Shown here: positions 1 through 64,000 of the stretch, piece after piece
Position numbering within the stretch: the stretch's first letter is position 1
How the letters are laid out: each line of letters starts with the position of its first letter
Assembly: GCF_003991155.1 (NCBI RefSeq)
Contig: NZ_CP031293.1
Source of the DNA: Escherichia coli
GTDB taxonomy: Bacteria; Pseudomonadota; Gammaproteobacteria; Enterobacterales; Enterobacteriaceae
Reading direction: 5' to 3' (one strand)
DNA: 64,000 nucleotides
The notes under the pieces: model-generated
What the model was told of the DNA's origin: nothing
Database searches by the model: none
What the model saw: only the letters and a program-made list of their open reading frames with translations
Program-made: the position numbers and the translations under genes

Positions 1-53
1 CCTGCCCCTATTGGTATATGTACCAGGATATTCTGCACACTAAAAAAATCCAT
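1..53 (-). CDS. pnuC: Nicotinamide riboside transporter PnuC, N-terminal fragment (gene continues beyond window start)
   Basis: Reverse complement of 1..53 reads ATG GAT TTT TTT AGT GTG CAG AAT ATC CTG GTA CAT ATA CCA ATA GGG GCA GG = MDFFSVQNILVHIPIGAG, the PnuC N-terminus as I recall it; sits directly downstream of nadA as in the nadA-pnuC operon. Confidence 0.7.
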   Translation of the reverse strand, partial: MDFFSVQNILVHIPIGA

Positions 54-90
54 CTTTCCCCCAAAGCGTAACGTTACGCCTTATTATTCG

Positions 91-1134
91 TTATCCACGT
101 AGTGTAGCCGCAAATTCCAGCATACGATTGAGCGGCACCAGCGCCCTCTCTCGCAGCCTTTCATCAACATGAACCTCGTGATTGCTTCCTTCCTGTTCTA
201 ATGCCTCTGCGATAGCCCGAAGGCCATTCATGGCCATCCACGGACAATGCGCGCAACTGCGGCAGGTTGCGCCCTCACCCGCGGTTGGTGCTTCCAGTAA
301 CTCTTTATCTGGCACCGCCTGCTGCATTTTGTAGAAAATGCCCCGATCGGTTGCCACGATAAGCCGCTGATGTGGCAATGTTTTCGCAGCAGCGATCAGT
401 TGACTGGTGGAACCGACCGCATCCGCCATATCGACAATAGCTTGTGGTGATTCTGGATGCACCAGTATGGCAGCATCCGGGTATTCTTCTTGCAAGCGGG
501 TTAACGCCTGAGTCTTAAATTCATCATGCACAATGCAGGCACCCTGCCAGCATAAAATGTCTGCGCCCGTCTGTTTTTGCACGTAACGCCCCAGATGTTT
601 GTCGGGTGCCCAGATGATTTTTTCACCCAAACTATCCAGATGATCAATAAGTTCGACGGCAATGCTTGAAGTTACCACCCAATCTGCCCGCGCTTTTACC
701 GCAGCAGAAGTGTTGGCGTAGACGACGACAGTATGATCGGGATGGGCATCGCAAAATGCGTTAAATTCTTCAACAGGGCAGCCGAGATCCAGTGAACATT
801 CAGCCTGAAGTGTCGGCATCAGAATTGTTTTTTCCGGACTGAGAATTTTGGCGGTTTCTCCCATAAATCTCACCCCCGCGACTAACAACGTAGAAGCGGG
901 ATGCTTTGCACCGAAGCGCGCCATTTCCAGAGAATCAGAAATACAGCCACCGGTTTCTTCTGCCAGTTGTTGAATTTCGGGATCGGTGTAGTAGTGGGCA
1001 ACCATCACCGCATTACGTTCTTTTAGCAGACGTTTTATCTTCTCACGGTAATACGCTTTTTCATCAATACTTAACGGCGTCGGCTTCGGGGGGAAAGGAT
1101 AAATCGCCGCTTCAGGATCAAACATCACGCTCAT
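91..1134 (-). CDS. nadA: Quinolinate synthase A
   Basis: 347-aa ORF, near-identical by recall to E. coli NadA (MSVMFDP...[15 protein letters not shown]...). Confidence 0.95.
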
Positions 1135-1350
1135 CTTACCATCTCGTTTTACAGGCTTAACGTTAAAACCGACATGAGCGTAATATTCGCTGTTATCGGT
1201 GAAATTTGTTTTATATGCTAAACAAGATAGTCGAATGGTGGGGAAAAGTCACTCGAATTACGCCTGATTCCACCGACGTAGAGTTGCTTGCACAGTAAGC
1301 TCTGACGATGTCATCAGGTTTACAAAGTGAAATTGAGGATACCTGAATAG

Positions 1351-1379
1351 CAAAAAAGCGCCTTTAGGGCGCTTTTTTA
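1351..1379 (-). terminator. GC-rich hairpin flanked by A-run and T-run (aaaaaagcgcc-ttta-gggcgctttttt); likely intrinsic terminator ending the tRNA operon, possibly bidirectional
   Basis: Inverted repeat gcgcc/ggcgc with flanking A6 and T6 runs, seen directly in sequence just 3' of the last tRNA on the minus strand. Confidence 0.5.
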
Positions 1380-1382
1380 CAT

Positions 1383-1458
1383 TGGTGGGTCGTGCAGGAT
1401 TCGAACCTGCGACCAATTGATTAAAAGTCAACTGCTCTACCAACTGAGCTAACGACCC
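1383..1458 (-). tRNA. lysQ: tRNA-Lys (anticodon UUU)
   Basis: Reverse complement matches the E. coli tRNA-Lys(UUU) sequence GGGTCGTTAGCTCAGTTGGTAGAGCAGTTGACTTTTAATCAATTGGTCGCAGGTTCGAATCCTGCACGACCCACCA; 7th gene of the cluster; symbol assigned by K-12 gene order. Confidence 0.9.
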
Positions 1459-1491
1459 CTTGCGGGATTATGCTGCTTTAATCATTCAGGA

Positions 1492-1567
1492 TGGTGGGTC
1501 GTGCAGGATTCGAACCTGCGACCAATTGATTAAAAGTCAACTGCTCTACCAACTGAGCTAACGACCC
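1492..1567 (-). tRNA. lysZ: tRNA-Lys (anticodon UUU)
   Basis: Identical 76-nt tRNA-Lys copy on the minus strand; symbol by K-12 order. Confidence 0.9.
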
Positions 1568-1615
1568 ATACGGGTGTTACCTGAAAGATTTCTACTCGGA
1601 ACCAATCTTTAAAAT

Positions 1616-1691
1616 TGGTGGGTCGTGCAGGATTCGAACCTGCGACCAATTGATTAAAAGTCAACTGCTCTACCAACTGAGCTAACGACCC
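1616..1691 (-). tRNA. lysY: tRNA-Lys (anticodon UUU)
   Basis: Identical 76-nt tRNA-Lys copy on the minus strand; symbol by K-12 order. Confidence 0.9.
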
Positions 1692-1694
1692 GAG

Positions 1695-1770
1695 TGGTGG
1701 GTGATGACGGGATCGAACCGCCGACCCCCTCCTTGTAAGGGAGGTGCTCTCCCAGCTGAGCTAATCACCC
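1695..1770 (-). tRNA. valZ: tRNA-Val (anticodon UAC)
   Basis: Reverse complement matches tRNA-Val(UAC) GGGTGATTAGCTCAGCTGGGAGAGCACCTCCCTTACAAGGAGGGGGTCGGCGGTTCGATCCCGTCATCACCCACCA; symbol by K-12 order. Confidence 0.9.
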
Positions 1771-1821
1771 GATACTGCGCTGGATACTACAAACTACTTC
1801 CACCGAACCCACCGTCATTAG

Positions 1822-1897
1822 TGGTGGGTCGTGCAGGATTCGAACCTGCGACCAATTGATTAAAAGTCAACTGCTCTACCAACTGAGCTAACGACCC
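1822..1897 (-). tRNA. lysW: tRNA-Lys (anticodon UUU)
   Basis: Identical 76-nt tRNA-Lys copy; symbol by K-12 order. Confidence 0.9.
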
Positions 1898-1899
1898 GG

Positions 1900-1975
1900 T
1901 GGTGGGTGATGACGGGATCGAACCGCCGACCCCCTCCTTGTAAGGGAGGTGCTCTCCCAGCTGAGCTAATCACCC
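1900..1975 (-). tRNA. valT: tRNA-Val (anticodon UAC)
   Basis: Identical 76-nt tRNA-Val copy; symbol by K-12 order. Confidence 0.9.
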
Positions 1976-2010
1976 GATACTACGCTGGATACTACAACTA
2001 ACTACGTTAG

Positions 2011-2086
2011 TGGTGGGTCGTGCAGGATTCGAACCTGCGACCAATTGATTAAAAGTCAACTGCTCTACCAACTGAGCTAACGACCC
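2011..2086 (-). tRNA. lysT: tRNA-Lys (anticodon UUU)
   Basis: Identical 76-nt tRNA-Lys copy; first gene of the minus-strand lysT-valT-lysW-valZ-lysY-lysZ-lysQ operon. Confidence 0.9.
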
Positions 2087-2208
2087 ACTTTTTCGTTGCT
2101 TTCGGTTTGTTTGATATCCCGTGGCAACGGCGGCATATATTACTGATTTCAGACTTGAGCGCAACAAAAATTTCGATGTAGATCACTCAACTGCTTATGA
2201 TTCGCACG

Positions 2209-2242
2209 ACACGACCAGAAATAATGCGACTTCTGGTCGTGT
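2209..2242 (-). terminator. Perfect 12-bp stem / 10-nt loop hairpin immediately 3' of the cpoB stop; candidate tol-pal-cpoB operon terminator or processing structure (no U-tract)
   Basis: acacgaccagaa (2209-2220) pairs with ttctggtcgtgt (2231-2242); seen directly. No T-run follows on the transcribed strand, so intrinsic-terminator status is uncertain. Confidence 0.35.
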
Positions 2243-2250
2243 GTTATGCA

Positions 2251-3042
2251 TTACATCGCGTTCAGACGTTTTTGCGCCTGTTTAGCGCCATCAGTACCAG
2301 GGTATTTACTGATAACCTGCTGGTATACGGCTTTCGCTTTTGCGGTGTCACCTTTGTCCTGCATGATGACGCCGACTTTAAACATCGCATCTGCAGCCTT
2401 CGGTGACTTCGGATAGTTTTTCACTACCGAAGCAAAATAATACGCCGCATCATCTTTTTTACCCTTGTTGTAGTTTAACTGACCCAGCCAATAATTGGCG
2501 TTTGGCAGGTAAGTTGAATCAGGGTAATTCTTGATGAAATTCTGAAATGCCACCATTGCGTCATCCTGGCGGGATTTATCCTGCACCAGCGCAATAGCTG
2601 CATTGTAATCCGTGTTTGCATCACCGCTTTTCACCGGCGCGCCAGCATTCGCAGTACCAGCATCAGCTGTCGGCGTCGTTGATGCCGCCGCACCGCTTTG
2701 ATCGCCGCTGGTTGATTGCGCCGTTGCACCACCGCTGCTGAGGCTATCGATCTGCAACAGGATCTGCTTTTGCCGCTCCACGACCTGATTCAGTTGATAC
2801 TGATTTTCCTGAATCTGACCACGCAGGGAATCAATATCGGATTGATTATCAGAGAGTTGTTGCTGGAGTTGGGTTAAAAGCTGGCTGTGAGCATTAGAAA
2901 TACGCTCAAGTTGAGTGACGCGGTCTTCGACCGAGCCTGAGCCGACACTACTGATTGGTGCCTGAGCAAAAGCGGCCCAGGGGGCCGCTATACCAACCAG
3001 TAACGACAGACTCAATAGTTGATGTCTGAAGTTACTGCTCAT
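2251..3042 (-). CDS. cpoB: Cell division coordinator CpoB (YbgF), TPR protein of the Tol-Pal system
   Basis: 263-aa ORF, near-identical by recall to E. coli CpoB/YbgF; signal peptide, coiled-coil, C-terminal TPR repeats. Confidence 0.95.
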   Translation of the reverse strand: MSSNFRHQLLSLSLLVGIAAPWAAFAQAPISSVGSGSVEDRVTQLERISNAHSQLLTQLQQQLSDNQSDIDSLRGQIQENQYQLNQVVERQKQILLQIDSLSSGGATAQSTSGDQSGAAASTTPTADAGTANAGAPVKSGDANTDYNAAIALVQDKSRQDDAMVAFQNFIKNYPDSTYLPNANYWLGQLNYNKGKKDDAAYYFASVVKNYPKSPKAADAMFKVGVIMQDKGDTAKAKAVYQQVISKYPGTDGAKQAQKRLNAM

Positions 3043-3051
3043 GCAATTCTC

Positions 3052-3597
<546 letters not shown>

Positions 3598-3607
3598 TTA
3601 ATTATTA

Positions 3608-4900
3608 TCACAGATACGGCGACCAGGCAGGGAATTTGACCTGTCCATCAGTTGCCGGAAGACGCGCTTTGAAACGCCCATCTGTAGAAACCAAATTCAG
3701 CACGGATCCCATCCCCTGAGAAGAGCTGTAGATTACCATAGTGCCGTTAGGTGCCAGACTTGGCGTTTCATCCAGGAACGTGGACGACAGAACTTGTACG
3801 CCTCCCGTTGCCAGATCTTGTTTGGCAATGTGCTGCTGTCCACCGTTGGAGCTAACCATTACCATAAATTTACCGTCGCTGCTGACATCCGCATCCTGGT
3901 TCTGCGAACCTTCCCAGGTAATACGTTGTGGCGCACCGCCGTTGATATTCACTTTATAAACCTGTGGACGACCGGCCTGGTCAGAAGTAAATGCCAGGTT
4001 CTGGCTATCCGGGAACCAGGTCGGTTCGGTATTGTTACTGCGACCATCAGTCACCTGGCGGATCTGACCAGAAGCCAAATCCATTACGTACAGGTTCAGA
4101 CTACCGGTTTTCGACAAGGCGAATGCCAGTTTGCTGCCGTCTGGCGAGAATGCAGGTGCACCGTTGTGACGCGGGAATGAAGCCACCTGACGTACAGCGC
4201 CATTTGCCAGCGTCTGAATAACCAGCGCGGAACGACCGCTTTCGAAGGTCACATAAGCCAGTTTAGAACCGTCTGGTGACCACGCCGGAGACATCAGCGG
4301 CTGCGGTGAACGGTGAACGACAAACTGGTTGTAACCGTCATAGTCAGATACGCGCAGTTCATACGGGAACTGACCGCCGTTGGTCTGAACAACGTAGGCA
4401 ATACGGGTACGGAACGCACCTTTAATGCCGGTCAGTTTTTCAAACACTTCATCACTGGCGGTATGACCAGCATAACGCAGCCACTGCTTGTTCACTTTGT
4501 ACGAGTTCTGAGCAAGTACAGTACCCGGTGCGCCGCCAGTGTCAACAAGTTGATAAGCAACATTGTAAGAACCATCCGGATTCGGAGTGACCTGACCGAC
4601 AACTACAGCGTCAATACCCAGCGCGGACCATGCAGCTGGTTGTACTTCCTGCGCACTACCCGGCTGCTGTGGCAGACGAGCGCGATCTAACGGATTAAAT
4701 TTACCGCTGTTACGCAAGTCGGCAGCAACGATGCCGCCAATATCTTCAGGTGCCGCACCAGGGCCCGCCCACTGGAAAGGAACAACTCCAATAGGACGAC
4801 CGGAATCTACACCGCTGTCGATCACAATGCGGACTTCAGCATGCAGAACTGATGCCCACAGTATGAGAAAACCAAATGCTACTCGTAATGCCTGCTTCAT
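3608..4900 (-). CDS. tolB: Tol-Pal system periplasmic beta-propeller protein TolB
   Basis: ORF-track frame 3608..4903; second Met ([21 protein letters not shown]...) matches the 430-aa E. coli TolB. Confidence 0.95.
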
Positions 4901-5032
4901 CATATCTCCCTTATCTGGACCGATGGCCCACGATAATTTAGCAGAATGTTAACAAACTAAAATACACAAAACTACCAGAACCCCGTGGCAACCGGTGCCT
5001 GATGTTGACCGTCGGAACAGTCAACATCGCGA

Positions 5033-6298
5033 TTACGGTTTGAAGTCCAATGGCGCGTTTTTGAACACTTCATATACTGCCTGGCTTGGTGGTTTCGGGA
5101 TCTTCGCAAGTTTAGCTGCTGCCAACGCAGCCTGACAAAGTGCGGGATCGCCACCTTCAGGTTTGATATCCAGTAACATACCATCGGGTGCCAGTTTTAT
5201 GCGCAGCGTACAGGTTTTGCCTGCATAGGACGATGCGTCATAGAACTTACTTTCGATAGCAGATTTAATCTGCCCGGCATAGTTATTGATATCGGCCCCT
5301 GATGCGCCATTGTTTTTAGTATTACCACTCCCGGCTGGCGAAGCATTGTTCCCTTTCGCCCCTCCCCCCGTTTTCGGTGCATTCTTACCAGAGCTTAGCT
5401 CACCGAAAATATCATCTGCCTCTGCGGCAGCTTTTGCTGCAGCGGCTTTTTCAGCTGCTGCTTTTGCCGCTGCCGCTTTTTTGTCTGCGGCGGCTTTTTC
5501 TGCCGCTGCTTTCTTATCAGCTGCTGCCTTTTCAGCAGCCGCTTTTTCTGCTGCTTTTTTGTCGGCTGCCGCTTTCTCTGCTGCCGCTTTCTTATCAGCT
5601 GCAGCCTTTTCAGCAGCCGCTTTCTTCTCAGCTTCTGCTTTGGCTTTTTCAGCAGCTTCAGTTGCCGCTTTCTTTCTTGCTTCAGCTGCAGCTGCTTCTG
5701 CCGCTTCCGCTTTCTTCTTCAGTGCCGCCGCGGCTGCCTCGGCTTTTTTCTGCGCTTCGGCTGCGGCTTTGGCGGCTTCTGCTTCTGCTTTTTTCTTCGC
5801 GTCTGCAGCCGCTTTCTTCGCTGCTTCTTCCGCAGCTTTTGCATCCGCTTCAGCCTTCGCTTTAGCATCTGCCGCCGCTTTCGCTGCCGCTTCTTCCGCT
5901 TGCTTCTGCTTTAACTCGGCCTGTTTTGCGGCTTCTTCAGCCTGCTTTTTCTGTTCCTGAGCCGCTAACCGCTCTTTCTCAAGTTGCTTCAGGCGTTCCT
6001 GTTCAGCCGCTTGTTTCTCACGCAGTTCTTCAGCAGCCTGCTGTTCCTTCATCTTGCGCTGCTCATCAGAACGCTTCGCGCTTGATTCCTGGCTTTGCAT
6101 GCGTTTGTACTGCTCAACTACCGCACCTGAATCAACCATGACAGCGTCGATGGACGAACCACCGCCGCCTCCGGCTGAAGCTTCTATATTCTCATCGAAC
6201 GAACTCCAGATCAGCGCCGCAAATAAGATGACATGCAGCACTGCTGAAATAATTATCGCCCGTTTGAGCTTGTCGTTTTGTTCGGTTGCCTTTGACAC
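5033..6298 (-). CDS. tolA: Tol-Pal system protein TolA
   Basis: 421-aa ORF matching E. coli TolA: N-terminal TM anchor, long Ala/Lys/Glu-rich helical domain II, C-terminal domain III. Confidence 0.95.
   Translation of the reverse strand: MSKATEQNDKLKRAIIISAVLHVILFAALIWSSFDENIEASAGGGGGSSIDAVMVDSGAVVEQYKRMQSQESSAKRSDEQRKMKEQQAAEELREKQAAEQERLKQLEKERLAAQEQKKQAEEAAKQAELKQKQAEEAAAKAAADAKAKAEADAKAAEEAAKKAAADAKKKAEAEAAKAAAEAQKKAEAAAAALKKKAEAAEAAAAEARKKAATEAAEKAKAEAEKKAAAEKAAADKKAAAEKAAADKKAAEKAAAEKAAADKKAAAEKAAADKKAAAAKAAAEKAAAAKAAAEADDIFGELSSGKNAPKTGGGAKGNNASPAGSGNTKNNGASGADINNYAGQIKSAIESKFYDASSYAGKTCTLRIKLAPDGMLLDIKPEGGDPALCQAALAAAKLAKIPKPPSQAVYEVFKNAPLDFKP
5400..5960 (-). repeat. Imperfect in-frame tandem repeats encoding the Ala/Lys/Glu-rich domain II of TolA
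   Basis: Reiterated gctgc/ttttc/gccgc units on the plus strand encoding KKAAAEKAAAD-type repeats; coding repeat, not an intergenic array. Confidence 0.8.
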
Positions 6299-6362
6299 TC
6301 TCGGTTTCCAAAAACTGTTCGCCTGTTACCCGCTCTCTTTCAAGCAAGGGAAACGCAGATGT

Positions 6363-6791
6363 TTAGATAGGCTGCGTCATTAAACCAACCGATTTCACAC
6401 CCGCACTATGTAACAAGTTCAGTGCTTTAATTATTTCATCGTAAGGCACATCTTTTGCGCCACCGATCAGAAAGACCGTTTTCGGGTTGGCCTTGAAACG
6501 GCTGGACACTTCCGCCACCACCTGCTCTGGTGGTAAACGCTCCAGGCGATCTTTCTCAACCACCACGGTGTACTGACCAATACCAGACACTTCAACAATC
6601 ACTGGCGGATTATCGTTACTGCTCACCGCCTGTGATTCAGTAGCGTCTGGCAGATCGACCTCCACGCTCTGGGTAATGATGGGCGCTGTCGCCATAAAGA
6701 TCAGCAACAGCACCAGCAGTACGTCCAGCAACGGTACAATGTTGATTTCGGACTTGAGATCGCGACGACCTCGTCCACGCGCTCTGGCCAT
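6363..6791 (-). CDS. tolR: Tol-Pal system protein TolR (ExbD/TolR family)
   Basis: 142-aa ORF matching E. coli TolR. Confidence 0.95.
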   Translation of the reverse strand: MARARGRGRRDLKSEINIVPLLDVLLVLLLIFMATAPIITQSVEVDLPDATESQAVSSNDNPPVIVEVSGIGQYTVVVEKDRLERLPPEQVVAEVSSRFKANPKTVFLIGGAKDVPYDEIIKALNLLHSAGVKSVGLMTQPI

Positions 6792-6794
6792 GGC

Positions 6795-7888
<1,094 letters not shown>

Positions 7889-7994
7889 TTTACATCCCGG
7901 TAATGCAACAAAAGTTAGAGCTTTTAAACGCTGCTACTATACGCGCGCGATTGAGGTTTGGGAATGAGGGCAAGTTAAGGGAGCGTAAAAATTT

Positions 7995-8014
7995 ATGGGC
8001 CTGGAGCGGCCCAT
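7995..8014 (-). terminator. Hairpin atgggcc-N6-ggcccat flanked by A/T runs; likely terminator of the cydABX-ybgE transcript (bidirectional appearance)
   Basis: Inverted repeat with A/T-rich flanks between the ybgE stop and the ybgC start; seen directly. Confidence 0.5.
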
Positions 8015-8037
8015 AATTTTTTAAAGAGAATTCTGAT

Positions 8038-8331
8038 TTAAAAGAAGAAGAAAATCAGCCCGACAATGAGAACAATATCGGCAAGCAATGGGCAAAAAAT
8101 CCCTTGCCAAAGAACCTTCTGCGGACGAAAGCCCACGCCGTGAATAACACCAGCACAGACGGCCCACATCAGCAATAAACCATGCCAGATTTCCAGTTCA
8201 CTGGTCTTCGCGGCGAAACGTGACGGGTCCCAAAACATACATCCTGCTAACAGAAGCGCCATCACGAAGGAAAGCGCCCGCAGGGGGCGCTTGTCCATTA
8301 CCGCATACAAGGTTGCGATAATCTTACTCAT
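8038..8331 (-). CDS. ybgE: Cyd operon protein YbgE
   Basis: 97-aa hydrophobic ORF matching E. coli YbgE, downstream of cydX. Confidence 0.9.
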   Translation of the reverse strand: MSKIIATLYAVMDKRPLRALSFVMALLLAGCMFWDPSRFAAKTSELEIWHGLLLMWAVCAGVIHGVGFRPQKVLWQGIFCPLLADIVLIVGLIFFFF

Positions 8332-8444
8332 CAGATGTCTTCTTGACCGGCTTTGCCTGATTCGACGTGCTCAAGCGCCAGCGCGGTGATTACCCCAAAC
8401 GAACAGGCAAGAAGCGTTCCCAGAATCCATGCGAAATACCACAT
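8331..8444 (-). CDS. cydX: Cytochrome bd-I oxidase small subunit CydX (YbgT), 37 aa
   Basis: Not in the ORF track (below size cutoff). Reverse complement reads ATGTGGTATTTCGCATGGATTCTGGGAACG... = MWYFAWILGTLLACSFGVITALALEHVESGKAGQEDI*; stop overlaps the ybgE start by 1 nt. Confidence 0.85.
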   Translation of the reverse strand: MWYFAWILGTLLACSFGVITALALEHVESGKAGQEDI

Positions 8445-8458
8445 TTTTAGCTCCTTAC

Positions 8459-9598
8459 TTAGTACAGAGAGTGGGTGTTACGTTCAATATCTTCTTTGGT
8501 GATACGACCGAACATTTTCCAGTAACACCAGGCGGTGTAGAGCAGAATGATCGGTACCAGAACCACCGCAACCCAGGTCATGACGTTAAGTGTCAGCTGG
8601 CTGGAAGTTGCATCCCACATTGTCAGACTTGCGTTCATCATGGTGCTGGACGGCATCACAAACGGGAACATTGCGATACCGGCAGTCAGGATGATGCAGG
8701 CCAGCGTCAGGGAGGAGAACACAAACGCCCACGCGGCTTTATCCATACGTGCAGTCAGGATGGTCAGCAGCGGCAGAACCACACCCAGTGCCGGAATAGC
8801 CCACAGAATTGGCGTGTTGTTGAAGTTAACCAGCCATGCGCCAGCTTCACGAACCACTTCTTTATTCAGCGGGTTAGAGGCTGCGTAATGGTCCATTGTC
8901 GATTTCACGACATAACCATCGATACCGTACATCACCCATACGCCAGCCAGTGCGAAGCAGACCAGTGTCACCAGTGCCGCCACCTGAGCCGTTGCACGGG
9001 TACGCAGGTGCAGTTCGCCCACGGTACGCATTTGCAGATAGGTTGCGCCCTGAGTAATGATCATCCCTACGCTCACCACGCCTGCCAGCAGGCCGAACGG
9101 GTTAAGCAGCTGGAAAAAGTTACCGGTGTAGTACAGACGCAGATATTCATCAACGTTGAACGGTACGCCCTGCAACAGGTTACCGAACGCTACACCAATC
9201 ACCAGCGGCGGAACGAAGCTACCAATGAAGATGCCCCAGTCCCACATGTTACGCCAGCGGGTTTCTTCAATCTTGGAGCGGTAGTCAAAACCGACCGGAC
9301 GGAAGAACAAAGACGCCAGCACGAGGATCATCGCCACATAGAAGCCGGAGAACGCAGCGGCATAGACCATCGGCCAGGCAGCAAAGAGTGCGCCGCCCGC
9401 GGTGATCAGCCAAACCTGGTTACCGTCCCAGTGTGGTGCAATGGAGTTAATCATAATTCGACGCTCGGTGTCGTTACGACCGAGGAAACGGGTGAGCATG
9501 CCCACCCCCATGTCGAAACCGTCAGTGACTGCAAAACCAATCAGCAGAACGCCAACCAGCAGCCACCAGATAAAACGCAATACTTCATAATCGATCAT
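8459..9598 (-). CDS. cydB: Cytochrome bd-I ubiquinol oxidase subunit II
   Basis: 379-aa ORF matching E. coli CydB. Confidence 0.95.
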   Translation of the reverse strand: MIDYEVLRFIWWLLVGVLLIGFAVTDGFDMGVGMLTRFLGRNDTERRIMINSIAPHWDGNQVWLITAGGALFAAWPMVYAAAFSGFYVAMILVLASLFFRPVGFDYRSKIEETRWRNMWDWGIFIGSFVPPLVIGVAFGNLLQGVPFNVDEYLRLYYTGNFFQLLNPFGLLAGVVSVGMIITQGATYLQMRTVGELHLRTRATAQVAALVTLVCFALAGVWVMYGIDGYVVKSTMDHYAASNPLNKEVVREAGAWLVNFNNTPILWAIPALGVVLPLLTILTARMDKAAWAFVFSSLTLACIILTAGIAMFPFVMPSSTMMNASLTMWDATSSQLTLNVMTWVAVVLVPIILLYTAWCYWKMFGRITKEDIERNTHSLY

Positions 9599-9613
9599 TT
9601 GACGACTCCTGTC

Positions 9614-11182
9614 TTAGCGTGCCGGCTGAGTAGTCGTGGAAGACTGCTCAAAGTGATAGCGACCGGTTTTCAGGCTGCTTGGGCCGAGGCGTGCAAACTT
9701 GAACATTAAGAACAATTCTGCCACCAGGAACAGGGTATACAGGCCGCAAATCAGCACCATTGAGAAGATGAGATCGCCTGCGGTCAGTGACGAGTTCGCC
9801 ACAGCTGTCGGCAGCACTTCACCGATAGCCCACGGTTGGCGGCCATATTCAGCCACAAACCAGCCCGCTTCTACAGCAATCCACGGCAGCGGAATACCGT
9901 ACAGCGCGGCGCGCAGCAGCCATTTTTTCTCGCCAATGCGGTTGCGGATGACACTCCAGAAAGAGAGCGCGATGATTGCCAGCAGCAGGAAGCCACACGC
10001 CACCATGATACGGAACGCGAAGTACAGCGGCGCTACACGCGGAATGGAGTCTTTGGTTGCCTGTTGAATCTGCGCTTCAGTCGCATCAGCCACGTTTGGC
10101 GTATAGCGTTTCAGCAGCAGACCGTAACCGAGGTCTTTCTTCATGCTATTGAACTGGTCACGAACCGCCTGGTCGGTAGAACCAGAACGCAGTTGCTCGA
10201 GCAGAGAGTACGCCTTCATCCCGTTACGAATGCGTTCTTCATGCTGCACCATCAGTTCTTTCAGGCCGATAACTGGAGTATCCACGGAACGCGTTGCAAT
10301 GATGCCCAGCGCGTAAGGGATCTGGATCGCAAATTTGTTCGTCTCCTCTTCCTGATCAGGAATGCCGAACAGAGTAAAGGCAGCAGGCGCAGGTTGCGTT
10401 TCCCACTCGGCTTCAATAGCAGCCAGTTTGGTTTTCTGCACGTCGCCCATTTCGTAACCAGATTCATCACCCAGAACAATAACAGACAGAACGGCAGCCA
10501 TACCGAAGCTGGCAGCGATAGCAAAGGAGCGTTTAGCGAAGGCGAAGTCACGACCTTTCAGCATATACCATGCGCTGATACCGAGGATGAACATCGCGCC
10601 AGTCACATAACCAGACGCTACAGTGTGAACGAATTTCACCTGAGCAACCGGGTTAAGCACCAGCTCGGAGAAGCTCACCATCTCCATACGCATAGTTTCA
10701 AAGTTGAAATCGGACGCGATTGGGTTTTGCATCCAGCCGTTCGCAACCAGAATCCACAGTGCGGACAGGTTTGAACCGAGCGCCACCAGCCAGGTGACAC
10801 ACATATGCTGAACTTTACCCAGACGATCCCAACCGAAGAAGAACAGACCTACAAAGGTGGATTCGAGGAAGAAGGCCATTAGACCTTCGATTGCCAGCGG
10901 CGCACCGAAGATATCCCCTACATAGTGGGAATAGTAAGACCAGTTAGTCCCGAACTGGAACTCCATGGTCAGACCGGTAGCCACACCCAGAGCGAAGTTG
11001 ATACCAAACAACTTGCCCCAGAACTTGGTCATATCTTTATAAATCTGTTTGCCGGAAAGGACGTAGACCGTTTCCATAATGGCCAGCAGGAACGCCATAC
11101 CGAGCGTCAGTGGCACAAAAAGGAAGTGGTACATCGCGGTCAAGGCAAACTGTAAGCGCGACAGTTCGACTATATCTAACAT
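9614..11182 (-). CDS. cydA: Cytochrome bd-I ubiquinol oxidase subunit I
   Basis: ORF-track frame 9614..11185; second Met ([20 protein letters not shown]...) matches the 522-aa E. coli CydA. Confidence 0.95.
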
Positions 11183-11185
11183 CAT

Positions 11186-11987
11186 GACTCCTTGCTCATC
11201 GCATGAAGACTCCGAGAGTGAACCCCGTTAGAAAGGGTCACACGCATGCCCCAATACAAAATTATTTGCTCGCCTCTATCGTTGCCATTTCATCAAAAGA
11301 GGAAAAGACAATGATAAAAAAGTTACAAATATGTTAATGAATAAACCAAATTGATCCCGTAATTATATTACGCCGCAAAATCCTTACAATAAACAGGTTT
11401 TTATTGAGCAAATTTGCATTTTTCGACAGTGATCAATTTATAGCGAAATTGTCACGATCTCACCAATTTGATCTACGACAATTTATCGTGTTTTGCAGAT
11501 TTTTTTCAAGAATTAAAAATTGATTTATATCAAAACCAACCAAATATGTTAATTATGTATAAACCATAGATCATTGGTGATTTTATTGTTAATTTATTGT
11601 GAAATATTTATGCAACACAATTATTACAATGAAAAGGTATAGATAAAAAACCAGTGTTTTATTTAACAGAACCGCCTTATCCACTTTTTATAATACCAAT
11701 TGATTAGATTAGCCAATTTGTTGCTATTTTACATAACATATTTTTATCAAAGTTAATTGATTGTTGCCTTTATGAGCACCGGCCGTAAGCCCGTTATGTT
11801 ATTGTTTCATTAGTAATAATCACTTAAATGTATCGATGAAACAGGTATGACTTAGCGGGAGTGATTGTTTCTGAGTGAACAGAAACCACTTTCGCCTGAT
11901 AAATGAAAAATGAGCGATTTTTGCAAGTTAGTTTTTCTATAGCCGAGTACGCTCAGCGCCTCGCTTGATTACAATGAGGTTGCTGCT
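11186..11987 (-). promoter_or_regulatory. Long AT-rich cydA upstream region (expected multi-promoter, ArcA/FNR/H-NS-controlled cydAB regulatory region) merging into the accessory-island junction
   Basis: About 800 bp without a convincing ORF upstream of cydA, visibly AT-rich with several TTGAT-like half-sites. cydAB is known to have a long multi-promoter regulatory region; individual sites were not mapped. Confidence 0.45.
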
Positions 11988-12932
11988 ATGAGTCCTGATA
12001 ATATCGGTTCGGCTGTCAATCGCTTCTCAGGTTGGCCATCTAATGATCCTCTAAAAACAGATAACGAATCAATGACATCACCCGTGACTGTGCAGGTAAT
12101 AAAGATGATTGCCGCCATCCTTGACCCATATCGGATAGTCGTTGGAATCGATACACTTTATACAACGCAGCGCGAAACATTTACCTCAGAGAGTCAACAG
12201 CTCATTGAATCAGCATTGCAAACACTTCATGTGATAAATTTAAATAACCTGGAAACAAATCTCGATGAGGACGGTCACTATCTGGCTTTTGGATATAACG
12301 TTGACACTCCTGACAGAATAACCGTTTCTGCTTATAATGAAAAAAAGCCTGGCTGCTATGGCCAATGTCTTTTAATACAGGATGACGAAACAGACTTATT
12401 TAACCTGATAAAAGTTAAAATTTTTGAAGCCAGGCATAATTATGTCGCTCAATTGATGAGCGATCCGGAATTTATGTTCAAATTTAGTTATAGCGCTCAA
12501 CAAAATAGATTAGAACCTCATCTTCTGGTTCCCACTTATTTCCCTCTAAAAACAAACGAACCGGTTACGCAAGAGGATGTACTGTTACTTTATCGTTTCT
12601 TTAAAATGGATGGTGATTTTAATATATTAACATCAGATGAATACATGAGTATCATGACACCTCTGATGAAGTGTGAGCGCAGCATCCACGACCACAACAG
12701 GTATGTGACGGGCAAAGATACCCTTCTTCTGGACTATCCTCCTTCTGGTAACCAGATATATTTCCATATTTTTCCTGACGAATCAGCAACACTAGTCCTT
12801 TATTTTTCAAACAATGACATTGAATGTTTCGTCTTTGAAAGAGATATTCCGAGCCAGTATCGCTTTTTCAAAATGTTTACCAATCTGGCACTGGTTATTG
12901 ATCAGTTAACCGATGCCAATCAAATACTTTAA
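11988..12932 (+). CDS. Hypothetical protein, 314 aa, no recognisable family; AT-rich gene with Ser/Thr/Pro/Asn-rich N-terminus
   Basis: Uninterrupted 945-nt ORF with an AGG-type SD about 9 nt upstream; visibly lower GC than the flanking cyd and glm genes; no TM segments or known motifs detected by eye. Confidence 0.55.
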   Translation: MSPDNIGSAVNRFSGWPSNDPLKTDNESMTSPVTVQVIKMIAAILDPYRIVVGIDTLYTTQRETFTSESQQLIESALQTLHVINLNNLETNLDEDGHYLAFGYNVDTPDRITVSAYNEKKPGCYGQCLLIQDDETDLFNLIKVKIFEARHNYVAQLMSDPEFMFKFSYSAQQNRLEPHLLVPTYFPLKTNEPVTQEDVLLLYRFFKMDGDFNILTSDEYMSIMTPLMKCERSIHDHNRYVTGKDTLLLDYPPSGNQIYFHIFPDESATLVLYFSNNDIECFVFERDIPSQYRFFKMFTNLALVIDQLTDANQIL

Positions 12933-13012
12933 TTTTTATATATTCCCTGTGGCAAATATTGCTAAACAATGCCCGGGGATTAATTTTTATTACTCACGGA
13001 AAGATTTAAATA

Positions 13013-13435
13013 ATGATCCCATCTCAAATCTCTTTCAACACCCTTCCTGTCAATGCAACATACGCTTCAGAGACAACAGTTGACACACAAAAATTCTCTG
13101 ACATCCTCTACTCAGCGGGGTGTTCCCTAAAGGATCTGGCTTATCTGAGCAGATGTCTGGCATCAATACATCCGACTATCGCCAAAAACATTTATGAAAC
13201 AGAAAATCTCAGCGATCAAAAATTACTACATATTGATTGCCGTAGTACAAATGAAATCAAGATAAATATCTTTTTTGGTCAACAACGAGAAGGATTAATT
13301 GAAATTAATTCTGACACTGTCATTTTTTCGATATTGTCTTCATTAATTGACTCCGCCATTTCTAAATTTCAACACCAAATCCCCGTTAACGGTTCAGTTA
13401 ATCGTGAACTATTGTATGAGGATTATACTGATTAA
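13013..13435 (+). CDS. Hypothetical protein, 140 aa, no recognisable family; second gene of the AT-rich module
   Basis: 423-nt ORF 80 nt downstream of the 314-aa ORF, same strand and same AT-rich composition; no known motifs detected by eye. Confidence 0.5.
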   Translation: MIPSQISFNTLPVNATYASETTVDTQKFSDILYSAGCSLKDLAYLSRCLASIHPTIAKNIYETENLSDQKLLHIDCRSTNEIKINIFFGQQREGLIEINSDTVIFSILSSLIDSAISKFQHQIPVNGSVNRELLYEDYTD

Positions 13436-13981
13436 ATCCACCCAGTCGCGAAAATGGCCTGCGTTATTGCCAGAGGTAATAAAACCTTTGATTAACGTTA
13501 CTCATACTGGTAGCACCTTCATGTACCTCTCTTTTTTACGAAAAATCAAAAGAGCTAACTAAGGTCATAATTCGCATGAATCATTAACCATTTGTTATTT
13601 TCAACATTATTTTTACATTAAGCAGAGATGAATTGCAGTGAAATTCGACTTAAATTTTATGAAATGCATTTACTCATGGCTAAACCCATATCACTAAAAT
13701 GCAAATTAGAAGTAGATCACAAATACCTCAATACACCAAATCAAGTTAATTTTAAAAATTTAACATTCATGACATTAGTTGACATAACACACTGAATTAA
13801 CATGAGAATTTAACAACATACTTTAAACAATCATTTCCCGAAAGACATTTTGAAAATAGATCAATTGCAACATTACGGTCAGATAAAGACACTCCTGTGA
13901 TATTAAACCTGTGCCGTTATGAACGGCCATAAATACGACGTGTGTAACTTATTTTACTCTCTGTCTTACAAAGGATTACCC

Positions 13982-14431
13982 ATGAAGAAAGCAACACTTG
14001 TGATTGGCGTTATTGGCGCGGACTGCCATGCAGTAGGCAATAAAGTTCTGGACCGCGTTTTTAGCAACCATGGCTTCAGAGTCATTAATCTGGGCGTAAT
14101 GGTCAGCCAGGACGAATATATTGATGCGGCCATTGAAACTGGCGCTGACGCGATTGTCGTCTCCTCTATCTATGGGCATGGCGATATCGACTGTCTGGGC
14201 ATGCGCGAACGCTGCATCGAGCGTGGACTGGGGGACATCCTGCTCTATGTGGGCGGTAACCTGGTGGTCGGAAAACATGACTTCGCTGACGTGGAAACCA
14301 AATTCAAAGAGATGGGATTTGATCGCGTCTTTGCCCCAAGTCATGACTTAGAAGATGTTTGTCAGCTGATGGCACACGATATCAACCAACGTCATGACGT
14401 TGATACTCGTATTCTTGAAGAGGCAATCTGA
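13982..14431 (+). CDS. glmS: Glutamate mutase sigma subunit (B12-binding, GlmS/MutS/MamA)
   Basis: ORF-track frame begins 13919; start set to [21 protein letters not shown] (AGGA SD 6 nt upstream). Strong resemblance to the Clostridium cochlearium GlmS B12-binding subunit (DxHxxG-type motif ...[10 protein letters not shown]...). Confidence 0.9.
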
Positions 14432-15819
14432 TGCAAATCGTCTCTGTCGATATTGGATCGACGTGGACCAAAGCAGCCCTCTTCGCCCGGGAGGGGGATG
14501 CGTTAACGTTGGTTAACCACGTACTGACCCCAACCACCACCCATCATCTGGCGAAGGGGTTTTTCTCCAGCCTGAACCTGGTGTTAAACGTAGATAATGC
14601 CCTCCCCCTGTTTAACAACGGTGAGGTTGCATTGAAGTATTCCTCCTCTGCCAAAGGTGGGCTGGCGGTTGCCGCAATGGGATTGGTGCCTTCTATCACC
14701 CTGGAAACCGCGAAAGTAACCGCTCACTCTGCGGGGGCTAAAATTGCGCAATATTACGCCTACAAGCTGAACCGCCGTGATATCCAGGCACTGGAAGAAA
14801 CGCAGCCCGATATTCTCTTGTTCACCGGCGGCACCGACGGCGGAGAAGAAAGCTACGGCCTGAATAACGCCCGTGTGCTGGCAGAATCCAAACTCGACTG
14901 CGCCATTATTTATGCCGGAAACCGGGATATTCAGGACGAGGTGCAGGAGATCCTAGGGCATAAAGACCTGACCATCGTCGACAACGTTCTGCCCGATCTT
15001 GACCATCCGAACCCTTTAGCTGCACGCCAGGCTATCTGCGACATATTCCTTAAACGCATCGTTAAAGGGAAAGGGCTGGATGTCGTTGTTGATAAAACAG
15101 GCGAAGAACCAATGCCGACACCGTGGACAGTCTTTGAACTGGTTAAGGCAATCAGTAATGTCGATCACAGCTGGAAAGAGTTCATGCTGATCGACATGGG
15201 TGGCGCAACCACCGATGTCTATTCCGCCTGTGCCAACACGCTCTCGCCCGACACCGTTTTACACGGCGTACCGGAACCCTTCGTGAAACGGACGGTGGAA
15301 GGCGATCTGGGAATGCGCGTCTCGGCAATGGTGGTTGGTGAAAGTGCGAAAGAGTTAGTCAATGTGAATTTTGCTCAGCAACCCGCACAGCTGGACGCTT
15401 TTTATCATTACCTCCGTCATCTAGTCGCTCATCCCGACTACTTACCCGCGAATGCAGAAGAAAAATATTTCGATACCGTCCTGGCCGGACTGTGTGTGGG
15501 TTATGCCACCGAAAGACATGCGGGCACCAAAAAAGAGGTCTGCACCTGCGTCGGCAATGTCGATTTACAGATGGGACGTGACCTGACAACCGTGCGTAAA
15601 GTCGTCGGATCCGGCGGATGGCTCTCGCGTGCCAGTCAGTTCGATATGCATCACTGGTTGAAATACCGCGAGTTAAACGACGACGGTAAACGCATTCTCT
15701 TACCGACCGAATTTGAATATTACCGCGATTCCCGGGGGCTATTACCACTGCTGGCAAACGTCGCCAGAGTCGATCCGCTGGCCGCCGCGCGCACCAGTAT
15801 TCAATGCTTAACCCTATAA
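14431..15819 (+). CDS. glmL: Glutamate mutase-associated protein GlmL/MutL (putative chaperone/reactivase)
   Basis: 462-aa ORF sandwiched between glmS and glmE as in clostridial glutamate mutase operons; ATGA start/stop overlap with glmS. Confidence 0.85.
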   Translation: MQIVSVDIGSTWTKAALFAREGDALTLVNHVLTPTTTHHLAKGFFSSLNLVLNVDNALPLFNNGEVALKYSSSAKGGLAVAAMGLVPSITLETAKVTAHSAGAKIAQYYAYKLNRRDIQALEETQPDILLFTGGTDGGEESYGLNNARVLAESKLDCAIIYAGNRDIQDEVQEILGHKDLTIVDNVLPDLDHPNPLAARQAICDIFLKRIVKGKGLDVVVDKTGEEPMPTPWTVFELVKAISNVDHSWKEFMLIDMGGATTDVYSACANTLSPDTVLHGVPEPFVKRTVEGDLGMRVSAMVVGESAKELVNVNFAQQPAQLDAFYHYLRHLVAHPDYLPANAEEKYFDTVLAGLCVGYATERHAGTKKEVCTCVGNVDLQMGRDLTTVRKVVGSGGWLSRASQFDMHHWLKYRELNDDGKRILLPTEFEYYRDSRGLLPLLANVARVDPLAAARTSIQCLTL

Positions 15820-15837
15820 CAATTAAGGCTGCAATCA

Positions 15838-17283
15838 ATGGAACTTCGAAATAAGAAATTAACCCATGACGAATTCATGACCGAGCGGCAACAGGTACTG
15901 AAAACCTGGGAAACCGGCAAGGATGTTGAAAACTTTGAAGATGGCGTTAAATACCAACAAACCATTCCTGAGCATAAACGCTTCTCTCTTGCCCTGCTGA
16001 AAGCAGACAAGGAAGGTAAAACTCTTAGCCAACCGCGCGCAGGCGTGGCGCTGATGGACGAACACATCGAACTACTGAAAACACTACAAGAAGAGTGCGA
16101 TCTGCTGCCGAGCACCATCGATGCATATACCCGTCTGAATCGGTACGAAGAAGCGGCTGTAGGGATTAAAAAATCCATCGAAGCCGGAACCTCTAAACTG
16201 AACGGTTTACCGGTCGTTAACCACGGCGTCGCAGCTTGCCGTCGCCTCACCGAAACTCTGCAAAAACCGCTACAGATCCGCCACGGCACGCCAGATGCGC
16301 GTCTGCTGGCTGAAATCTCGATGGCCAGCGGCTTTACCAGTTATGAAGGCGGCGGCATTTCCTACAATATTCCGTATGCCAAGCGCGTAACGCTGGAAAA
16401 ATCGATCCGCGACTGGCAGTACTGCGACCGTTTAATGGGGATGTATGAAGAACACGGGATCCGCATCAACCGCGAACCGTTTGGCCCACTAACGGGTACC
16501 CTGATCCCGCCGTTTATCTCGCACTCTATCGCGATAATCGAAGGCTTGCTGGCGCTGGAACAGGGTGTGAAATCTATCACCGTTGGTTATGGACAGGTCG
16601 GCAGCCTGACGCAGGATGTTGCGGCGATCCAGTCTCTGCGTGAACTTGCACACGAATATTTTCAGAGCTATGGCTATACCGACTATGAATTAAGTACCGT
16701 GTTTCACCAGTGGATGGGCGGCTTTCCGGAAGACGAATCGAAAGCGTTCGCTATTATCTCCTGGGGCGCAGCCGTCGCGGGGATGTCTGGTGCCACCAAA
16801 GTCATCACCAAAAGTCCGCACGAAGCCTGGGGCATCCCGACTGCCGCTGCCAACATTCAGGGGCTGAAAGCCTCCCGCCAGATGCTCAACATGGTCAACG
16901 AGCAGAAATTCCCGCCGTGCCCTGCGGTTGAACTGGAAATTGAACTGATTAAGAGCGAGGTTCGCGCGGTACTGAATAAAGTGTTCGAACTGGGTAATGG
17001 TGATATTGCGCGCGGTACGGTGCTGGCATTTGAAGCGGGCGTACTGGATGTGCCGTTTGCGCCAGCCGCCTGCAACGCGGGCAAAATTCTTCCGGTCCGT
17101 GACAACACCGGCGCGATACGCGTACTGGAAGCCGGAGCCGTTCCATTGCCAAAAGATATTCTCGACCTCCACCACGATTACGTTGCGGAACGCGCACGCT
17201 TTGAAGGACGCCAACCGACATTCCAGATGGTTGTAGATGACATCAATGCTGTATCCCACAGTAAATTAATAGGAAGACCATAA
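15838..17283 (+). CDS. glmE: Glutamate mutase epsilon (catalytic) subunit
   Basis: 481-aa ORF collinear with clostridial GlmE (MELRNKK..., ...SQPRAGVALMDEHIELL..., ...FHQWMGGFPEDESKAF..., ...FQMVVDDINAV...). Confidence 0.9.
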   Translation: MELRNKKLTHDEFMTERQQVLKTWETGKDVENFEDGVKYQQTIPEHKRFSLALLKADKEGKTLSQPRAGVALMDEHIELLKTLQEECDLLPSTIDAYTRLNRYEEAAVGIKKSIEAGTSKLNGLPVVNHGVAACRRLTETLQKPLQIRHGTPDARLLAEISMASGFTSYEGGGISYNIPYAKRVTLEKSIRDWQYCDRLMGMYEEHGIRINREPFGPLTGTLIPPFISHSIAIIEGLLALEQGVKSITVGYGQVGSLTQDVAAIQSLRELAHEYFQSYGYTDYELSTVFHQWMGGFPEDESKAFAIISWGAAVAGMSGATKVITKSPHEAWGIPTAAANIQGLKASRQMLNMVNEQKFPPCPAVELEIELIKSEVRAVLNKVFELGNGDIARGTVLAFEAGVLDVPFAPAACNAGKILPVRDNTGAIRVLEAGAVPLPKDILDLHHDYVAERARFEGRQPTFQMVVDDINAVSHSKLIGRP

Positions 17284-18524
17284 TGAAAATAAAACAGGCT
17301 CTGTTCACCGCTGGCTACTCCTCATTCTATTTCGATGACCAGCAGGCGATAAAAAACGGAGCGGGTCATGACGGCTTTTTTTATACCGGGGAGCCGGTAA
17401 CACAGGGGTTTAACGCCGTTCGTCAGGCCGGGGAGTGCGTATCAGTACAGTTGATTCTGGAAAACGGCTCGGTCGCCGTAGGTGACTGTGCTGCCGTACA
17501 GTATTCCGGGGCAGGTGGTCGCGATCCACTGTTCCTCGCTGAGCACTTTATTCCGTTCCTCAACGACCATATCAAGCCATTACTGGTAGGCCGCGATGTG
17601 GATGCTTTCCTGCCGAATGCCCGTTTCTTCGACAAATTGCGTATTGACGGCAACTTGCTGCATACCGCCGTGCGCTACGGATTATCACAGGCGCTGCTTG
17701 ATGCTACCGCGCTGGCAACCGGCCGTCTGAAAACTGAAGTAGTTTGCGATGAATGGCAGTTGCCACGCGTGGCGGAATCCATTCCATTATTTGGTCAGAG
17801 CGGGGACGATCGATATATCGCCGTCGATAAGATGATCCTTAAGGGCATCGACGTGCTGCCCCATGCACTGATTAATAACGTCGAAGAGAAACTGGGCTTT
17901 AAAGGTGAAAAACTGCGCGAATATGTCCGCTGGCTGTCGGATCGTATTCTGAGCAAGCGCACCAGCGCACGCTACCACCCTACCCTGCACATCGATGTAT
18001 ACGGCACTATCGGTCTGATCTTCGATATGGATCCGCTTCGCTGTGCGCAATACATCGCCAGCCTGGAAAAAGAAGCGCAAGGCCTGCCGCTCTACATTGA
18101 AGGGCCGGTCGATGCCGGTAACAAGCCCGATCAAATTCGCCTGCTGACCGCGATTACCAAAGAGCTGACGCGCCTCGGTTCCGGCGTGAAAATTGTGGCC
18201 GATGAATGGTGTAACACCTACCAGGATATTGTTGATTTCACTGATGCCGCCAGTTGTCACATGGTGCAAATCAAAACCCCGGATCTGGGCAGTATTCACA
18301 ACATCGTCGATGCGGTTCTTTACTGCAACAGCCACAGCATGGAAGCGTACCAGGGCGGCACCTGCAATGAAACTGATGTCAGTGCCCGCACCTGTGTCCA
18401 CGTCGCCCTTGCCGCTCGCCCTATGCGTATGCTGGTAAAGCCAGGGATGGGCTTTGACGAAGGCCTCGATATCGTCTTCAACGAAATGAATCGTACTATC
18501 GCGCTGTTGCAGGCTAAGGATTAA
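17283..18524 (+). CDS. mal: 3-Methylaspartate ammonia-lyase (beta-methylaspartase)
   Basis: 413-aa ORF highly similar by recall to the Clostridium tetanomorphum enzyme (MKI...FYFDDQ.AIK.GAGHDGF.YTG..., ...HMVQIKTPDLG..., ...CNET...); ATGA overlap with glmE. Confidence 0.9.
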   Translation: MKIKQALFTAGYSSFYFDDQQAIKNGAGHDGFFYTGEPVTQGFNAVRQAGECVSVQLILENGSVAVGDCAAVQYSGAGGRDPLFLAEHFIPFLNDHIKPLLVGRDVDAFLPNARFFDKLRIDGNLLHTAVRYGLSQALLDATALATGRLKTEVVCDEWQLPRVAESIPLFGQSGDDRYIAVDKMILKGIDVLPHALINNVEEKLGFKGEKLREYVRWLSDRILSKRTSARYHPTLHIDVYGTIGLIFDMDPLRCAQYIASLEKEAQGLPLYIEGPVDAGNKPDQIRLLTAITKELTRLGSGVKIVADEWCNTYQDIVDFTDAASCHMVQIKTPDLGSIHNIVDAVLYCNSHSMEAYQGGTCNETDVSARTCVHVALAARPMRMLVKPGMGFDEGLDIVFNEMNRTIALLQAKD

Positions 18525-18527
18525 CAA

Positions 18528-19898
18528 ATGGCTCGTTCTTTTAAAGTCTTATCGCCAACGGCAATCCTCGGGTATGGATTCCCGGAAGAGAGCTTCCGCA
18601 AAGCGATGGCAGAATCGCCCGATCTGATCGCCGTTGATGCAGGCTCTTCCGATCCTGGCCCCCACTACCTCGGAGCGGGCAAACCGTTTACCGATCGCGC
18701 AGGGGTCAAGCGCGATCTGCGCTATATGATCACCGCAGGCGTGCAAAATAATATACCGGTGGTGATCGGAACAGCTGGCGGTTCTGGTGCCGCACCACAC
18801 CTGGAGTGGTGCCGAGAAATAATTCATGAGATTGCCCGGGAAGAGCGACTCGTGTTCTCGATGGCGCTGATCCCGGCAGACGTTGACAAAGCCATCGTCC
18901 ACCAGGCGCTGGATAACGGCAAAATCACGGCGCTGGATTTTGTCCCGCCGTTAACCCACGACGCGATTGACGAAAGTACGTATATCGTTGCGCAAATGGG
19001 CATCGAACCCTTCCAGCGGGCGCTGAAAGAAGGCGCGCAAGTGGTGCTGGGCGGGCGCGCTTACGACCCGGCCTGCTTTGCTGCGCTCCCGATCATGCAA
19101 GGCTTTGATGAAGGTCTGGCGCTGCATTGTGGGAAAATCCTTGAATGCGCGGCAATCGCCGCAACGCCCGGCTCAGGCTCTGACTGTGCGATGGGCATCA
19201 TTGATGACAACGGCTTTACGCTGAAGACATTTAATCCGAAGCGTAAATTTACCGAAACGTCAGCGGCTGCACACACACTGTATGAGAAATCCGATCCCTA
19301 CTTCCTGCCTGGACCTGGCGGCGTGTTGAACCTGAAAGGCTGCACATTTAAAGCGGTCAATGACGGCGAAGTGTACGTCAGCGGTTCTAAGCATGAAGAA
19401 ACGCCGTATGCCCTGAAACTGGAAGGTGCGCGACGGGTGGGCTTCCGCTGTCTGACCATCGCAGGAACGCGCGACCCGATCATGATCGCCGGGATCGATA
19501 AAATCATCGATGAAGTCAAAACCAGCGTTTCACGTAACCTGTCGCTCGACGATGACAGCATTCGCATCAATTTCCACCTGTACGGCAAAAACGGGGTGAT
19601 GGGCGACCATGAACCGATGCAAACTGCCGGGCATGAGCTGGGGATTGTCCTTGATGTAGTTGCACCGACCCAGGAAATTGCCAATAGCGTTTGCTCGCTG
19701 GTGCGCTCTACCATGCTGCACTACGGCTATGAAAACCGCATCGCTACCGCAGGCAATCTGGCGTTCCCGTTCTCCCCTTCTGATATCCAGGGCGGGCCGG
19801 TATACGAATTTTCCATATATCACCTGATTGAAGCCAACGACGCTCTGCGTTTTGATTTCCATATTGAACAGGTGACGCCAGAAGGAGTTCAGGCATGA
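18528..19898 (+). CDS. Conserved hypothetical protein, 456 aa; family not confidently assigned (size and pairing reminiscent of AtuA-like DUF1446 proteins)
   Basis: ORF starting 3 nt after the mal stop with an AAGGA SD; no cofactor motif recognised by eye. The DUF1446 suggestion is from memory of domain architecture, not from alignment. Confidence 0.7.
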   Translation: MARSFKVLSPTAILGYGFPEESFRKAMAESPDLIAVDAGSSDPGPHYLGAGKPFTDRAGVKRDLRYMITAGVQNNIPVVIGTAGGSGAAPHLEWCREIIHEIAREERLVFSMALIPADVDKAIVHQALDNGKITALDFVPPLTHDAIDESTYIVAQMGIEPFQRALKEGAQVVLGGRAYDPACFAALPIMQGFDEGLALHCGKILECAAIAATPGSGSDCAMGIIDDNGFTLKTFNPKRKFTETSAAAHTLYEKSDPYFLPGPGGVLNLKGCTFKAVNDGEVYVSGSKHEETPYALKLEGARRVGFRCLTIAGTRDPIMIAGIDKIIDEVKTSVSRNLSLDDDSIRINFHLYGKNGVMGDHEPMQTAGHELGIVLDVVAPTQEIANSVCSLVRSTMLHYGYENRIATAGNLAFPFSPSDIQGGPVYEFSIYHLIEANDALRFDFHIEQVTPEGVQA

Positions 19899-20212
19899 AA
19901 CAGTCAATTGTCTCACTGGCGCAAGTCATTCGTTCGAAAAATGCCGGACCTTACGAACTGGTTTTAGATATTTTATTTAAAACGAAAGAAAACTATGAGC
20001 GAGTTAAATCATCAGGGCAATTAACCCCAGAACTGATTGCGCGCTTATATCATGTTGAACCTGACTTTATTCACCGTATTGTCTGGTTTGATCCTTCTAA
20101 CGCAGTAAAAATCGTCATGCCACGAGATATTATCTCCGGGAATGTAGGTGACAATGATGTCTATGGTGCACAGCAACATGCACCTTTATTAAATATGAGT
20201 TTCGATTTGTAA
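19895..20212 (+). CDS. Conserved hypothetical small protein, 105 aa (possible DUF4387-like partner of the preceding gene)
   Basis: ORF whose ATG overlaps the stop of the 456-aa gene (ATGA), implying translational coupling; no motifs recognised by eye. Confidence 0.6.
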   Translation: MKQSIVSLAQVIRSKNAGPYELVLDILFKTKENYERVKSSGQLTPELIARLYHVEPDFIHRIVWFDPSNAVKIVMPRDIISGNVGDNDVYGAQQHAPLLNMSFDL

Positions 20213-20295
20213 AAATCCGAATACTTTTAGCCAACTGACATCCCGTCACTTATTGCAGTTCAACACTTCAGCTATTTGTAAGGTTGTAATAGCAG

Positions 20296-20327
20296 GTAGA
20301 TGCCTGAATCTCTATTCAGGCATCTAC
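20296..20327 (+). other. Perfect 14-bp inverted repeat (gtagatgcctgaat-ctct-attcaggcatctac) in the 160-nt gap before the transporter gene; intra-operon terminator/attenuator or operator candidate
   Basis: Seen directly; followed by a T-rich tract (ttctcctgattctgattt). Confidence 0.4.
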
Positions 20328-20372
20328 TTCTCCTGATTCTGATTTATCGCCGTGCACCTGATGGAGGAAAAA

Positions 20373-21653
20373 ATGAAGAAAATAAGTTTAACCACGATGA
20401 TTCTTTTGGCGCTGGTACTTGGAATGATTATCGGCGTAGTGCTCAATAACACTGCTTCACCGGAAACCGCAAAACTCTATGCGCAAGAAATATCGATATT
20501 CACGACGATTTTCTTACGACTGATAAAAATGATTATCGCTCCGTTAGTGGTCTCTACCCTGGTGGTAGGTATAGCTAAAATGGGAGATGCCAAAGCCCTT
20601 GGTCGTATTTTTTCTAAAACACTCTTTTTATTTATTTGCGCCTCATTGCTGTCAATTGCCTTAGGCTTGATAACGGTAAATTTCTTCATGCCAGGCACAG
20701 GAATTAATTTTGTTGCACACGGTGCCGAAACCACCGGAGTGGTCGCGTCAGAACCCTTTACACTAAAAGTATTTATTTCGCATGCTTTCCCCACCAGCAT
20801 TGTCGATGCCATGGCACACAATGAAATTTTGCAAATCGTGGTGTTCTCAATTTTCCTCGGCTGTAGCCTGACGGCGATTGGTGAGAAAGGCAGCGCCATC
20901 GTTCACGCCTTAGATTCGCTGGCACATGCCATGTTAAAGCTCACTGGCTACGTCATGCTCTTCGCTCCCCTGACCGTATTCGCCGCTATTTCAGCATTGA
21001 TTGCTGAACGAGGACTGGCAGTTATGGTGAGCGCCGGGATCTTTATGGGTGAATTTTATTTCACCATGTTGTTACTTTGGGTGCTGCTTATCGGTCTGGC
21101 CATCGTTTATGTCGGCCCCTGCATCAGACGCCTGACCCGTGCCCTTTCGGAACCCGCCCTGCTGGCATTTACCACATCCAGTTCTGAAGCGGCTTTTCCG
21201 GGAACGCTTGAAAAACTGGAGCAATTTGGCGTTTCCCCCAAAATTGCCAGCTTTGTCTTACCCATTGGCTACTCATTTAATCTCGTTGGATCAATGGCCT
21301 ACTGCTCCTTCGCCACAGTTTTCATCGCCCAGGCCTGCAATATCCATTTATCCATCGGTGAGCAAATCACCATGCTGTTGATCCTGATGTTGACCTCGAA
21401 AGGAATGGCTGGCGTACCACGCGCCTCAATGGTGGTTATCGCCGCCACGCTCAACCAGTTCAATATTCCGGAAGCGGGGCTGATCTTGCTGATGGGCGTT
21501 GATCCGTTCCTTGATATGGGGCGTTCCGCGACAAACGTCATGAGCAACGCAATGGGCGCTGCGATGGTGAGTCGGTGGGAAGGCGAACATTTCGGCGAGG
21601 GCTGTCGGGGTAAAGCATTAAAACCCAATGAATCGAACGTTGCTCTGCCCTGA
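20373..21653 (+). CDS. Dicarboxylate/amino acid:cation symporter (DAACS family, GltP/GltT-like); putative glutamate or C4/C5-dicarboxylate uptake
   Basis: ORF-track frame begins 20352; start set to MKKISLTT with a GGAGG SD. Multi-TM protein with the family-typical layout; family call by overall resemblance to GltP/DctA-type carriers. Confidence 0.8.
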   Translation: MKKISLTTMILLALVLGMIIGVVLNNTASPETAKLYAQEISIFTTIFLRLIKMIIAPLVVSTLVVGIAKMGDAKALGRIFSKTLFLFICASLLSIALGLITVNFFMPGTGINFVAHGAETTGVVASEPFTLKVFISHAFPTSIVDAMAHNEILQIVVFSIFLGCSLTAIGEKGSAIVHALDSLAHAMLKLTGYVMLFAPLTVFAAISALIAERGLAVMVSAGIFMGEFYFTMLLLWVLLIGLAIVYVGPCIRRLTRALSEPALLAFTTSSSEAAFPGTLEKLEQFGVSPKIASFVLPIGYSFNLVGSMAYCSFATVFIAQACNIHLSIGEQITMLLILMLTSKGMAGVPRASMVVIAATLNQFNIPEAGLILLMGVDPFLDMGRSATNVMSNAMGAAMVSRWEGEHFGEGCRGKALKPNESNVALP

Positions 21654-21760
21654 GGGGGATCTTAAGCAATCAGAAGCCAATGACTACGCATTTTTATAAG
21701 CCGGATCATGAAGTTAGACGGCAATTAAGTAAAACTAACGTTTAAGGTGAAAAGTGAAAT

Positions 21761-23413
21761 ATGTCCAAACCATTTATCTGGCAAGAACCGTTTCTACAAA
21801 ATAAAGACGGTACAGAATATACATTAATTAGCGATCAACATATTACAGTAACGGAATTAGACGGCGAAGAAGTGATAAAAATCGCTCCTGAAGCATTAAC
21901 GCTGCTTGCCCGGCAGGCATTTTATGAAGCCTCTTTTTTCTTACGTTCCGCTCATTTGCAACAGGTCGCCAGCATTCTTAACGATCCGCACGCCAGTAGT
22001 AATGATAAATACGTTGCGTTGCAGTTATTACGTAATGCTGAAGTCTCAGCAAAAGGGGTATTACCCAACTGTCAGGATACCGGCACCGCAACTATTGTTG
22101 CCAGTAAAGGGCAACAGATATGGACCGGAGGTAACGACGCTGAAGCCTTAAGCAAAGGCATTTACACCACTTTTCAGGAAAATAATCTGCGCTTTTCACA
22201 AAATGCGCCACTGGATATGTATACCGAAGTCAATACGCAAACCAATCTACCGGCGCAGATTGATATCAGCGCCGTCGCTGGTGATGAGTACCATTTTCTC
22301 TGTATTAATAAAGGGGGCGGCTCTGCCAATAAAGCCGCGCTTTATCAGGAAACCAAATCCCTATTGCAACCAGAAAAACTGACCGCATTTTTAATCGAAA
22401 AAATGAAATCGCTGGGCACCGCTGCCTGCCCGCCTTACCACATCGCCTTTGTCGTCGGAGGGCTTTCAGCCGATCAAACCTTAAAAGTTGCCAAGCTGGC
22501 CTCAACGAAATATTACGACAATTTGCCCACCAGCGGAAACGAGCAAGGACAAGCATTCCGTGATATTGAGCTGGAAAAAGTATTGCTCGAGGCCAGTCAG
22601 CAATTTGGTATTGGTGCGCAATTTGGGGGTAAATATTTCGCTCATGATATTCGCGTCATTCGTCTGCCGCGTCACGGTGGCTCTTGCCCGATAGCTATGG
22701 CGCTCTCCTGTTCTGCGGATCGCAATATCAAAGCAAAAATTAACAAGCACGGTATCTGGCTGGAAAAACTCGAACACAATCCGGGGCAATATATTCCAGC
22801 CTCACTGCGGGAAGAAAATCACGCGCAACATGTACAGCTGGATCTAAACCGTCCGTTGCGTGACGTGATGCAGGATCTCGCCAGATTACCGGTAGGCACC
22901 CGCGTGTCGTTAAGTGGTCCCATCGTAGTGGCGCGCGATATCGCCCACGCCAAAATAAAAGCGCGGCTGGATAGCGGCGAACCGATGCCGGATTACCTGA
23001 AGCATCATATTGTCTATTACGCTGGCCCGGCGAAAACACCGGAGAACATGGCCTGCGGTTCACTGGGTCCAACCACGGGCGGTCGAATGGACGGTTATGT
23101 CGATACCTTCCAGGCGGCTGGCGGCAGTCTGGTGATGTTATCGAAAGGTAACCGCAGCCAGCAGGTCACCGATGCCTGTCACAAACATGGCGGCTTCAAT
23201 CTGGGGAGTATTGGCGGTGCAGCTGCGTTACTGGCGCAAGAATATGTCAAAAGTCTGCGTTGCCTGGAATACCCGGAGCTGGGTATGGAAGCGGTGTGGA
23301 TGATGGAAGTGGAAAATTTACCCGCATTCATCCTGGTAGATGATAAAGGCAATAATTTCTTTAGTCAGTTTGAGCAGCAACACCGCTGCGCCAGTTGCCC
23401 TGCGGGACATTAA
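21761..23413 (+). CDS. fumD: Class I (Fe-S) fumarate hydratase paralogue; probable mesaconase/fumarase FumD of the methylaspartate pathway
   Basis: 550-aa ORF with FumA/FumB-like length and sequence, located in the glm-mal operon. A class I fumarase paralogue encoded with glutamate mutase/methylaspartase in E. coli O157:H7 was reported to act as mesaconase; orthology here is inferred from context. Confidence 0.8.
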
Positions 23414-23422
23414 GGAAAATGA

Positions 23423-24025
23423 ATGGAAGCGCGAATTTCAACTGAACGGCATGTGCAGCGCCAGCAGAAATTGAAGGAACAGGTCGATACGCGCGTCGCG
23501 GCGGCGATAGAGAAAAAAGGGATTTTGATTGTTTTCACCGGCAACGGCAAAGGGAAATCCACTGCCGCGTTTGGTACTGTGACGCGCGCGGTGGGTCATG
23601 GCAAAACGGTGGGGGTTGCGCAGTACATCAAGGGGCAATGGGACAACGGCGAATACAACCTTCTCCAACCGCTGGGGGTTGAGTTTCATATTATGGGAAC
23701 CGGTTTTACCTGGGAGACACAGAACCGGCAAGCGGATATCGACGCGGCGAAAGAGGTCTGGTCGGAAAGCAAACGGATGCTGGCTGACAAGCGTTACGAC
23801 TTAGTGGTGCTTGATGAGCTGACCTATATGCTGGCTTACCATTATCTGGACACCGAAGAAGTGATCGCTTCTCTGCAAAACCGCCCGGCACAACAAAGTG
23901 TCATTGTCACCGGACGCGGTTGCCACAGTCAGATATTAAAAATGGCGGATACGGTCAGCGAAATCCGCCCCGTCAAACATGCTTTTGATAACGGCATTCA
24001 GGCGCAGCCGGGTATCGACTGGTAA
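23423..24025 (+). CDS. Corrinoid adenosyltransferase (CobA/BtuR family, cob(I)alamin adenosyltransferase)
   Basis: 200-aa ORF with P-loop GNGKGKSTAAFG and BtuR/CobA-like length; plausible supplier of adenosylcobalamin for glutamate mutase. Confidence 0.8.
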   Translation: MEARISTERHVQRQQKLKEQVDTRVAAAIEKKGILIVFTGNGKGKSTAAFGTVTRAVGHGKTVGVAQYIKGQWDNGEYNLLQPLGVEFHIMGTGFTWETQNRQADIDAAKEVWSESKRMLADKRYDLVVLDELTYMLAYHYLDTEEVIASLQNRPAQQSVIVTGRGCHSQILKMADTVSEIRPVKHAFDNGIQAQPGIDW

Positions 24026-24028
24026 TAA

Positions 24029-24056
24029 CTGCGCCTGGCATCCCGCCAGGCGCAGG
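24029..24056. terminator. Convergent terminator hairpin (ctgcgcctgg-N8-ccaggcgcag) between the cobA-like and LysR genes
   Basis: 10-bp perfect inverted repeat followed by gtttta on the plus strand; seen directly. Confidence 0.55.
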
Positions 24057-24058
24057 TT

Positions 24059-24964
24059 TTACATCTCCTGCGGTACGACCGATTTCGCCAGCAACCATTC
24101 ACGAAATTGCTGCAAGTGCGGTGAGTCAGACTTCTCTTCCTGCCACGTCATAATAAAACGATTACCGGTACGAATAGGCACATCACAGGGAATCACCATA
24201 TCGCCACTATCCAAATCATGTTGAATAGCGAACCGTGGTAACAGCGCCACGCCGAGATTAGAGCGCACGGCGGCAATCAGCATTGAAAGCAAATCGAAAC
24301 GTGGTCCGTTATTGACCAGCGGACTGCTAACGCCAGATAAAGCAAACCACTCTTCCCAGCCAGTAATACGGGTGCTTTGATGCAGAAGTGGTAACTCAGT
24401 AAGCAGTTCTGCCACTGACAGTTTTTGATCGGACATTGCAAGCAAACTGCCGCTGCATACCGGCAAAATCTCCTCATCAAAGAGATATTCTACTTCCGCC
24501 CAGGGCGCGCAAAAATTTTCGCGCATAATGACAGCATCGTACTCCCGATTAAGAAAATCGCCGTTATTAGCTAAAGAATGAATATTAACAATAATATCGG
24601 GATGTAACTTTGTGAATTCATGTAAATTTGGGATTAACCAGTGGGTACTAAAAGTAGGATTAACGGCAAGTTCAATAACCTGAACCGTAGGCTGCCAGGT
24701 CATAATGGTATTGGTATCGCGTTCCAGCTTATTTAATGTTTCTTTTACTATCCCCAGGTAATACTTCCCTGCATCATTAAGAAAAATGCGTTTTTTAGAG
24801 TGTGAAAATAACGGAGTACGTAAAAATTCCTCCAGCGCACTTACTTGTCTGAATACTGCACTTTGGGTTAACGCTAACTCCTCTGCCGCTCTGGTATAAC
24901 TTTCATGACGTGCGACGACCTCAAAAGTCACCAGCAGTTCCGTTTTAGGTATTTTTCCTCGCAT
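24059..24964 (-). CDS. LysR-family transcriptional regulator
   Basis: 301-aa ORF with N-terminal wHTH (...TFEVVARHESYTRAAEELALTQSAVFRQVSALEE...) and LysR substrate-binding-domain length; AGGGAAGG SD. Confidence 0.85.
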   Translation of the reverse strand: MRGKIPKTELLVTFEVVARHESYTRAAEELALTQSAVFRQVSALEEFLRTPLFSHSKKRIFLNDAGKYYLGIVKETLNKLERDTNTIMTWQPTVQVIELAVNPTFSTHWLIPNLHEFTKLHPDIIVNIHSLANNGDFLNREYDAVIMRENFCAPWAEVEYLFDEEILPVCSGSLLAMSDQKLSVAELLTELPLLHQSTRITGWEEWFALSGVSSPLVNNGPRFDLLSMLIAAVRSNLGVALLPRFAIQHDLDSGDMVIPCDVPIRTGNRFIMTWQEEKSDSPHLQQFREWLLAKSVVPQEM

Positions 24965-25234
24965 AATGCCTTCCCTTAAAAATAGTTGAAACTATCAAAA
25001 AACCATTACTTATTGCTAAGTAATGGCAACCAAAGCAGCAATCAATATTTTATAAAAATCATGTTCGATATTTATAACCTGGTAAGCCTGGCGTGACAAT
25101 TGTCTCAATCAGACAATAATAATCCGAAAAGCAAAACGCCCTTCGGATTATTATGATTCAAGTTAAGTGAAGATTATTAAATTGATAGCAATTATCATAT
25201 CTATGGATATTATGACAAACAATCAACAAAAATT

Positions 25235-26905
25235 TTATTTTTGATTTATAGCATATCCTTCTAAGAATTTTTGCGAAGCTGCAATATCTGGGGTAAAGAC
25301 CCGATCCTGGTCGACAAACGGCACGACTTTTCTGTATTCGGTAAACATTGCTTTGGTGGATTTCCCTAATGCCAGTTGTGGATCGGCCTGCAACCGTAAA
25401 TCGAGAGCCTGTGCGGAATGCATCAGTTCAATGCCATAAATCACGTTCAGATTATCGACAACCTGTTTCAATCTTCTGGCCGCGTGGTCATTATTGGCAC
25501 CGGTATCTTCTATACCTCCGGCAACCGGTTGAATATCGAAAGAAACCGGGTTAGCGAGATCGACATTTTCCGCATGCAGCGCAACAAACGGGATATGTAA
25601 TGAACCGAAGCCATGACCTTTATTACCTGCTGCCGACAGGAAGCGTGACAAACCGGTAAAGTGATCATCTTCAAGATGCAGCGAGCGGCGCATACTGTTA
25701 TGTGAAACATGCACTAACGCCACGGTCAGACGCTGGGTGGCAAGCGCAACCGGTAACGATTCGAAATTCGCCGTCGGGAAGATCCCACCGCTGATTGCCC
25801 CATCTTTAACAAAATATTGCGCGACCTGACTGGAGTCCTGATACGCTTTGTCTGCATTCAGCACGGTTGCCGGGTTGTCATCGGAACTGTTGATCTGCAC
25901 GGTAATGGTATCTTCAGCATCGCGCAACGCGCGCATTGCCTCAGAAATGGTATACACCGTCGTTCTGAACGATAACGGATCCTGCAATGCACGTTTGTCA
26001 TGCTTATGCCATAAATAAGAACCACTTAACGCATCGCGAATCTCTTTAGCGGAATCAGCCAACTGCGGGAAAGGACGCACGGCGATCGACTGCGGCAGTA
26101 CCGGCGCGACATTGCCATTCAACGCTTCCAGACTCATAGCGAAAACCACCGGGCTGACATTCAGCAACTGACGTGCCGAACGAACAGCTTCGATAGCGTA
26201 GGCTGTCCCGACGCTGTTGTTCGATAAAATCGCCAGCATATCTTTACCCTGCGGTACCAGTGGCTTAAGTCCCACTTTCGCCAGCGCGTCACCACCGCTC
26301 ATTTGCACGCCATTTACTCGGGCTTTCCATTCCCCCATCATCACCAGACCAACGTGCGAAGCGAGCATAATATCCGCTGCGCCGATACTTCCCCGCACCG
26401 GAATTAACGGTGTAACGCCGCGATTAATAAATTCGGCATACAACTCGGCAATATAAGGCTGTGCGCCGGTTTGCCCATGCAGCATGGTATTTAAACGTAA
26501 TACCATTGAAAGGCGTGCCAGATAATCCGGTAACATCGGACCAACGCCCGCAGAATGGGCGCGCAGCGCGGCAGCATTAAATTTTTTCGACGCGTCAATC
26601 ACCTCAGGCGTTAAATTTCCTTTGGCATCAAATATGGGCTGATCTTTATTTAGCCCCACGCCCACGGTTAAGCCATAAACAGGCGTACCTGAATGCGCGG
26701 CAGTCATCACCAGATCATAACTTTTTTCCATGCGCTCCATGGCGTTCGACGCGATTTTGACGCCGTTATCACCTAATGCAATTGACCAGGCCTGGTCAAT
26801 GGAAAGATGTTCGCCATCCAGCGTAATGGTTGATTTCGCCATCGCAATGGAGCAAACGCTCCAGAGCACAACGGTGACAGTGACTCTTCGTATCAATCCT
26901 TTCAT
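25235..26905 (-). CDS. Histidine ammonia-lyase (HAL/PAL) family protein with N-terminal signal peptide and apparently degenerate MIO motif
   Basis: 556-aa ORF. N-terminus MKGLIRRVTVTVVLWSVCSIAMA-KS looks like a Sec signal peptide; the rest aligns by eye with HutH (YGLTVGVG, ...PVRGSIGAADIMLASH...), but the canonical GASGDL (Ala-Ser-Gly MIO precursor) reads GAADIM. Confidence 0.7.
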   Translation of the reverse strand: MKGLIRRVTVTVVLWSVCSIAMAKSTITLDGEHLSIDQAWSIALGDNGVKIASNAMERMEKSYDLVMTAAHSGTPVYGLTVGVGLNKDQPIFDAKGNLTPEVIDASKKFNAAALRAHSAGVGPMLPDYLARLSMVLRLNTMLHGQTGAQPYIAELYAEFINRGVTPLIPVRGSIGAADIMLASHVGLVMMGEWKARVNGVQMSGGDALAKVGLKPLVPQGKDMLAILSNNSVGTAYAIEAVRSARQLLNVSPVVFAMSLEALNGNVAPVLPQSIAVRPFPQLADSAKEIRDALSGSYLWHKHDKRALQDPLSFRTTVYTISEAMRALRDAEDTITVQINSSDDNPATVLNADKAYQDSSQVAQYFVKDGAISGGIFPTANFESLPVALATQRLTVALVHVSHNSMRRSLHLEDDHFTGLSRFLSAAGNKGHGFGSLHIPFVALHAENVDLANPVSFDIQPVAGGIEDTGANNDHAARRLKQVVDNLNVIYGIELMHSAQALDLRLQADPQLALGKSTKAMFTEYRKVVPFVDQDRVFTPDIAASQKFLEGYAINQK

Positions 26906-26955
26906 TGTGTTTCCTTATCATGATGAGTTTAACAACGGGTTACTGCGACAACGTT

Positions 26956-27906
26956 TTAATTTGTTCTATCTGTTTTCCCCCGCCGGACAATACTGGTCAC
27001 CAGGCGAGCGGCAACTTTCGCAGTTAAATTATCGCGGTCCAGGTCCGGGTTAAGTTCGGCAATATCCGCAGCAATCAACTTCTCGCTACCGGCGATTAAA
27101 TTCACAATGGCTTCAGTAATATTTAACGGCACGCCTAACGGTGATGGAGCAGAAACACCGGGCGCCTGATAACCTGGTAAAACATCGAGACAAATCGTTA
27201 AATAAATGGCGTCACAAGCCTGAATATCTGCCGAGAGCGCATTAGCGATCTCATGCAAACCACGTTCAAATTGCAGAGATTCGTCCAGCCAATAACGCAC
27301 ACCGAGACAATCAGCGCGATCAAATAACGCCTGAGTATTGGCAAAACGACTTATTCCCAGCACGCGATAATGAAACGGTTTGCCATGCTGCGCGTTCCAC
27401 TCTTGCATCTGACGAAACGGCGTACCTGAATTGGCTTGTTCCGCCATCCGTAAATCAAAATGCGCGTCAAGGTTCACAATCAGTAACCGCTGAATATCCG
27501 GACGCGACTGCATAATCCCCTGAAATGTTCCCCACGCCACTTCATGACCGCCCCCCAGAACCACCGGTAAACTGCCGCGCGCAATGGCTGTAGATACGTT
27601 AGCCGCCAGACGATTTTGTGCGGATTCCAGCGCGTGGTCCTCGCTTTGTACATCGCCCATATCGAAAATAGCGCCTTCACAGAGCACTGGCATATTTCCC
27701 AACATGCTGCGCAACGCGCCCGGTCCGCCTGCTGCACCCGCTCGCCCATCATTACGTTGCACTCCGTCATCAACGGCAAAACCAATCAGCGTACAACCGC
27801 CGTGGCTTTGTTCACTAAACGGTTGCACATGCTGATGCCAGCGAGTGCTGATGCCGGTTTCCTGCGAGTCAACACGCCCACTCCACGGCAAAAATGTTTG
27901 CTTCAT
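26956..27906 (-). CDS. hutG: Formimidoylglutamase (arginase-family HutG)
   Basis: ORF-track frame extends to 27945; start set to MKQTFLPW, whose ATG overlaps the hutI stop by 1 nt. Arginase-fold motifs (GGGHEVAWG, NLDAHFDLR, DVLPGYQAPGVSAPSPLG) resemble Salmonella/Klebsiella HutG. Confidence 0.85.
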   Translation of the reverse strand: MKQTFLPWSGRVDSQETGISTRWHQHVQPFSEQSHGGCTLIGFAVDDGVQRNDGRAGAAGGPGALRSMLGNMPVLCEGAIFDMGDVQSEDHALESAQNRLAANVSTAIARGSLPVVLGGGHEVAWGTFQGIMQSRPDIQRLLIVNLDAHFDLRMAEQANSGTPFRQMQEWNAQHGKPFHYRVLGISRFANTQALFDRADCLGVRYWLDESLQFERGLHEIANALSADIQACDAIYLTICLDVLPGYQAPGVSAPSPLGVPLNITEAIVNLIAGSEKLIAADIAELNPDLDRDNLTAKVAARLVTSIVRRGKTDRTN

Positions 27907-29117
27907 TACCAACTCCTTTTTCCGCCGACAATAAGCCCCTGGCAAGGCTGATGCCCAAACCAGTAAGCCAGTTCACGTGGATGATTAAGATCCCAGACCG
28001 CCATATCCGCCCGTAATCCCGGTGCAAGTTCACCCCGGTCAATAAGTCCAAGTGCCTTTGCCGCATTACGCGTAACGCCCTGAACGGCTTCCAGCGGCGT
28101 CATGCGAAACAGCGTACAGGCCATATTGATCATCAATGGCAATGACATATTGGGAGACGTTCCGGGATTATGGTCCGTGGAGATAGCAATCGGCACACCT
28201 GCGGCCCGCAGAGCGACAATCGGCGGCAGATGGGTTTCGCGCAGGAAGTAATAAGCACCGGGAAGCAAAACCGCCACTGTTCCAGCCGCTTTCATGGCGG
28301 CGATCCCCGACTCGCTCAGGTACTCCAGATGATCGCAGGAGAGTGCAGAAAACGCCGCTGCCAGCGCCGCGCCTTGCTGGTCAGAAAGCTGTTCGGCATG
28401 CAGTTTTACAGGTAATCCATAGCTTTGCGCTTTACTGAAAACGCGCCGTACCTGCTCTGGAGTAAAGGCGATGTTTTCACAAAAAGCATCAACTGCATCA
28501 ATCAGCCCCTGTTCATGCAACACGCACATCCAGTCGCAAAGCGCCGTAATGTAATCATCACTGCGCCCGGCAAACTCTGGCGGCAGGCTGTGCGCCCCGA
28601 GAAACGTAGACTGAATATGTAACCCGGTAGATTGCTGCAAGCGGCGGATCACGCGTAAACAACGTGCTTCATCTTCCAGCGTTAAGCCATAACCCGATTT
28701 GATTTCAAGCGTACTGACGCCTTCACGTTGCCAGTTTCGCAGTCGCTGCGCCGCCAGTTCAAACAACTGTGTTTCGCTGGCTGCCCGCGTGGCATTAACC
28801 GTAGATAAGATCCCGCCGCCCGCTCTGGCGATATCTTCATAAGCCACGCCTTGCAACCGCATCTCAAACTCGTTCGCCCTCTGGCCGCCATACACCAGAT
28901 GTGTATGACAATCCACCAGACCGGGTGTCAGCAACTTACCCTGTAGATCGTGTTCCTCTGTAATATCAGCCGTCAGTTCACGGGGGATCTGCGTGGCCTT
29001 CCCAAGCCAGACAATCGAGTCACCACGGCTGATTAATGCCCCCTTTTCAATCACTCCCCAATCGTTAGCGGAAAGCGTCGCCAGCGTGGTATTTCGCCAG
29101 AGCGTTAATGCACTCAT
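27906..29117 (-). CDS. hutI: Imidazolonepropionase
   Basis: ORF-track frame extends to 29150; start set to MSALTLWRN (ATGA overlap with the hutD stop). Amidohydrolase motif DCHTHLVYGG and overall collinearity with HutI. Confidence 0.85.
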   Translation of the reverse strand: MSALTLWRNTTLATLSANDWGVIEKGALISRGDSIVWLGKATQIPRELTADITEEHDLQGKLLTPGLVDCHTHLVYGGQRANEFEMRLQGVAYEDIARAGGGILSTVNATRAASETQLFELAAQRLRNWQREGVSTLEIKSGYGLTLEDEARCLRVIRRLQQSTGLHIQSTFLGAHSLPPEFAGRSDDYITALCDWMCVLHEQGLIDAVDAFCENIAFTPEQVRRVFSKAQSYGLPVKLHAEQLSDQQGAALAAAFSALSCDHLEYLSESGIAAMKAAGTVAVLLPGAYYFLRETHLPPIVALRAAGVPIAISTDHNPGTSPNMSLPLMINMACTLFRMTPLEAVQGVTRNAAKALGLIDRGELAPGLRADMAVWDLNHPRELAYWFGHQPCQGLIVGGKRSW

Positions 29118-29704
29118 AAGGATTTTTCCCCTCGTAGATAATAAAGCCACCAGCCCGCCAGCTCACCGACGGAGACTTTCTTCCGTGGTACGAAACGCCA
29201 GGGCCTGCCATCAGGTGCAACCAGCCATAACAACATATTTGCCGCGACAAACACCCTTTTCTTGCCGCTTATCCACTCCCCTTCACACAGCGTGAACAGG
29301 CCCGCTTGCGCAAGTGACGGAGGACGCCAGTCAACGGCACTTTGCACCCGCAACATCCCCGCATCGCCTTCCCGCGCCATAACATTCAGATCGCGAACCC
29401 CGCCGCCCAGCAGCTGGCAATCAGGCATAGCTTCTCCAGGGAAAATTAAGGCGGGATCGTGACGTTGCAGGTTGATGATCGAATCGGCAAACGTTAGCTT
29501 CACCCCTTCCCCGTCGAGAATCGCGAGGCCACGAACCACGCCAGGCCACGCTGAAAAAGAGCCATCCTGACTGACATTCGCCATACTGATGCGCAACAAC
29601 CAGTTTTCATCATCGGGCCAGGCAAGCAGCTGTCGGGTAAACCCCCCGCCGTTGCGCCACGGTTGCAGCGGCTTATCCATTGCAGAAATCAGCATCGGTT
29701 CCAT
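29114..29704 (-). CDS. hutD: HutD/Ves-family protein
   Basis: 196-aa ORF with the PWRNGGG motif I associate with HutD/Ves; located within the hut cluster. Confidence 0.7.
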   Translation of the reverse strand: MEPMLISAMDKPLQPWRNGGGFTRQLLAWPDDENWLLRISMANVSQDGSFSAWPGVVRGLAILDGEGVKLTFADSIINLQRHDPALIFPGEAMPDCQLLGGGVRDLNVMAREGDAGMLRVQSAVDWRPPSLAQAGLFTLCEGEWISGKKRVFVAANMLLWLVAPDGRPWRFVPRKKVSVGELAGWWLYYLRGEKSL

Positions 29705-29705
29705 A

Positions 29706-31115
29706 TTAAGACTCGGGATAAATCGTATAAGCAGGAACGCAGGTGGTGCGTTTGGCCCACGGGTAATAGATAACGGCGGTAATTAACAAGCCGACAATCC
29801 AGGAGATATCCGCCCCATCCATCAGGACAGAAATGGGTCCCTGATACAGTTTTTGATTCAGGAAGGGGATCTGCACCAACACGCCTACGCCATAGCACGT
29901 CAAAGCGGTTTTGTTATACGCGCCATAACGCCCTTCCGGGGTATAAAGTGCCGGAATATCGGTTTTACCTTGTGAGATGAAGTAGTAGTCGATGAGATTA
30001 ATGGCGCTCCACGGCACAAATACCGTCAACAGCAGCAGAACGAAGTTTTTGAAATTATTCAAAAAATCTGCGCTTGCCGCCAGCGCGACGACCATCGACA
30101 ACAGCACGAACCCTACAACGTAGGCAGCACGAACACGCTGTGAAACCTGACTGCGATTATTAAAGGCGCTGACGGTCGCCAGAATCGACATAAAGCCACC
30201 GTAGGCATTCAAACAGTTCACCGTCAGTTTGCCGCAAACAATCACCGTATAAATCAGAATGGCGAAGGTGGGTCCGGCTAACTCACCCATAAAACCAACC
30301 TGATCCTTCAGGAAGTTAGCACCACAGGCCGCAACAAGCACGCCAAACGTCATGGCACATTGCGCGCCAAGCGTGGTTCCCAGAAAGGTGGCAAAGAAGA
30401 TTGATTTTGCTGGCGTATCAGAGGGTAAATAGCGGGAATAATCAGAGGCGTAAGGGGCAAACGTTAATTGCCATCCGGCAGAGAGAGCAATCGTTAATAA
30501 AAAGACCGACAGACTAAATGGCTTTTGACCAAATGCCGCAGCCACATCGTAGTGACCGCTAAGTTGAGTGGCCAGGTAAATAAACCCCAGAATACTTAAT
30601 ATCCCTGCAACACGGCCAACGACGTGAATAAGTTTATAACCGACCAATGCGATCATCGCGGTCAGCATGCCGAAAATAATAATTCCGGTCGATGCCGATT
30701 CGAAACCAAATATCCGGTTAATCGCCTGACCGGATAATACTGTACCCGTCGCGGCAAATCCAAGGTACATAATAATCACCATCAGTAACGGTAGCGCCGC
30801 TCCTTTAACGCCAAAGCGGATACGACTGGAGATCATCTGGGGTAATCCCAGCTTTGCCCCCTGCGACGAGTGCAATGCCATTACTGCACCACCAATAATA
30901 TTACCGATTAATAAACCAATTATTGCTGACATGGCTTCGGAGCCAAAAATAATCGCTAACGCGCCGTCCACCACAGCGGTAATTTGTAAGTTAGCACTTA
31001 GCCATAAAGTAAACTGACTGGATGGCGAGCCGTGGCGAGCAGACTCAGGAACGGCGTTAATCGTATTTGATTCTAATACTGGCTTTTTACTGCGGATAGG
31101 GCTGCTTGATTCCAT
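29706..31115 (-). CDS. NCS1-family permease (cytosine/purine/uracil/thiamine/allantoin permease family); putative urocanate/histidine-related transporter
   Basis: ORF-track frame extends to 31160; start set to MESSSPIRSK (AGGAGA SD 7 nt upstream). Multi-TM protein with NCS1/CodB-like layout; substrate inferred only from the hut context. Confidence 0.75.
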   Translation of the reverse strand: MESSSPIRSKKPVLESNTINAVPESARHGSPSSQFTLWLSANLQITAVVDGALAIIFGSEAMSAIIGLLIGNIIGGAVMALHSSQGAKLGLPQMISSRIRFGVKGAALPLLMVIIMYLGFAATGTVLSGQAINRIFGFESASTGIIIFGMLTAMIALVGYKLIHVVGRVAGILSILGFIYLATQLSGHYDVAAAFGQKPFSLSVFLLTIALSAGWQLTFAPYASDYSRYLPSDTPAKSIFFATFLGTTLGAQCAMTFGVLVAACGANFLKDQVGFMGELAGPTFAILIYTVIVCGKLTVNCLNAYGGFMSILATVSAFNNRSQVSQRVRAAYVVGFVLLSMVVALAASADFLNNFKNFVLLLLTVFVPWSAINLIDYYFISQGKTDIPALYTPEGRYGAYNKTALTCYGVGVLVQIPFLNQKLYQGPISVLMDGADISWIVGLLITAVIYYPWAKRTTCVPAYTIYPES

Positions 31116-31278
31116 GAAAAAGTCTCCTGCAAAATGAGAGGTCATTTTTTGAAACAGCAATAGAGGGTCGGGAGATATTTCTCTCGACGATGTAAAAATA
31201 TTTTTTGATAATTATTGTTATACAGGCGAATTATTCTCCGCCTGTATTAGCGCAAATATTAAATGACGGCGTTAATAT

Positions 31279-32976
31279 TTAGCGAATCATCGGTAATTTC
31301 AGACCATAGTTTTTGGCACATTCAATTGCCGCTTCATAACCCGCATCCGCATGACGCATAACCCCGGACGCACAGTCATTCACCAGCACACGCGCCAGAC
31401 GTTTTTCGGCTTCTTCGCTACCATCGGCAACAATAACCATCCCGGCGTGTTGTGAATACCCCATCCCGACGCCGCCGCCATGATGCAGGGATACCCACGT
31501 TGCTCCCCCTGCAGTGTTGAGCAAACCGTTGAGCAACGGCCAGTCAGAAACCGCATCACTGCCATCAAGCATGCTTTCGGTTTCGCGGTTCGGGCTGGCG
31601 ACAGAACCGGTATCAAGATGATCGCGCCCAATCACAATCGGTGCTTTTAGTTCACCGTTGCGCACCATTTCGTTGAATGCCAGCCCCGCCAGGTGACGCT
31701 CACCAAGCCCCAGCCAGCAAATACGTGAAGGAAGTCCCTGGAAGGCAATGCGCTCGCGCGCCATATCCAGCCAGCGATGCGTCAGTACGTTATTGGGGAA
31801 CAACTCTTTAATTTTGGCATCAGTTTTATAGATATCTTCCGGGTCGCCAGACAGCGCCACCCAACGGAATGGACCTTTGCCTTCACAAAACATTGGACGA
31901 ATATAAGCCGGAACAAAGCCCGGGAAATCAAAGGCATTTTGCAGACCTTCGTTGAAGGCCACCTGGCGGATGTTGTTGCCATAATCGACAACCGGGATCC
32001 CCATCGCCTGGAAGTCCAGCATCCCCTGAACATGTGCGACGCAGCTCTGTGCCGCTTCTTTTTGCAATCTGGCGTGTTGCTGTGGATCCTGCTGTGCAGC
32101 GCGCCATTGTTCTACGCTCCAGCCCATCGGTAGGTAGCCATAAACCAGATCGTGAGCGGAAGTCTGGTCGGTCACCAGATCCGGCTTGATCGCCCCCTGA
32201 CGTGCACGTTTCACCAGTTCAGGAACAATTTCCGCCGCATTGCCCAACAGCGCGATTGAAACAGCGTCTTTGCGCTCAGTATGGTATTTAATCAGCGCCA
32301 GTGCATCATCGAGATCTTTCGCTTGTTTATCGACATAACGGGTACGCAGACGGAAGTCGATGCTACTTTGCTGGCACTCGATATTTAATGAACACGCCCC
32401 CGCCAGAGTCGCCGCCAGCGGTTGTGCACCGCCCATACCACCTAGCCCTGCGGTCAGGATCCATTTTCCACTCAGCGAATTGTTGTAGTGCTGACGACCC
32501 GCTTCAACAAAGGTTTCGAACGTTCCCTGCACAATGCCCTGACTACCGATGTAGATCCACGAGCCAGCGGTCATCTGGCCGTACATGAACAGACCTTTAC
32601 GATCCAGTTCATTGAAATGATCCCAGTTGGCCCATTGCGGTACCAGGTTAGAGTTGGCAATCAATACGCGCGGCGCATCGGTATGCGTTTTAAACACGCC
32701 TACGGGTTTACCGGACTGAACCAGCAGTGACTCATCAGCTTCCAGATTTTTCAGTGATTCAAGGATTTTGTCAAAACACTCCCAGTTACGTGCCGCACGA
32801 CCAATACCACCATACACCACCAGATGCTGTGGATTTTCGGCAACGTCGGGATCAAGGTTGTTCTGCAACATCCGATAGGCAGCTTCGATCTGCCAGTTTT
32901 TGCAGTGCAGCTGCGTACCGTGTGGCGCATGGATTACACGGCTGGTATCAATACGCGGGTCTGAAGGCTTACTCAT
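31279..32976 (-). CDS. hutU: Urocanate hydratase (urocanase)
   Basis: ORF-track frame extends to 33075; start set to [11 protein letters not shown] (AGGAG SD). Near-collinear with canonical HutU (...[17 protein letters not shown]..., ...[15 protein letters not shown]..., ...[11 protein letters not shown]...). Confidence 0.9.
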
Positions 32977-33733
32977 GAATCTTCTCCTGTTACTTGATAA
33001 AATTAAACGCTGTAATCGGTCAGAAAAAACGAACGAATGAATATAGAAACGGTTTCTATAATTCCCGTTTATCATTTTGTATTATTAATTCATTTAGTGA
33101 ATATTGTTTGTCGTGGTATATTCACTATGAATATAAATTCAAAACCACCAACGCGTTGTATGCGAATTCAATATGCTTAATTTAACTTGTCGAAAAAGTG
33201 ATATTGTTGGCAAAATATTTTCTAATTTGAACATATGAATATGATGAGATTGCAAGATGTCAGTAATTTAATTATATGAGAAATGCGTTAATAACGACCA
33301 GATATTAGCGTAACAACAGGTGTTCCGACACCACACAGTGCGCATAACACAATGATATTTAAAATAAGATCTTCATTATTCGTCATAAAGACATGTTTTA
33401 TTATCATTAATAATCCATTTGTTTTCATCCCACTTTTGATAATTAAAAAACGGCAACAATGGATAGTTACCCGACGTAAAAACAGGCGTAAAAATAAATC
33501 TTAAAATATATCCACTGGAAATTATCATTTTTCATATTTTACAATCTGGCGTCGATAACTGACCCCTTTTATAACACCCCCGTTTGTTAATAGTCTTTTT
33601 TATCTTGTATTGATCGTCATTGCTGCATACACTACGCGCGTTTTCTTTCCCTTTTGCTGGCTGCTGACCGGAAAGACAAAATTACCCTCGCAATAAAGGG
33701 GGTTGTTTAACGTCTATATTTCAGGACAGCGTT

Positions 33734-35131
33734 ATGCATCATCTTTCAAGGCTTGATAAAGCCTTTCTGCGCAAAGGGATCCAACTTTCCCGCGCCAACA
33801 ATATTGTTTCATTATGTCGTCCATCAGGAGCCAGTGCCCACGTACTGCTGCCGGACGAACTGCCGCTGGAAGAAAAAGCAGTGACACAACTGCTTGATTT
33901 TGCAGAAGTGAAGATACCAGACCATCCAGGTTACGTACGCCAGACCTGTGCGACGCCAGATTTTCATCCCGGCAATGGCGTCCCCGTTGGCGCGGTAGTC
34001 GCCTCTACGCCGGATTTAGTCATTCCTGCGGCCATCGGCACCGATATTTCTTGTGGCATGCGGCTGCTGACGACCGGATTAACACTTGAGCAAGCCGAAG
34101 CGAATAAAGAAATAATCACTCAGCGGTTAACACAAGTGTTACTGCAAAATGAGCGCGATGTTCCGTTATCCGCACGAGCGTTCACCGCGCTTTTTGATGG
34201 CGGACCGGCAGATTGCATGTCGGCCTTGCCATCAGCAGGTCTCTGGACACGTACAAATATCCCCCGAATGACGCAAGAGATTGACCGCTGCATTGGGCTT
34301 AACGAGCATAACAGTCATTCGCGTTATGCCCCACCCGCCCTACTGGTAACGGACCGCCCATTACTCCGCGATCCTTGTCTTGGTACGCCGGGTTCAGGTA
34401 ATCATTTTATTGAACTTCAGGTGGTTGATAGCGTGGTTGATCGCCATGTTGCCTGGCAACAAGGGCTGAAAACGGGCGATATTGTGGTGATGATCCACAG
34501 TGGATCGCGAGATGTTGGCTTTTACGTCGGAAGACGCTGGATGGATCGCGCCCGTGCTGAATGGCCCACCGGACATAAACATCCACAAAGCGGGTTATAT
34601 GGCCTGGCAGGCGGACTGGCGGAGGAATATCTACAAGCGATGGGAATGGCGGCGCGTTACGCGTGGTTAAATCGCGTCACAATTGCCGAAATGGTGCGCG
34701 TATGTCTTGCCAATCTCTTTCATCAGGACAATTCGCATCTGGTGGTGGATGTGCCGCATAACATCATCCTTCGCGAGCATGAAATGAATATTCATCGCAA
34801 AGGTGCAACACCGGCACGCGCGGGCAATCTGGCGTTAATCCCCGGTTCAATGGGCGATTATTCGTGGCTTGCAGTCGGTTGCGGCAACCCGGAGTGGCTG
34901 TGGTCTTGCAGTCACGGAGCAGGACGCAGCCAGCGTCGGCAGGCCATGCACTCACGCGCGACTGAAGAGTCAACGTTGCCGTGGCAATGCGTCACATTGC
35001 GCGAAGAACGGCGTATTGAAGAAGCGCCAGCTGCTTATAAAGATATTGGTCCGGTTATCGAAGCCCAACAAGAGGCCGGATTAATTCATCCAGCGGTTAG
35101 ATTCCGACCGTGGTTAACGTTTAAGGCATAA
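33734..35131 (+). CDS. RtcB-family RNA ligase paralogue with about 35-55 residue N-terminal extension
   Basis: 465-aa ORF with RtcB signatures by eye: IPAAIGTDISCGMRLL, GSGNHFIELQ, MIHSGSRDVG, ALIPGSMGDYSW, SCSHGAGRSQRR, AYKDIGPVIEAQ. Confidence 0.85.
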   Translation: MHHLSRLDKAFLRKGIQLSRANNIVSLCRPSGASAHVLLPDELPLEEKAVTQLLDFAEVKIPDHPGYVRQTCATPDFHPGNGVPVGAVVASTPDLVIPAAIGTDISCGMRLLTTGLTLEQAEANKEIITQRLTQVLLQNERDVPLSARAFTALFDGGPADCMSALPSAGLWTRTNIPRMTQEIDRCIGLNEHNSHSRYAPPALLVTDRPLLRDPCLGTPGSGNHFIELQVVDSVVDRHVAWQQGLKTGDIVVMIHSGSRDVGFYVGRRWMDRARAEWPTGHKHPQSGLYGLAGGLAEEYLQAMGMAARYAWLNRVTIAEMVRVCLANLFHQDNSHLVVDVPHNIILREHEMNIHRKGATPARAGNLALIPGSMGDYSWLAVGCGNPEWLWSCSHGAGRSQRRQAMHSRATEESTLPWQCVTLREERRIEEAPAAYKDIGPVIEAQQEAGLIHPAVRFRPWLTFKA

Positions 35132-35229
35132 AAAAAGGCCATCATATGATGGCCAACCATGTCGAAACCGACAGCCCTTCGCCATTCCTGTAGAGGGAAG
35201 CGGCGAGGGCTATTTCTTATTACAGATAT
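35132..35229 (-). ncRNA. sdhX: sucD 3'UTR, expected position of the SdhX (RybD) small RNA, ending in an intrinsic terminator
   Basis: About 98 nt between the sucD stop and a GGCCATCATATGATGGCC hairpin (35137..35154) followed on the minus strand by a U-run. SdhX is known to be processed from the sucD 3'UTR; its sequence was not verified here. Confidence 0.5.
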
Positions 35230-36099
35230 TTATTTCAGAACAGTTTTCAGTGCTTCACCGATATCCGCCAGGCTGCGAACGGTTTTCACGCCTGCGGCTT
35301 CCAGAGCAGCGAATTTCTCATCCGCAGTCCCTTTCCCACCGGCAATGATCGCACCTGCGTGACCCATACGTTTGCCTTTCGGCGCAGTCACACCAGCGAT
35401 GTAACCTACAACTGGCTTGGTAACGTGCTCTTTGATGTATGCAGCCGCTTCTTCTTCAGCGCTACCACCGATCTCACCGATCATCACGATCGCTTCGGTC
35501 TGCGGATCTTTTTCGAACATTTCGAGGATGTCGATAAAGTTAGAGCCAGGGATCGGGTCGCCGCCGATACCAACACAGGTCGACTGACCGAAACCGTAAT
35601 CCGTGGTCTGTTTAACCGCTTCATAGGTCAGTGTACCGGAACGGGAAACGATACCCACTTTACCCGGTTTGTGAATGTGACCAGGCTGGATACCGATTTT
35701 GCATTCACCCGGAGTGATAACGCCCGGGCAGTTCGGGCCGATCATGCGAACGCCCGCTTCATCCAGTTTCACCTTCACGGTCAGCATATCCAGCGTCGGG
35801 ATGCCTTCAGTGATGGTGATAATCAGTTTGATGCCTGCATCAATAGCTTCCAGAATGGAGTCTTTGCAGAACGGTGCTGGTACGTAGATAACAGAAGCGG
35901 TAGCGCCAGTAGCAGCAACAGCTTCACGCACGGTGTTGAACACCGGCAGGCCGAGGTGGGTGGTGCCGCCTTTACCTGGGGTTACGCCGCCAACCATTTT
36001 AGTGCCGTATGCAATAGCCTGTTCTGAGTGGAAAGTCCCCTGGCTACCGGTAAAGCCCTGGCAGATAACCTTGGTGTTTTTATCAATTAAAATGGACAT
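35230..36099 (-). CDS. sucD: Succinyl-CoA synthetase alpha subunit
   Basis: 289-aa ORF matching E. coli SucD. Confidence 0.95.
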
Positions 36100-37265
36100 T
36101 ATTTCCCCTCCACTGCGGCAACAACCTGCTGAGCTGCATCCGTCAGACCTTTTGCTGCAATAATATTCAGGCCGCTGTCAGCCAGTTTCTTCGCGCCGAG
36201 TTCGGCGTTGTTACCTTCCAGACGTACCACGACCGGTACGTTAACACCCACTTCCGCTACCGCGCCGATGATACCGTCAGCGATCAGGTCGCAACGAACG
36301 ATACCGCCGAAGATGTTAACCAGAACGGCTTTCACTTTGTCGTCAGAGAGGATGATTTTGAACGCTTCGGTTACGCGCTCTTTGGTTGCGCCGCCGCCAA
36401 CGTCCAGGAAGTTAGCTGGTTCGCCGCCGTGCAGTTTAACGATGTCCATGGTGCCCATCGCCAGGCCTGCGCCGTTAACCATACAACCGATGTTACCGTC
36501 CAGCGCAACGTAGTTCAGTTCCCACTGTGCAGCCTGTGCTTCACGCGGATCTTCCTGCGACTGGTCACGCATTTCGCGCAGATCAGGCTGGCGGAACAGT
36601 GCGTTGCCATCAGCGCCCAGTTTGCCGTCGAGGCAAATCAGATCGCCCTGTTTGGTGATGACCAGCGGGTTGATTTCGATCAGCGCCAGGTCGCGCTCCA
36701 GGAAAATGGTCGCCAGGCCCATGAAGATTTTGGTGAACTGCTGAACCAGTTTACCTTCCAGACCCAGTTTGAACGCCAGCTCGCGTCCCTGATACGGCAT
36801 CGGGCCAGTCAGCGGATCAAGCGCAACTTTGTGGATCAGGTGCGGAGTTTCTTCCGCCACTTTTTCGATTTCCACGCCGCCTTCGGTGGAGGCCATAAAG
36901 ACCACGCGACGTGAACTACGGTCTACAACGGCACCGAGATACAGCTCTTTAGCGATATCGGTCGCTGCTTCAACCAGAATCTGGTTAACCGGTTGGCCAT
37001 TGGCATCTGTTTGATACGTTACCAGACGCTTGCCCAGCCAGTTTTCTGCAAAAGCACGGATGTCTTCTTTGCTGTTTACCACTTTCACACCGCCCGCTTT
37101 ACCGCGGCCACCAGCGTGAACCTGACATTTCACTACCCACGGACCGGCACCGATTTTTGAAGCGGCTTCTTCTGCTTCGCGCGGAGTAGTACAGGCATAA
37201 CCCACCGGTGCTGGTAAGCCATAGCGGGCAAAAAGTTGTTTTGCCTGATATTCATGTAAGTTCAT
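36099..37265 (-). CDS. sucC: Succinyl-CoA synthetase beta subunit
   Basis: 388-aa ORF matching E. coli SucC. Confidence 0.95.
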
Positions 37266-37358
37266 GTGTTCTGTCCATCCTTCAGTAATCGTTATCTTTT
37301 AAACCGTAGACCGACACCCTATCCACGTCGGTCTACAGTGCAGGTGAAACTTAAACTA

Positions 37359-38576
37359 CTACACGTCCAGCAGCAGACGCGTCGGATCTTCCAGCAACTC
37401 TTTGATCGTTACCAGGAAGCCCACGGATTCGCGACCATCGATCAGACGGTGATCGTAGGACAGCGCCAGGTACATCATCGGCAGGATCTCAACCTGACCA
37501 TTCACCGCCATCGGACGATCTTTGATAGCGTGCATACCCAGAATTGCGCTCTGCGGCGGGTTGATGATCGGCGTAGACATCAGGGAACCGAACACACCAC
37601 CGTTGGTGATGGTGAAGTTACCACCGGTCAGATCTTCAACCGTCAGCTTGCCGTCACGGCCTTTAACTGCCAGCTCTTTAATTTTCTTCTCAATGTCTGC
37701 CATACCGAGGGTATCGACATCACGCAGTACCGGCGTCACCAGGCCGCGCGGCGTAGAAACCGCCATGCTGACGTCGAAATAGTTGTGGTAAACCACGTCA
37801 TCGCCGTCGATAGAAGCATTCACTTCCGGGTAACGTTTCAGGGCTTCAACCACCGCTTTCACGTAGAAGGACATAAAGCCCAGACGGATGCCGTGGCGTT
37901 TTTCAAACGCTTCACCGTACTGCTTACGCAGATCCATAATCGGCTTCATGTTGACTTCGTTGAACGTGGTCAGCATGGCGGTGGAGTTTTTCGCTTCCAG
38001 CAGACGCTCTGCCACACGCTTACGCAGGCGAGTCATCGGCACACGTTTTTCGCTACGTGCAGCCAGGGCCGGTTGCGCCGCCGGAGCAGCCGCTGCCGGA
38101 GCAGACTCTTTCGCCGGGGCTTTCGCCAGATGTTTTTCCACATCTTCACGGGTCAGACGACCACCTACACCGGTGCCTTTAATGGCGCTGGCATCAAGAT
38201 TGTGTTCAGCCAGCAGGCGACGGATCGCCGGGCTTAAAGCATCGTTGTTTTGCTCTTCCAGAGACGCCTGCTGGCGTTGCGCCGGAGTGGACGCTTTCTC
38301 TTCAGATTTGGCGCTGGTTTCTTTACCGGCGCTGTTGCCTTCACGCAGGCGACCAAGGATCTGACGAGACGTTACCGTTGTACCTTCATCTTCCAGAACC
38401 GCATCCAGAATGCCGTCTGCTGATGCCGGTACTTCCAGTACCACTTTGTCAGTTTCGATTTCTACCAGCACTTCATCACGTACGACTGCGTCGCCGGGTT
38501 TTTTATGCCAGGTTGCGACGGTGGCATCGGCTACGGATTCAGGCAGGTCAGGGACCAGAATATCTACGCTACTCAT
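37359..38576 (-). CDS. sucB: 2-Oxoglutarate dehydrogenase E2 (dihydrolipoyllysine-residue succinyltransferase)
   Basis: 405-aa ORF matching E. coli SucB (lipoyl domain, Ala/Pro linker, catalytic domain). Confidence 0.95.
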
Positions 38577-38590
38577 TGTGTATCCTTTAT

Positions 38591-41392
38591 TTATTCGACG
38601 TTCAGCGCGTCATTAACCAGATCTTGTTGCTGTTTCTGGTGAACGGACATATACCCTACCGCCGGAGAGGCGGAGGCCGGGCGGCCTGCATAACGCAGAG
38701 AAGCCCCAAACGGAATCACTTCACGGAAATGATGCTGGCTGCAGTACCATGCGCCCTGATTGAGCGGCTCTTCCTGGCACCAGACAAAATCCTTGACGTG
38801 AGCAAACTGCTGCAACACTTCCTGCATCGCTTTATGCGGGAACGGGTAGAGTTGCTCGATACGCACAATGGCGACATCGTGTTGATTGTTCTTACGACGC
38901 TGTTCCAGCAGGTCGTAATAAACCTTACCAGAACACATCACTACGCGCTTCACGCCCTTCGGATCAAGCTCGTCGATTTCACCGATGGCTGGCAGGAAGG
39001 TGCCGTTCGCCAGTTCTTCGAGGCTGGAAACCGCCAGCGGATGACGCAGCAGGGATTTCGGCGACATCACGACCAGCGGACGACGCATCCCGCGCAGCGC
39101 CTGACGACGCAGCATGTGGTAAACCTGTGCCGGGGTAGACGGTACGCACACCTGCATGTTTTGCTCAGCGCAAAGTTGCAGATAACGTTCCAGACGCGCG
39201 GAGGAGTGCTCCGGCCCCTGCCCTTCGTAACCGTGCGGCAGCAACATCACCAGACCACACATCCGGCCCCATTTCTGCTCGCCAGAGGAGATGAACTGGT
39301 CGATAACCACCTGAGCACCGTTGGCGAAGTCACCGAATTGCGCTTCCCAGATAGTCAGAGTGCGTGGTTCTGCGGTGGCATAACCGTATTCAAACGCCAG
39401 TACGGCTTCTTCAGACAGTACGGAGTCCCAGACACGGAACGCGCCCTGGCCGTTATGGATGTGTTGCAGCGGCGTGTAAGTGGAACCGTTAGACTGGTTG
39501 TGGATCACCGCGTGGCGGTGGAAGAAGGTACCGCGACCGGAGTCTTCACCCGACAGGCGAACCGGAATGCCTTCGTCAACCAGCGTGGCGTAAGCGAGGT
39601 TTTCCGCGCCGCCCCAGTCGAACAGTTTCTCACCAGCAGCCATCGCCTGGCGATCGCCATAAATCTTGGCAACGCGAGACTGCATTTCAACTGCTTCCGG
39701 CACCGTGCTGATGCGTTTAGCCAGTTCCTGCAGGCGCTTCATCTCAACTTTGTTCGGGTACTCTTCGTCCCATTCGTGGTTGAGGTACGGCGACCAGGTG
39801 AAAGAGTGCATGTTCATCGGACGCCACTCTGCTACAACGCAATCGCCAGCATCCAGCGCATCGCGGTACAGGTTAACCATCTCGGTGGCATCTTCCAGCG
39901 TCGCGACTTTTTCCTGCTCCAGCTTGTCAGCATAGATTTTGCGCGGCGTCGGATGTTTTTTGATTTTCTGATACATCAGCGGCTGGGTTGCGCTCGGCTC
40001 GTCGGCTTCGTTGTGGCCGTGACGGCGGTAGCACACCAGGTCGATGAAGACATCACGTTTAAAGGTGTTACGGAAATCGAGCGCCAGACGGGTCACAAAG
40101 GCAACGGCTTCCGGATCATCCGCGTTTACGTGGAAAATCGGTGCCTGAACCATCTTACCGATATCAGTACAGTACGGTGTAGAACGAGCATCCAGCGGAT
40201 TAGAGGTGGTGAAGCCAACCTGGTTGTTGATAACGATACGTACCGTACCGCCAACTTCATAACCACGCGCTTTCGACATGTTCAGGGTTTCCTGAACCAC
40301 GCCCTGCCCGGTCACTGCGGCGTCACCGTGGATGGTGATTGGCAGCACTTTGTTGCTGCTCGGCTCATCGAGTCTGTCCAGACGGGCACGAACAGAACCG
40401 ATAACTACCGGGCTGACAATCTCAAGGTGAGACGGGTTAAACGCCAGCGCCAGGTGCACCAGGCCGCCATCGGTCTGGAAGTCAGACGAGAAGCCCATGT
40501 GGTATTTCACGTCGCCCGTGCCGAGGTGTTCTTTATGTTTACCGGCAAACTCGTCGAACAAGTCTTGCGGTTTTTTACCCAGCACGTTCACCAGCACGTT
40601 CAGACGACCACGGTGCGCCATCCCGAGAACCACTTCGCGGGTGCCGCTGTTGCCAGCGTGGCGGATCATCTCTTTAAGCATCGGGATTAACGCGTCACCG
40701 CCTTCCAGCGAGAAGCGTTTTGCGCCAGGGAATTTTGCGCCGAGGTAACGTTCAAGGCCTTCAGCGGCGGTCAGTTCGCTTAAGAAGCGTTTTTTCTCTT
40801 CGCTATTGAAAGTCGCGCGACCAGACTCGATACGCTGTTGGATCCAGCGTTTTTCTTCGGTGCTGGTGATGTGCATATACTCGGCACCAATCGGGCCGCA
40901 GTAGGTTTGCTTGAGGGCTTCCAGCAGCTCGCCGAGTTTCATGGTTTCTTTGCCGCTGGCAAATGAACCGACGTTGAAGGTCTCCTGGAAGTCTGCTTCG
41001 GTCAGATCGTGGAAAGACGGATCCAGATCGGCCACTTTATCTTGCTGCCACAGTCCCAGCGGATCGAGATTCGCATGCTGGTGACCACGGAAGCGGTATG
41101 CGTTAATGAGCTGCAGGACTTTAACCTGCTTCACATTGGTGTCAGGGTCGGAGATCGTTGAAGAGTAACGTGAAGCGTCTTTCGCCAGGCGGCGGAAATA
41201 TTCACGCGTTTGAGAGTGGAATTGATCCGGTTTGACTCCCGTACCAGGTAACTGCTGGAACGTCGAACGCCAGTTAGCGTCAACCGAGTCAGGATCGGTT
41301 AAGAAGTCTTCATAGAGCTGTTCTATCCAGCTCTGGTTTGCGCCAGAGAGGTAAGAAGAGTCCAACCAGGCTTTCAAAGCGCTGTTCTGCAT
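38591..41392 (-). CDS. sucA: 2-Oxoglutarate dehydrogenase E1 component
   Basis: 933-aa ORF matching E. coli SucA. Confidence 0.95.
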
Positions 41393-41561
41393 CGTGATCC
41401 CTTAAGCATCTTTTTTATGCTTACTTCGCCGTGGATACTACCACGCACAGTGATGTGCGTGCCGGGGTTCACTTGCGAGCTCTTGTCTACGTAGTGGCTC
41501 GCGAAGGAACCTTTAAAAACTGTCTTAGTGTCAGGGGCAGTTTTTAAAGATTTCCTGAATA

Positions 41562-41581
41562 GCCGGGGGATTTCCCCGGCA
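41562..41581 (-). other. GC-rich hairpin (agccggggga-tttccccggc) in the sdhB-sucA intergenic region; possible attenuating/processing structure within the sdh-suc transcript
   Basis: Inverted repeat seen directly, 12 nt downstream of the sdhB stop on the transcribed strand; function not established from sequence. Confidence 0.3.
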
Positions 41582-41592
41582 TCAACATTTAA

Positions 41593-42309
41593 TTACGCAT
41601 TACGTTGCAACAACATCGACTTGATATGGCCGATGGCGCGCGTCGGGTTCAGCCCCTTCGGACATACACTGACGCAGTTCATGATGCTGTGACAGCGGAA
41701 TACACTGAATGCATCGCTCAAACCGTCGAGGCGGCTGTCAGTCTCGGTATCACGGCTATCGATCAGGAAACGATATGCCGCTAACAAGCCTGCCGGGCCG
41801 ATAAACTTATCGGGATTCCACCAGAAAGACGGACAAGAGGTTGAACAACATGCGCAGAGAATACATTCATACAACCCGTCGAGTTTTTCGCGCTGCTCTG
41901 GCATCTGTAAATGCTCGCGAGCTGGCGGATTTTGTCCATTATTCAACAGGTAAGGCTTAATTTTCTCATATTGCGCATAGAATTGTCCCATGTCTACCAC
42001 CAAATCGCGGATCACCGGTAAACCTGGCAGCGGGCGAATCACAATCTTCTTGCCCGGCTGGTTGAGTGCCGAAATCGGGGTAATACAGGCCAGACCATTC
42101 TTGCCGTTCATGTTCAGACCGTCGGAACCGCACACACCTTCGCGGCAGGAGCGGCGGAACGACAGGCTGGGATCTTTCTCTTTCAGCTGGATAAGCGCAT
42201 CCAGCAGCATCATGTCGCGACCTTCTTCCGCTTCCAGGGTGTAATCCTGCATACGCGGAGCATCATCAACATCCGGGTTATAGCGATAAATTGAAAACTC
42301 GAGTCTCAT
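41593..42309 (-). CDS. sdhB: Succinate dehydrogenase iron-sulfur subunit
   Basis: 238-aa ORF matching E. coli SdhB (Cys clusters for the 2Fe-2S, 4Fe-4S and 3Fe-4S centres). Confidence 0.95.
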   Translation of the reverse strand: MRLEFSIYRYNPDVDDAPRMQDYTLEAEEGRDMMLLDALIQLKEKDPSLSFRRSCREGVCGSDGLNMNGKNGLACITPISALNQPGKKIVIRPLPGLPVIRDLVVDMGQFYAQYEKIKPYLLNNGQNPPAREHLQMPEQREKLDGLYECILCACCSTSCPSFWWNPDKFIGPAGLLAAYRFLIDSRDTETDSRLDGLSDAFSVFRCHSIMNCVSVCPKGLNPTRAIGHIKSMLLQRNA

Positions 42310-42324
42310 TTTCCTGTCTCCGCA

Positions 42325-44091
42325 TTAGTAAGTACGAATCTTCGGCGGGAATGCCGGGCGCAGTTTCGGTTCCATGTTGACGCTTCGGCGCGTCATGGAT
42401 TCCGACTCTGGCAGATACAGGGAGTGGCACAGCCAGTTTTCATCATCGCGATCCGGGAAGTCGAAGCGGCTATGCGCGCCACGGCTTTCGGTACGGAAGT
42501 TGGCAGAAACAGCCGTTGCATACGCCGTTTCCATCAGGTTATCCAGTTCCAGGCACTCAACGCGCTGGGTGTTGAACTCGCTGGAAGTGTCATCCAGACG
42601 GGCATTTTTCAGACGCTCGCGGATAACTTTCAACTGCTCAAGCCCTTTCGCCATCGCATCACCTTCACGGAAGACCGAGAAGTTATGCTGCATACATTCT
42701 TGCAGTGCTTTACGGATCGCCACCGGATCTTCACCGTTACGGTTGTTGTTCCAGCGATTCAGACGATCCAGAGACGCTTCTACATCAGACTCGCTGGCAT
42801 CGCGCAGTGCGCCCTGCTCGGCAATAGACTCTTGCAGATGCAGACCCGCTGCGCGACCAAAGACCACCAGGTCCAGCAGCGAGTTGCCGCCCAGACGGTT
42901 AGCGCCGTGTACCGATACACAAGCGATTTCACCAACGGCAAACAGCCCCGGAACAACCACATCTTCGCCTTTCTCGTTCACAGTCAGCGCCTGACCGGTC
43001 ACTTTGGTCGGAATACCGCCCATCATGTAGTGACAGGTTGGGATAACCGGAATCGGCTCTTTCACCGGATCAACGTGAGCGAAGGTACGGGAGAGTTCCA
43101 GAATACCCGGCAGACGGGATTCGAGAACTTCTTTACCCAGGTGATCGAGTTTCAGTTTCGCGTGTGGCCCCCACGGACCATCACAGCCGCGACCTTCACG
43201 GATTTCGATCATGATGGAACGCGCCACCACATCACGGCCCGCCAGGTCTTTGGCGTTCGGCGCATAACGCTCCATAAAGCGTTCGCCATGTTTGTTCAGC
43301 AGATAACCGCCTTCACCACGGCAACCTTCGGTGACCAGTACGCCCGCACCGGCAATACCGGTCGGGTGGAACTGCCACATTTCCATATCCTGTACCGGTA
43401 CGCCTGCACGGATAGCCATGCCGACACCGTCGCCAGTGTTAATGTGGGCGTTGGTGGTGGACTGATAAATACGCCCTGCCCCGCCAGTCGCCAGCACTGT
43501 CGCGCGAGCTTTAAAGTAAACCACTTCACCAGTTTCGATGCACAGTGCGGTACAACCGACCACTGCGCCATCCTGGTTTTTCACCAGATCCAGCGCATAC
43601 CACTCGGAGAAAATGGTGGTGTGGTTTTTCAGGTTCTGCTGATAAAGCGTGTGCAACAGTGCGTGACCGGTACGGTCAGCTGCCGCCGCAGTACGTGCCG
43701 CCTGCTCGCCGCCGAAGTTTTTCGACTGACCGCCAAACGGACGTTGATAGATACGACCATCATCAAGACGCGAGAACGGCAGGCCCATATGTTCCAGTTC
43801 CAGAATCGCTTCCGGCCCGGTTTTACACATATATTCAATCGCGTCCTGGTCACCGATATAGTCCGACCCTTTTACGGTGTCGTACATATGCCATTCCCAG
43901 TTATCTTCATGGGTATTACCCAGCGCAACGGTAATGCCGCCTTGCGCAGAAACGGTATGGGAACGGGTCGGGAAGACTTTAGAGAGCAGCGCACAGGTCT
44001 GACCGCTCTGGGAAATTTGCAGCGCCGCGCGCATACCTGCGCCACCGGCACCAATCACAACTGCATCAAATTCTCTGACTGGCAATTTCAT
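42325..44091 (-). CDS. sdhA: Succinate dehydrogenase flavoprotein subunit
   Basis: ORF-track frame extends to 44103; start set to [19 protein letters not shown] (588 aa as in E. coli), ATG overlapping the sdhD stop by 1 nt. Confidence 0.95.
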
Positions 44092-44438
44092 CACACACCC
44101 CACACCACAACGAATCCATAAATCACGTAAACCACCAGAGCAACGACAATCACCAGTTGCAGCATCAGGCGCAAGGCCAGCGGTTTAACGTAGTCGGTCA
44201 ACACCTGCCACATGCCGATCCAGGCATGGATCAAGATAGAAAACAGCGCCAGCAGGGTGAACACTTTGGTGAACGCAGAGGCGAAGAAACCAATCCAGAC
44301 TTCATATGTCAGCTCGCCACTGGTAGCGAAAAAACCGACCATATAAATGATGTAGAGCGTCAGGACGATAGCGGTAGCGCGAACGAGGATGAAATCATGT
44401 ACGCCATTGCGTCCTAATGCGGAGGCGTTGCTTACCAT
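44091..44438 (-). CDS. sdhD: Succinate dehydrogenase hydrophobic membrane anchor subunit
   Basis: 115-aa ORF matching E. coli SdhD. Confidence 0.95.
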
Positions 44439-44821
44439 ACGAGGACTCCTGCGAGAAGTGAAAGCACGACAGTAATAACAAAGGAGATTTTGGCGGAGCG
44501 TTTACCCGCTTCGAATGTTTCTTCCAGATAGCCAAAATCCATCATCATGTGGCGAATACCTACGACGACGTGATATGCCAGAGCGGTAAGGATGCCCCAC
44601 ATGATAAATTTGACGAAGAAGCTGCCCATAATCGCAGAAGCTTGCTCGAAACCTTCAGGGGAAGAGAGGCTGGTACCCAGAAGCCACAGCAGGATGCCCA
44701 CTGCAACAAAGGTGATCACACCGGAAACGCGATGGAGAATGGACGCTATCGCCGTGACGGGGAACCGAATGGTCTGTAGGTCCAGATTAACAGGTCTTTG
44801 TTTTTTCACATTTCTTATCAT
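44432..44821 (-). CDS. sdhC: Succinate dehydrogenase cytochrome b556 subunit
   Basis: ORF-track frame extends to 44836; start set to [15 protein letters not shown] (129 aa as in E. coli SdhC). Confidence 0.9.
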
Positions 44822-45529
44822 GAATAACGCCCACATGCTGTTCTTATTATTCCCTGGGGACTACGGGCACAGAGGTTAACTTTCTGTTACCTGGAGACGT
44901 CGGGATTTCCTTCCTCCGGTCTGCTTGCGGGTCAGACAGCGTCCTTTCTATAACTGCGCGTCATGCAAAACACTGCTTCCAGATGCGAAAACGACACGTT
45001 ACAACGCTGGGTGGCTCGGGATTGCAGGGTGTTCCGGAGACCTGGCGGCAGTATAGGCCGTTCACAAAATCATTACAATTAACCTACATATAGTTTGTCG
45101 GGTTTTATCCTGAACAGTGATCCAGGTCACGATAACAACATTTATTTAATTTTTAATCATCTAATTTGACAATCATTCAACAAAGTTGTTACAAACATTA
45201 CCAGGAAAAGCATATAATGCGTAAAAGTTATGAAGTCGGTATTTCACCTAAGATTAACTTATGTAACAGTGTGGAAGTATTGACCAATTCATTCGGGACA
45301 GTTATTAGTGGTAGACAAGTTTAATAATTCGGATTGCTAAGTACTTGATTCGCCATTTATTCGTCATCAATGGATCCTTTACCTGCAAGCGCCCAGAGCT
45401 CTGTACCCAGGTTTTCCCCTCTTTCACAGAGCGGCGAGCCAAATAACAAACGGGTAAAGCCAGGTTGATGTGCGAAGGCAAATTTAAGTTCCGGCAGTCT
45501 TACGCAATAAGGCGCTAAGGAGACCTTAA
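44822..45529. promoter_or_regulatory. Divergent gltA / sdhCDAB-sucABCD promoter region
   Basis: About 700-bp AT-rich intergenic region between divergently oriented sdhC and gltA. The equivalent K-12 region is known to carry both promoters with ArcA/CRP/Fur-type control; individual sites were not mapped. Confidence 0.6.
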
Positions 45530-46813
45530 ATGGCTGATACAAAAGCAAAACTCACCCTCAACGGGGACACAGCTGTTGAACTGGATGTGCTGAAAGGCAC
45601 GCTGGGTCAAGATGTTATTGATATCCGTACTCTCGGTTCAAAAGGTGTGTTCACCTTTGACCCAGGCTTCACTTCAACCGCATCCTGCGAATCTAAAATT
45701 ACTTTTATTGATGGTGATGAAGGTATTTTGCTGCACCGCGGTTTCCCGATCGATCAGCTGGCGACCGATTCTAACTACCTGGAAGTTTGTTACATCCTGC
45801 TGAATGGTGAAAAACCAACTCAGGAACAGTATGACGAATTTAAAACTACGGTGACCCGTCATACCATGATCCACGAGCAGATTACCCGTCTGTTCCATGC
45901 TTTCCGTCGCGACTCGCATCCAATGGCAGTCATGTGTGGTATTACCGGCGCGCTGGCGGCGTTCTATCACGACTCGCTGGATGTTAACAATCCTCGTCAT
46001 CGTGAAATTGCCGCGTTCCGCCTGCTGTCGAAAATGCCGACCATGGCCGCGATGTGTTACAAGTATTCCATTGGTCAGCCATTCGTTTACCCGCGCAACG
46101 ATCTCTCCTATGCCGGTAACTTCCTGAATATGATGTTCTCCACGCCGTGCGAACCGTATGAAGTTAATCCGATTCTGGAACGTGCTATGGACCGTATTCT
46201 GATCCTGCACGCTGACCATGAACAGAACGCCTCTACCTCCACCGTGCGTACCGCTGGCTCTTCGGGGGCGAACCCGTTTGCCTGTATCGCAGCAGGTATT
46301 GCTTCACTGTGGGGACCTGCGCACGGTGGTGCTAACGAAGCGGCGCTGAAAATGCTGGAAGAAATCAGTTCCGTTAAACACATTCCGGAATTTGTTCGTC
46401 GTGCGAAAGACAAAAATGACTCTTTCCGCCTGATGGGCTTCGGCCACCGCGTGTACAAAAATTACGACCCGCGCGCCACCGTAATGCGTGAAACCTGCCA
46501 TGAAGTTCTGAAAGAGCTGGGCACCAAAGATGACCTGCTGGAAGTGGCTATGGAGCTGGAAAACATCGCGCTGAACGACCCGTACTTTATCGAGAAAAAA
46601 CTGTACCCGAACGTCGATTTCTACTCTGGTATCATCCTGAAAGCGATGGGTATTCCGTCTTCTATGTTCACCGTGATCTTCGCGATGGCGCGTACCGTTG
46701 GCTGGATCGCCCACTGGAGCGAAATGCACAGTGACGGTATGAAGATTGCCCGTCCGCGTCAGCTTTACACCGGCTACGCGCAGCGTGATTTTAAGTCGGA
46801 TATTAAGAAGTAA
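45530..46813 (+). CDS. gltA: Citrate synthase (type II)
   Basis: 427-aa ORF matching E. coli GltA. Confidence 0.95.
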
Positions 46814-46830
46814 AAATGACACCGACAAAA

Positions 46831-46855
46831 CCCTGCGTGTTCACGCAGGGTTTTT
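46831..46855. terminator. Intrinsic terminator hairpin (ccctgcgtg-ttca-cgcaggg + T5) after gltA; A-run on the other side makes it plausibly bidirectional for the convergent TRAP operon
   Basis: Seen directly: aaaa-ccctgcgtgttcacgcaggg-ttttt. Confidence 0.7.
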
Positions 46856-46859
46856 AGTT

Positions 46860-48170
46860 CTACACCAACAGCAAAGATATTGCCGGGATATAGGTAATAA
46901 CCAACAGCAGTAAAATAAGACTAACCAGTAGTGGCACCGCTTCTCGCATAAATTGCCCGACAGAAACCTGCACGGTATTACATACCAGCAGCATCACCGT
47001 TCCGACAGGCGGTGATAACGTTCCTAACGATAAGTTGAGGATCATGATGATGCCAAAATGCACCGGATCAATGCCAAAATGAGCCACCACAGGTTTAAGT
47101 AATGGAACTAATATCAGCAGGATGGCACTACCTTCAAGAAACATGCCAAGCACCAGCAGCAATAGATTGATAATCAATAAAAAGACGTATTTATTATCAG
47201 TCAGAGATGTCACAAACTCCGCAACCGTGATACCTGCCCGCTCAAGGGAAAATATCCAGCCCAGCGCGGCACTCGCCATAATGATTAACATGACCGATGC
47301 CGTCGAACGCGCCGTCTCTGAGAGTGCTGTAAATACATGGCTGATTTTCAGTTCGCGATAAATTACAAAACCAATAAACATCACCAATAATACTGCTACG
47401 GCTCCAGCTTCCGTTGGCGTAAAGATATTTGCCCGAATACCACCGATAACCGCAACAATTAAGAACAGTGCTGGCCAGGCCTGCACCAGCGCCACTGACA
47501 CTTCTTTCGGTTTTGGCCAGTGTTCGCTGGAAGGTTTTAAACCGCGCCGAATAGCTACCAGCCATACAGTGACAATCAACATGGCGGAACACAGCAGACC
47601 GGGCAGGATCCCGGCCATAAACATGGAGCCGATGGAGACATCCGCCACCAGTCCGTAAAGGATCAGTGCAATACCCGGTGGAATAATTGGTGTAATCAGC
47701 GAACCACTTGCCGTTATCGCCGCCGCAAAGCCACGGGAATAACCTTTCTGTTCCATTTCCGGCACCATCATGCGCGATAACATCGCAGCATCCGCCAGGT
47801 TTGAGGCGCTAACGCCGCCCATCATGGTACTGACCAGAATATTAGCCCCACCCAGACCACCGCGCATTCTGCCAATCAACACGTTGGCAATTTGCAAAAT
47901 ACGCGCGGCAATACCGGTATAGCTCATTAACGTGCCTAATAAGATAAAAAATGGAATAGCTAACAGCGAAGGGGTTTGCGTCGTGGCAATCAAACGCTGA
48001 ATTGCTACCATTAACGGCACATTTGAATAGCAAAGGAAGTAGGTCAGAATGCCGCAAAACATCGCCAGCCATACCGGCATATTGATAAATAAACAGATGA
48101 ACATAAGCGGAATGATCATTAGCCAGTTATCCAGCCAGCTTCCCGCCAGTAATTCACTCAATGCTGTCAT
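46860..48170 (-). CDS. TRAP transporter large permease subunit (DctM family)
   Basis: 436-aa polytopic membrane protein; ATGA overlap with the upstream small-permease gene; family call from size, hydrophobicity and the DctP/Q/M gene triad. Confidence 0.85.
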   Translation of the reverse strand: MTALSELLAGSWLDNWLMIIPLMFICLFINMPVWLAMFCGILTYFLCYSNVPLMVAIQRLIATTQTPSLLAIPFFILLGTLMSYTGIAARILQIANVLIGRMRGGLGGANILVSTMMGGVSASNLADAAMLSRMMVPEMEQKGYSRGFAAAITASGSLITPIIPPGIALILYGLVADVSIGSMFMAGILPGLLCSAMLIVTVWLVAIRRGLKPSSEHWPKPKEVSVALVQAWPALFLIVAVIGGIRANIFTPTEAGAVAVLLVMFIGFVIYRELKISHVFTALSETARSTASVMLIIMASAALGWIFSLERAGITVAEFVTSLTDNKYVFLLIINLLLLVLGMFLEGSAILLILVPLLKPVVAHFGIDPVHFGIIMILNLSLGTLSPPVGTVMLLVCNTVQVSVGQFMREAVPLLVSLILLLLVITYIPAISLLLV

Positions 48171-48631
48171 TATTCACCTTCCTTGCGTGGCGTTTTCTTG
48201 ATCAGGTGTAAGGCAGTAAAACAGGCGATACCGATTGCACCAACCGTGACCGCAATATCGATCCAAAACCAGGATATTTTTAATATTTGCGTGGTTTTAA
48301 ATGCTGTTCCGGCAGCTAATTTCCATGCTGACCAAGCCATCACACTCAGTAAAACAATAGATATCAGAGAGACAAATAACGTTAAAACACGTTGCACGCG
48401 TGGTGTCAGTGCATCAGCTAAAAATGGAATCGACAAATGGGTATTATCCCGCTCGGCAACGACCGCACCAAACATGACTACCCAAATCATTAATAAACCG
48501 GAAACCTCTTCTGTCCACTGTAATGGCATATGAAAACAGTAACGCATTATTACCGCAGCAATGGTCATGATTACCAATATAAAGAGCGTTAATACCGCAG
48601 CAACTTCAATCATTTTCCCTAAAAGACGCAT
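48170..48631 (-). CDS. TRAP transporter small permease subunit (DctQ family)
   Basis: ORF-track frame extends to 48667; start set to the internal Met (MRLLGKMIEVAAV...) with an AGAGG SD; start is uncertain. Four predicted TM segments. Confidence 0.75.
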   Translation of the reverse strand: MRLLGKMIEVAAVLTLFILVIMTIAAVIMRYCFHMPLQWTEEVSGLLMIWVVMFGAVVAERDNTHLSIPFLADALTPRVQRVLTLFVSLISIVLLSVMAWSAWKLAAGTAFKTTQILKISWFWIDIAVTVGAIGIACFTALHLIKKTPRKEGE

Positions 48632-48690
48632 AAACACCTCTGCTCTTAACGGTCGGTGCCGAAACACCGACCAGTCCTTATGCCATGAAG

Positions 48691-49659
48691 TTATTTCAGC
48701 TGTTGCTGAATAGTGTCATACAAACCAGGGGTCCATTCCGGGAATTGTTGATAGACTTTTAAGGCTTTTTCTTTGAAAGGGGCGACGTCAGGATAGATAA
48801 TTTCCACGCCCTGCTCCTGCATGGTTTTCAACATTGTCGCATCCTGCTCAGTGGTAATTTTCTGGCTATATAAACCAGCTTCATACGCTGTCTGGTGAAT
48901 AATATCTAACTGCGCAGGTGTCAGGGTACTGAAAAACGCTTCACCACCCAACCATAATGATGTATTGGTCAGATAGTTCACCATTGACAGATATTTCGCC
49001 TGCTCATGCAGTTTTTGCCCATACAGAACAGAAACCGGGTTTTCCACACCATCGATCATCCCCTGCGTCAGCGCCGGATAAACGTCTCCCAGCGGCATTG
49101 GCGTTGGGGTTGCGCCCATTGCTTCAATGGCTTTAATCTGCATAACGTTATTCGGCACGCGGATCTTCATCCCTTTCAGGTCTTCAGGTGTACGAATCGG
49201 TTTTTTAGCAATGATCTGCCTGGTACCGTACAGATAGTTGCTCATGACAATATGCACACCTTTTTCCCGTAGTTTCTGTTCTTTTTGTTTAAACCAGTCA
49301 CTGGCATAAATCGCAAACAGTTTCTGCGGATCTTCGGTTAAATAAGGCCCAAACAATATTCCCAGGTCTGCATCGTAGTCAGTTAAAAATCCCACATCAC
49401 TGATGGTGATAATATTCATCCCCATCAACGCTTGTTCAGTAATATCTTGTTTAGAACCTAACTGTGAACTTGGGTAAAGTTCGAAAACAATATCTCCATT
49501 GCTTTTTTTCTTCACAAGTTCTGCCCAGTGCTTCACTACTGTATCCGCTGGCTCGCCGGGGTTACTTTCATAGGCGATTTTGATAGTTACCGGTGCGGCA
49601 TTCAGCATCGGACTAAATAAAGCGAAAAGAAATAAAAGTGGTGTCAGTAATTTTTTCAT
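48691..49659 (-). CDS. TRAP transporter substrate-binding protein (DctP family), signal peptide present
   Basis: 322-aa ORF with N-terminal signal peptide MKKLLTPLLFLFALFSPMLNA and DctP-like length and composition. Confidence 0.85.
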   Translation of the reverse strand: MKKLLTPLLFLFALFSPMLNAAPVTIKIAYESNPGEPADTVVKHWAELVKKKSNGDIVFELYPSSQLGSKQDITEQALMGMNIITISDVGFLTDYDADLGILFGPYLTEDPQKLFAIYASDWFKQKEQKLREKGVHIVMSNYLYGTRQIIAKKPIRTPEDLKGMKIRVPNNVMQIKAIEAMGATPTPMPLGDVYPALTQGMIDGVENPVSVLYGQKLHEQAKYLSMVNYLTNTSLWLGGEAFFSTLTPAQLDIIHQTAYEAGLYSQKITTEQDATMLKTMQEQGVEIIYPDVAPFKEKALKVYQQFPEWTPGLYDTIQQQLK

Positions 49660-49686
49660 TATTATTACCTGTAAGAGCTTTATCGA

Positions 49687-50883
49687 TTAACGGGGATCTG
49701 CCCGACAGACTGCACTTTTGCTGTAATCAAATGCTTTATACGTTAAAACAAACTCCTGATGTTCCAGTCGTTCTGCGGCACAATATTGACCGTTGGCGAC
49801 ATGTTCAATCACCTGCATAATATCGTCTGCAATATCGTCGAGCGTTGCGCCTTCGCTAATTACACGACCGGCATTAACGTCCATATCGTCAGATAAATGC
49901 TCCCACGTCTGCGGGTTATTACACACTTTAATAATAGGAGCGATCACTGAACCAATAACTGAACCGCGACCTGTGGTAAATAACACCATATGACAGCCAG
50001 AGGCGATAAGTTCCAGTGCTTCTGAGGAATCGTTAATATTCGGATACCCAAAACGAGGTTCACCATCAGGCACCACGTCCATCAACCAAAGCCCAGGAAA
50101 GGGCGTTTGTTGCGTCGGCAAAATAACGCCAGCAATCAGCGCATCGCCCGACTTGGTATAAGCCCCAAGGGATTTTTCTTCCTGAGTGGTTAAGCCGCCT
50201 TCAGCATTACCATTAGAAAAACTCCCCAGCCCCATCAAACTGTAATAACGTTCGGCTTTTGCCATTGCCACTTCGATGGCATCACGTGCCTGCGAACTAG
50301 CCGCGCGCGACATCATATGCTGCTCACAACCAAGCAACTCACCGCTTTCTTCAAAAATACAGGTAGCCCCTTTCTCCAGCAGTTGGTCAAAGGCACGTCC
50401 TACTGCCGGGTTACCCGTGATACCACTGGTGCCATCGGAGCCACCGCAGATAGTACCAACCACCAGGTCGCTCCAGTTCAGGATACAACGCGGTGTATCC
50501 GCAAGCTGTTCCAGCATTTCAGCGACCAACTGCTTACCCAGAGTAATGGTGTTGGTCGTGCCTTTATTTTCCTGAATGACCAGCGTATGGCACGGTCGCC
50601 CACTTTCTCGTACTTCTTGCTCCAGCCGACGGCGATCAAAATTCTCGCACCCCAGCGAAATAATCAGTACACCACCTACGTTGCTATGAATCGCCAGATT
50701 TTTTACCAGACGATAGCCATAATCGCTGGGATAACAACCTGAAAAACCAAAATACTGCACGTCGTGACAAGGAAATCCTTCGGCAATCTTTTTAGCGACA
50801 TGGCTGGCACACTCCACCATAAAGATTACCTGCACAGTATTACGAATACCCGGTCGACCATTTTGCCGTACATAACCTTCCAT
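49687..50883 (-). CDS. UxaA-family (altronate dehydratase / SuyB-like) dehydratase, large subunit
   Basis: 398-aa ORF starting MEGYVRQNGRPGIRNTVQVIFMVECASHVA, resembling the C-terminal catalytic portion of UxaA/GarD-type dehydratases; ATGA overlap with the upstream SAF-domain gene. Confidence 0.75.
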   Translation of the reverse strand: MEGYVRQNGRPGIRNTVQVIFMVECASHVAKKIAEGFPCHDVQYFGFSGCYPSDYGYRLVKNLAIHSNVGGVLIISLGCENFDRRRLEQEVRESGRPCHTLVIQENKGTTNTITLGKQLVAEMLEQLADTPRCILNWSDLVVGTICGGSDGTSGITGNPAVGRAFDQLLEKGATCIFEESGELLGCEQHMMSRAASSQARDAIEVAMAKAERYYSLMGLGSFSNGNAEGGLTTQEEKSLGAYTKSGDALIAGVILPTQQTPFPGLWLMDVVPDGEPRFGYPNINDSSEALELIASGCHMVLFTTGRGSVIGSVIAPIIKVCNNPQTWEHLSDDMDVNAGRVISEGATLDDIADDIMQVIEHVANGQYCAAERLEHQEFVLTYKAFDYSKSAVCRADPR

Positions 50884-51194
50884 TATGCTTTTTCCTCTGG
50901 CTGATAGCCGGCATCATCATGATGAAAAATGGCGATGGCATTGCTGGCAAGATTATGGGAATGCACATGTTCACCCATGGCAATATCGCGAGTGGCGTGT
51001 CCGATAATGGCGCCGTATTTCAGAATCGAATCACCATTGTTCAGCGCTTCGCAGGCCAGTTTGTGACCCAGGGTAACGGAACTACAGGCCACCATTTCCC
51101 CCTCATCCCACCAGACAATATCGCCACTGGCGATGTCATTCAGCGCGACTACACAGTTATCTTTGGCATGTAGCTTTAACGCACGTTTGCGCAT
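50883..51194 (-). CDS. UxaA-family dehydratase small subunit (SAF domain; SuyA-like)
   Basis: ORF-track frame extends to 51299; start set to MRKRALKLHAKDNCVVAL (GGAGG SD 4 nt upstream). Sequence resembles the N-terminal SAF domain of UxaA/GarD, giving a split two-subunit dehydratase. Confidence 0.7.
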   Translation of the reverse strand: MRKRALKLHAKDNCVVALNDIASGDIVWWDEGEMVACSSVTLGHKLACEALNNGDSILKYGAIIGHATRDIAMGEHVHSHNLASNAIAIFHHDDAGYQPEEKA

Positions 51195-51208
51195 AATTCC
51201 TCCGTACA

Positions 51209-51964
51209 TCAGAAGCCGATCAATGCGCCGCCATCCACCACCAGCACCTGACCACTGACAAATGCCGCTGCGTCTGAAGCCAGATAAACCGCAGCCCAAC
51301 CGATATCTTCCGGCTTGCCGAATTTTTTCATCGGTGTCCGCCCCAGGATTTTGTTACGGCGTTCGTCATCACCTTCAATGGCCTTACGCAACATTGGTGT
51401 ATCGATCCAGCCTGGCGCAATACCGTTGACGCGAATCCCATGAACGGCAAGCTCCGTGGTCATACCGCGAATCATGCCGAGATAGGCTGACTTCGCTGCG
51501 CTGTAGCCAGTAACCAGAGGCTGCCCAAGAAATGAGGTCATCGATGCAGTAAAAAGCACACAGCCTTGACCGCGTTGTTTCATATGCGGCACCAGCGCTT
51601 TGGTTAACGCAAATGCGCCGACTACGTGAACGTCGAGTACTGACTCAAAATCACTGACGCTCATCTCTTCAATCGGTTTTTTGCAGTGATTGCCTGCGTT
51701 ATTGACCAGGATATCGATAGCCCCGTGTTCGCTAATAAGCGCATCAACTTTTTCCTGCGCGGCTGCGGTATCCCCGACATCCATTTGTATCCAACTGGCC
51801 TGCGACCCCAATGTTCCGGCGGTCGCTTGCGCCAGCTCGCCGTTCAGGTCAGCAATAATGACCTTCGCCCCGCTGACTATCATGCATTTCGCCATTGCCA
51901 GCCCCAGCCCACTGGCTGCACCGGTGATCAACGCGGTTTTGTTATGTAAAGAAAAAGCATTCAT
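51209..51964 (-). CDS. Short-chain dehydrogenase/reductase (SDR) family oxidoreductase
   Basis: 251-aa ORF with TGAASGLG cofactor-binding motif, NNAG, and catalytic YSAAK. Confidence 0.85.
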   Translation of the reverse strand: MNAFSLHNKTALITGAASGLGLAMAKCMIVSGAKVIIADLNGELAQATAGTLGSQASWIQMDVGDTAAAQEKVDALISEHGAIDILVNNAGNHCKKPIEEMSVSDFESVLDVHVVGAFALTKALVPHMKQRGQGCVLFTASMTSFLGQPLVTGYSAAKSAYLGMIRGMTTELAVHGIRVNGIAPGWIDTPMLRKAIEGDDERRNKILGRTPMKKFGKPEDIGWAAVYLASDAAAFVSGQVLVVDGGALIGF

Positions 51965-51975
51965 GGTGTCGCTCC

Positions 51976-52989
51976 TTAAAGGTCAATGAGGATTTTGGTA
52001 TACGCGCCGGGATCACTTGCCCAGTCGCTAAAAGCATGATCAGCCTGTTCCAGCGGGTAGTGAGCACTCACCAGATTGCTGACCGGATAACGCCCGGACT
52101 CCATCAATGCCAGCACGGCACGAAAATCCGCCACGGTGGCATTGCGCGAACCACGGATATCCAGTTCTTTCATCAGGAACTGCGCACTCTGATAACTCAC
52201 TGGCTGTTTGGCGTAACCGACATAAACCACACGACCGCTAAACGCCACCAACCCTGTAGCCTGTTCAATGGTTTGTTGATTACCCACCGCTTCAATCACC
52301 ACTTCCGGGCCGCGACCGTCATTTAACAGCACCAGTTCTGCCGCCACGTCACATTGCTGCGAATTAAGAAAACGTTGCGCACCGCATTCCAGGGCAATGT
52401 TCTGCTTGCGATCATCAATATCGATAGCAATTACGCGCGCCCCCATGGCGGATGCCGCGGCGATAGCGCCAAGGCCAATTACCCCACAACCGATAACTGC
52501 GACCCATTCACCCACATTAATTTGCGCACGTCTGGCCGCATGTAGTCCCACGGCCAGCGGTTCTACCAGCGCTAACTCATCAACACTTAAGGCATTACAG
52601 ACAATGACTTTATGTGCAGGCATCGTCAGTTGTTGCGCCATCCCCCCCTGACGTTGCACACCAAGAGTTTGGTTGTTTTTACAGGCGTTAGGACGACCGC
52701 TCAGACAGGAGCTGCACACGCCACACTCAGTGCAAGGCAGAACGACCACCCGGTCACCTGGCTTGATCGCCCCTGCCATATCGCCAGTTGCCAGCACCGT
52801 GCCGCCAATTTCATGCCCCGGAATACAGGGATAATTAACCAGCGGATTCAGTCCCCGCCATGTATTGAGGTCAGAACCACACAGTCCGACACGCTCAACA
52901 TTGATTAGCACTTCTCCTTTACCGCAGACAGGTTCGGGGATATCAACAAATCGCGCCTGACTTCCCTGCTCAATGGTTAATGCCTTCAT
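51976..52989 (-). CDS. Zinc-dependent medium-chain alcohol/polyol dehydrogenase (MDR family)
   Basis: 337-aa ORF with GHE.G zinc-site motif, structural-zinc Cys cluster (CTECGVCSSCLSGRPNAC) and GCGVIGLG Rossmann motif. Confidence 0.85.
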   Translation of the reverse strand: MKALTIEQGSQARFVDIPEPVCGKGEVLINVERVGLCGSDLNTWRGLNPLVNYPCIPGHEIGGTVLATGDMAGAIKPGDRVVVLPCTECGVCSSCLSGRPNACKNNQTLGVQRQGGMAQQLTMPAHKVIVCNALSVDELALVEPLAVGLHAARRAQINVGEWVAVIGCGVIGLGAIAAASAMGARVIAIDIDDRKQNIALECGAQRFLNSQQCDVAAELVLLNDGRGPEVVIEAVGNQQTIEQATGLVAFSGRVVYVGYAKQPVSYQSAQFLMKELDIRGSRNATVADFRAVLALMESGRYPVSNLVSAHYPLEQADHAFSDWASDPGAYTKILIDL

Positions 52990-53001
52990 TCATTGCTCTC
53001 C

Positions 53002-53688
53002 TTACATTACGCCGAAGGTTTCAAAGGCCTGTACCGTGCTCATGCCATCACTGATGGCTTTGCGCACTTCACTTTCAGTTGCCACTTTTTCCAGGGCCTG
53101 GGTAATAACTTCTTTCTCAACAACCTGGGGAATAATCAGTAATCCATCACGATCACCAAACACGATATCGCCCGGATTCACCCGCACGCCGTGAAATTCA
53201 ATAGGTACGCCGAAGTCGATGACCTTGCCGCGCGGACCTTGATCTTGTGCGTAAGTGCCATGACAAAAGGTGGGAAATTTCAATTCAAGAATTTCAGCAG
53301 AGTCACGGGCGTAACCATCGAGTACCGCACCTGCTGCTTTCAGATGCATGGCACGGGTAGACATCAACCCGCCCCACAAGGCATAGCGCAGAGAGCTGCC
53401 CGTAGTGATGTAAACATCGTTCTCTTTGAGGGCATCCAGCGCTTCAAACATGATGCCAAACGGTTTTTCGCCAATCGCCGTCTTACCCGACGTCGATTTG
53501 GTTTCGTAAACGTCCGACTCCAGCACCGGCATTGCCCGGCCTGCCACCACCGTATTCACATCCAGCGGCTTGATTGCCGGAGAAACAAACTGGTGCATAT
53601 AGCCCAGCGTGTCGAGAATATCGCCAACCACGGCGGTAAATAGCCGGGTTTTCATCAAAGCAAAAAGTTCGTTATCACTCTTCCACAT
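53002..53688 (-). CDS. RraA-like family protein (class II 4-hydroxy-2-oxoacid aldolase / RraA fold)
   Basis: ORF-track frame extends to 53745 (apparent GTG start); first ATG at 53688 chosen (228 aa). Family call from overall resemblance to RraA/HMG-CHA aldolase proteins; moderate certainty. Confidence 0.65.
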   Translation of the reverse strand: MWKSDNELFALMKTRLFTAVVGDILDTLGYMHQFVSPAIKPLDVNTVVAGRAMPVLESDVYETKSTSGKTAIGEKPFGIMFEALDALKENDVYITTGSSLRYALWGGLMSTRAMHLKAAGAVLDGYARDSAEILELKFPTFCHGTYAQDQGPRGKVIDFGVPIEFHGVRVNPGDIVFGDRDGLLIIPQVVEKEVITQALEKVATESEVRKAISDGMSTVQAFETFGVM

Positions 53689-53951
53689 TATTTTCACCCT
53701 GTAAGCCTGTTTAACAGGTTTACAGGGTAAGGAGAAAAAGCGCACAATACTGCGAAGGGCGTCACGAAAAAGTTGTGTATTTACTATTTCTTCGCCACTC
53801 TTTCACACAATATGTCTTTGATTCGCACTGCATGGCGGGCGCACAGGCGCAGTAGTCTATTGATAATCAAGGGTTCTGGAGGAAAATATGAAGGATACAG
53901 TCCCGGTATTCTGGATTTTACCGACCAGGAAAAAGTACAACAGGAGTAAAA

Positions 53952-54665
53952 ATGAGTGAGAGTGCGTTATTGACCAGCGTAACGTTATCGTCACAGGTCA
54001 AAAATCATATTCTTAATCTGATCGCCGAACAAAAATTGACACCGGGGATGCCAGTTCCCAGTGAAATTCAGTTGATTCAGAAATTGGGCGTCAGTCGGGG
54101 TATTGTGCGTGAGGCCTATCGTTCACTTGCCGCCCTGGGGATTCTGGAAACGCACAGCGGTAAAGTGCCACGGATCAAAAAATTTGATGATGAAGTGCTG
54201 CGCGTGGTGTTTGGATTTGCCCTGGCGACCGAACAAGTAACAACAGAGCAAATTCTTCAAGTACGTCGCTGGCTAGAGTTGGGCGTTGTGGAAGCTGCTG
54301 CCCGTAATGGCGGAGAAGAAGATTTTGCTAACCTACGGGCTGAAATGGCAAAAATCCGCGAACAGTTCGATGATGTCGAAAGCTTTATCACCCATGACAT
54401 CCGCTTCCATCAGTTACTCGCCGTTGCCTCAAAAAATCCGCTTTTTATGATGTTATTGCAGGCATTACATCAGCAATTGCGGCAATCCATCCAGGAGGGA
54501 TTAAACGCCCAAAGCGATCAGAAAGAGTATGGCAATCACATCATCACACTACACCAGAAAATCTGCGACGCTGTGTGTGCCAGAGATGTCGAAACGGCGA
54601 CTCAAGCCATGAAATCACACTTCGACAGCCCGGTCAGTGCACTGATCAATAATTCCTCGCCATAA
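53952..54665 (+). CDS. GntR-family transcriptional regulator (FadR/FCD subfamily)
   Basis: 237-aa ORF with N-terminal GntR wHTH (...LIQKLGVSRGIVREAYRSLAALGILE...) and helical C-terminal FCD-like domain; divergent from the catabolic operon; AGGAG SD. Confidence 0.85.
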   Translation: MSESALLTSVTLSSQVKNHILNLIAEQKLTPGMPVPSEIQLIQKLGVSRGIVREAYRSLAALGILETHSGKVPRIKKFDDEVLRVVFGFALATEQVTTEQILQVRRWLELGVVEAAARNGGEEDFANLRAEMAKIREQFDDVESFITHDIRFHQLLAVASKNPLFMMLLQALHQQLRQSIQEGLNAQSDQKEYGNHIITLHQKICDAVCARDVETATQAMKSHFDSPVSALINNSSP

Positions 54666-54844
54666 GACTTATTTCAGTTCAATCGTTTACTCTTCCCTCT
54701 TTTACAAATGAGAGGGAGACAACGGTACTTAATACGCCCTTTAGCCAAAATCTGTCTTTTTCTTGATTACCGCTATTTTTTCGTTGAGGCGCATTCTTTA
54801 TGCTGTATCGATACACCAAAGGTAAGTTAAACAGGGAGTGACGG

Positions 54845-55891
54845 ATGCCAGTTTTGCAGTGGGGAATGTTATGTGTTCTGTCACTTCTCCTTTCTATTGG
54901 CTTCCTCGCTTTACATCTCCCGGCGGCACTCCTGCTTGGCCCGATGCTCGCCGGGATCATCTTCAGTATGCGCGGGGTTACCCTGCAACTCCCCCGCTCC
55001 GCTTTTCTCGCCGCGCAGGCCATTCTTGGCTGCATGATTGCGCAAAACCTGACCGGTTCGATCCTGACCACGCTAGCGGTGAACTGGCCGATAGTGTTAG
55101 CCATTTTACTGGTGACGCTGCTTTCCAGCGCCATCGTGGATTGGTTATTGGTGCGCTATAGCTCACTGCCTGGAAATACCGGTGCCTGGGGTTCTTCTCC
55201 TGGCGGCGCGGCGGCAATGGTCGCTATGGCGCAAGATTACGGCGCAGATATTCGCCTGGTGGCGTTTATGCAATATCTGCGAGTGCTGTTCGTCGCGGGG
55301 GCCGCTGTTCTGGTCACCCGCATGATGCTGGGCGATAACGCTGAAGCGGTTAACCAGCAGATCGTCTGGTTCCCGCCAGTGAGCATTAATCTCCTGCTTA
55401 CGATTTTGCTCGCGGTCGTTGCCGGTACGGCGGGATGCTTGCTACGTCTTCCTTCCGGCACGATGCTCATCCCGATGCTGGGGGGCGCAGTGCTCCAGTC
55501 TGGTCAGCTCATCACGATTGAACTCCCGGAATGGCTGCTGGCGATGGCATATATGGCAATTGGCTGGCGGATTGGTCTTGGTTTCGATAAGCAAATATTA
55601 CTGCGGGCATTGCGCCCACTGCCACAAATCCTGCTGTCGATTTTTGCTCTGCTGGCTATTTGTGCGGGTATGGCGTGGGGACTGACCCGGTTTATGCATA
55701 TTGATTTTATGACTGCCTACCTCGCCACCAGTCCCGGCGGGCTTGATACCGTGGCGGTCATCGCCGCAGGGAGCAATGCCGATATGGCGCTCATTATGGC
55801 GATGCAAACCCTGCGCCTGTTCAGTATTTTGCTGACGGGACCTGCCATTGCGCGGTTTATTTCAACCTATGCGCCGAAACGTACGGCCTAG
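54845..55891 (+). CDS. abrB: AbrB-family putative transporter (YbgN)
   Basis: 348-aa polytopic membrane protein matching E. coli AbrB by recall and by position next to nei. Confidence 0.85.
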
Positions 55892-56679
55892 TGCTGACAG
55901 CCAGGGCACCAGTAAAACGGGCGAGATGACAGCGTGGTTTTCTCAATGATGCCGCCACAGCGTTCGCACGGTTCGCCATCACGATGAAAAACCTTAAAGC
56001 GAAACAGCGCCCCATGATATTTGTTTTCATCCACCTGCCCCCGCGTAGCGTAAGAAAGTCGCGGAATATCCAGTAACGCGTGTGCGAGTGCGTCCAGTTG
56101 CGCCGCATTGAGATCTTTCGCTTTATGATTTCCGGTCAACCCAACCTGCCAGAGGATCTCCACCCGCAAATAATTGCCAAGTCCTGCCAGAAACGCCTGA
56201 TCGAGTAGTAATCCAGCAAACTGACGGTTACGAAAGCGCGGTGACAATAATCGTTCCTTTACCACCTCTGGCGTCAGATTCGGATCCAGCACATCGGGAC
56301 CAACGCGTTGTAAAAACGGATGCGTGGTCAGTTGTTCCGGGGTCAACATCTCAATATCCGAGGCGCTATAAAGCAGAATGGTTTTGTCAACCGTTTGCAG
56401 TTTTACCCGCAATACTCGCGTGGTCTGCGGCTCTTCGCCGGTATCAACCACGCGCCAGACGCCGTAAAGCTGATTATGGCTGTAGAGCGTTAATTCGTTG
56501 GAAAAATGAGTTAACAACGCCTTACCACGCGTTTCCACATGGGTAACGTGTTGACCGATAAGTTGTGATTGATAAGATTTTAACTGCGGGAAGGCAAACC
56601 AGACATCAGTTAGTGGTTTGCCTTTGATCGCCGCCTCCAGGTTATCCGCTGCACGGCGGATCTCCGGGCCTTCAGGCAT
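55888..56679 (-). CDS. nei: Endonuclease VIII (DNA glycosylase/AP lyase)
   Basis: 263-aa ORF starting [15 protein letters not shown] with a C-terminal zinc finger ([25 protein letters not shown]). Confidence 0.95.
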
Positions 56680-56714
56680 GGTGATATCCTTTTTTCATTC
56701 TTTATTAAGCGGGG

Positions 56715-57449
56715 TTATGCTGCGACAACAATCCCCTTTTCGGCAAATGTAGAGCGTAGTCGGCGGGCGAACGCCAGTGCGTGCTCGCCATCGCCATGCA
56801 GGCAGACCGTTTGCGCCGTGACCGTTGCCCATTCGCCGGTGATACTTTTGACTCTGCCGTGTTGCACCATCTCCAGCGTTTGCGCCAGCGCCTGTTCTTC
56901 GTTTTCAATCAACGCGCCTGGCTGGCTTCGCGGCACCAGCGAACCGTCTGCCTGATAACCGCGATCGGCAAACACTTCCTCGCGCGTTGTCAGGCCATAT
57001 TGCTTGCCTGCACGAATCAGCTCGCTTCCCGCCAGCCCGACGAGAATCAATGCCGGATCGCAAGCGTATACCGCTCTGGCGATGGCGTCTGCCAGTTGTG
57101 CCTCTTTCGCCGCCTGGTTGTATAACATGCCGTGCGGTTTGACATGACGCATTACACCGCCTTGCGCACGGGCAATCGCTGCCAGCGCGCCAATTTGATA
57201 CAGCGTCTGGGCGAAAGCGGTTTCTGGCGGCAGCTGCATGGCGCTGCGACCAAAATTTTCCCTGTCGGGAAAACTCGGGTGAGCGCCAATCGCGACACCA
57301 TTTTTTATTGCTTCACGCACGCAAGCCTGCATGGTTTGCGCATCGCCTGCATGAAATCCACAGGCAATATTGGCAGAGGAAACCAGCGTTAATAGCTCTG
57401 CGTCGCTGGCATAGCCTTCGCCCAGATCAGCGTTCAGGTCAATTTTCAT
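56715..57449 (-). CDS. pxpA: 5-Oxoprolinase subunit A (LamB/YcsF family)
   Basis: 244-aa ORF starting [12 protein letters not shown], matching E. coli YbgL/PxpA. Confidence 0.9.
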
Positions 57450-58371
57450 TGTGCAGCCGCCACGCTAATTGTTCGAAATAACGTTGCTGATCTTGCCGTG
57501 CTTTAAGTGCCTCTTCCAGTGAACACTGGACAAAATGAATCGGCTGACCGAGCGGAATTTGCGCCAGATGGTACATATCAGCCTCGATGATACAGGCAAT
57601 ACGCGGATAACCACCGGTGGTCTGTGCGTCGTTCATCAACACAATGGGCTGCCCGTTATGCGGCACCTGCACCACGCCCGGTAACAAACCGTGAGATAAC
57701 AGTTCGCGATCGGTGGTACGTTTTAAAATTTGCCCCTGTAAGCGATAGCCCATTCGGTTACTTTGCGGGCTAAGCTGCCAGGGCGAACGCCAGAATGCAT
57801 CCTGCGAGGCGCGATCGAACTCATGATATTCCGGCCCCGGCAAGGCGCGAATGCGGTTGCCCCACAGCAGCTGTTTAACGCCCTGCGCTTCCATAAAATC
57901 ACGCTTCGATTTGCCAATCGGGAGTCGGTCACCATCCTTCAGTAAACGGCCTTCCAGCCCGCCAATCCCCACTTTGAGATCGGTGCTGCATGACCCCATT
58001 ACCGGCGGAACGTCAATACCACCCGCGACCGCCAGATAACTGCGCATCCCGTGCTGCGGGCGTTTAAGCGTTAAACGCTGGCCTGCTTTCATCGGCAATC
58101 GCCAGCCGGTCCAGACGGCGTTATCATCCAGCCGCGCTTCGCAACCGGCCCCCGTCAGAGCAAACCACCCATCAGTTTCGAACTCAACCGTTAACTGACC
58201 GAGCGTGATCTCCAGCGCGGGGGCATTGGCGTCATTACCCACCAGTAGGTTAGCAATGCGTAACGCGGGCATATCCAGTGCGCCGCAGTGGCTGATACCC
58301 GACTGGCGAAAACCGTGACGACCGCCATCCTGCACAGTGGTATACATGCCCGCACGAATAATCTTCAGCAT
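57439..58371 (-). CDS. pxpC: 5-Oxoprolinase subunit C (allophanate hydrolase subunit 2-like)
   Basis: 310-aa ORF matching E. coli YbgK/PxpC by size and position. Confidence 0.9.
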
Positions 58372-59021
58372 ACTCCCTCCTTTTGCGGTACAAAGCGCAC
58401 GCTGTCTCCCGGACGTAATAAGATGGGTTCGCCACGCGCCGGATCAAACAGGCTGAGTGAGGTATGACCAATCAACTGCCAGCCACCCGGCGTTGCCAGC
58501 GGATAAACACCAGTCTGCGGCCCGCCGATCCCGACAGAACCTGCCGGAACGAGCAAGCGCGGTTCAGCGCGCCGTGGCGTGTGTAGTTGTTCCGGCAAAC
58601 TCCCGAGATACGGGAAGCCCGGTTGAAAACCTAAAAACCAGACCACGTATTCCACGGAGGAGTGCAATTCAACAACCTGTTTTTCGCTCAACCCGCAATG
58701 CGCCGCGACCACCGCCAAATCCGGTCCGCCTGCACCACCGTAAACCACCGGAATTTCAATAAAGCGAGACTCCGGCTCCAGCGCCTCACTCTCCTCCCAC
58801 CAGCGTTGCAAACGCTCTATGGCATCCAGCGCCAGCGACTCAGGATTACGTAAAATCACCGTGATATTGTTCATCCCCGGTATCGCTTCAACCACATTTG
58901 GCATATCCACCAGACGCTGCGCCAGTCGCCAGATCCGTTTCTGGCTAGCCAGCGTCACCGGCGGTTCCAGCTCCAGCACTACCGCCGTTTCACCTATCAG
59001 ATAACAACGCGCTCGTTGCAC
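58365..59021 (-). CDS. pxpB: 5-Oxoprolinase subunit B (allophanate hydrolase subunit 1-like)
   Basis: 218-aa ORF matching E. coli YbgJ/PxpB by size and position. Confidence 0.9.
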
Positions 59022-59043
59022 TTTCGATCCCTCTGATTATTCG

Positions 59044-59787
59044 TTATGCAGGATTAGGAATATCAATAAAGGTCACATCAAGATCGGTATTTTCATTCAG
59101 CCACTCGCTCAACGCGCGAATACCACCGCGTTCAGTGGCATGGTGACCCGCAGCATAAAAATGCAATCCCTGCTCGCGGGCTGAATGAATGGTCTGTTCA
59201 GAAACTTCGCCAGTAATAAAAGCATCCACGCCAAAACGCGCGGCGCTATCGATAAAACTTTGCCCGCCCCCCGTGCACCAGGCGACGCGCTGGACCACCT
59301 CAGGTCCGGTATCGCCACACCATAACGGCTTACGTCCCAGACGCGCTTCAATCCAGGAGGCCAGTTCCAGTCCCGGCACAGGCATGGTCAGTTCGCCCCA
59401 CGGCACCAACGGCTCAATATCGCCCATGACCGTGATCCCCAGTAACGCCGCCAGCTGTGCGTTATTGCCCAGCTCAGGATGTGCGTCAAGCGGCAAATGC
59501 CAGCCATACAGGTTGATATCATTTGCCAGCAACGTTTTTAAACGGTTACGCTTCATGCCGCGAATGACCGGGGATTCACCTTTCCAGAAGTAGCCATGAT
59601 GCACAATGACCGCATCCGCGCCCAGACGCACCGCTTCATCGAGCAAAGCCTGGCTGGCGGTGACACCGGTAACAATTTTTTGCACCGTCTCTTTGCCTTC
59701 CACCTGCAAACCATTCGGCGCGTAATCACTAATCGCCGCGCTGTTCAGTTTTTCGTTAATCAGTTGTTCCAGTTCGGTGTTTTTCAT
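59044..59787 (-). CDS. ybgI: Nif3-family metal-binding protein (GTP cyclohydrolase 1 type 2 homologue)
   Basis: 247-aa ORF matching E. coli YbgI. Confidence 0.9.
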   Translation of the reverse strand: MKNTELEQLINEKLNSAAISDYAPNGLQVEGKETVQKIVTGVTASQALLDEAVRLGADAVIVHHGYFWKGESPVIRGMKRNRLKTLLANDINLYGWHLPLDAHPELGNNAQLAALLGITVMGDIEPLVPWGELTMPVPGLELASWIEARLGRKPLWCGDTGPEVVQRVAWCTGGGQSFIDSAARFGVDAFITGEVSEQTIHSAREQGLHFYAAGHHATERGGIRALSEWLNENTDLDVTFIDIPNPA

Positions 59788-59874
59788 CTTCGCGCCTTCC
59801 GTATTCTGATAGCTACACCGTTAACATAGCGTTACCTCGCCTGTTCGTCGATAGCCAATCTTTTGACATATTAA

Positions 59875-61539
<1,665 letters not shown>

Positions 61540-61581
61540 CAGGCCAGCACCGATGCCTGATAAGACGCTCGCTGCGTTTTA

Positions 61582-63000
61582 TCAGGCTCCTTTCCTCGCT
61601 TCTTCGTACGCTGCCAGCGTTCGCAGCCTTGCCTCTTTGTGATCAACTATCGGTTGCGGATAATCCAGCGTCACACCTGCTTTCTGCGCCCACTTCCACG
61701 GCTCATGCACCACTTTCCCTGGCACATCGCGCAGCTCCGGGAGCCACTGGCGGATAAATTCGCCTTCGCGGTCAAATTTCTCACCCTGAGTTGTCGGGTT
61801 GAAAATACGAAAATACGGCGCTGCATCGGTTCCGGTTGAAGCGGCCCACTGCCAGCCACCGTTATTGGCTGCCAAATCACCATCAATCAGCTGCGACATG
61901 AAATATCGCTCACCTTCGCGCCAGTCGATCAATAAATCTTTCACCAAAAAACTGGCTGTAATCATCCGTAGCCGGTTATGCATCCAGCCAGTGCTGTTAA
62001 GCTGACGCATGGCAGCATCAACAATCGGGTATCCCGTTTTGCCTTCCTGCCAGGCCTTTAAATGCGCGGAATTGCTCTGCCACTGCACGCGGTCGGTCCA
62101 GACAATAAACGGACGATGTTTACACAGCGAGGGGTAATACGTTATCAGATGACGGTAAAACTCGCGCCAGATCAGCTCATTAAGCCAGATACTACCGGCC
62201 CCACCGTCCAGCGCCTGCGGCTGTTCCGCCAACAGGCGATGCAAACACTGGCGAGGCGATAACCCGCCCGTTGCCAGGCTGGCGGACAAACGGCTGGTGC
62301 CTTCTACCGCAGGGAAATCTCGCTGTTGCTCATACTCTCCGGCACCGTTCTGGCAAAACTGGCGTAATTGCGCAATCGCCGCTTTCTCTTCCACCGGGAA
62401 ATGCGCAGTATCGAAAGGCTGACGAGGATAATTCAGCGTAATGGATGGCGCGGGCTTTATCGATCCGCTACTACGAACTTTTGGTGCAGCGACGCACTCC
62501 GGCATCCCTTCCCGCAGCCGTTTCAGCCAGGCATTTTGAAAAGGCGTAAAGACTTTGTACATCTCATGATTGCCAGTCATCACCGCCCCCGGCGGCAGGA
62601 TCACGCTGTCGTCAAATCCTTCACACACCACGTTACGCAGCGTTCTCTCAACCTGCACATCCCGCGCCCGCTCATTCACCTCATACTGATAGTTATAAAA
62701 CAGATGGGTAACACGATTTTCCGCGCACACCTGTTTAACTATTTCGACGCTGGCGGCAAAGTCATCCACTTCATGAAACAGTAAAGGAATGCCTTTTTCC
62801 GCCAGCGCAATTTGTAGCCCATTCAGTTGAGCATTGATAAGTTCAGCCTGACGCGGCGACATGTTATGCGCCGCCCACTGGCGTGGTGTAGCGATATACA
62901 ACGCCAGCACGCGCGCAGACGAATTGCGGCAGGCGGCAGCCAGCGCGAGATTATCATGCTGACGTAAATCCTGGCGAAACCAGACCAGATGGGTAGTCAT
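61582..63000 (-). CDS. phr: Deoxyribodipyrimidine photolyase
   Basis: 472-aa ORF matching E. coli Phr (MTTHLVWFRQDLR...). Confidence 0.95.
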   Translation of the reverse strand: MTTHLVWFRQDLRQHDNLALAAACRNSSARVLALYIATPRQWAAHNMSPRQAELINAQLNGLQIALAEKGIPLLFHEVDDFAASVEIVKQVCAENRVTHLFYNYQYEVNERARDVQVERTLRNVVCEGFDDSVILPPGAVMTGNHEMYKVFTPFQNAWLKRLREGMPECVAAPKVRSSGSIKPAPSITLNYPRQPFDTAHFPVEEKAAIAQLRQFCQNGAGEYEQQRDFPAVEGTSRLSASLATGGLSPRQCLHRLLAEQPQALDGGAGSIWLNELIWREFYRHLITYYPSLCKHRPFIVWTDRVQWQSNSAHLKAWQEGKTGYPIVDAAMRQLNSTGWMHNRLRMITASFLVKDLLIDWREGERYFMSQLIDGDLAANNGGWQWAASTGTDAAPYFRIFNPTTQGEKFDREGEFIRQWLPELRDVPGKVVHEPWKWAQKAGVTLDYPQPIVDHKEARLRTLAAYEEARKGA

Positions 63001-63506
63001 AAAACTCCTGAATGGCGCAAGTTAATCACACGCGGCCAAAGTTCGAAATAACGCTGCCCTGAAAGCCAGGCGTCAGGATAAAGCGCCATATAGTGTTTGA
63101 TACGCATCAGCGGCGCAAGAAGCGGTTGCTCGCCACCGCGATAACTGTCGATAAGCGCCGCCAGCTGCTGGCGTTCTGTGGAATCAATATGAGGGCGAAA
63201 ATAACCCTGAACGTGCATCAAAACATTGGTGTGGTCACGTCGGTTGGCGGGGTGAGAAAGCAAAACAACTACGCGTTGGCGGTACTGGTTGTAATAGTCA
63301 TCCAGATTTTGCCACTGGTGAATATCAGCCACGAACGGGCCAAGTTTGCGGTACTCGGGCTGGGAATGGGCCAGAAAGACGAGTTTATAGCGGCTGTGAT
63401 AATCGTTGAGTGCCCCGCGCGTTAGTCCTCGATCTTTGAGATTGTGTAACTCATGCAAAGCAAAAATGCGGATAAGGGTGCTGTCATCAAAAAGTTGTTG
63501 ATTCAT
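62997..63506 (-). CDS. ybgA: DUF1722-family protein YbgA (co-transcribed with phr)
   Basis: 169-aa ORF whose stop overlaps the phr start (ATGA), as in the E. coli ybgA-phr operon. Confidence 0.85.
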   Translation of the reverse strand: MNQQLFDDSTLIRIFALHELHNLKDRGLTRGALNDYHSRYKLVFLAHSQPEYRKLGPFVADIHQWQNLDDYYNQYRQRVVVLLSHPANRRDHTNVLMHVQGYFRPHIDSTERQQLAALIDSYRGGEQPLLAPLMRIKHYMALYPDAWLSGQRYFELWPRVINLRHSGVL

Positions 63507-63606
63507 TACTGCTCCTGAACGGTTTACAGGAGTAAGTGTAGACGCCGAAAAAAGAAAACCGCCAGCGTTTCCACCGGCGGTTTTCTTTAAACGTCATGTT
63601 TGGCAA

Positions 63607-63813
63607 TCAGTAAAAATCACCGGTTGCCTTTTCGGCCTGATCCATCCACACCGGTTTATCGCTGGTTTTCGACCAGACGCGGTGCAGGTAGCTGTAAAAG
63701 CGGGCGCGGTCTTTCCAGAAAAGCATGAAAGGCAGCGCCAGAACGCCCGCTGCAACCGCATAAGTACGGCGTAAAAAGATAAGCCATGCAGGATATTCTC
63801 TGTAGAGTTCCAT
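63607..63813 (-). CDS. ybfA: Small membrane protein YbfA-like (68 aa)
   Basis: 68-aa [38 protein letters not shown]... consistent with E. coli YbfA by recall. Confidence 0.65.
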
Positions 63814-64000
63814 ACTTTTCTCCCCCTTTTGTATCTACCCGGTGAATGGCACCGGAAAAATGAATTTGTTTATCTGATGAAAATAGTACCGCCTTTTGTG
63901 TAATTTTACTACTCATCCGACCACTTATTTTTGTTTATTGATGGTTTATTTACATTCACTGTGTAATTAAGTTACACAAAAGTTAAATTAATACTAAACA

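Follow-up and report, generated by a model that had tools for sequence, protein, structure and literature searches.

Clostridium tetanomorphum follows the classical route in which urocanate is converted via formiminoglutamate to glutamate and then via 3-methylaspartate, mesaconate and citramalate to pyruvate and acetate. The clostridial version relies on a true histidase, a mesaconase of two subunits and a citramalate lyase of the citrate lyase type; at the locus described here, the same roles are assigned to a predicted betaine lyase, FumD and CmlAB. For Escherichia coli O157:H7, a cluster with the order glmS-glmL-glmE-mal-DUF1446-(DUF4387)-gltP-fumD-cobA-LTTR has been described and its FumD characterized as a mesaconase; the glm genes could not be induced and the fate of citramalate was left open (Kronen and Berg, 2015; PMC4682846). 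According to a preprint (bioRxiv 10.64898/2026.01.16.699985), Cml of Raoultella planticola splits citramalate into pyruvate and acetate and supports growth that depends on mesaconate. Among lyases lacking the MIO group, the closest solved structure to the enzyme encoded here is by sequence ergothionase (Treponema denticola, PDB 6S7J; Shewanella oneidensis SO_3057), for whose activity Lys384 was reported to be essential. Asn occupies this position in a proven histidine betaine lyase and Gln in an N(pi)-methyl-histidine-betaine lyase. The histidine betaine trimethylammonia-lyase Swoo_3913 of Shewanella woodyi (bioRxiv 10.1101/2025.08.13.670108) belongs to PF00221, lacks MIO and has a signal peptide, like the lyase found here.

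The window, a stretch of 64,000 nucleotides of E. coli, carries a composite accessory segment of approximately 24 kb between cydA and sucD, which belong to core operons of respiration and the TCA cycle. By alignment with K-12, whose gene order at this junction is cydA-mngB-mngA-mngR-sucD, the variable stretch covers 11559-35130: the left match stops at 11558 in the cydA regulatory region, with 80% identity there, and the match resumes from 35131. This bears out the segment proposed by the sequence-only reading, and also its claim that there is no evident mobility machinery. No integrase or transposase is present in the island, a search for repeats flanking it found none, and no tRNA adjoins it, the only tRNAs of the window lying at 1383-2086. 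That the island replaces mngR-mngAB holds in comparison with K-12 but not generally, since both are present in strain 405 and in E. fergusonii; the two are thus not simply alternatives. The island layout of reference strain IAI39 is identical to that of the window, whereas the nearly identical strain 2016C-3878 carries an extra IS1. Gene identities were assigned with curated NCBIfam models scored against their own cut-offs, and the starts of glmS and hutU are those of RefSeq. The enzymes named earlier exceeded these cut-offs, but six genes had been missed (the HAL-family lyase, the AtuA-family, DUF4387 and RtcB-family genes and two AT-rich ORFs), three of which alter the conclusions. The features are as follows.

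start at about 11185, - strand: cydA, left flank of the island
11988..12932, + strand: AT-rich ORF, 314 aa, no family match
13013..13435, + strand: AT-rich ORF, 140 aa, no family match
13982..14431, + strand: glmS, B12-binding subunit S of methylaspartate (glutamate) mutase (NF002612, 253 bits, cut-off 110)
14431..15819, + strand: glmL, mutase accessory (reactivating) protein (NF040745, 508 bits, cut-off 475)
15838..17283, + strand: glmE, catalytic subunit E of methylaspartate mutase (TIGR01503, 865 bits, cut-off 390)
17283..18524, + strand: mal, methylaspartate ammonia-lyase (TIGR01502, 544 bits, cut-off 286)
18528..19898, + strand: cmlA, large subunit of a predicted CoA-independent citramalate lyase, AtuA/DUF1446 family (PDB 9ERQ_A/9EVF)
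19895..20212, + strand: cmlB, predicted citramalate lyase small subunit, DUF4387 (PDB 9ERQ_B, 193 bits)
20373..21653, + strand: DAACS (GltP/DctA-like) dicarboxylate/amino acid:cation symporter
21761..23413, + strand: fumD, class I fumarase/mesaconase (NF011921, 1286 bits, cut-off 1060)
23423..24025, + strand: cobA/cobO, cob(I)alamin adenosyltransferase (TIGR00708, 247 bits, cut-off 168)
24029..24055, no strand: G+C-rich, terminator-like hairpin between the convergent cobA and LysR genes
24059..24964, - strand: LysR-type regulator, GcvA-like (NF008352, 221 bits, below cut-off)
25002..25027, - strand: hairpin with T-run between lyase stop and LysR start, terminator-like or an operator dyad
25235-26905, - strand: MIO-less ergothionase/histidine-betaine lyase family enzyme, 556 aa, signal peptide (PDB 6S7J)
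26956..27906, - strand: hutG, formimidoylglutamase (TIGR01227, 292 bits, cut-off 229)
27906..29117, - strand: hutI, imidazolonepropionase (TIGR01224, 451 bits, cut-off 298)
29114..29695, - strand: hutD, HutD/Ves bicupin (matches to PDB 5FCC HutD and 1YLL)
29706..31115, - strand: NCS1-family permease, predicted urocanate importer (PF02133)
31279..32976, - strand: hutU, urocanate hydratase (TIGR01228, 934 bits, cut-off 375)
32977..33733, no strand: AT-rich spacer between the divergent hutU and rtcB (GC 0.377), presumed promoters
33734..35131, + strand: RtcB-family RNA ligase paralogue (Pfam RtcB, residues 63-464, E 9e-95)
end at 35230: sucD, right flank of the island

The + strand genes from glmS to cobA form module 2, for which LysR is the probable regulator. 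Its genes share order, chromosomal site and 98-99% nucleotide identity with the O157:H7 cluster (PMC4682846), and FumD is identical to that of O157:H7 in 543 of 550 residues (99%). In the interval from the LTTR gene to sucD, the window adds the lyase gene, the hut arm and an intact RtcB gene; of the lyase and RtcB genes, O157:H7 has only fragments. The sequence-only reading had placed no citramalate lyase in the window and left the end of the pathway beyond citramalate unresolved. The first statement was wrong, and the arm is not open-ended. CmlA matches 'subunit A (cmlA)' of PDB 9ERQ_A/9EVF with 972 bits over residues 1-456 at roughly 92% identity, the cmlA and cmlB reading frames overlap by 4 bases, and R. 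planticola CmlAB (PDB 9ERQ/9EVF) likewise consists of AtuA-family and DUF4387 subunits encoded after mal. The pair is thus CmlAB, a predicted CoA-independent citramalate lyase of a family with a solved structure; encoded directly after mal, it completes the arm from glutamate to pyruvate and acetate. In module 2, the B12-dependent mutase would convert glutamate to 3-methylaspartate, from which Mal would form mesaconate and ammonia; FumD would then yield (S)-citramalate, to be split by CmlAB into pyruvate and acetate. Five other genera share the conserved core glmS-glmL-glmE-mal-cmlA-cmlB. The symporter, with scores below the respective cut-offs for both DctA (314 bits) and GltP (304 bits), also follows cmlB in Pseudescherichia, E. 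fergusonii, Yersinia and Morganella.

Module 1, on the - strand, comprises hutU, the NCS1 permease gene, hutD, hutI, hutG and the lyase gene. The block hutU/NCS1 permease/hutD/hutI is shared with the canonical hut cluster of Comamonadaceae type (C. testosteroni, locus L090), with identities of 81% (80.6%) for HutU, 65% for the permease, 56% for HutI and 36% for HutD; in C. testosteroni the permease homologue is located directly upstream of hutU-hutD-hutI. As a further shared feature, HutG formimidoylglutamase provides the four-step enteric ending. Unlike canonical hut clusters, the arm lacks a MIO histidase and a HutC repressor and carries the predicted exported betaine lyase where these clusters have histidase. 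HutU stays below the cut-off of both thiourocanate hydratase models (670 bits, cut-off 930), and the downstream Hut enzymes are classified by their sequences as canonical urocanate type, not thiourocanate type. Urocanate is the likely species carried by the permease; once imported, it would be converted by HutU, HutI and HutG to L-glutamate and formamide. The claim that L-glutamate is the end product of one arm and the starting substrate of the other is supported.

The entry reaction of module 1 is a different matter, because the arm had been read as degrading histidine or urocanate and no histidase is encoded. Its sole lyase best matches ergothionase 6S7J among PDB structures (290 bits, E 5e-85; HAL 174 bits). 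It has GSIGAADIM where the Ala-Ser-Gly triad would be, so that the MIO triad is absent, but keeps Y77, H117, Q308, R314, N339 and E466; Ile438 occupies the position of the thiolate-binding Lys384. The N-terminus, MKGLIRRVTVTVVLWSVCSIAMA followed by K, is a signal peptide preceded by an AAGGAA ribosome-binding site. With a signal peptide and with neither MIO triad nor thiolate-binding lysine, the lyase cannot be a histidase, and the entry substrate is likely histidine betaine or imported urocanate, not histidine. Most likely, the Sec-exported enzyme would strip trimethylamine off histidine betaine (hercynine) in the periplasm, leaving urocanate for uptake by the permease. Swoo_3913 has the same catalytic Tyr and the same ligands for carboxylate and imidazole; its residue at the Lys384 position is likewise neutral, but Asn instead of Ile. 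It is absent from the 80 closest lyase loci and hence more distant than the lysine-type relatives of 50-57% identity. The most important difference is that in Shewanella the lyase supplies a urocanate reductase in the periplasm that serves respiration, whereas the gene context here suggests coupling to a permease and cytoplasmic Hut enzymes for assimilation. Some observations count against histidine betaine as substrate: the specificity position is Ile, neither Asn nor Gln as in the two betaine lyases, most of the closest relatives outside Escherichia (53-63% identical) are lysine-type and ergothionase-like, and other lysine-less relatives occur in non-hut contexts. Among the best 80 loci from 100,044 species-representative genomes, hut genes stand beside the lyase in only one, an E. 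coli-like MAG; the lyase-hut coupling is thus without an independent replicate.

An unlikely alternative is that the lyase acts on another N-alpha-trimethylated compound, with a product other than urocanate, and that the urocanate operon is merely adjacent. The lysine-less SO_3299 is indeed specific for N(pi)-methyl histidine betaine and not histidine betaine, and the uncharacterised 'SLH[I/V]P' subclass has members, in Enterococcus and at locus L004, that lie in non-hut contexts. On the other hand, His117 and Glu466, which bind the imidazole, are conserved, the gene closes the hut operon at a distance of 50 bp from hutG, locus L008 pairs a lyase with a permease homologue of the same family (85% identical), and a dN/dS of 0.055 against the IAI39 allele indicates strong purifying selection in the hut context. 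That the enzyme is a true ergothionase behind the E. coli activity of 1962, the arm degrading ergothioneine, appears improbable. Among solved structures ergothionase is nearest to it, its closest neighbours beyond the clade have the ergothionase lysine, and according to a 2026 paper the gene for that activity was never found; yet the residue reported to be essential is Ile, HutU fails both thiourocanate hydratase models and is accompanied by HutI and HutG of canonical type, and genes for a desulfhydrase or hydantoinase are missing from the island. At least as improbable, and marginally the weakest, is the earlier proposal of a hut arm for histidine or urocanate next to a glm arm that stops at citramalate. 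HutU, HutI and HutG are genuine and, together with the permease, could allow use of exogenous urocanate, but the only lyase reaches 281 bits against a hutH cut-off of 539, a related MIO-less enzyme did not deaminate histidine, and the presence of CmlAB already contradicts the citramalate point.

A further explanation, possible though the less probable one, is that the arms are mere neighbours in a recombination-prone intergenic site, each independent, with no common regulation and, glutamate being a hub metabolite, no dedicated flux between them. Among 5426 complete E. coli genomes, 1117 carry the glm arm and 144 the lyase gene; the hut arm is missing from about 975 of these 1117 (87%), and Pseudescherichia (P. 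vulneris) and E. fergusonii have glm genes and LysR at the cydA-sucD locus without hut genes or lyase remnants. The site also houses mngRAB, RtcB and orphan ORFs in varying order. The arms differ in origin and history and are separable; the hut arm was gained in Escherichia and later lost, with lyase fragments remaining in O157:H7. The arms do converge on the LysR gene, as had been claimed, but we attribute this regulator to the glm arm, as its orthologues travel with glm clusters devoid of hut genes in P. vulneris and E. fergusonii (71-74% identity) and Yersinia (65%); in Paludibacterium, an orthologue (46%) is divergent from glmS. LysR may thus control module 2. The presumed promoters are separate, and terminator-like hairpins divide the arms: the one at 24029..24055 has a stem of 11 pairs, 9 of them G-C, and a T-rich tail; that at 25002..25027 has an 11-pair stem followed by TTTTTT and is kept in O157:H7. 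A search for an operator motif common to both arms found none. Against mere neighbourhood, an intact glm arm is present in 142 of the 143 genomes with a full hut arm. Physical linkage and shared descent could also explain this co-occurrence. Furthermore, C. tetanomorphum ferments histidine via glutamate and methylaspartate, so serial use of the arms makes biochemical sense.

The remaining genes bear less on this argument. The RtcB-family gene, intact also in IAI39 and strain 405, is cargo outside the pathway. The ORF at 11988..12932 (GC about 0.36-0.38) found no match in NCBIfam, Pfam or PADLOC; it is present, as a hypothetical gene, in O157:H7, strain 405 and IAI39 and missing from P. vulneris and E. 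fergusonii. The ORF at 13013..13435 is split by IS1 in strain 2016C-3878. Within the spacer at 32977..33733, only weak promoter-like matches and a dyad with 10-bp arms (33094-33128) were seen.

On balance, we give a somewhat better than even chance to the reading of the segment as two complete catabolic modules, acquired separately and having L-glutamate as their common point, with histidine betaine as the entry substrate. Flux may run serially from the hut arm into the glm arm, and we think that this coupling would be facultative, under anaerobic, B12-replete conditions, and not obligatory. The predicted lyase CmlAB closes the citramalate gap remaining from the work of Kronen and Berg (2015), and a minority of E. 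coli strains could degrade dietary histidine betaine by way of urocanate and glutamate to pyruvate and acetate, releasing trimethylamine.

ORF listing placed co-directional plus-strand genes at 13.9-24.0 kb and an opposing minus-strand block at 24.06-33.0 kb, and base composition showed coding regions poor in AT between spacers rich in AT (11-14 kb and 33-34 kb). Curated NCBIfam models supported cydA, glmS, glmL, glmE, mal, the DAACS symporter, the FumD-type class I fumarase and cobA, and also the GcvA-like LysR regulator, hutG, hutI, the HutD/Ves protein, the NCS1 permease, hutU and an RtcB-family protein. The genes named in the sequence-only reading were thereby confirmed; its list was incomplete, an AtuA/DUF4387 gene pair and a lyase having been missed. 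Further features of the island are:

11988-12932 and 13013-13435, plus strand: two AT-rich ORFs of 314 and 140 aa, without NCBIfam or PADLOC match
24029-24055: strong hairpin in the gap between cobA and LysR
25002-25027: hairpin with a T-run in the gap between the lyase gene and LysR
25235-26905, minus strand: MIO-less lyase of 556 aa, aromatic amino acid lyase family, last cistron of the hut operon
33734-35131, plus strand: stand-alone RtcB-family RNA ligase paralogue (Pfam RtcB, residues 63-464)

A K-12-type genome has the order cydA-mngB-mngA-mngR-sucD at this site, and its sequence matches that of the window only as far as 11558 and then from 35131 onwards, so the borders first proposed for an island at the cydA-sucD junction were essentially right. 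The claim that integrases and tRNAs are missing was also borne out: no tRNA was found near the island or within 9 kb, no significant direct or inverted repeats at its edges and no recombinase or integrase among its annotated genes. The locus therefore shows none of the marks of an integrative genomic island (an integrase, a tRNA or attachment site, direct repeats at its ends). An Rfam search detected no riboswitch or other Rfam RNA inside the island; the CpoB/ybgF RNA thermometer (3013-3151, minus strand) and the lysT-valT tRNA cluster (1383-2086, minus strand) are ordinary core features unrelated to it. The RtcB gene is divergent from hutU across an AT-rich spacer of 757 bp. The 314-aa ORF, the only one of the pair searched against Pfam, gave no match, and a role of the two ORFs or RtcB in defence was dropped after PADLOC returned no match.

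The aromatic-amino-acid-lyase fold (PF00221) was matched in all relatives of the lyase. Its best solved relative was the Treponema denticola ergothionase 6S7J (290 bits, E 5e-85), whereas P. putida HAL reached only 174 bits. The GSIGAADIM segment of the lyase aligns with GSVGASGDL of HAL, with Ser exchanged for Ala and Gly deleted, and the Ala-Ser-Gly triad was absent in 86 of 86 aligned relatives. Lacking the MIO triad and scoring 281 bits against the hutH model TIGR01225 (cut-off 539), the lyase was ruled out as a classical histidase (HutH). Neither a histidase nor a HutC (GntR-family) repressor was found among the island genes, and the proposal that histidine is the entry substrate was thus wrong.

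In Shewanella woodyi, the periplasmic enzyme Swoo_3913 lacks MIO and acts as a histidine betaine trimethylammonia-lyase, forming urocanate and trimethylamine without deaminating histidine (bioRxiv 10.1101/2025.08.13.670108). Residues Y77, H117, Q308, R314, N339 and E466 of the island lyase were invariant in the alignment of relatives and correspond to Tyr77, His117, Gln308, Arg314, Asn339 and Glu467 of Swoo_3913, as matched to the residue list of that preprint. According to two recent preprints on the enzyme class, SO_3057 is an ergothionase, SO_3299 uses N(pi)-methyl histidine betaine, and the enzymes are told apart at the thiolate-binding Lys384 of the Treponema protein, where Swoo_3913 has Asn and SO_3299 Gln. 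The equivalent in the island lyase is Ile438 (motif GFGSLHIPF versus AFGAIQKPF in lysine-type relatives); among the 86 relatives, 68 have Lys, 11 Ile or Val and 7 Asp at this position. The lyase therefore does not carry the thiolate-binding Lys of a strict ergothionase and has the neutral residue of the Swoo_3913 type. Because the characterised enzyme has Asn where this lyase has Ile438, the specificity is one that we infer.

The gene context bears on the same choice. HutU passed the hutU model (934 bits, cut-off 375), and failed both thiourocanate hydratase models, among them NF058530 (670 bits, cut-off 930), so that the thiourocanate hydratase which would come next in a strict ergothionase pathway was not found. 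Urocanase, imidazolonepropionase and formimidoylglutamase of the four-step enteric Hut pathway were all three above their equivalog cut-offs. With HutU of the urocanase and not the thiourocanate type, and with canonical HutI and HutG, histidine betaine is most economically read as the substrate of the lyase.

Sequence features of its N-terminus (MKGLIRRVTVTVVLWSVCSIAMA, followed by KST) are those of a Sec signal peptide, with a positive n-region, a hydrophobic core and an A-x-A site. The signal-peptide ATG is preceded at 5 nt by an AAGGAA ribosome-binding site, the internal ATG chosen in some annotations by none; the 85% relative has kept the leader. The lyase is thus predicted to be periplasmic. 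Histidine betaine would then be split into urocanate and trimethylamine in the periplasm by the exported lyase, urocanate would be imported by the NCS1 permease, and the standard Hut steps would convert it to glutamate and formamide. Since the lyase would be exported, the cargo of the permease should be urocanate. HutTu, the Pseudomonas urocanate transporter, is a member of the NCS1 permease family. Swoo_3913-type lyases cluster with a periplasmic urocanate reductase, whereas the island lyase is part of a Hut operon; no gene for a periplasmic urocanate reductase or flavocytochrome c was found in the island, the neighbours of the lyase being hutG, hutI, hutD, the permease and hutU.

Homologues of the permease with 60-72% identity occur in Comamonadaceae, rhizobia and actinomycetes. 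The Comamonas testosteroni homologue (65%) lies inside a canonical cluster, hutC-hutH-hutC-permease-hutU-hutD-hutI, and compared with the C. testosteroni proteins the island HutU, HutI and HutD are 81%, 56% and 36% identical. An unassigned enterobacterial contig (L008, Logan SRR27755633, 1419-5377) encodes a permease and a lyase, each 85% identical to those of the window; upstream there is only a decayed 3' hutU fragment, and the contig has no hutD, hutI or hutG.

The Ile/Val subclass of lyases comprises the E. coli clade, locus L004 and Enterococcus, and its other members are located in non-hut contexts. In the Enterococcus loci (L005-L007, L011-L013, L088) the lysine-less 'SLHVP' lyases have no signal peptide and belong to a conserved cluster with a sigma-54 activator, a CoA-transferase, an MFS transporter and an NMO-like FMN oxidoreductase, which looks like a different betaine pathway. 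A third subclass, in Sutterella and relatives (L068, L074, L075, L079), carries Asp as its specificity residue (motif FGATED[S/T/A]MV). In these four loci the lyase genes directly adjoin genes for SdhA-like flavoproteins, as would be expected of a lyase-reductase pair in respiration. A second, lysine-type lyase was not found in E. coli; the 144 weak matches obtained were the same lyase gene.

On the opposite strand, the glutamate mutase S and E subunits, GlmL and methylaspartate ammonia-lyase were all above equivalog cut-offs. NCBIfam gave no match for the two genes that follow mal directly; RefSeq labels them 'AtuA family' and 'DUF4387'. A PDB sequence search matched the first to 'Citramalate lyase, subunit A (cmlA)' of 9ERQ/9EVF (972 bits, about 92% identity over all 456 residues) and the second to 'subunit B (cmlB)' of the same entries (193 bits), which overturns the statement that the window encodes no citramalate lyase. 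Cml (cmlAB) of Raoultella planticola, a gift of the Berg laboratory in the study concerned, splits citramalate directly into pyruvate and acetate and is needed for mesaconate-dependent growth and labelling (bioRxiv 10.64898/2026.01.16.699985). The island enzyme and the clostridial citrate-lyase-type enzyme belong to different protein families. FumD was above its equivalog cut-off and identical in 543 of 550 residues (99%) to the O157:H7 protein that Kronen and Berg (2015) found to be an efficient mesaconase; in the same cluster of O157:H7 these authors left the DUF1446 gene as unknown, did not locate the citramalate lyase and found no inducing condition for the glm genes (PMC4682846). With CmlAB encoded after mal, the glm arm is, as judged from its genes, complete and not open-ended, leading from glutamate all the way to pyruvate, acetate and ammonia. 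The glmS-glmL-glmE-mal-cmlA-cmlB block is kept in Pseudescherichia, E. fergusonii, Yersinia, Morganella and the betaproteobacterium Paludibacterium. The metabolic logic of the sequence-only reading was right in part, and wrong as to the missing lyase and the entry substrate. The 160 bp that separate cmlB from the symporter gene contain a near-perfect hairpin at 20295-20328 (stem about 14-15 bp, GTAGATGCCTGAAT ... ATTCAGGCATCTAC), which may split the glm arm by terminating transcription internally or as a site of RNA processing.

The LysR gene lies downstream of the hut arm on the same strand and is convergent with cobA. Its orthologues accompany glm clusters without hut genes, and that of Paludibacterium is divergent from glmS; on these grounds LysR is assigned to the glm arm as its probable regulator gene. 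Divergent gene placement is classical for the LysR family. No shared operator was found in the regions upstream of glmS, LysR and hutU: the LysR-proximal dyad TTACTTA-N4-TAAGTAA occurs only once, and dyads of different spacers are unrelated. The original claim of a single regulator was too strong. Consensus scans for FNR, CRP, sigma-54, NtrC and ArcA gave nothing convincing beyond the known cydA FNR site, and a promoter scan was at chance level (19 sites versus 16.5 expected). Both promoter regions are very AT-rich; speculatively, this would be in keeping with silencing by H-NS and with the failed laboratory induction of the cluster. Co-occurrence of hut and glm genes in E. coli was rejected as evidence of functional coupling, for it follows just as well from their adjacency and common descent.

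Among 5426 complete E. coli genomes, the glm arm was present in 1117 and the whole island in 142 (at least 80% coverage required for both), the hut arm in 143 and the lyase gene in 144, every copy of the latter two being chromosomal. By these counts the hut arm is nested within the glm-bearing genomes, of which 87% are without it. Strain 2016C-3878 is 100% identical to the window apart from one extra IS1, the 140-aa ORF carrying an IS1 insertion in this strain, and the reference strain IAI39 has an identical layout. The 314-aa and 140-aa ORFs stand upstream of glmS in every E. coli layout seen and are missing from P. vulneris and E. fergusonii. In O157:H7, LysR is almost directly beside sucD; the 667-bp spacer contains decayed pieces of the lyase gene (equivalent to 25235-25372 and 25715-25776, about 87-88% identity) and of rtcB, so that this glm-only layout arose through deletion from the full one. 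RtcB is intact in IAI39 and strain 405 and present only as fragments in O157:H7; about 150 further E. coli genomes have the rtcB upstream region without the hut arm. Strain 405 (L003, 16780-17369) has the order cydA-ORFs-glm-LysR-RtcB-mngB-mngA, and its LysR-RtcB spacer of 460 bp has no match in K-12, in O157:H7 or in the window.

The order is cydA-glm-LysR-sucD in P. vulneris and mngB-mngA-mngR-glm-LysR-sucD in E. fergusonii (L095), with protein identities of 71-90% to the window and no lyase or hut remnants in the LysR-sucD spacers. Comparison of the junction with these two species, along the lines first suggested, showed glm and LysR shared at the site, the hut arm not shared and the order of modules variable. 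Together with the glm-bearing E. coli genomes that have no hut arm, this makes a single history for the island too strong a claim. In our reading, glm and LysR are the older residents of the cydA-sucD site, and the hut arm and rtcB were inserted between LysR and sucD within Escherichia and then lost in most lineages. Among the best 80 lyase loci from 100,044 species-representative genomes, hut genes lay beside the lyase in one (an E. coli-like MAG, 98%) and glm genes in none.

Between the window and IAI39 (L093) the lyase gene has 71 synonymous and 14 non-synonymous differences (dS 0.20, dN/dS 0.055), and hutI (27906-29117) has a dS of 0.17 and a dN/dS of 0.05; dS of the neighbouring genes is 0.003-0.03. 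The lyase gene and hutI are under purifying selection, and the hut arm is a recombination mosaic. The high dS suggests that both genes were taken in as divergent alleles, perhaps from a different species of Escherichia. Lyase genes across E. coli fall into identity classes of at least 99%, about 97% and about 94.5%.

Already known are the glm cluster (2015), CmlAB (from structures and a preprint) and the MIO-less lyase family (2019-2026). E. coli is the textbook enteric without histidine utilisation genes. A paper of June 2026 states that E. coli has no annotated ergothionase homologue, but 144 of 5426 complete genomes carry a family member, under purifying selection and in a hut operon. We found no description in the literature searched of an E. 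coli hut island or of E. coli carrying such a lyase, of such a lyase joined to a Hut assimilation operon instead of a urocanate reductase, or of a lyase-Hut operon adjoining the methylaspartate pathway. For the locus itself the record is corrected in that CmlAB is present and the pathway closed. The functional steps of the hut arm and the coupling of the arms are what we infer, and the predictions are sharp and cheap to test in a public reference strain.

We consider it rather unlikely that the island is one working anaerobic route in a minority of E. coli lineages (e.g. IAI39, a strain named ST648), one that would ferment histidine betaine of dietary or fungal origin and yield trimethylamine, formamide, ammonia, acetate and pyruvate. 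If it were, such strains would count among the gut bacteria that make trimethylamine, without having been recognised as such. The ergothionase-like activity reported for E. coli in 1962, so far unexplained, would have its gene family, and the methylaspartate cluster, which nobody has managed to induce, would find its natural inducer in a hut-arm intermediate that signals through the neighbouring LysR. Should the predictions hold, a trimethylamine-forming reaction would be added to E. coli, with a bearing on the gut trimethylamine/TMAO axis, and histidine betaine lyases would have a second physiological use, in Hut assimilation as opposed to respiration with urocanate reductase. A natural source of glutamate would then lie upstream of the B12-dependent methylaspartate pathway, for which no clear role in enterobacteria has emerged since 2015.

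Follow-up and report, generated by a model that had tools for sequence, protein, structure and literature searches.

The window, a stretch of 64,000 nucleotides of Escherichia coli DNA (RefSeq assembly GCF_003991155.1, contig NZ_CP031293.1), carries two co-directional genes at one end of an accessory block, flanked by respiratory and catabolic operons (Table 1). ORF calling reproduced exactly the coordinates that a preliminary description had given for them, i.e., ORFs of 314 and 140 aa separated by 80 nt. ORF1 corresponds to ECs_0767 in O157:H7 Sakai (RefSeq WP_001361288 / WP_001305591) and ORF2 to ECs_0766 of the same strain (WP_000613114 / WP_000613113). RefSeq labels both of them "hypothetical protein". 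A GAGG Shine-Dalgarno motif can be read at 11976-11979, 8 nt ahead of the ATG of ORF1. There is no terminator-like site within the inter-ORF spacer, so the two genes might be co-transcribed. The transcript of ORF2 (ECs0766) was reported to change by log2 +1.05 in Sakai 90 min after a shift from 35 to 14 C (PMC4057180 Table S1).

Table 1. Features of the locus, with positions counted from the first nucleotide of the window.
Feature	Position	Strand	Description
cydAB upstream control region	11186..11823	-	Core DNA outside the module; near-universal in E. coli
Module-specific upstream DNA	11824..11987	+	Presumed ORF1 promoter and 5' leader
ORF1	11988..12932	+	314 aa, ATG start; 36.3 kDa, pI 4.6
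Inter-ORF spacer	12933..13012	+	80 nt; weak GGAAAG ribosome-binding motif at 12998-13003 (sequence reading)
ORF2	13013..13435	+	140 aa, ATG start; 15.7 kDa, pI 4.8
ORF2-glmS spacer	13436..13981	+	546 nt, G+C about 0.31; presumed glm operon promoter region
Accessory block, ~24 kb between cydA and sucD			glm/mesaconate genes, LysR regulator, hut genes, RtcB-like gene

Base composition and flanking DNA

The pair had been described as more AT-rich than the flanking cyd and glm genes, and this is borne out by windowed G+C and by GC3. Whereas 400-nt windows of cydA and the glm genes have a G+C of 0.49-0.57, those over the ORFs reach only 0.36-0.41, and the non-coding flanks drop to 0.28-0.34. Computed over whole genes, it is 0.385 for ORF1 and 0.364 for ORF2, compared with 0.50-0.53 for cydA and glmS/L/E. 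The foreign composition attributed to the pair is also clear at third codon positions, where GC3 drops to 0.36 (ORF1) and 0.33 (ORF2) from the 0.52-0.62 of cydA and glmS/L/E (0.52-0.59 for the glm genes).

Long AT-rich DNA was also said to bracket the two genes. G+C is indeed low on both sides, but the stretch at 11186-11823 is core cydAB DNA and not part of the island: it is matched in 5425 of the 5426 E. coli genomes, at ~81% over its first 373 nt in genomes of the K-12/B type, and at ~91% over 638 nt in LF82. The only perfect FNR box of the window (TTGATTTATATCAA, at 11520-11533) lies within it, and the K-12 cydAB promoter has an FNR site plus H-NS/ArcA control (PMC3688515, PMC3708157). Judging from these matches, the left-flank share of the AT-rich bracket is mostly the well-known cydAB control region, to which half of the AT-rich flanking DNA belongs. 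The similarity to LF82 ends at 11823, and the segment from there to the start of ORF1 (11824-11987) is confined to genomes carrying the pair; no consensus sigma-70 site was called on its + strand. On the other side, the ORF2-glmS spacer is kept at 81-92% in glm-carrying E. albertii and in one cryptic Escherichia with glm. Searches of the flanks with Rfam families, including the cobalamin (B12) riboswitch before glmS, gave no match at E<=1.

We found no convincing direct or inverted repeats that could mark the boundaries of a mobile element around the pair, and no integrase, transposase or phage genes in the island within the window. A 24-nt inverted repeat (75%) that brackets the ORFs was considered as an element boundary and set aside as probably due to chance.

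Family searches and predicted structures

The preliminary description could not place either protein in a known family, and more extensive searches led to the same result. With Pfam there was no match at E<=0.1, either for the single sequences of ORF1 and ORF2 or for any member of the ORF1 alignment. NCBIfam gave no match for either protein, the PADLOC defence-protein models gave 0 families at E<=1, PHROGs gave nothing usable (a single family, of unknown function, at E=0.07), and the PDB sequences gave nothing better than E about 1 in single-sequence and profile searches. These searches returned no SMI1_KNR4, SUKH or Syd profile match, nor a confident SUKH fold. Pfam had no CesT/SycE-type chaperone match for ORF2, and the family searches detected no nuclease, ATPase, NTase, TIR, SIR2 or protease signature in the two proteins.

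Remote homologues were searched in a word-indexed set of 5.8 billion proteins (single sequences and profile) and by an exhaustive HMM search of 1.84 billion representatives. All relatives thus identified, fragments included, come from E. coli, Shigella, E. albertii and one cryptic Escherichia. Apart from E. albertii and Escherichia sp. MOD1-EC7003, a scan of GTDB species genomes retrieved just two MAGs, in which the matching DNA (98-99% identity) is mis-binned from E. coli. There were no matches to the pair in phages, and three 'plasmid' matches turned out to be mislabelled chromosomes or chromosome fragments. Since they match no known family, ORF1 and ORF2 are, on the evidence of their sequences, genuine orphan genes (ORFans), taxonomically restricted to the genus Escherichia.

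The composition of the two products indicates soluble, acidic proteins of a cytoplasmic type, in which we recognised no catalytic, nucleotide-binding, DNA-binding or membrane motifs. GRAVY is -0.25 for ORF1 and -0.10 for ORF2, and the Kyte-Doolittle maximum over 19-residue windows (1.35-1.37) stays under membrane-helix grade in both, in agreement with the absence of transmembrane helices noted earlier. The Ser/Thr/Pro/Asn-rich N-termini are also real: STPNQ residues make up 44% of the first 25 positions in ORF1 and 52% in ORF2, compared with 29-30% in the rest of the proteins. In AT-rich genes, this richness is weak evidence of secretion.

Structure prediction followed by fold searches had been put forward as a route to a family. 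It led nowhere: the AlphaFold models are of low confidence (mean pLDDT of 43 and 39 for the two proteins), and the fold searches were empty. The DSSP strings of these low-confidence models suggest that one order of elements, helix-helix-helix-strand-strand-strand-helix, recurs three times, in two putative units of ORF1 and one of ORF2. Alignment of the three units with hhalign was not significant (E 0.05-0.2, probability <=1%), and a BLASTP check of an internal duplication, or of ORF2 as a paralogue, gave E = 1.8. That ORF1 may be an internal duplication, with ORF2 as its paralogue, is kept as a lead only.

Distribution of the pair and its relation to the glm genes

The mapping of presence and absence suggested in the preliminary description was fruitful within E. 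coli, where the pair occurs in 1135 of the 5426 complete genomes; beyond this species, it led only to relatives in Escherichia and Shigella. Genome comparison also upholds the placement of the pair at the cydA-proximal edge of the island, since every E. coli carrier has it at the end of the glutamate-fermentation island that faces cydA. All of the 60 carriers of this species that we sampled (60/60) have an annotation for both CDSs. O157:H7 and E. albertii are among the carriers. Lineages differ in what this chromosomal cargo hotspot contains: mngRAB, a TPR protein, an OMP-like gene or the island considered here. In the present case, the neighbours of the pair are cydAB, glm, hut and sucD, i.e., respiratory and catabolic operons.

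The two genes have different fates in E. albertii. ORF1 is full length in 13 of the 15 cluster members listed for this species, is intact in lineages with and without glm, and is frameshifted in the type strain. In all examined E. albertii, ORF2 is either shortened to about 31 codons or interrupted by a shared nonsense codon (position 36). In MOD1-EC7003, ORF1 is broken by an ERIC insertion and frameshifts and ORF2 is half deleted, while the glm genes are intact. Finally, ORF2 is cut by IS1 in strain 2016C-3878 and Shigella has fragments only. These genomes indicate that ORF1 persists without ORF2 and without glm, and that glm persists without either ORF. We also considered that one ancestral gene could have been split into ORF1 and ORF2, and rejected this scenario: the stop codon of ORF1 and the two-gene layout are common to both species.

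This independence bears on the possibility that the two proteins are accessory factors of the adjacent methylaspartate/mesaconate glutamate-fermentation cluster, e.g., an Escherichia-specific regulator or assembly factor. The ORFs are directly upstream of glmS-glmL-glmE and in the same orientation, they are co-inherited with the cluster in E. coli (1135 genomes with the pair, 1131 with glmE), and their dS from E. albertii (0.54-0.59) resembles that of the glm genes (0.62-0.70). However, the cluster is known from Klebsiella, Citrobacter, Salmonella, Yersinia, Morganella and others (PMC4682846), yet relatives of ORF1 and ORF2 are only found in Escherichia and Shigella. The destruction of both ORFs next to intact glm genes in MOD1-EC7003 and the maintenance of ORF1 in E. 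albertii lineages lacking glm also speak against a common function. So do the sharp gap in composition (GC3 of 0.35 vs 0.52-0.59), the 546 nt between ORF2 and glmS, and the fact that neither protein has a regulatory or B12-related motif. We regard a role of the pair in this pathway as quite unlikely.

Selection acting on the two genes

Chance does not easily produce such reading frames. Among 2000 shuffles of the region 11186-13981, none (0/2000) had a stop-free run of at least 314 codons, and 23 had one of at least 140 codons. The E. albertii allele of ORF1 shows 64% amino acid identity to the one in the window, with 218 substitutions, 0 stops and 0 indels; when the 218 substitutions were placed at random, the frame was still open in 5e-5 of the simulations. 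The dN/dS of ORF1 is 0.37-0.43 overall and 0.41-0.43 in the comparison with the E. albertii allele (p about 1e-5). For ORF2, it is 0.35 (p = 0.003) in the comparison with an E. coli allele of 92% identity, and 0.51 (p = 0.02) in that with E. albertii. Values below 1 were judged by binomial p, which ranges from 1e-5 to 0.02 across the two genes. The dN/dS of cydA, glmS and glmE is well under these values (0.006-0.12). Taken together, the comparisons indicate that ORF1 and ORF2 are genuine protein-coding genes, which evolve fast under a purifying selection that is relaxed.

One could also see the two genes as decaying relics, functional in an ancestor and now effectively neutral DNA heading to loss, with no present function in this genome. 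Their dN/dS of 0.35-0.5 is high for bacterial genes, especially next to that of cydA, glmS and glmE. The pair is missing from most E. coli genomes and was disrupted independently by the frameshift in the type strain, the ERIC and IS1 insertions, the loss of ORF2 in E. albertii and the fragmentation in Shigella. In addition, its products are absent from the list of an EDL933 proteome. On the other hand, purifying selection is statistically clear in both genes, and a frame of 314 codons has remained whole in two species at a dS of about 0.5. The full-length ORF1 of most E. albertii alleles listed and the annotation of both CDSs in every sampled E. coli carrier also fit poorly with ongoing decay. 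That the genes are mere relics seems to us unlikely.

Secretion, toxins and defence

A large gene followed by a small one in foreign DNA had suggested three functions: a secreted effector with its chaperone, a toxin with its immunity protein, or a small anti-phage module. None of the three gained support from the analyses. In the first case, ORF1 would be a type III effector and ORF2 its chaperone, or both would be secreted, via LEE or ETT2. Type III secretion systems are present in O157:H7 and E. albertii, both of which carry the genes. Both proteins have an excess of Ser/Thr/Pro/Asn/Gln and little Leu at their N-termini, and ORF2 (140 aa, 15.7 kDa, pI 4.8) is as small and acidic as a class I chaperone (about 130-150 aa). 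Yet, Pfam and NCBIfam contain no effector or chaperone that matches these proteins, and ORF2, the would-be chaperone, also has a long Ser/Thr-rich N-terminus. Its predicted order of elements in the low-confidence model (three helices, three strands, one helix) appears unlike that of chaperones. The N-terminal composition is partly the product of AT-rich codons, the locus is set among metabolic genes with no prophage or pathogenicity island, and ORF1 was retained without ORF2 in E. albertii. We find it very unlikely that the proteins are substrates of type III secretion.

The second possibility is a toxin-antitoxin or toxin-immunity pair, or, as a variant, orphan SUKH-like immunity proteins. 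It draws on the presence of two adjacent, co-directional genes of unequal size in foreign DNA and on their fast evolution. The helices, three-strand meander and C-terminal helix of the low-confidence models could also be seen as loosely SUKH-like. However, ORF1 is intact in E. albertii when ORF2 is a pseudogene or absent, which implies that ORF2 is no essential antidote to ORF1. More generally, the maintenance of one gene after the loss of the other argues against an obligate pair, be it of toxin and antitoxin or of effector and chaperone. The gap of 80 nt is wider than the usual tight coupling of such pairs, the families of toxins, antitoxins and SUKH/Imm proteins all lack a match, and no polymorphic-toxin, Rhs, CDI or T6SS gene is found nearby. 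We give this possibility very little credence. As a side observation, the pattern in E. albertii would fit a toxin pair only with ORF2 as the toxin and ORF1 as an orphan protector.

The third possibility, a small anti-phage defence module, would fit a cassette of two uncharacterised genes placed in variable DNA, at a cargo hotspot of the chromosome. Against it, neither the PADLOC models nor PHROGs revealed a defence protein, and signatures of nucleases, ATPases, NTases, TIR, SIR2 or proteases are absent. The neighbours are catabolic operons instead of defence or mobile-element genes, and the pair is vertically inherited at one fixed locus, with 0 phage or true plasmid copies. This makes a defence function extremely improbable.

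A tentative model for the pair

These results make it probable that we are dealing with a real orphan pair that is no obligate two-component system. They narrow the options, since they leave no obligate toxin-antidote or effector-chaperone unit and no catalogued defence system, and they place the pair outside the glutamate-fermentation pathway as known in other genera. ORF1 and ORF2 belong to no described toxin, effector or defence family. Our confidence in this reading and the model below, taken as a whole, is a compromise that comes out evenly balanced.

In the more specific model, which is possible if doubtful, the genes encode silenced, non-enzymatic binding proteins. Their expression would be held low by H-NS in the AT-rich DNA adjoining the H-NS-repressed cydAB control region. 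Such silencing is plausible given the AT-richness of the pair and the repression of the adjacent cydAB promoter by H-NS in K-12 (Govantes et al. 2000, as cited in PMC3708157). ORF1 and ORF2 would be transcribed together, divergently from cydAB, and the absence of catalytic motifs, in proteins with no homologues, is a weak hint that their products may bind other macromolecules instead of catalysing reactions. ORF1 would be the autonomous component, possibly made of two helix-helix-helix-strand-strand-strand-helix units, and ORF2 a dispensable accessory with a single one.

Some observations run against this preferred model. Genes drifting to loss would also be expected to show repeated independent disruptions and a dN/dS of 0.35-0.5, and the tight co-inheritance with glm in E. 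coli, together with the similar dS, leaves room for a glm-related role.

A bolder reading has ORF1 founding an undescribed, Escherichia-specific family with its own fold, with ORF2 as an optional, paralogous single-domain partner and a discrete role, absent from present catalogues, in the low-oxygen gut. We judge this improbable, but let it stand because no homologue or fold could be assigned and because ORF1 is under selection in two species. The role could be, for example, that of a secreted or injected substrate, or of a protein that inhibits one of the host or of a competitor. It would be played in the niche where the cydAB promoter, divergent from the pair, and the neighbouring glm and hut genes are active.

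If they do have a discrete function, the genes would provide a clean example of a 314-aa orphan gene kept across two Escherichia species. With no relative among about 15 billion predicted proteins, it would be useful for studying how orphan genes originate and persist. O157:H7 and E. albertii are among the lineages that the pair marks. The sequence types of carriers include ST38, ST69 and ST405, which are major extraintestinal clones.

Comparison with known systems

One of the closest known systems is the methylaspartate cluster of O157:H7 (Kronen & Berg 2015, PMC4682846), with which the pair is contiguous, co-oriented and co-inherited within E. coli. Unlike an integral part of this cluster, the ORFs do not accompany it in other genera, the cluster survives without them and ORF1 without the cluster, and their base composition differs. 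Type II toxin-antitoxin and polymorphic toxin-immunity systems resemble the pair in their layout, with both genes in foreign DNA, in their rapid divergence, and in the small size, solubility and acidity of the proteins. They differ from it in the 80-nt gap, in the loss of one partner fixed in a whole species, and in the lack of delivery-system genes nearby. Pairs of type III effectors and class I chaperones share with it the order of a larger protein and a small acidic one of ~15 kDa, as well as Ser/Thr/Pro/Asn-rich N-termini; the 'signal-like' N-terminus of ORF2, the maintenance of ORF1 alone and the metabolic context set the pair apart.

A further comparison is with enterobacterial ORFans. 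Such genes are typically silenced by H-NS as xenogeneic DNA. They are said to have been described by Daubin and Ochman in 2004 as taxonomically restricted, AT-rich and fast-evolving. Like them, the pair has no homologues outside a narrow clade, a G+C far under that of the host genome, an elevated dN/dS that is still <1, a patchy distribution among strains with repeated loss, and 'hypothetical protein' labels. Unlike them, ORF1 is long (314 aa) and has stayed open across two species at a dS of about 0.5, and the pair occupies a single fixed chromosomal site, outside any prophage and beside a core regulatory region.

Coding status and constraint of the two ORFs

The coordinates of the two ORFs next to cydA, ORF1 and ORF2, were confirmed exactly in the window, including their 80-nt spacing. 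In 2000 shuffles of the space between cydA and the glm genes (11186-13981), a stop-free run of 314 codons never occurred, and one of 140 codons occurred in 23. The most divergent ORF1 allele, from Escherichia albertii, has 64% amino-acid identity and differs at 218 nucleotides, with no gaps and no stops across 314 codons; when these substitutions were placed at random, the frame stayed open in 5e-5 of the simulations. For ORF1 the dN/dS ratio is 0.41-0.43 in the comparison with E. albertii and 0.37 among E. coli alleles; for ORF2 the corresponding values are 0.51 and 0.35. All are significantly below 1 (p 1e-5 to 0.02). Taken together, the shuffles, the frame preservation, and the dN/dS values imply that ORF1 is certainly, and ORF2 very probably, a protein-coding gene. 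Both evolve fast: the ratios of their neighbours are far lower (cydA 0.006, glmE 0.01-0.02, glmS 0.06-0.12).

The preliminary description was right about the AT-richness of the locus. G+C is 0.36-0.41 across the ORFs, against 0.49-0.57 in cydA and in the glutamate-fermentation (methylaspartate/mesaconate) genes glmS, glmL, and glmE, and third-position G+C is 0.36 in ORF1 and 0.33 in ORF2 against 0.52-0.62 in the neighbours. The non-coding DNA on either side has 0.28-0.34. GAGG lies 8 nt ahead of the ORF1 ATG, and the ORF2 start is preceded by the weaker GGAAAG. Consensus scans revealed no convincing promoter 5' of ORF1, and they placed no terminator between the ORFs or beyond ORF2. Both ORFs are enclosed by a 24-nt inverted repeat (75% complementarity), the left arm of which lies just beyond the end of the similarity to strain LF82; the repeat is probably a chance occurrence in AT-rich DNA.

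Features of the locus (window positions, unless given as residues)
Feature	Position	Strand	Description
cydA	9614..11185	-	
cydA-sucD space	11186-35230		cargo hotspot
cydAB control region	11186-11823		
FNR box	11520-11533		TTGATTTATATCAA
Inverted repeat, left arm	11847-11870		
ORF1	11988..12932	+	314 aa
ORF2	13013..13435	+	140 aa
Inverted repeat, right arm	13825-13848		
glmS/glmL/glmE	from 13982	+	
hut cluster	25235-33075	-	ammonia-lyase, hutG, hutI, HutD-like, permease, hutU; adjoins glutamate-fermentation cluster
Repeated element order, first	ORF1 residues ~32-147		secondary-structure strings, low-confidence models
Repeated element order, second	ORF1 residues ~195-308		secondary-structure strings, low-confidence models
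Repeated element order, third	ORF2 residues ~25-121		secondary-structure strings, low-confidence models

Distribution

The two proteins were said to match no known family, and sequence searches of Pfam, NCBIfam, PADLOC, PHROGs, and PDB gave no usable match for either. Neither 5.8 billion clustered proteins nor, in an exhaustive profile search, 1.84 billion representatives yielded anything but copies or fragments of the two proteins, all from E. coli, Shigella, or E. albertii. Every source annotates both as hypothetical or uncharacterised (ECs_0767 for ORF1 and ECs_0766 for ORF2 in O157:H7 Sakai). When one genome per GTDB species was scanned, the new matches were the E. albertii type strain, Escherichia sp. 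MOD1-EC7003, and two metagenome-assembled genomes, and no others. The contigs of the latter (Citrobacter sp. HRGM_Genome_0066 and Collinsella sp. Map_57_008) are 98-99% identical to the E. coli locus, and these copies are most likely bin contamination. No phage copies were found. Three 'plasmid' records of PLSDB contain the pair, but these are chromosomes of 4.9 Mb or a 730-kb piece of one, and plasmid copies are therefore artefacts.

The pair is present in 1135 of the 5426 complete E. coli genomes, including O157:H7, O145, ST38, ST69, and O102:H6 strains, which belong to phylogroups D and E. Both genes are annotated throughout a spread sample of 60 carriers, one of which matched over no more than 72% of the query, split between two places. 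In another sampled genome, that of E. coli 2016C-3878 (locus L016, 2032-2729), IS1 has shortened ORF2 at its 3' end, leaving 131 aa; the strain is otherwise 100% identical to the window. Public assemblies also contain altered forms of ORF2: one of 173 aa fused at the N-terminus, one of 160 aa frameshifted at the C-terminus (105 members), and a chimera of 195 aa that includes a PF18975 domain. Assembly errors may account for some of them. In GCA_002230845.1, cydA, tolQ, and other core genes are split into many short fragments, which indicates a heavily frame-shifted, low-quality assembly and not real pseudogenes.

Independence of ORF1 from ORF2 and from glm

An accessory role linked to glm would draw on the frequency of glmE (1131 of the same complete genomes), and we consider it quite unlikely. 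The glm cluster occurs in many other enterobacterial genera (PMC4682846), and none of those reported to have it encodes relatives of ORF1 or ORF2, so the pair is no part of that pathway. MOD1-EC7003 has intact glm genes, but its ORF1 is broken by frameshifts and an ERIC element (locus L011, 7387-7430; one mismatch to the core consensus), and ORF2 lacks its first 93 codons. ERIC-related sequence appears in place of this 5' part.

ORF1 has 314 aa in 13 of the 15 E. albertii cluster members listed; in the type strain it is frameshifted, and the neighbouring OMP-like gene is truncated. ORF2 is lost in all E. albertii examined (L013-L015, at ~5869-6270; L002/L010): strains with glm share a nonsense codon at position 36, and those without glm retain ~31 recognisable codons. 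Since ORF1 is kept with ORF2 lost, in the presence or absence of glm, it functions, or at least is retained, independently of both. ORF1 may be the autonomous component and ORF2 a dispensable accessory. These data conflict with an obligate toxin-immunity or effector/chaperone pair, as had been proposed; toxin or immunity proteins are highly improbable here, and type III substrates very unlikely. That both genes are drifting to loss, as the disruptions could suggest, is unlikely; their dN/dS is below 1.

At synonymous sites, ORF1, ORF2, glmS, and glmE (within 11988-17283) have diverged from their E. albertii counterparts (L013) by 0.54-0.70, about twofold the value for cydA (0.25). This is consistent with a history shared by the ORFs and glm and distinct from that of core cydA, even if part of the gap may come from strong codon bias in cydA.

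Genomic context

The cydA-sucD space is a cargo hotspot. REL606 has mngRAB there, LF82 a gene for a TPR-repeat protein, and some E. albertii strains an OMP-like gene of 258 aa; in the window it is occupied by a ~24 kb block with ORF1, ORF2, the glm/mesaconate cluster, a LysR regulator, hut genes, and an RtcB-like gene. The hut part has no counterpart in O157 Sakai. Histidine degradation yields glutamate, so the hut and glutamate-fermentation genes may form one catabolic route.

The non-coding DNA bracketing the ORFs is AT-rich, as described, but most of its left side is not island DNA: positions 11186-11823 are the cydAB control region, which matches 5425 of the 5426 complete E. coli genomes. 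The FNR box in this conserved DNA, ~335-349 nt upstream of the cydA start and the sole perfect one in the 64-kb window, marks it as such. The K-12 cydAB control region has an FNR site and is subject to repression by H-NS, which ArcA antagonises (Govantes et al. 2000, cited in PMC3708157; PMC3688515). H-NS acting on AT-rich DNA continuous with this region would probably keep the pair quiet. The expression record is thin: we found no mention of the pair's locus tags in paper texts, and a Sakai cold-shift study gives log2 +1.05 for the ECs0766 (ORF2) transcript at 90 min (PMC4057180).

Protein properties and possible roles

The products are predicted to be soluble and acidic (36.3 kDa, pI 4.6 for ORF1; 15.7 kDa, pI 4.8 for ORF2), and neither has a membrane-grade hydrophobic stretch, in agreement with the reported lack of TM helices. 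AlphaFold2 models, built with near-identical relatives only, have low confidence (mean pLDDT 43 and 39), and Foldseek searches with them against AFDB50 matched nothing beyond the family itself. In these models the order of three helices, a three-strand meander, and a long helix is seen three times. This offers a lead that ORF1 might have arisen by tandem duplication of a unit that ORF2 has once; sequence comparisons of the units gave no support (BLASTP E = 1.8, hhalign E 0.05-0.2).

In summary, the best-supported reading is that of lineage-restricted orphan genes of foreign composition, real but weakly constrained, whose products appear to be soluble acidic proteins without any catalytic signature. 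We favour, with low confidence, a non-enzymatic, binding-type role for them; a discrete, undescribed function behind ORF1 is doubtful. The anti-phage module suggested earlier is the remotest prospect, with nothing in its favour from models, neighbours, or mobility. We found no publications on either gene, and both have been hypothetical proteins in databases since the first O157:H7 genomes. The pair fits the category of enterobacterial ORFans (taxonomically restricted orphan genes), although ORF1 stands out in it by its length and by how well it has been kept.

What the first reader, a model, noticed from the sequence alone, without database searches (positions are those of the whole stretch)
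18528..20212. Two unassigned genes translationally coupled to methylaspartate ammonia-lyase
A 456-aa and a 105-aa ORF directly follow mal; the second ATG overlaps the first stop (ATGA). The pair is separated from the downstream transporter and fumD by a 160-nt gap containing a perfect 14-bp hairpin. I recognise no catalytic motifs. The size and pairing recall AtuA-like DUF1446 plus small DUF4387 partners, whose biochemical role is unknown. Their fixed position inside the operon suggests a missing function of the methylaspartate route, for example an accessory activity on methylaspartate, mesaconate or citramalate, or a maturation factor.
Basis: inference. Interest (0 to 1): 0.55.

Follow-up and report, generated by a model that had tools for sequence, protein, structure and literature searches.

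The report
Citramalate lyase genes cmlA and cmlB
The two "unassigned" genes after methylaspartate ammonia-lyase are the E. coli copies of CmlA/CmlB, a recently solved two-subunit citramalate lyase that supplies the long-missing last step of glutamate breakdown, so the finding is real but already explained.

Summary
The family guess is also right (Pfam AtuA/DUF1446 and DUF4387). The function is no longer unknown. Both proteins match, full length and without gaps, the two chains of PDB 9ERQ and 9EVF (92.1% and 84.6% identity). These are deposited as "Citramalate lyase subunit A (cmlA)/B (cmlB)", in AMPPNP-citramalate and ADP-pyruvate complexes released in October 2025. [quoted passage not shown] In 80 species-representative genomes from many phyla, cmlB follows cmlA in 79. 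mal lies directly upstream in 70 of the 74 loci with enough flank, and no CitDEF-type lyase gene occurs nearby. So cmlAB completes the pathway glutamate, methylaspartate, mesaconate, citramalate, pyruvate plus acetate. My inference, not shown, is that ATP transiently activates the C4 carboxylate as an acyl phosphate; the N-domain's nearest folds are carboxylate kinases. Public annotation (RefSeq, NCBIfam) has not caught up. Verdict: already known, low interest as a discovery. Side observations: a covarying intercistronic RNA and a third P-loop partner gene outside Enterobacterales.

The parts
13982..14431 (+). glmS, methylaspartate (glutamate) mutase subunit S; first gene of the operon
   Evidence: NCBIfam NF002612 4.4e-76 and TIGR01501. 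The start follows the RefSeq annotation. It overlaps glmL by 1 nt.
14431..15819 (+). glmL, mutase accessory protein (reactivase)
   Evidence: TIGR01319 6e-267 and NF040745 1.6e-152.
15838..17283 (+). glmE, methylaspartate mutase subunit E
   Evidence: TIGR01503 1.1e-260.
17283..18524 (+). mal, methylaspartate ammonia-lyase
   Evidence: TIGR01502 2.1e-163.
18516..18520 (+). Shine-Dalgarno-like AAGGA for cmlA, lying inside the end of mal
   Evidence: Read from the sequence; 7 nt before the ATG at 18528.
18528..19898 (+). cmlA, large subunit of citramalate lyase (Pfam AtuA/DUF1446)
19882..19887 (+). Shine-Dalgarno-like AAGGAG for cmlB, lying inside the end of cmlA
   Evidence: Read from the sequence; 7 nt before the ATG at 19895.
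19895..20212 (+). cmlB, small subunit of citramalate lyase (Pfam DUF4387); its start overlaps the cmlA stop (ATGA)
   Evidence: 84.6% identical over 104 residues to PDB 9ERQ/9EVF chain B, 'Citramalate lyase, subunit B (cmlB)'. Pfam PF14330 2.9e-39. It is fused to the C-terminus of CmlA-like proteins in ~610-aa homologues.
20295..20328 (+). Intercistronic RNA stem-loop (14 perfect pairs plus a closing G-U, loop CUCU) between cmlB and the transporter gene
   Evidence: It is conserved in position in 20 Enterobacterales, and 12 of its 14 pairs change on both sides. 94% of cells pair, against 31-43% in the slid controls. G-U pairs on the + strand show it forms in the sense RNA. No T-run follows the stem and Rfam has no match.
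20373..21653 (+). Dicarboxylate/amino acid:cation symporter (GltP/DctA family), probable glutamate uptake
   Evidence: NF002461 1.5e-93 and NF008440 1.5e-90, both below the curated cut-offs. RefSeq start and name.
21761..23413 (+). fumD, class I fumarase acting as mesaconase (mesaconate to (S)-citramalate); it makes the CmlAB substrate
   Evidence: NF011921 scores 1285.9 bits, above its cut-off. FumD of E. coli O157:H7 was characterised as a mesaconase/fumarase in PMC4682846.
23423..24025 (+). cobA/cobO, cob(I)alamin adenosyltransferase (makes the coenzyme B12 needed by the mutase); last gene of the operon
   Evidence: NF004637 1.6e-88. A terminator-like hairpin follows at 24029-24055.
24059..24964 (-). 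Convergently transcribed (its 3' end faces the end of cobA/cobO) LysR-family regulator, candidate regulator of the operon
   Evidence: NCBIfam LysR-family matches. It is conserved next to the cluster in 27 of 80 loci, essentially the Enterobacterales.

Best explanation
cmlA (18528-19898) and cmlB (19895-20212) encode the two subunits of a citramalate lyase that uses neither CoA nor an acyl carrier protein. It carries out the last step of the methylaspartate pathway encoded by this operon. Glutamate is taken up by the GltP-like symporter and converted to methylaspartate by GlmSE (with GlmL, and with B12 adenosylated by CobA). Mal then makes mesaconate, FumD makes (S)-citramalate, and CmlAB makes pyruvate plus a C2 unit (acetate). 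It replaces the classical CitDEF-type citramalate lyase of clostridia.

Shown: full-length orthology to a solved enzyme deposited under that name with citramalate/AMPPNP and pyruvate/ADP bound; a preprint reporting growth dependent on the Raoultella enzyme; and the conserved gene context.

Inferred, at about 0.5 confidence for this step alone: the nucleotide is part of the chemistry. ATP phosphorylates the C4 carboxylate of citramalate. The resulting acyl phosphate plays the role that the thioester plays in citramalyl-CoA or citramalyl-ACP lyases, making the acetate-side carbanion a feasible leaving group. C2-C3 cleavage then gives pyruvate plus acetyl phosphate. The acetyl phosphate is either released, so that acetate kinase regains the ATP, or returns its phosphate to the bound ADP and leaves as acetate.

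CmlB is an obligatory partner of CmlA. The pairing is conserved across the whole superfamily, and the two are fused in some homologues.
For: Sequence identity. CmlA matches 9erq_A/9evf_A at E 2.8e-292, residues 1-456 to 1-456, with 420/456 identical. CmlB matches chain B at E 5e-57, with 88/104 identical. The depositors name the molecules 'Citramalate lyase, subunit A (cmlA)/B (cmlB)'. None of the 36 differences in CmlA falls on the 168 columns that are invariant across 21 diverse orthologues.

Experiment by others. bioRxiv 10.64898/2026.01.16.699985 used R. planticola cmlAB, a gift of I. [quoted passage not shown] Growth of an acetyl-CoA auxotroph on mesaconate depended on it, and isotope label passed from mesaconate into acetyl-CoA.

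The gap it fills. Kronen & Berg 2015 (PMC4682846) noted the DUF1446 gene downstream of mal in these clusters. They found no citramalate lyase activity in E. coli O157:H7 and left the fate of citramalate open. Their assay mixture contained no ATP.

Gene context. In 80 loci from species-representative genomes of many phyla, cmlB follows cmlA in 79. mal is directly upstream in 70 of the 74 loci with enough flank, and glmE, glmS and glmL are usually present. A class I fumarase lies downstream in many. One Holophagaceae locus has cmlAB plus a split fumarase but no glm/mal. No CitD/E/F homologue occurs in 1.32 Mb of these loci.

Subunit pairing. Fusions of AtuA with DUF4387 exist, and distant members of the superfamily are also paired.
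Against: The E. coli proteins themselves have not been assayed. The experimental basis is PDB deposition names and titles plus one preprint that used the Raoultella enzyme. I could not find or read the primary paper. Kronen & Berg found no conditions under which E. coli O157:H7 expresses the cluster, and saw no anaerobic growth on glutamate.

Confidence: 0.8

Rival explanations
1. CmlAB is the citramalate lyase, but the nucleotide is only a structural or allosteric ligand. Cleavage is a plain, probably metal-assisted, retro-aldol reaction like that of isocitrate lyase. It releases acetate directly and ATP is not turned over.
For: [quoted passage not shown] Acetyl-CoA synthetase was up-regulated in the evolved strains, consistent with free acetate. 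The kinase-fold similarity is weak.
Against: The depositors crystallised the substrate with a non-hydrolysable ATP analogue and the product with ADP. That is the usual way to trap the two ends of an ATP-using reaction. The nearest folds to the N-domain are carboxylate kinases. An ATP-free assay in 2015 detected no activity, although the genes were probably not expressed in those cells.
Confidence: 0.35
2. The pair is not an enzyme of the carbon path. It is an accessory or maturation factor for methylaspartate ammonia-lyase or glutamate mutase, or it acts on methylaspartate or mesaconate. These were the first reader's alternatives.
For: The genes are packed tightly behind mal. I recognised no catalytic motif from sequence alone.
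Against: The solved orthologue binds citramalate and pyruvate and is named a lyase. GlmL already provides the mutase accessory function. cmlAB also occurs with a mesaconase alone, without glm or mal, in a Holophagaceae locus. The Raoultella genes alone confer mesaconate-dependent acetyl-CoA formation in E. coli.
Confidence: 0.03
3. The genes do what their database name suggests, namely a role in acyclic terpene (citronellol/geraniol) utilisation like AtuA of Pseudomonas.
For: RefSeq names the product 'acyclic terpene utilization AtuA family protein'. Pfam AtuA matches.
Against: The Pfam match is weak and partial (66.6 bits, residues 63-394). The neighbourhood contains no atu genes such as acyl-CoA carboxylase, hydratase or dehydrogenase. 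The orthologue is a citramalate lyase.
Confidence: 0.01
4. In E. coli the genes are biochemically competent but physiologically cryptic. On this view they are an island remnant that is rarely or never expressed and contributes nothing to fitness.
For: Kronen & Berg could not induce the cluster or obtain glutamate-dependent anaerobic growth. The cluster is accessory, present in 21% of complete E. coli genomes, and the full glm+hut version is in only 142 of 5426.
Against: All ten genes are intact. Start and stop codons are tightly packed and Shine-Dalgarno sites are good. The proteins are 95-100% conserved across 1125 genomes. A covarying RNA element is maintained in the operon. The adjacent hut genes supply glutamate from histidine.
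Confidence: 0.1

Closest known systems
CmlAB citramalate lyase (PDB 9ERQ and 9EVF; enterobacterial enzyme, from Raoultella planticola according to bioRxiv 10.64898/2026.01.16.699985)
   Different: There are 36 substitutions in CmlA and 16 in CmlB, all outside invariant columns for CmlA. The E. coli proteins have not been assayed. The host species differs.
Classical citramalate lyase of Clostridium tetanomorphum (CitDEF-type complex; Buckel & Bobi 1976, as cited in PMC4682846)
   Same: It has the same overall reaction and the same place in the methylaspartate pathway, (S)-citramalate to pyruvate plus acetate.
   Different: The proteins are unrelated. The classical enzyme has three subunits, including an acyl carrier protein with a prosthetic group. 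It needs the activation genes citC/X/G and works through an acetyl-ACP/citramalyl-ACP thioester cycle. CmlAB has no CitD/E/F homology, and no such genes lie in the 80 cmlAB loci. It binds an adenine nucleotide instead.
Citramalyl-CoA lyase with succinyl-CoA:citramalate CoA-transferase (mesaconate and itaconate degradation)
   Same: It also cleaves the citramalate carbon skeleton to pyruvate plus a C2 unit.
   Different: It needs CoA activation by a separate transferase and yields acetyl-CoA. According to PMC4682846, most enterobacteria lack these genes. There is no homology to CmlAB.
AtuA of Pseudomonas (acyclic terpene utilisation; namesake of Pfam PF07287)
   Same: It belongs to the same Pfam superfamily. 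Polar residues are conserved across the superfamily: D37, D42, D63, R177, D180, H200, K203, E206, C207, H249, E253 and E299 in 33 homologues down to 30% identity. The association with DUF4387 is also superfamily-wide. From my own knowledge, untested here: the Atu pathway contains a step that releases acetate from a 3-hydroxy-3-alkyl acid, formally the same bond cleavage.
   Different: The relationship is distant (66.6-bit partial Pfam match). The gene context is different and no terpene genes are present here. To my knowledge the biochemical function of AtuA itself has not been established.
Amino-acid-kinase fold carboxylate kinases (aspartokinase, N-acetylglutamate kinase, carbamate kinase)
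   Different: There is no detectable sequence similarity (no Pfam AA_kinase hit). Only about half of the domain aligns. These kinases do not break C-C bonds. Homology is not established.
ATP-citrate lyase (mechanistic analogy only)
   Same: It couples ATP to the cleavage of a 3-hydroxy-3-carboxy acid through activated acyl intermediates, including an acyl phosphate.
   Different: It has a different fold (ATP-grasp and succinyl-CoA-synthetase-like domains plus a citrate-synthase-like domain). It requires CoA and yields acetyl-CoA. There is no homology, and the comparison rests on my own knowledge.

Membership tests
CmlAB citramalate lyase (PDB 9ERQ/9EVF) | Full-length sequence orthology of the large subunit to CmlA | tested here: met
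   phmmer E 2.8e-292, residues 1-456 to 1-456. tblastn gives 92.1% identity with no gaps.
CmlAB citramalate lyase (PDB 9ERQ/9EVF) | Full-length sequence orthology of the small subunit to CmlB | tested here: met
   phmmer E 5.2e-57, residues 1-104 to 1-104, 84.6% identity.
CmlAB citramalate lyase (PDB 9ERQ/9EVF) | Same three-dimensional fold as the solved large subunit | tested here: met
CmlAB citramalate lyase (PDB 9ERQ/9EVF) | Adjacent cmlA-cmlB genes inside a glutamate mutase / methylaspartase / mesaconase cluster | tested here: met
   The window operon. cmlB is adjacent in 79 of 80 loci, and mal is directly upstream in 70 of 74.
CmlAB citramalate lyase (PDB 9ERQ/9EVF) | Retention of residues invariant in the orthologue family | tested here: met
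   There are 168 invariant columns in alignment A1. None of the 36 differences between the window and the PDB chain falls on them.
CmlAB citramalate lyase (PDB 9ERQ/9EVF) | Catalysis of (S)-citramalate cleavage to pyruvate plus acetate or acetyl phosphate, and binding of an adenine nucleotide | not testable with these tools
   Known only for the orthologue, from PDB titles and a preprint. It needs an enzyme assay of the E. coli proteins.
Pfam AtuA (PF07287, DUF1446) | Significant match to the family HMM | tested here: met
   E 2.3e-18, 66.6 bits, residues 63-394 of 456. The match is weak and partial, so this is a divergent subfamily.
Acyclic terpene utilisation (Atu) system | Location in an atu-type cluster (geranyl-CoA carboxylase subunits, hydratase, acyl-CoA dehydrogenase) | tested here: not met
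   The neighbours are glmSLE, mal, a symporter, fumD, cobA, a LysR regulator and hut genes. No atu-type genes are present.
Pfam DUF4387 (PF14330) | Significant match to the family HMM over its full length | tested here: met
   E 2.9e-39, model positions 2-97 of 98.
Citrate/citramalate lyase complex, CitDEF type | Homology to the ACP (CitD), the beta subunit (CitE) or the alpha subunit (CitF) | tested here: not met
   NCBIfam and Pfam give no such match for either protein. E. coli CitD/E/F find nothing at E <= 1e-5 in the 80 cmlAB loci.
Amino acid kinase superfamily | Fold similarity of the nucleotide-binding or catalytic domain | tested here: inconclusive
Amino acid kinase superfamily | Sequence match to Pfam AA_kinase | tested here: not met
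   Only AtuA is reported for CmlA at E <= 10.

The most novel reading that the evidence does not exclude
The adenine nucleotide seen in the solved orthologue may be a true co-substrate or co-catalyst. On this reading CmlAB, and by extension the whole AtuA/DUF4387 superfamily (about 2400 clusters at 50% identity, bacteria to fungi), are 'kinase-lyases'. They would activate a free carboxylate as an acyl phosphate on a diverged carboxylate-kinase-like domain in order to break a C-C bond, and would release acetyl phosphate. The last step of glutamate fermentation would then be ATP-neutral through acetate kinase. AtuA itself would be predicted to be the unidentified acetate-releasing lyase of terpene catabolism. 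In most non-enterobacterial lineages a third, uncharacterised P-loop protein encoded right after cmlB would belong to the system. Parts of this may already be in the primary paper, which I could not read.
Probability: 0.3. Interest if true: 0.6.

Novelty: already known. Interest (0 to 1): 0.2.

Why it matters
The pair closes a gap that stood open for a decade. Enterobacteria carry glutamate mutase, methylaspartase and a mesaconase but no recognisable citramalate lyase, so the fate of citramalate was unknown (PMC4682846). CmlAB is a non-homologous replacement of the classical ACP-dependent lyase, and its large subunit's fold has no close relative in the PDB. It gives the first biochemical handle on the large AtuA/DUF4387 superfamily. 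For this window the practical value is annotation. RefSeq/PGAP (September 2026) and NCBIfam (June 2026) still label the genes 'AtuA family protein' and 'DUF4387', and some records call the large subunit a methylaspartate ammonia-lyase. Together with the adjacent hut genes, the island encodes a complete route from histidine or glutamate to pyruvate and acetate. About a fifth of E. coli genomes carry it (Kronen & Berg 2015 reported the glutamate mutase/methylaspartase genes in about 90% of O157:H7 strains), which is relevant to growth in the gut. As a discovery claim it is not new.

Tried and rejected
1. Primary publication. Eight full-text searches used terms including citramalate lyase, DUF1446, DUF4387, CmlA/CmlB, 9ERQ/9EVF, AtuA family and acetyl phosphate. 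They found only Kronen & Berg 2015 and one preprint that uses the enzyme. The PDB-code hits were unrelated strings.

2. NCBIfam has no model for either protein.

4. The hairpin as an intrinsic terminator. The scan lists only a 5-pair sub-stem and no T-run follows, so I rejected it as a canonical terminator. Rfam has nothing there.

5. CmlB homologue search for fusions. The top 120 hits are all stand-alone ~105-aa proteins. Fusions turned up only among distant CmlA homologues.

6. The third P-loop gene. Pfam, NCBIfam and PDB sequence searches match only the Walker A region.

7. The two hypothetical ORFs upstream of glmS have no NCBIfam match.

8. Acetate kinase or phosphotransacetylase linkage as a test of the acetyl-phosphate idea. 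None was seen among the called neighbours in three annotated loci. This is uninformative because these are housekeeping genes.
Full report
**Observation.** The window carries an ORF at 18528..19898 (456 aa, ATG) and another at 19895..20212 (105 aa, ATG) on the + strand. The second ATG overlaps the first stop as ATGA (19895-19898). The first ORF begins 3 nt after the TAA of the preceding gene. Shine-Dalgarno-like AAGGA (18516-18520) and AAGGAG (19882-19887) each lie 7 nt before their start codon. The gap to the next gene is 160 nt if that gene starts at ATG 20373, as RefSeq annotates it. The gap contains a perfect 14-bp inverted repeat, 20296-20309 with 20314-20327, and a 4-nt loop. As RNA the gap folds much better than its shuffles (z = -4.66).

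**Surroundings.** NCBIfam identifies the upstream genes as glmS, glmL, glmE (methylaspartate mutase and its accessory protein) and mal (methylaspartate ammonia-lyase). Downstream are a DctA/GltP-family symporter, a class I fumarase (NF011921, above its cut-off) and a cob(I)alamin adenosyltransferase. A convergently oriented LysR regulator follows on the opposite strand. The DNA is E. coli. The two-gene stretch occurs at 95-100% identity in 1125 of 5426 complete genomes. The island sits between cydAB and sucABCD and continues into a hut (histidine utilisation) cluster. Most E. coli genomes have mngRAB at this site instead. Only 142 genomes carry the full glm+hut version.

**Family assignment.** NCBIfam has no model for either. 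RefSeq names them 'acyclic terpene utilization AtuA family protein' and 'DUF4387 domain-containing protein'.

[quoted passage not shown] Berg. It showed plasmid-dependent growth of an acetyl-CoA auxotroph on mesaconate, with isotope label passing from mesaconate into acetyl-CoA.

The same laboratory's 2015 paper (PMC4682846) had characterised FumD of this very cluster as a mesaconase. It remarked on the DUF1446 gene downstream of mal, found no citramalate lyase activity in E. coli O157:H7 extracts, and concluded that the fate of citramalate was unclear. I could not find the primary paper on CmlAB in the searchable library.

**Co-occurrence.** A scan of one genome per species returned 576 relatives, and the best 80 loci (57-99% identity) were kept. 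They come from Enterobacterales, Rhodocyclales, Riflebacteria, Spirochaetes, Lentisphaerae, Aminicenantes, Holophagae, Firmicutes, Chloroflexi and others. tblastn with the window's proteins gives these counts:
- cmlB lies next to cmlA in 79 of 80 loci; the exception is at a contig end.
- mal lies directly upstream on the same strand in 70 of the 74 loci with at least 1.4 kb of upstream flank.
- glmE, glmS and glmL are present in 67, 60 and 59 loci.
- A class I fumarase, single-chain or split, lies downstream in many loci.

Of the four exceptions, one (L077) has mal 3 kb upstream. One Holophagaceae locus (L046) has cmlAB followed by a split fumarase without glm or mal, a mesaconate-to-pyruvate module on its own. 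E. coli CitD, CitE and CitF find nothing in the 1.32 Mb of these loci. CmlAB therefore stands in for the classical ACP-type lyase that clostridial clusters carry.

**Superfamily.** An exhaustive search finds 2383 cluster representatives at E <= 1e-3. Homologues of about 610-620 aa carry a C-terminal region 34-41% identical to CmlB. One of these is a fungal gene with Pfam AtuA plus DUF4387. Distant bacterial members are again followed by a DUF4387 gene in unrelated contexts. The two proteins are thus one functional unit throughout the superfamily. Across 33 homologues down to 30% identity, the conserved polar residues are D37, D42, D63, R177, D180, H200, K203, E206, C207, H249, E253 and E299. 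This suggests a shared chemistry.

**Mechanism: shown.** The orthologue binds citramalate with an ATP analogue and pyruvate with ADP (PDB titles). It supports citramalate cleavage in vivo (preprint). The gene context places it after the mesaconase.

**Mechanism: inferred.** Releasing acetate from citramalate requires a carbanion next to a carboxylate. The known citramalate, citramalyl-CoA and citrate lyases avoid this by using a thioester. Trapping the substrate with a non-hydrolysable analogue and the product with ADP is what one does for an ATP-using reaction. When the N-terminal domain (residues 1-262; model pLDDT 81) is searched alone, the best matches after 9ERQ are amino-acid-kinase-fold enzymes:

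Several of these make acyl or carbamoyl phosphates from ATP. I therefore favour, at about 0.5, a transient citramalyl-4-phosphate whose cleavage gives pyruvate and acetyl phosphate. The acetyl phosphate would either be released, with ATP regained by acetate kinase, or would hand its phosphate back to the bound ADP.

The scores are low and there is no sequence match to AA_kinase, so homology is not claimed. The rival reading is a nucleotide acting only as a structural or allosteric ligand with direct release of acetate. It fits the preprint's wording and its silence on ATP, and I rate it at about 0.35. The 2015 assay mixture contained no ATP, so an ATP-requiring enzyme would have been missed even if it had been expressed.

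**The hairpin.** It is not followed by a T-run, is not a canonical terminator, and has no Rfam match. Aligning the 160 nt before the symporter start from 20 Enterobacterales shows the stem-loop at the same position with different sequences. Of its 14 pairs, 12 change on both sides. Overall 94% of cells pair, against 31-43% when the partners are slid, and none of 500 shuffles reaches the observed covariation. G-U pairs on the + strand indicate that the structure forms in the sense RNA. An upstream covarying hairpin, an enclosing helix and a small hairpin over the symporter's ribosome-binding site accompany it. The likely roles are a 3'-end protector for the enzyme-coding part of the transcript or a leader that controls the symporter and fumD. 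Neither was tested.

**Comparison with the known, and verdict.** The pair is an orthologue of an experimentally characterised, structurally solved enzyme, and it sits in the very cluster where the gap was first described. The membership tests for CmlAB (sequence, fold, gene order, context, invariant residues) are all met; only catalysis could not be tested. Membership of the Atu terpene system fails on context. Membership of the CitDEF lyases fails on homology. Novelty is 'already known', and interest as a new finding is low (0.2). What remains open is the role of the nucleotide, the activity and expression of the E. coli copy, the intercistronic RNA, and a third P-loop gene that accompanies cmlAB outside Enterobacterales.

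Noticed in passing
window 20213-20372 (main stem-loop 20295-20328): The cmlB-symporter spacer is a conserved structured RNA in Enterobacterales. The main hairpin has 12 of 14 covarying pairs. There is also a second covarying hairpin upstream, an enclosing helix (GGTTGGT with ACCARCC), and a small hairpin over the symporter's Shine-Dalgarno site. Rfam has no match. Its function (transcript-end protection or a leader for gltP-fumD) is unknown.
   Followed up: partly
L081:9712-10665, L082:9698-10654, L083:9677-10618, L046:11367-12338 and 37 further loci; absent from the window: A third conserved gene lies immediately after cmlB in 41 of the non-enterobacterial loci. It encodes about 315 aa with an N-terminal YYAPRGR motif and a Walker A motif (GVIGAEGSGKST). 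Pfam, NCBIfam and PDB match nothing beyond the P-loop. It is missing from all Enterobacterales loci, and the enterobacterial CmlAB orthologue was crystallised and used in vivo as a two-subunit enzyme without it.
   Followed up: partly
window 25235-33075 (- strand) and 33734-35131 (+): A histidine-utilisation module (HAL-family ammonia-lyase, hutG, hutI, hutD, a permease, hutU) lies next to the glutamate cluster, followed by an rtcB gene. Together they would convert histidine or urocanate through glutamate to pyruvate and acetate. The full 24.8-kb glm+hut island is in only 142 of 5426 E. coli genomes. Most strains have mngRAB between sucD and cydA instead.
   Followed up: partly
window 11000-14000 (ORFs 11988-12932 and 13013-13435; leader 13436-13981): The left edge of the island is low in G+C (34-38%, against about 53% inside). 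It holds two hypothetical ORFs with no NCBIfam match and a ~545-nt untranslated stretch before glmS. Rfam finds no cobalamin riboswitch there, even though the operon depends on B12.
   Followed up: partly
L046 (Holophagaceae MAG) 9633-13764: This locus has cmlAB, the P-loop gene and a split class I fumarase (MesAB-like) but no glutamate mutase or methylaspartase. It looks like a stand-alone mesaconate/citramalate-to-pyruvate module.
   Followed up: partly
L001 (JAIJJM010000101.1, labelled 'MAG: Collinsella sp.'): This 7.3-kb contig is 98-100% identical at protein level to the E. coli mal-cmlAB-gltP-fumD-cobA stretch and carries the exact E. coli hairpin. It is almost certainly E. coli DNA mis-binned into an actinobacterial MAG.
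   Followed up: no
P0002, P0060, P0072 (homologues of window 18528-19898): Several public records name CmlA homologues '3-methylaspartate ammonia-lyase'. Kronen & Berg noted this annotation error in 2015 and it still propagates. All CmlB homologues listed are still named DUF4387.
   Followed up: no
window 1386-2086 (-) and 3013-3151 (-): There is an array of seven tRNA genes (Lys and Val by the RefSeq annotation) and the CpoB/ybgF intercistronic RNA thermometer (Rfam RF02782, 142 bits). These are ordinary core-genome features next to tol-pal.
   Followed up: no
L087 (fungal contig SDIL01000071.1) 6001-8630; P0268, P0287, P0365: Eukaryotic and some other homologues fuse the AtuA and DUF4387 parts into one ~610-aa protein. 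One sits next to a fungal transcription factor and a sugar/MFS transporter. The substrate of these members is unknown.
   Followed up: partly

Follow-up and report, generated by a model that had tools for sequence, protein, structure and literature searches.

The perfect inverted repeat that separates the DUF4387 gene from the symporter gene in the methylaspartate island of Escherichia coli encodes, judging by the alignment of orthologous spacers, an RNA stem-loop that is under purifying selection for pairing and is kept by compensatory evolution. The distribution of substitutions in the stem indicates that it was selected as sense-strand RNA and not as a DNA operator. The hairpin is single-copy and not a REP, and it is not a canonical intrinsic terminator. 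It is tentatively explained as an operon-internal boundary, a stem-loop that would form or stabilise a 3' end, perhaps with weak termination, and so uncouple the two halves of the operon; the mechanism is one that we infer. A selected RNA helix between the enzyme block and the transporter/mesaconase/adenosyltransferase block is the first concrete post-transcriptional feature of this cluster.

Locus and Inverted Repeat

The window, the whole 64-kb stretch of E. coli DNA that was analysed, contains the genes and elements listed in Table 1. Of 5426 complete E. coli genomes, 1124 carry the region 19800-20900 at 99-100% identity, examples being O157:H7, O55:H7 and O145:H28; in these genomes it is part of an accessory island that adjoins sucCD, next to sucD. 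This methylaspartate (glutamate fermentation) island occurs in about one fifth of complete E. coli genomes, O157:H7 among them, and in many opportunistic enterobacteria. Neighbouring genes of the cluster overlap or lie 3-18 nt apart, which fits one operon. The gap between the DUF4387 and symporter genes, in which RefSeq annotates nothing, measures 160 nt and is the largest in the gene string; a sequence-only reading of the window had called it the only sizeable one, but the symporter-fumD gap (21654-21760) also reaches 107 nt. The glmS orthologue in RefSeq is a shorter CDS (149 aa), whose start would be at about 13982.

Relatives of DUF4387 were scanned in one genome per species, which yielded 80 loci. 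The order glmS-glmL-glmE-mal-atuA-DUF4387 was constant from Enterobacterales to Betaproteobacteria and Spirochaetes, whereas the gene content after DUF4387 was variable.

Table 1. Coordinates of genes and sequence elements in the window.
Feature	Position	Strand	Remarks
glmS	ORF 13919-14431	+	First gene of the cluster
glmL	14431-15819	+	
glmE	15838-17283	+	
Methylaspartate ammonia-lyase (mal)	17283-18524	+	
AtuA-family gene (atuA)	18528-19898	+	
DUF4387 gene (EDL933 Z0890)	19895-20212	+	Pfam DUF4387 2.6e-39; ends the conserved glmS-to-DUF4387 block
Degenerate remnant of helix P0, E. coli	20235..20271	+	CTGA 20235-20238 with TCAG 20268-20271; inner pairs lost
Complete RNA stem-loop (16 pairs, the basal ones G·U and A-U)	20294..20329	+	E. 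coli orthologue of helix P2
5' arm GTAGATGCCTGAAT	20296..20309	+	Aligns with columns 37-49 of alignment A3, covarying with columns 65-77
Tetraloop CTCT	20310..20313	+	
3' arm ATTCAGGCATCTAC	20314..20327	+	Perfect complement of 20296-20309
Pyrimidine/U-rich spacer	20328..20347	+	Tandem CTGATT-CTGATT(T) at 20333-20345
Shine-Dalgarno GGAGG and ATG of symporter gene	20363..20375	+	ATGGAG block invariant in 30/30 orthologues
GltP-type dicarboxylate/amino-acid:cation symporter gene	20373-21653	+	Pfam SDF 2e-102; ATG 20373 agrees with RefSeq CDS start
Class I fumarase, FumD/mesaconase (PMC4682846)	21761-23413	+	
cobO	23423-24025	+	
Operon-end terminator	24029-24055		After cobO
LysR-family gene	24059-24964	-	Convergent, far end of the cluster

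The perfect 14-bp inverted repeat described earlier at 20296-20327 was confirmed as GTAGATGCCTGAAT-CTCT-ATTCAGGCATCTAC, with arms that are 100% complementary and 4 nt between them, and the pyrimidine-rich tract described 3' of the hairpin was also present (TTCTCCTGATTCTGATTTATCG). The hairpin is placed 83 nt past the DUF4387 stop codon and 45 nt ahead of the symporter ATG. No other perfect hairpin-type inverted repeat of at least 14 bp (loop 3-10) occurs in the 64 kb, and shuffling the window 20 times produced none. A 51-nt segment folded at -24.3 kcal/mol (z = -6.2), and none of 200 shuffles was as stable (0/200); G-C pairs make up 6 of the 14 pairs of the core stem. The loop was TTTT in 31 E. 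coli genomes, CAAT with an opened apex in E. albertii, and 7-10 nt long in Citrobacter and Klebsiella; since it varies both within and between species, its sequence is not constrained. A small ORF starting from an ATG in the left arm (20300) was discarded, being out of frame with the symporter gene and having no ATG there in Citrobacter.

Copy Number and Known RNA Families

Other copies of the 14-mer in the window, with up to 3 mismatches, occurred at chance level only. A 43-nt query against the 5426 E. coli genomes matched 1123 island-bearing genomes only, at one locus each, the second match per genome being the reverse strand of the palindrome itself. When 1.08 Mb of sequence from related loci (77 sources) was searched with a covariance model, each cluster likewise had one copy, with the E. 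coli match at window positions 20262-20375 (56 bits, E = 2.5e-12). The single locus per genome, and its restriction to island-bearing genomes, ruled out a REP/BIME or other dispersed repeat. Rfam 15 (4227 families) gave no relevant match to window positions 12000-28000 at E up to 5, or to the Citrobacter spacer at E up to 10.

Covariation in Orthologous Spacers

A spacer of 134-170 nt precedes the symporter gene in Escherichia, Citrobacter, Klebsiella, Enterobacter, Lelliottia, Pluralibacter, Buttiauxella and Salmonella arizonae/diarizonae. Orthologous spacers were aligned to the E. coli gap through their flanks, which are AAGGTTGTAATAGCAGG with GCGGTTGGTCACAACAGG upstream and the ATGGAG Shine-Dalgarno block downstream. 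Each of the 29-30 spacers has a hairpin where that of E. coli aligns, but the stem is built of other sequence, for example GGCGTGCGCCTGAGC-(10 nt)-GCTCAGGCGCACGCC, and RNAalifold recovered this helix, termed P2, from the spacer alignment. Across 30 orthologous spacers, 11 of the 13 stem pairs were changed on both sides and 94% of cells paired, compared with 32-44% of cells when the 3' strand was slid by 1-3 columns as a control; the observed covariation values were attained by 0 of 500 shuffles. The arms of E. coli and Citrobacter differed at 7 of 15 positions, all of them compensated. Between E. albertii and E. coli, an A-U pair was swapped for G-C at the third stem pair; this compensated G-C allele had no exact match within E. 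coli and was found in E. albertii only.

Hairpins of unrelated sequence recurred at the end of the DUF4387 block in Yersinia, Hafnia, Morganella, Budvicia, Pseudescherichia, Yokenella, E. fergusonii, E. marmotae and E. whittamii; those of Yokenella and of the three Escherichia species directly follow DUF4387. Two of these species, E. whittamii and E. marmotae, lack the symporter gene and with it the spacer and its hairpin, which links the element to the downstream gene no less than to the upstream one. The tract at 20328..20347 of E. coli stands in place of the ACCCTACA block of the other genera. The spacer is also an insertion hot spot: one E. coli strain has IS1 there, and two other genera have ERIC-like elements.

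Strand Asymmetry and the LysR-Type Regulator

Non-Watson-Crick cells of the stem, read on the sense strand, comprised 45 G·U in 12 pairs vs. 10 A·C in 5 pairs, and the sense strand folded better than its reverse complement in 26 of 30 sequences. Together with the compensatory changes, the sense-strand G·U pairs show that selection acts on the sense-strand mRNA. Stem alleles were also counted in an E. coli population sample of 1124 records: the perfect stem was carried by 610 records, an A to G allele (20318) that forms U·G on the sense strand only by 316, the A to G (U·G) allele combined with a TTTT loop by 31, an A to G allele giving G·U by 96, and the one A·C allele tested by 17. These alleles represent few events; their direction is consistent with the cross-species pattern and may be taken as supporting evidence, not proof.

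A palindromic operator, possibly for an adjacent LysR regulator, had been among the functions proposed for the repeat. The LysR gene is not adjacent, being 3.7 kb off and convergent at the far end of the cluster. Residues 1-42 of LysR, which form the helix-turn-helix, were identical in about 30 genomes of E. coli, Citrobacter, Klebsiella and Salmonella. As read from the sequence, a dyad with a 4-nt centre gives even spacings (e.g., T-N12-A), unlike the T-N11-A of a LysR box. No second copy or half-site was found near the glmS and lysR promoters with up to 3 mismatches, and a candidate box upstream of glmS (13848-13868) was far better conserved than the palindrome. An identical helix-turn-helix facing a diverged site, the wrong spacing and the lack of related sites lead to rejection of the operator reading.

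Structured RNA in the Spacer of Other Genera

From an alignment of the entire spacer in 29 genomes, RNAalifold predicted three helices, P0, P1 and P2, which were found in the spacers of 27 non-Escherichia genomes. Helix P0, soon after the stop codon, has 9 pairs, of which 6 are compensatory, with 53 G·U vs. 3 A·C; 92.6% of its cells pair across alignment A4 (columns 27-35 and 55-63). Helix P1, GGUUGG with CCARCC, was 96% paired, with one-sided changes only. Helix P2, the orthologue of the E. coli hairpin, is nested inside P1 in the non-Escherichia genera, where it is itself flanked by near-invariant single-stranded UCACAACAGG and ACCCUACA. The helices are flanked by the near-invariant unpaired blocks TTCATGCGGTTGGTCAC, ACCCTACA and TCCGATGGAG. 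Covarying helices with conserved unpaired nucleotides, as in a riboswitch-like leader, were thus present in Citrobacter, Klebsiella and Salmonella but not in E. coli. On a reading of alignment A4, CCAUUGG in the 5' strand of P0 and CCGAUGG, which overlaps the Shine-Dalgarno sequence, complement each other, with no covariation by which to judge the pairing. The range of the spacer RNA takes in Citrobacter, Klebsiella, Enterobacter, Salmonella, Buttiauxella and relatives that carry the B12-dependent methylaspartate cluster.

P2 is still paired in E. coli and E. albertii, although both have lost P1 and most of P0 and their flanking blocks have diverged; in E. coli, 5 of the 9 P0 pairs can form, only the four outer ones being contiguous, and P2 is the only strong structure remaining in the DUF4387-symporter gap. 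That the stem is kept paired despite the loss of P0 and P1 suggests that the helix matters on its own. Pseudescherichia has P0 and P1 present and P2 absent. Yersinia, Hafnia, Budvicia and Morganella have a P0-like hairpin with a U-run, and ACCCTAC persists near their Shine-Dalgarno sequence.

Termination and Expression

The hairpin was not called by a consensus terminator scan. A stable stem-loop is present, and a U run (about 5 or more of 8) 3' of the stem is not; the E. coli tail is weakly U-rich, UU being followed by a tract with 10 U in 18 nt. The tail score of the E. coli hairpin was 2.4 with a 14-bp stem (tail UUCUCCUG) and 0.87 with a 16-bp stem (tail CUCCUGAUU), compared with 1.99 for the operon-end terminator (24029-24055), 0.13 for the Citrobacter-type tail ACCCTACA, and 4.66 for the Yersinia hairpin of this junction, which has the tail TTTTTTCT, is a canonical terminator and was called by the scan. 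All 28 non-E. coli orthologous hairpins (28/28) were followed by a C-rich, U-poor sequence, ACCCUACA, with a score of 0.13. With such tails, termination cannot be the conserved function of the helix; set against the operon-end and Yersinia terminators, the E. coli scores make weak termination possible in E. coli.

Promoter scans of the sense strand found none in the spacers of E. coli, C. amalonaticus and C. portucalensis, the 45-nt stretch from hairpin to ATG in E. coli included. A GATAAT/AATTAT upstream of GGTTGG in Citrobacter, initially taken as a -10 element, had no support from the scans and has the P0 helix just upstream. The 53 G·U vs. 3 A·C of P0 argue that this region is transcribed from further upstream.

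Kronen and Berg (PMC4682846) were unable to find conditions that lead E. coli to express the cluster. In strand-specific RNA-seq of EDL933 (Landstorfer et al., PMC4048457, Table S4), Z0886-Z0895 remained at or below 3 RPKM in eleven conditions, with the exception of Z0890 (DUF4387), which reached 18 RPKM in LB at 15 °C and 12 RPKM on LB-solid; in the same two conditions Z0891 was at 1 RPKM and Z0888 (symporter) at 0, all of these being low counts (PMC4048457). With few reads behind them, these values hint that RNA covering DUF4387 accumulates and stops before passing the hairpin. The supplements of two other EDL933 studies, and a full-text search by Z-number, yielded no further expression values for the cluster.

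Discussion

The reading of the hairpin as an operon-internal boundary supposes that the palindrome, transcribed as sense-strand RNA within the polycistronic message, forms a stem-loop of 14-16 bp. An endonuclease could cleave the U-rich CUGAUU-CUGAUUU single strand downstream of the stem, and the stem would block 3'-to-5' exonucleases, leaving a protected 3' end for the glmS-glmL-glmE-mal-atuA-DUF4387 segment. The tract at 20328..20347 would act as the endonuclease-accessible single strand or as a weak terminator tail, and intrinsic termination at the stem would be weak at most. Messages for the upstream enzymes would be expected to outlast or outnumber the symporter-fumD-cobO segment, with a presumed effect on the expression ratio. 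As for an intercistronic stabiliser, a stem-loop of the sense transcript lies inside the operon and is maintained by selection (11/13 compensatory pairs, 45 G·U vs. 10 A·C, sense strand the more stable in 26/30). Both RNA-level proposals of the sequence-only reading, an RNase-protected 3' end and a partial terminator or attenuator, therefore fit the conserved sense-strand helix in kind; the mechanism of the former is putative, and a canonical terminator, as a form of the latter, finds no support in the scan or the tail scores. The boundary reading is favoured by the junction itself, at which a constant upstream block meets variable downstream gene content. Against it, a 14-16-bp stem with 6 G-C pairs is a modest barrier, and loss of the spacer tracks the absence of the symporter gene in E. 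whittamii and E. marmotae.

The covariation in sister genera, with P1 nesting, invariant blocks and P0, exceeds what a simple exonuclease barrier needs and points to a regulatory leader. P2 would then be a module of a cis-regulatory leader RNA of the symporter gene, made up of P0, P1, P2 and the single-stranded blocks, of which E. coli would have a reduced version; such a leader would sense a protein, a small RNA or a metabolite and control translation or stability of the symporter-(glsA)-fumD-cobO message. This is possible but rather doubtful. It would account for the three helices in 27 non-Escherichia genomes, with 6/9 (P0) and 11/13 (P2) compensatory pairs and P1 96% paired, for the near-invariant unpaired blocks TTCATGCGGTTGGTCAC, ACCCTACA and TCCGATGGAG, for the persistence of ACCCTAC and of the Shine-Dalgarno block upstream of the symporter gene out to Yersinia and Hafnia, and for the joint loss of spacer and symporter gene in E. 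whittamii and E. marmotae. The complementarity of CCAUUGG and CCGAUGG over the Shine-Dalgarno sequence also favours it, with no covariation to back the pairing, and the lack of an Rfam match would make the motif an undescribed one. It sits less well with a stem still paired in E. coli and E. albertii after P0 and P1 were lost and the flanks diverged, with the one-sided changes in P1, with Pseudescherichia having P0 and P1 yet no P2, and with the spacer having yielded neither a ligand nor a binding protein nor an expression platform. A leader is favoured by the three helices and invariant single strands of the sister genera, and the lone helix surviving in Escherichia argues for a value of its own; the boundary and leader readings are compatible and not mutually exclusive.

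Termination proper would make the hairpin a bona fide intrinsic (Rho-independent) terminator ending a glmS-DUF4387 operon, with symporter-fumD-cobO transcribed mainly from a promoter of their own. The stable stem, the UU and U-rich tract (10 of 18 nt) after it, a 14-bp-stem score of 2.4 that is no worse than the 1.99 of the obvious operon-end terminator, the canonical terminator at the equivalent Yersinia junction and the fall of the RNA-seq signal from Z0890 to Z0888 all speak for it, but the consensus scan did not call the hairpin, the G·U and A-U pairs at the base, if formed, leave only the tail CUCCUGAUU (0.87), all 28 non-E. coli orthologues have the ACCCUACA tail (0.13), and the E. coli gap has no sigma-70-like promoter, either in the 45 nt between hairpin and ATG or elsewhere. 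Such a terminator is quite unlikely. A palindrome with no function, either a relic of a mobile or repetitive element (REP-like) or a chance feature of a decaying island, is very unlikely. The arm starts with GTAG and contains GCCTGA, which is reminiscent of REP sequences. The insertions of IS1 and ERIC-like elements into the spacer, and a cluster that is not detectably expressed in E. coli (PMC4682846), would also suit a functionless palindrome. It is contradicted by the single copy (the 43-nt query occurring only in the 1123 island-bearing genomes, once each plus the reverse strand, and neither the window nor 1.08 Mb of related loci having a further copy) and by compensatory evolution across genera and also between E. 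coli and E. albertii. A palindromic DNA operator for the LysR-type regulator of the cluster, or for another dimeric transcription factor, can be given hardly any credence. A perfect dyad does lie upstream of the symporter gene, in a cluster that includes a LysR-family gene, but its arms differ at 7/15 positions despite an identical helix-turn-helix, its mismatches on the sense strand are overwhelmingly G·T over A·C, a preference not expected of a DNA site, and its 14-4-14 dyad has T-N12-A and not T-N11-A spacing. Nor was a related site (up to 3 mismatches) present by the glmS or lysR promoters, and the better conserved candidate box is the one upstream of glmS. In Betaproteobacteria, lysR is divergent from glmS, and divergence of lysR from its target gene is the classic arrangement for control of that promoter.

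A stem-loop inside an operon is by itself a familiar device. In the sister genera the same junction has a larger conserved structured RNA, and this undescribed P0-P1-P2 spacer could turn out to be new. It is unlikely, though conceivable, that the hairpin of E. coli is what survives, as one helix, of a structured RNA some 150 nt long and not described before, possibly a new cis-regulatory RNA coupling glutamate uptake to the pathway. Such an RNA could be a metabolite-sensing riboswitch or a leader that binds a protein or an sRNA, and competition between P0 and the CCAUUGG/CCGAUGG pairing, which would occlude the Shine-Dalgarno sequence, is a possible switch mechanism. Helix and spacer RNA together provide testable handles on regulation of the methylaspartate pathway. 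For annotation, the lesson is that covariation and G·U strand asymmetry can tell an RNA hairpin from a DNA operator without experiment.

Among known systems, LysR sites (interrupted dyads of T-N11-A) have dyad symmetry in common with the palindrome, and a LysR-family protein is encoded in the cluster; the palindrome differs from them in its spacing symmetry, in a sequence that is unconserved though the helix-turn-helix is identical, in its RNA-type G·U asymmetry and in having no related site at the cluster promoters. The E. coli hairpin shares with intrinsic terminators and leaky attenuators a stem-loop and, after it, a pyrimidine-rich tract starting with UU, and Yersinia has a canonical terminator at the junction; unlike them, it has no contiguous U-tract and failed the scan, and the tails of its orthologues are C-rich and U-poor. 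Structured cis-regulatory 5' leaders of amino-acid transporter genes resemble the Citrobacter, Klebsiella, Salmonella and Enterobacter spacers in having several helices that covary, unpaired blocks that are invariant and a constant spacing from the Shine-Dalgarno sequence. The spacer differs from such leaders in that it matches 0 of 4227 Rfam families, in that one helix is left in E. coli, and in that no ligand, switch or expression platform was found for it.

Intercistronic stem-loops that give segmental stability are exemplified by the REP hairpins of malE-malF in E. coli and the hairpins after pufA in the puf operon of Rhodobacter. The present hairpin differs from the malE-malF REP in being single-copy and locus-specific and not dispersed, and from both systems in that P2 is nested in a larger three-helix structure in sister genera and its own stabilising function is a presumed one. 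As in malE-malF and puf, a stable sense-strand stem-loop with no proper U-tract occupies the one long gap of the operon, where a constant upstream block gives way to a variable downstream one; in one RNA-seq set, at low counts, RNA of the gene just upstream was present and RNA of the downstream gene absent.

Spacer between the DUF4387 and symporter genes

The spacer between the DUF4387 gene and the GltP-type symporter gene was a structured RNA of three helices (P0, P1 and P2, with P2 nested inside P1) in Citrobacter, Klebsiella, Enterobacter, Salmonella arizonae/diarizonae, Buttiauxella, Lelliottia and Pluralibacter, with compensatory changes and invariant unpaired blocks among the aligned loci. 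The three-helix spacer had no Rfam match, and may be an undescribed cis-regulatory RNA. An ACCCTAC(A) motif 3' of the 14-bp hairpin, the E. coli orthologue of P2, was kept from Citrobacter out to Yersinia and Hafnia; E. coli and E. albertii have TCTCCTGA in its place, and C. sedlakii has CTCCTGCT.

Mobile or repeated elements were found within this spacer. With E. coli strain 100416, the left arm of the hairpin was interrupted by an IS1 element, beyond which the match to the window picked up again at 20303; DUF4387 and the upstream portion of the spacer were missing. Two genomes had ERIC-like repeats, about 115-200 nt long, inserted in the spacer. A contig labelled 'MAG: Collinsella sp.' (JAIJJM010000101.1) was 99-100% identical to E. 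coli from mal to cobO, hairpin included, and almost certainly represents E. coli DNA that was binned in error.

Features of the cluster and of related loci (bare coordinates refer to the window; L-numbers are loci of related genomes)
Feature	Position	Details
Conserved box	13848-13868	TTTTGAAAATAGATCAATTGC; ~115-135 nt 5' of glmS
AtuA-family/DUF4387 pair	18528-20212; L062-L086	3' of the methylaspartate ammonia-lyase gene (mal)
Three-helix spacer	L011-L042 (e.g. L016:7316-7494)	aligned to 20210-20378
ACCCTAC(A) motif	aligned to 20330-20337	columns 79-86 of the spacer alignment; 5' of the Shine-Dalgarno sequence
IS1 insertion, E. coli 100416	L002:3249-4010	
ERIC-like insert, C. amalonaticus S646	L018:7440-7580	directly 3' of the hairpin, which is degraded
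ERIC-like insert, K. oxytoca NBRC 105695	L029:7320-7520	directly 3' of the stop codon
Symporter-fumD gap	21654-21760	107 nt; second sizeable intergenic gap
Perfect 13-bp inverted repeat	25116-25154	ATAATAATCCGAA, 13 nt, TTCGGATTATTAT; upstream region of lysR

Candidate regulator site and position of lysR

The box upstream of glmS hardly varied among Escherichia, Citrobacter, Klebsiella, Salmonella, Enterobacter, Buttiauxella and Pseudescherichia, and was retained in part in Yersinia and Morganella. It contained a T-N11-A dyad (TGA-N7-TCA). As a candidate for the LysR site, or an FNR/CRP-type one, at the main promoter of the cluster, the box is much stronger than the hairpin.

The LysR-family gene stood at the head of the cluster, divergent from glmS, in Betaproteobacteria (Azoarcus, Aromatoleum, Paludibacterium; L064, L066, L070-L072), whereas it was at the tail and convergent in Enterobacteriaceae, and this difference in gene order suggests that the regulator gene was relocated. 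A miRNA-like Rfam match overlapping the inverted repeat upstream of lysR was rejected as spurious.

Gene content of the cluster

The order of mal followed by the AtuA-family/DUF4387 pair was shared by Enterobacterales, Betaproteobacteria, Spirochaetes, Verrucomicrobia and Latescibacterota. The pair probably encodes a pathway step still without assigned genes. Among the cluster genes, appreciable RNA-seq signal in EDL933 was seen in DUF4387 (Z0890) only.

The symporter-fumD interval was about 1.0-1.4 kb in most other genera, and E. coli appears to have lost the gene that fills it elsewhere. Glutaminase (GlsA) is named among the Enterobacteriaceae cluster genes (Kronen & Berg, Fig 5 legend, PMC4682846), and its gene may be the occupant of the longer interval in those genera.
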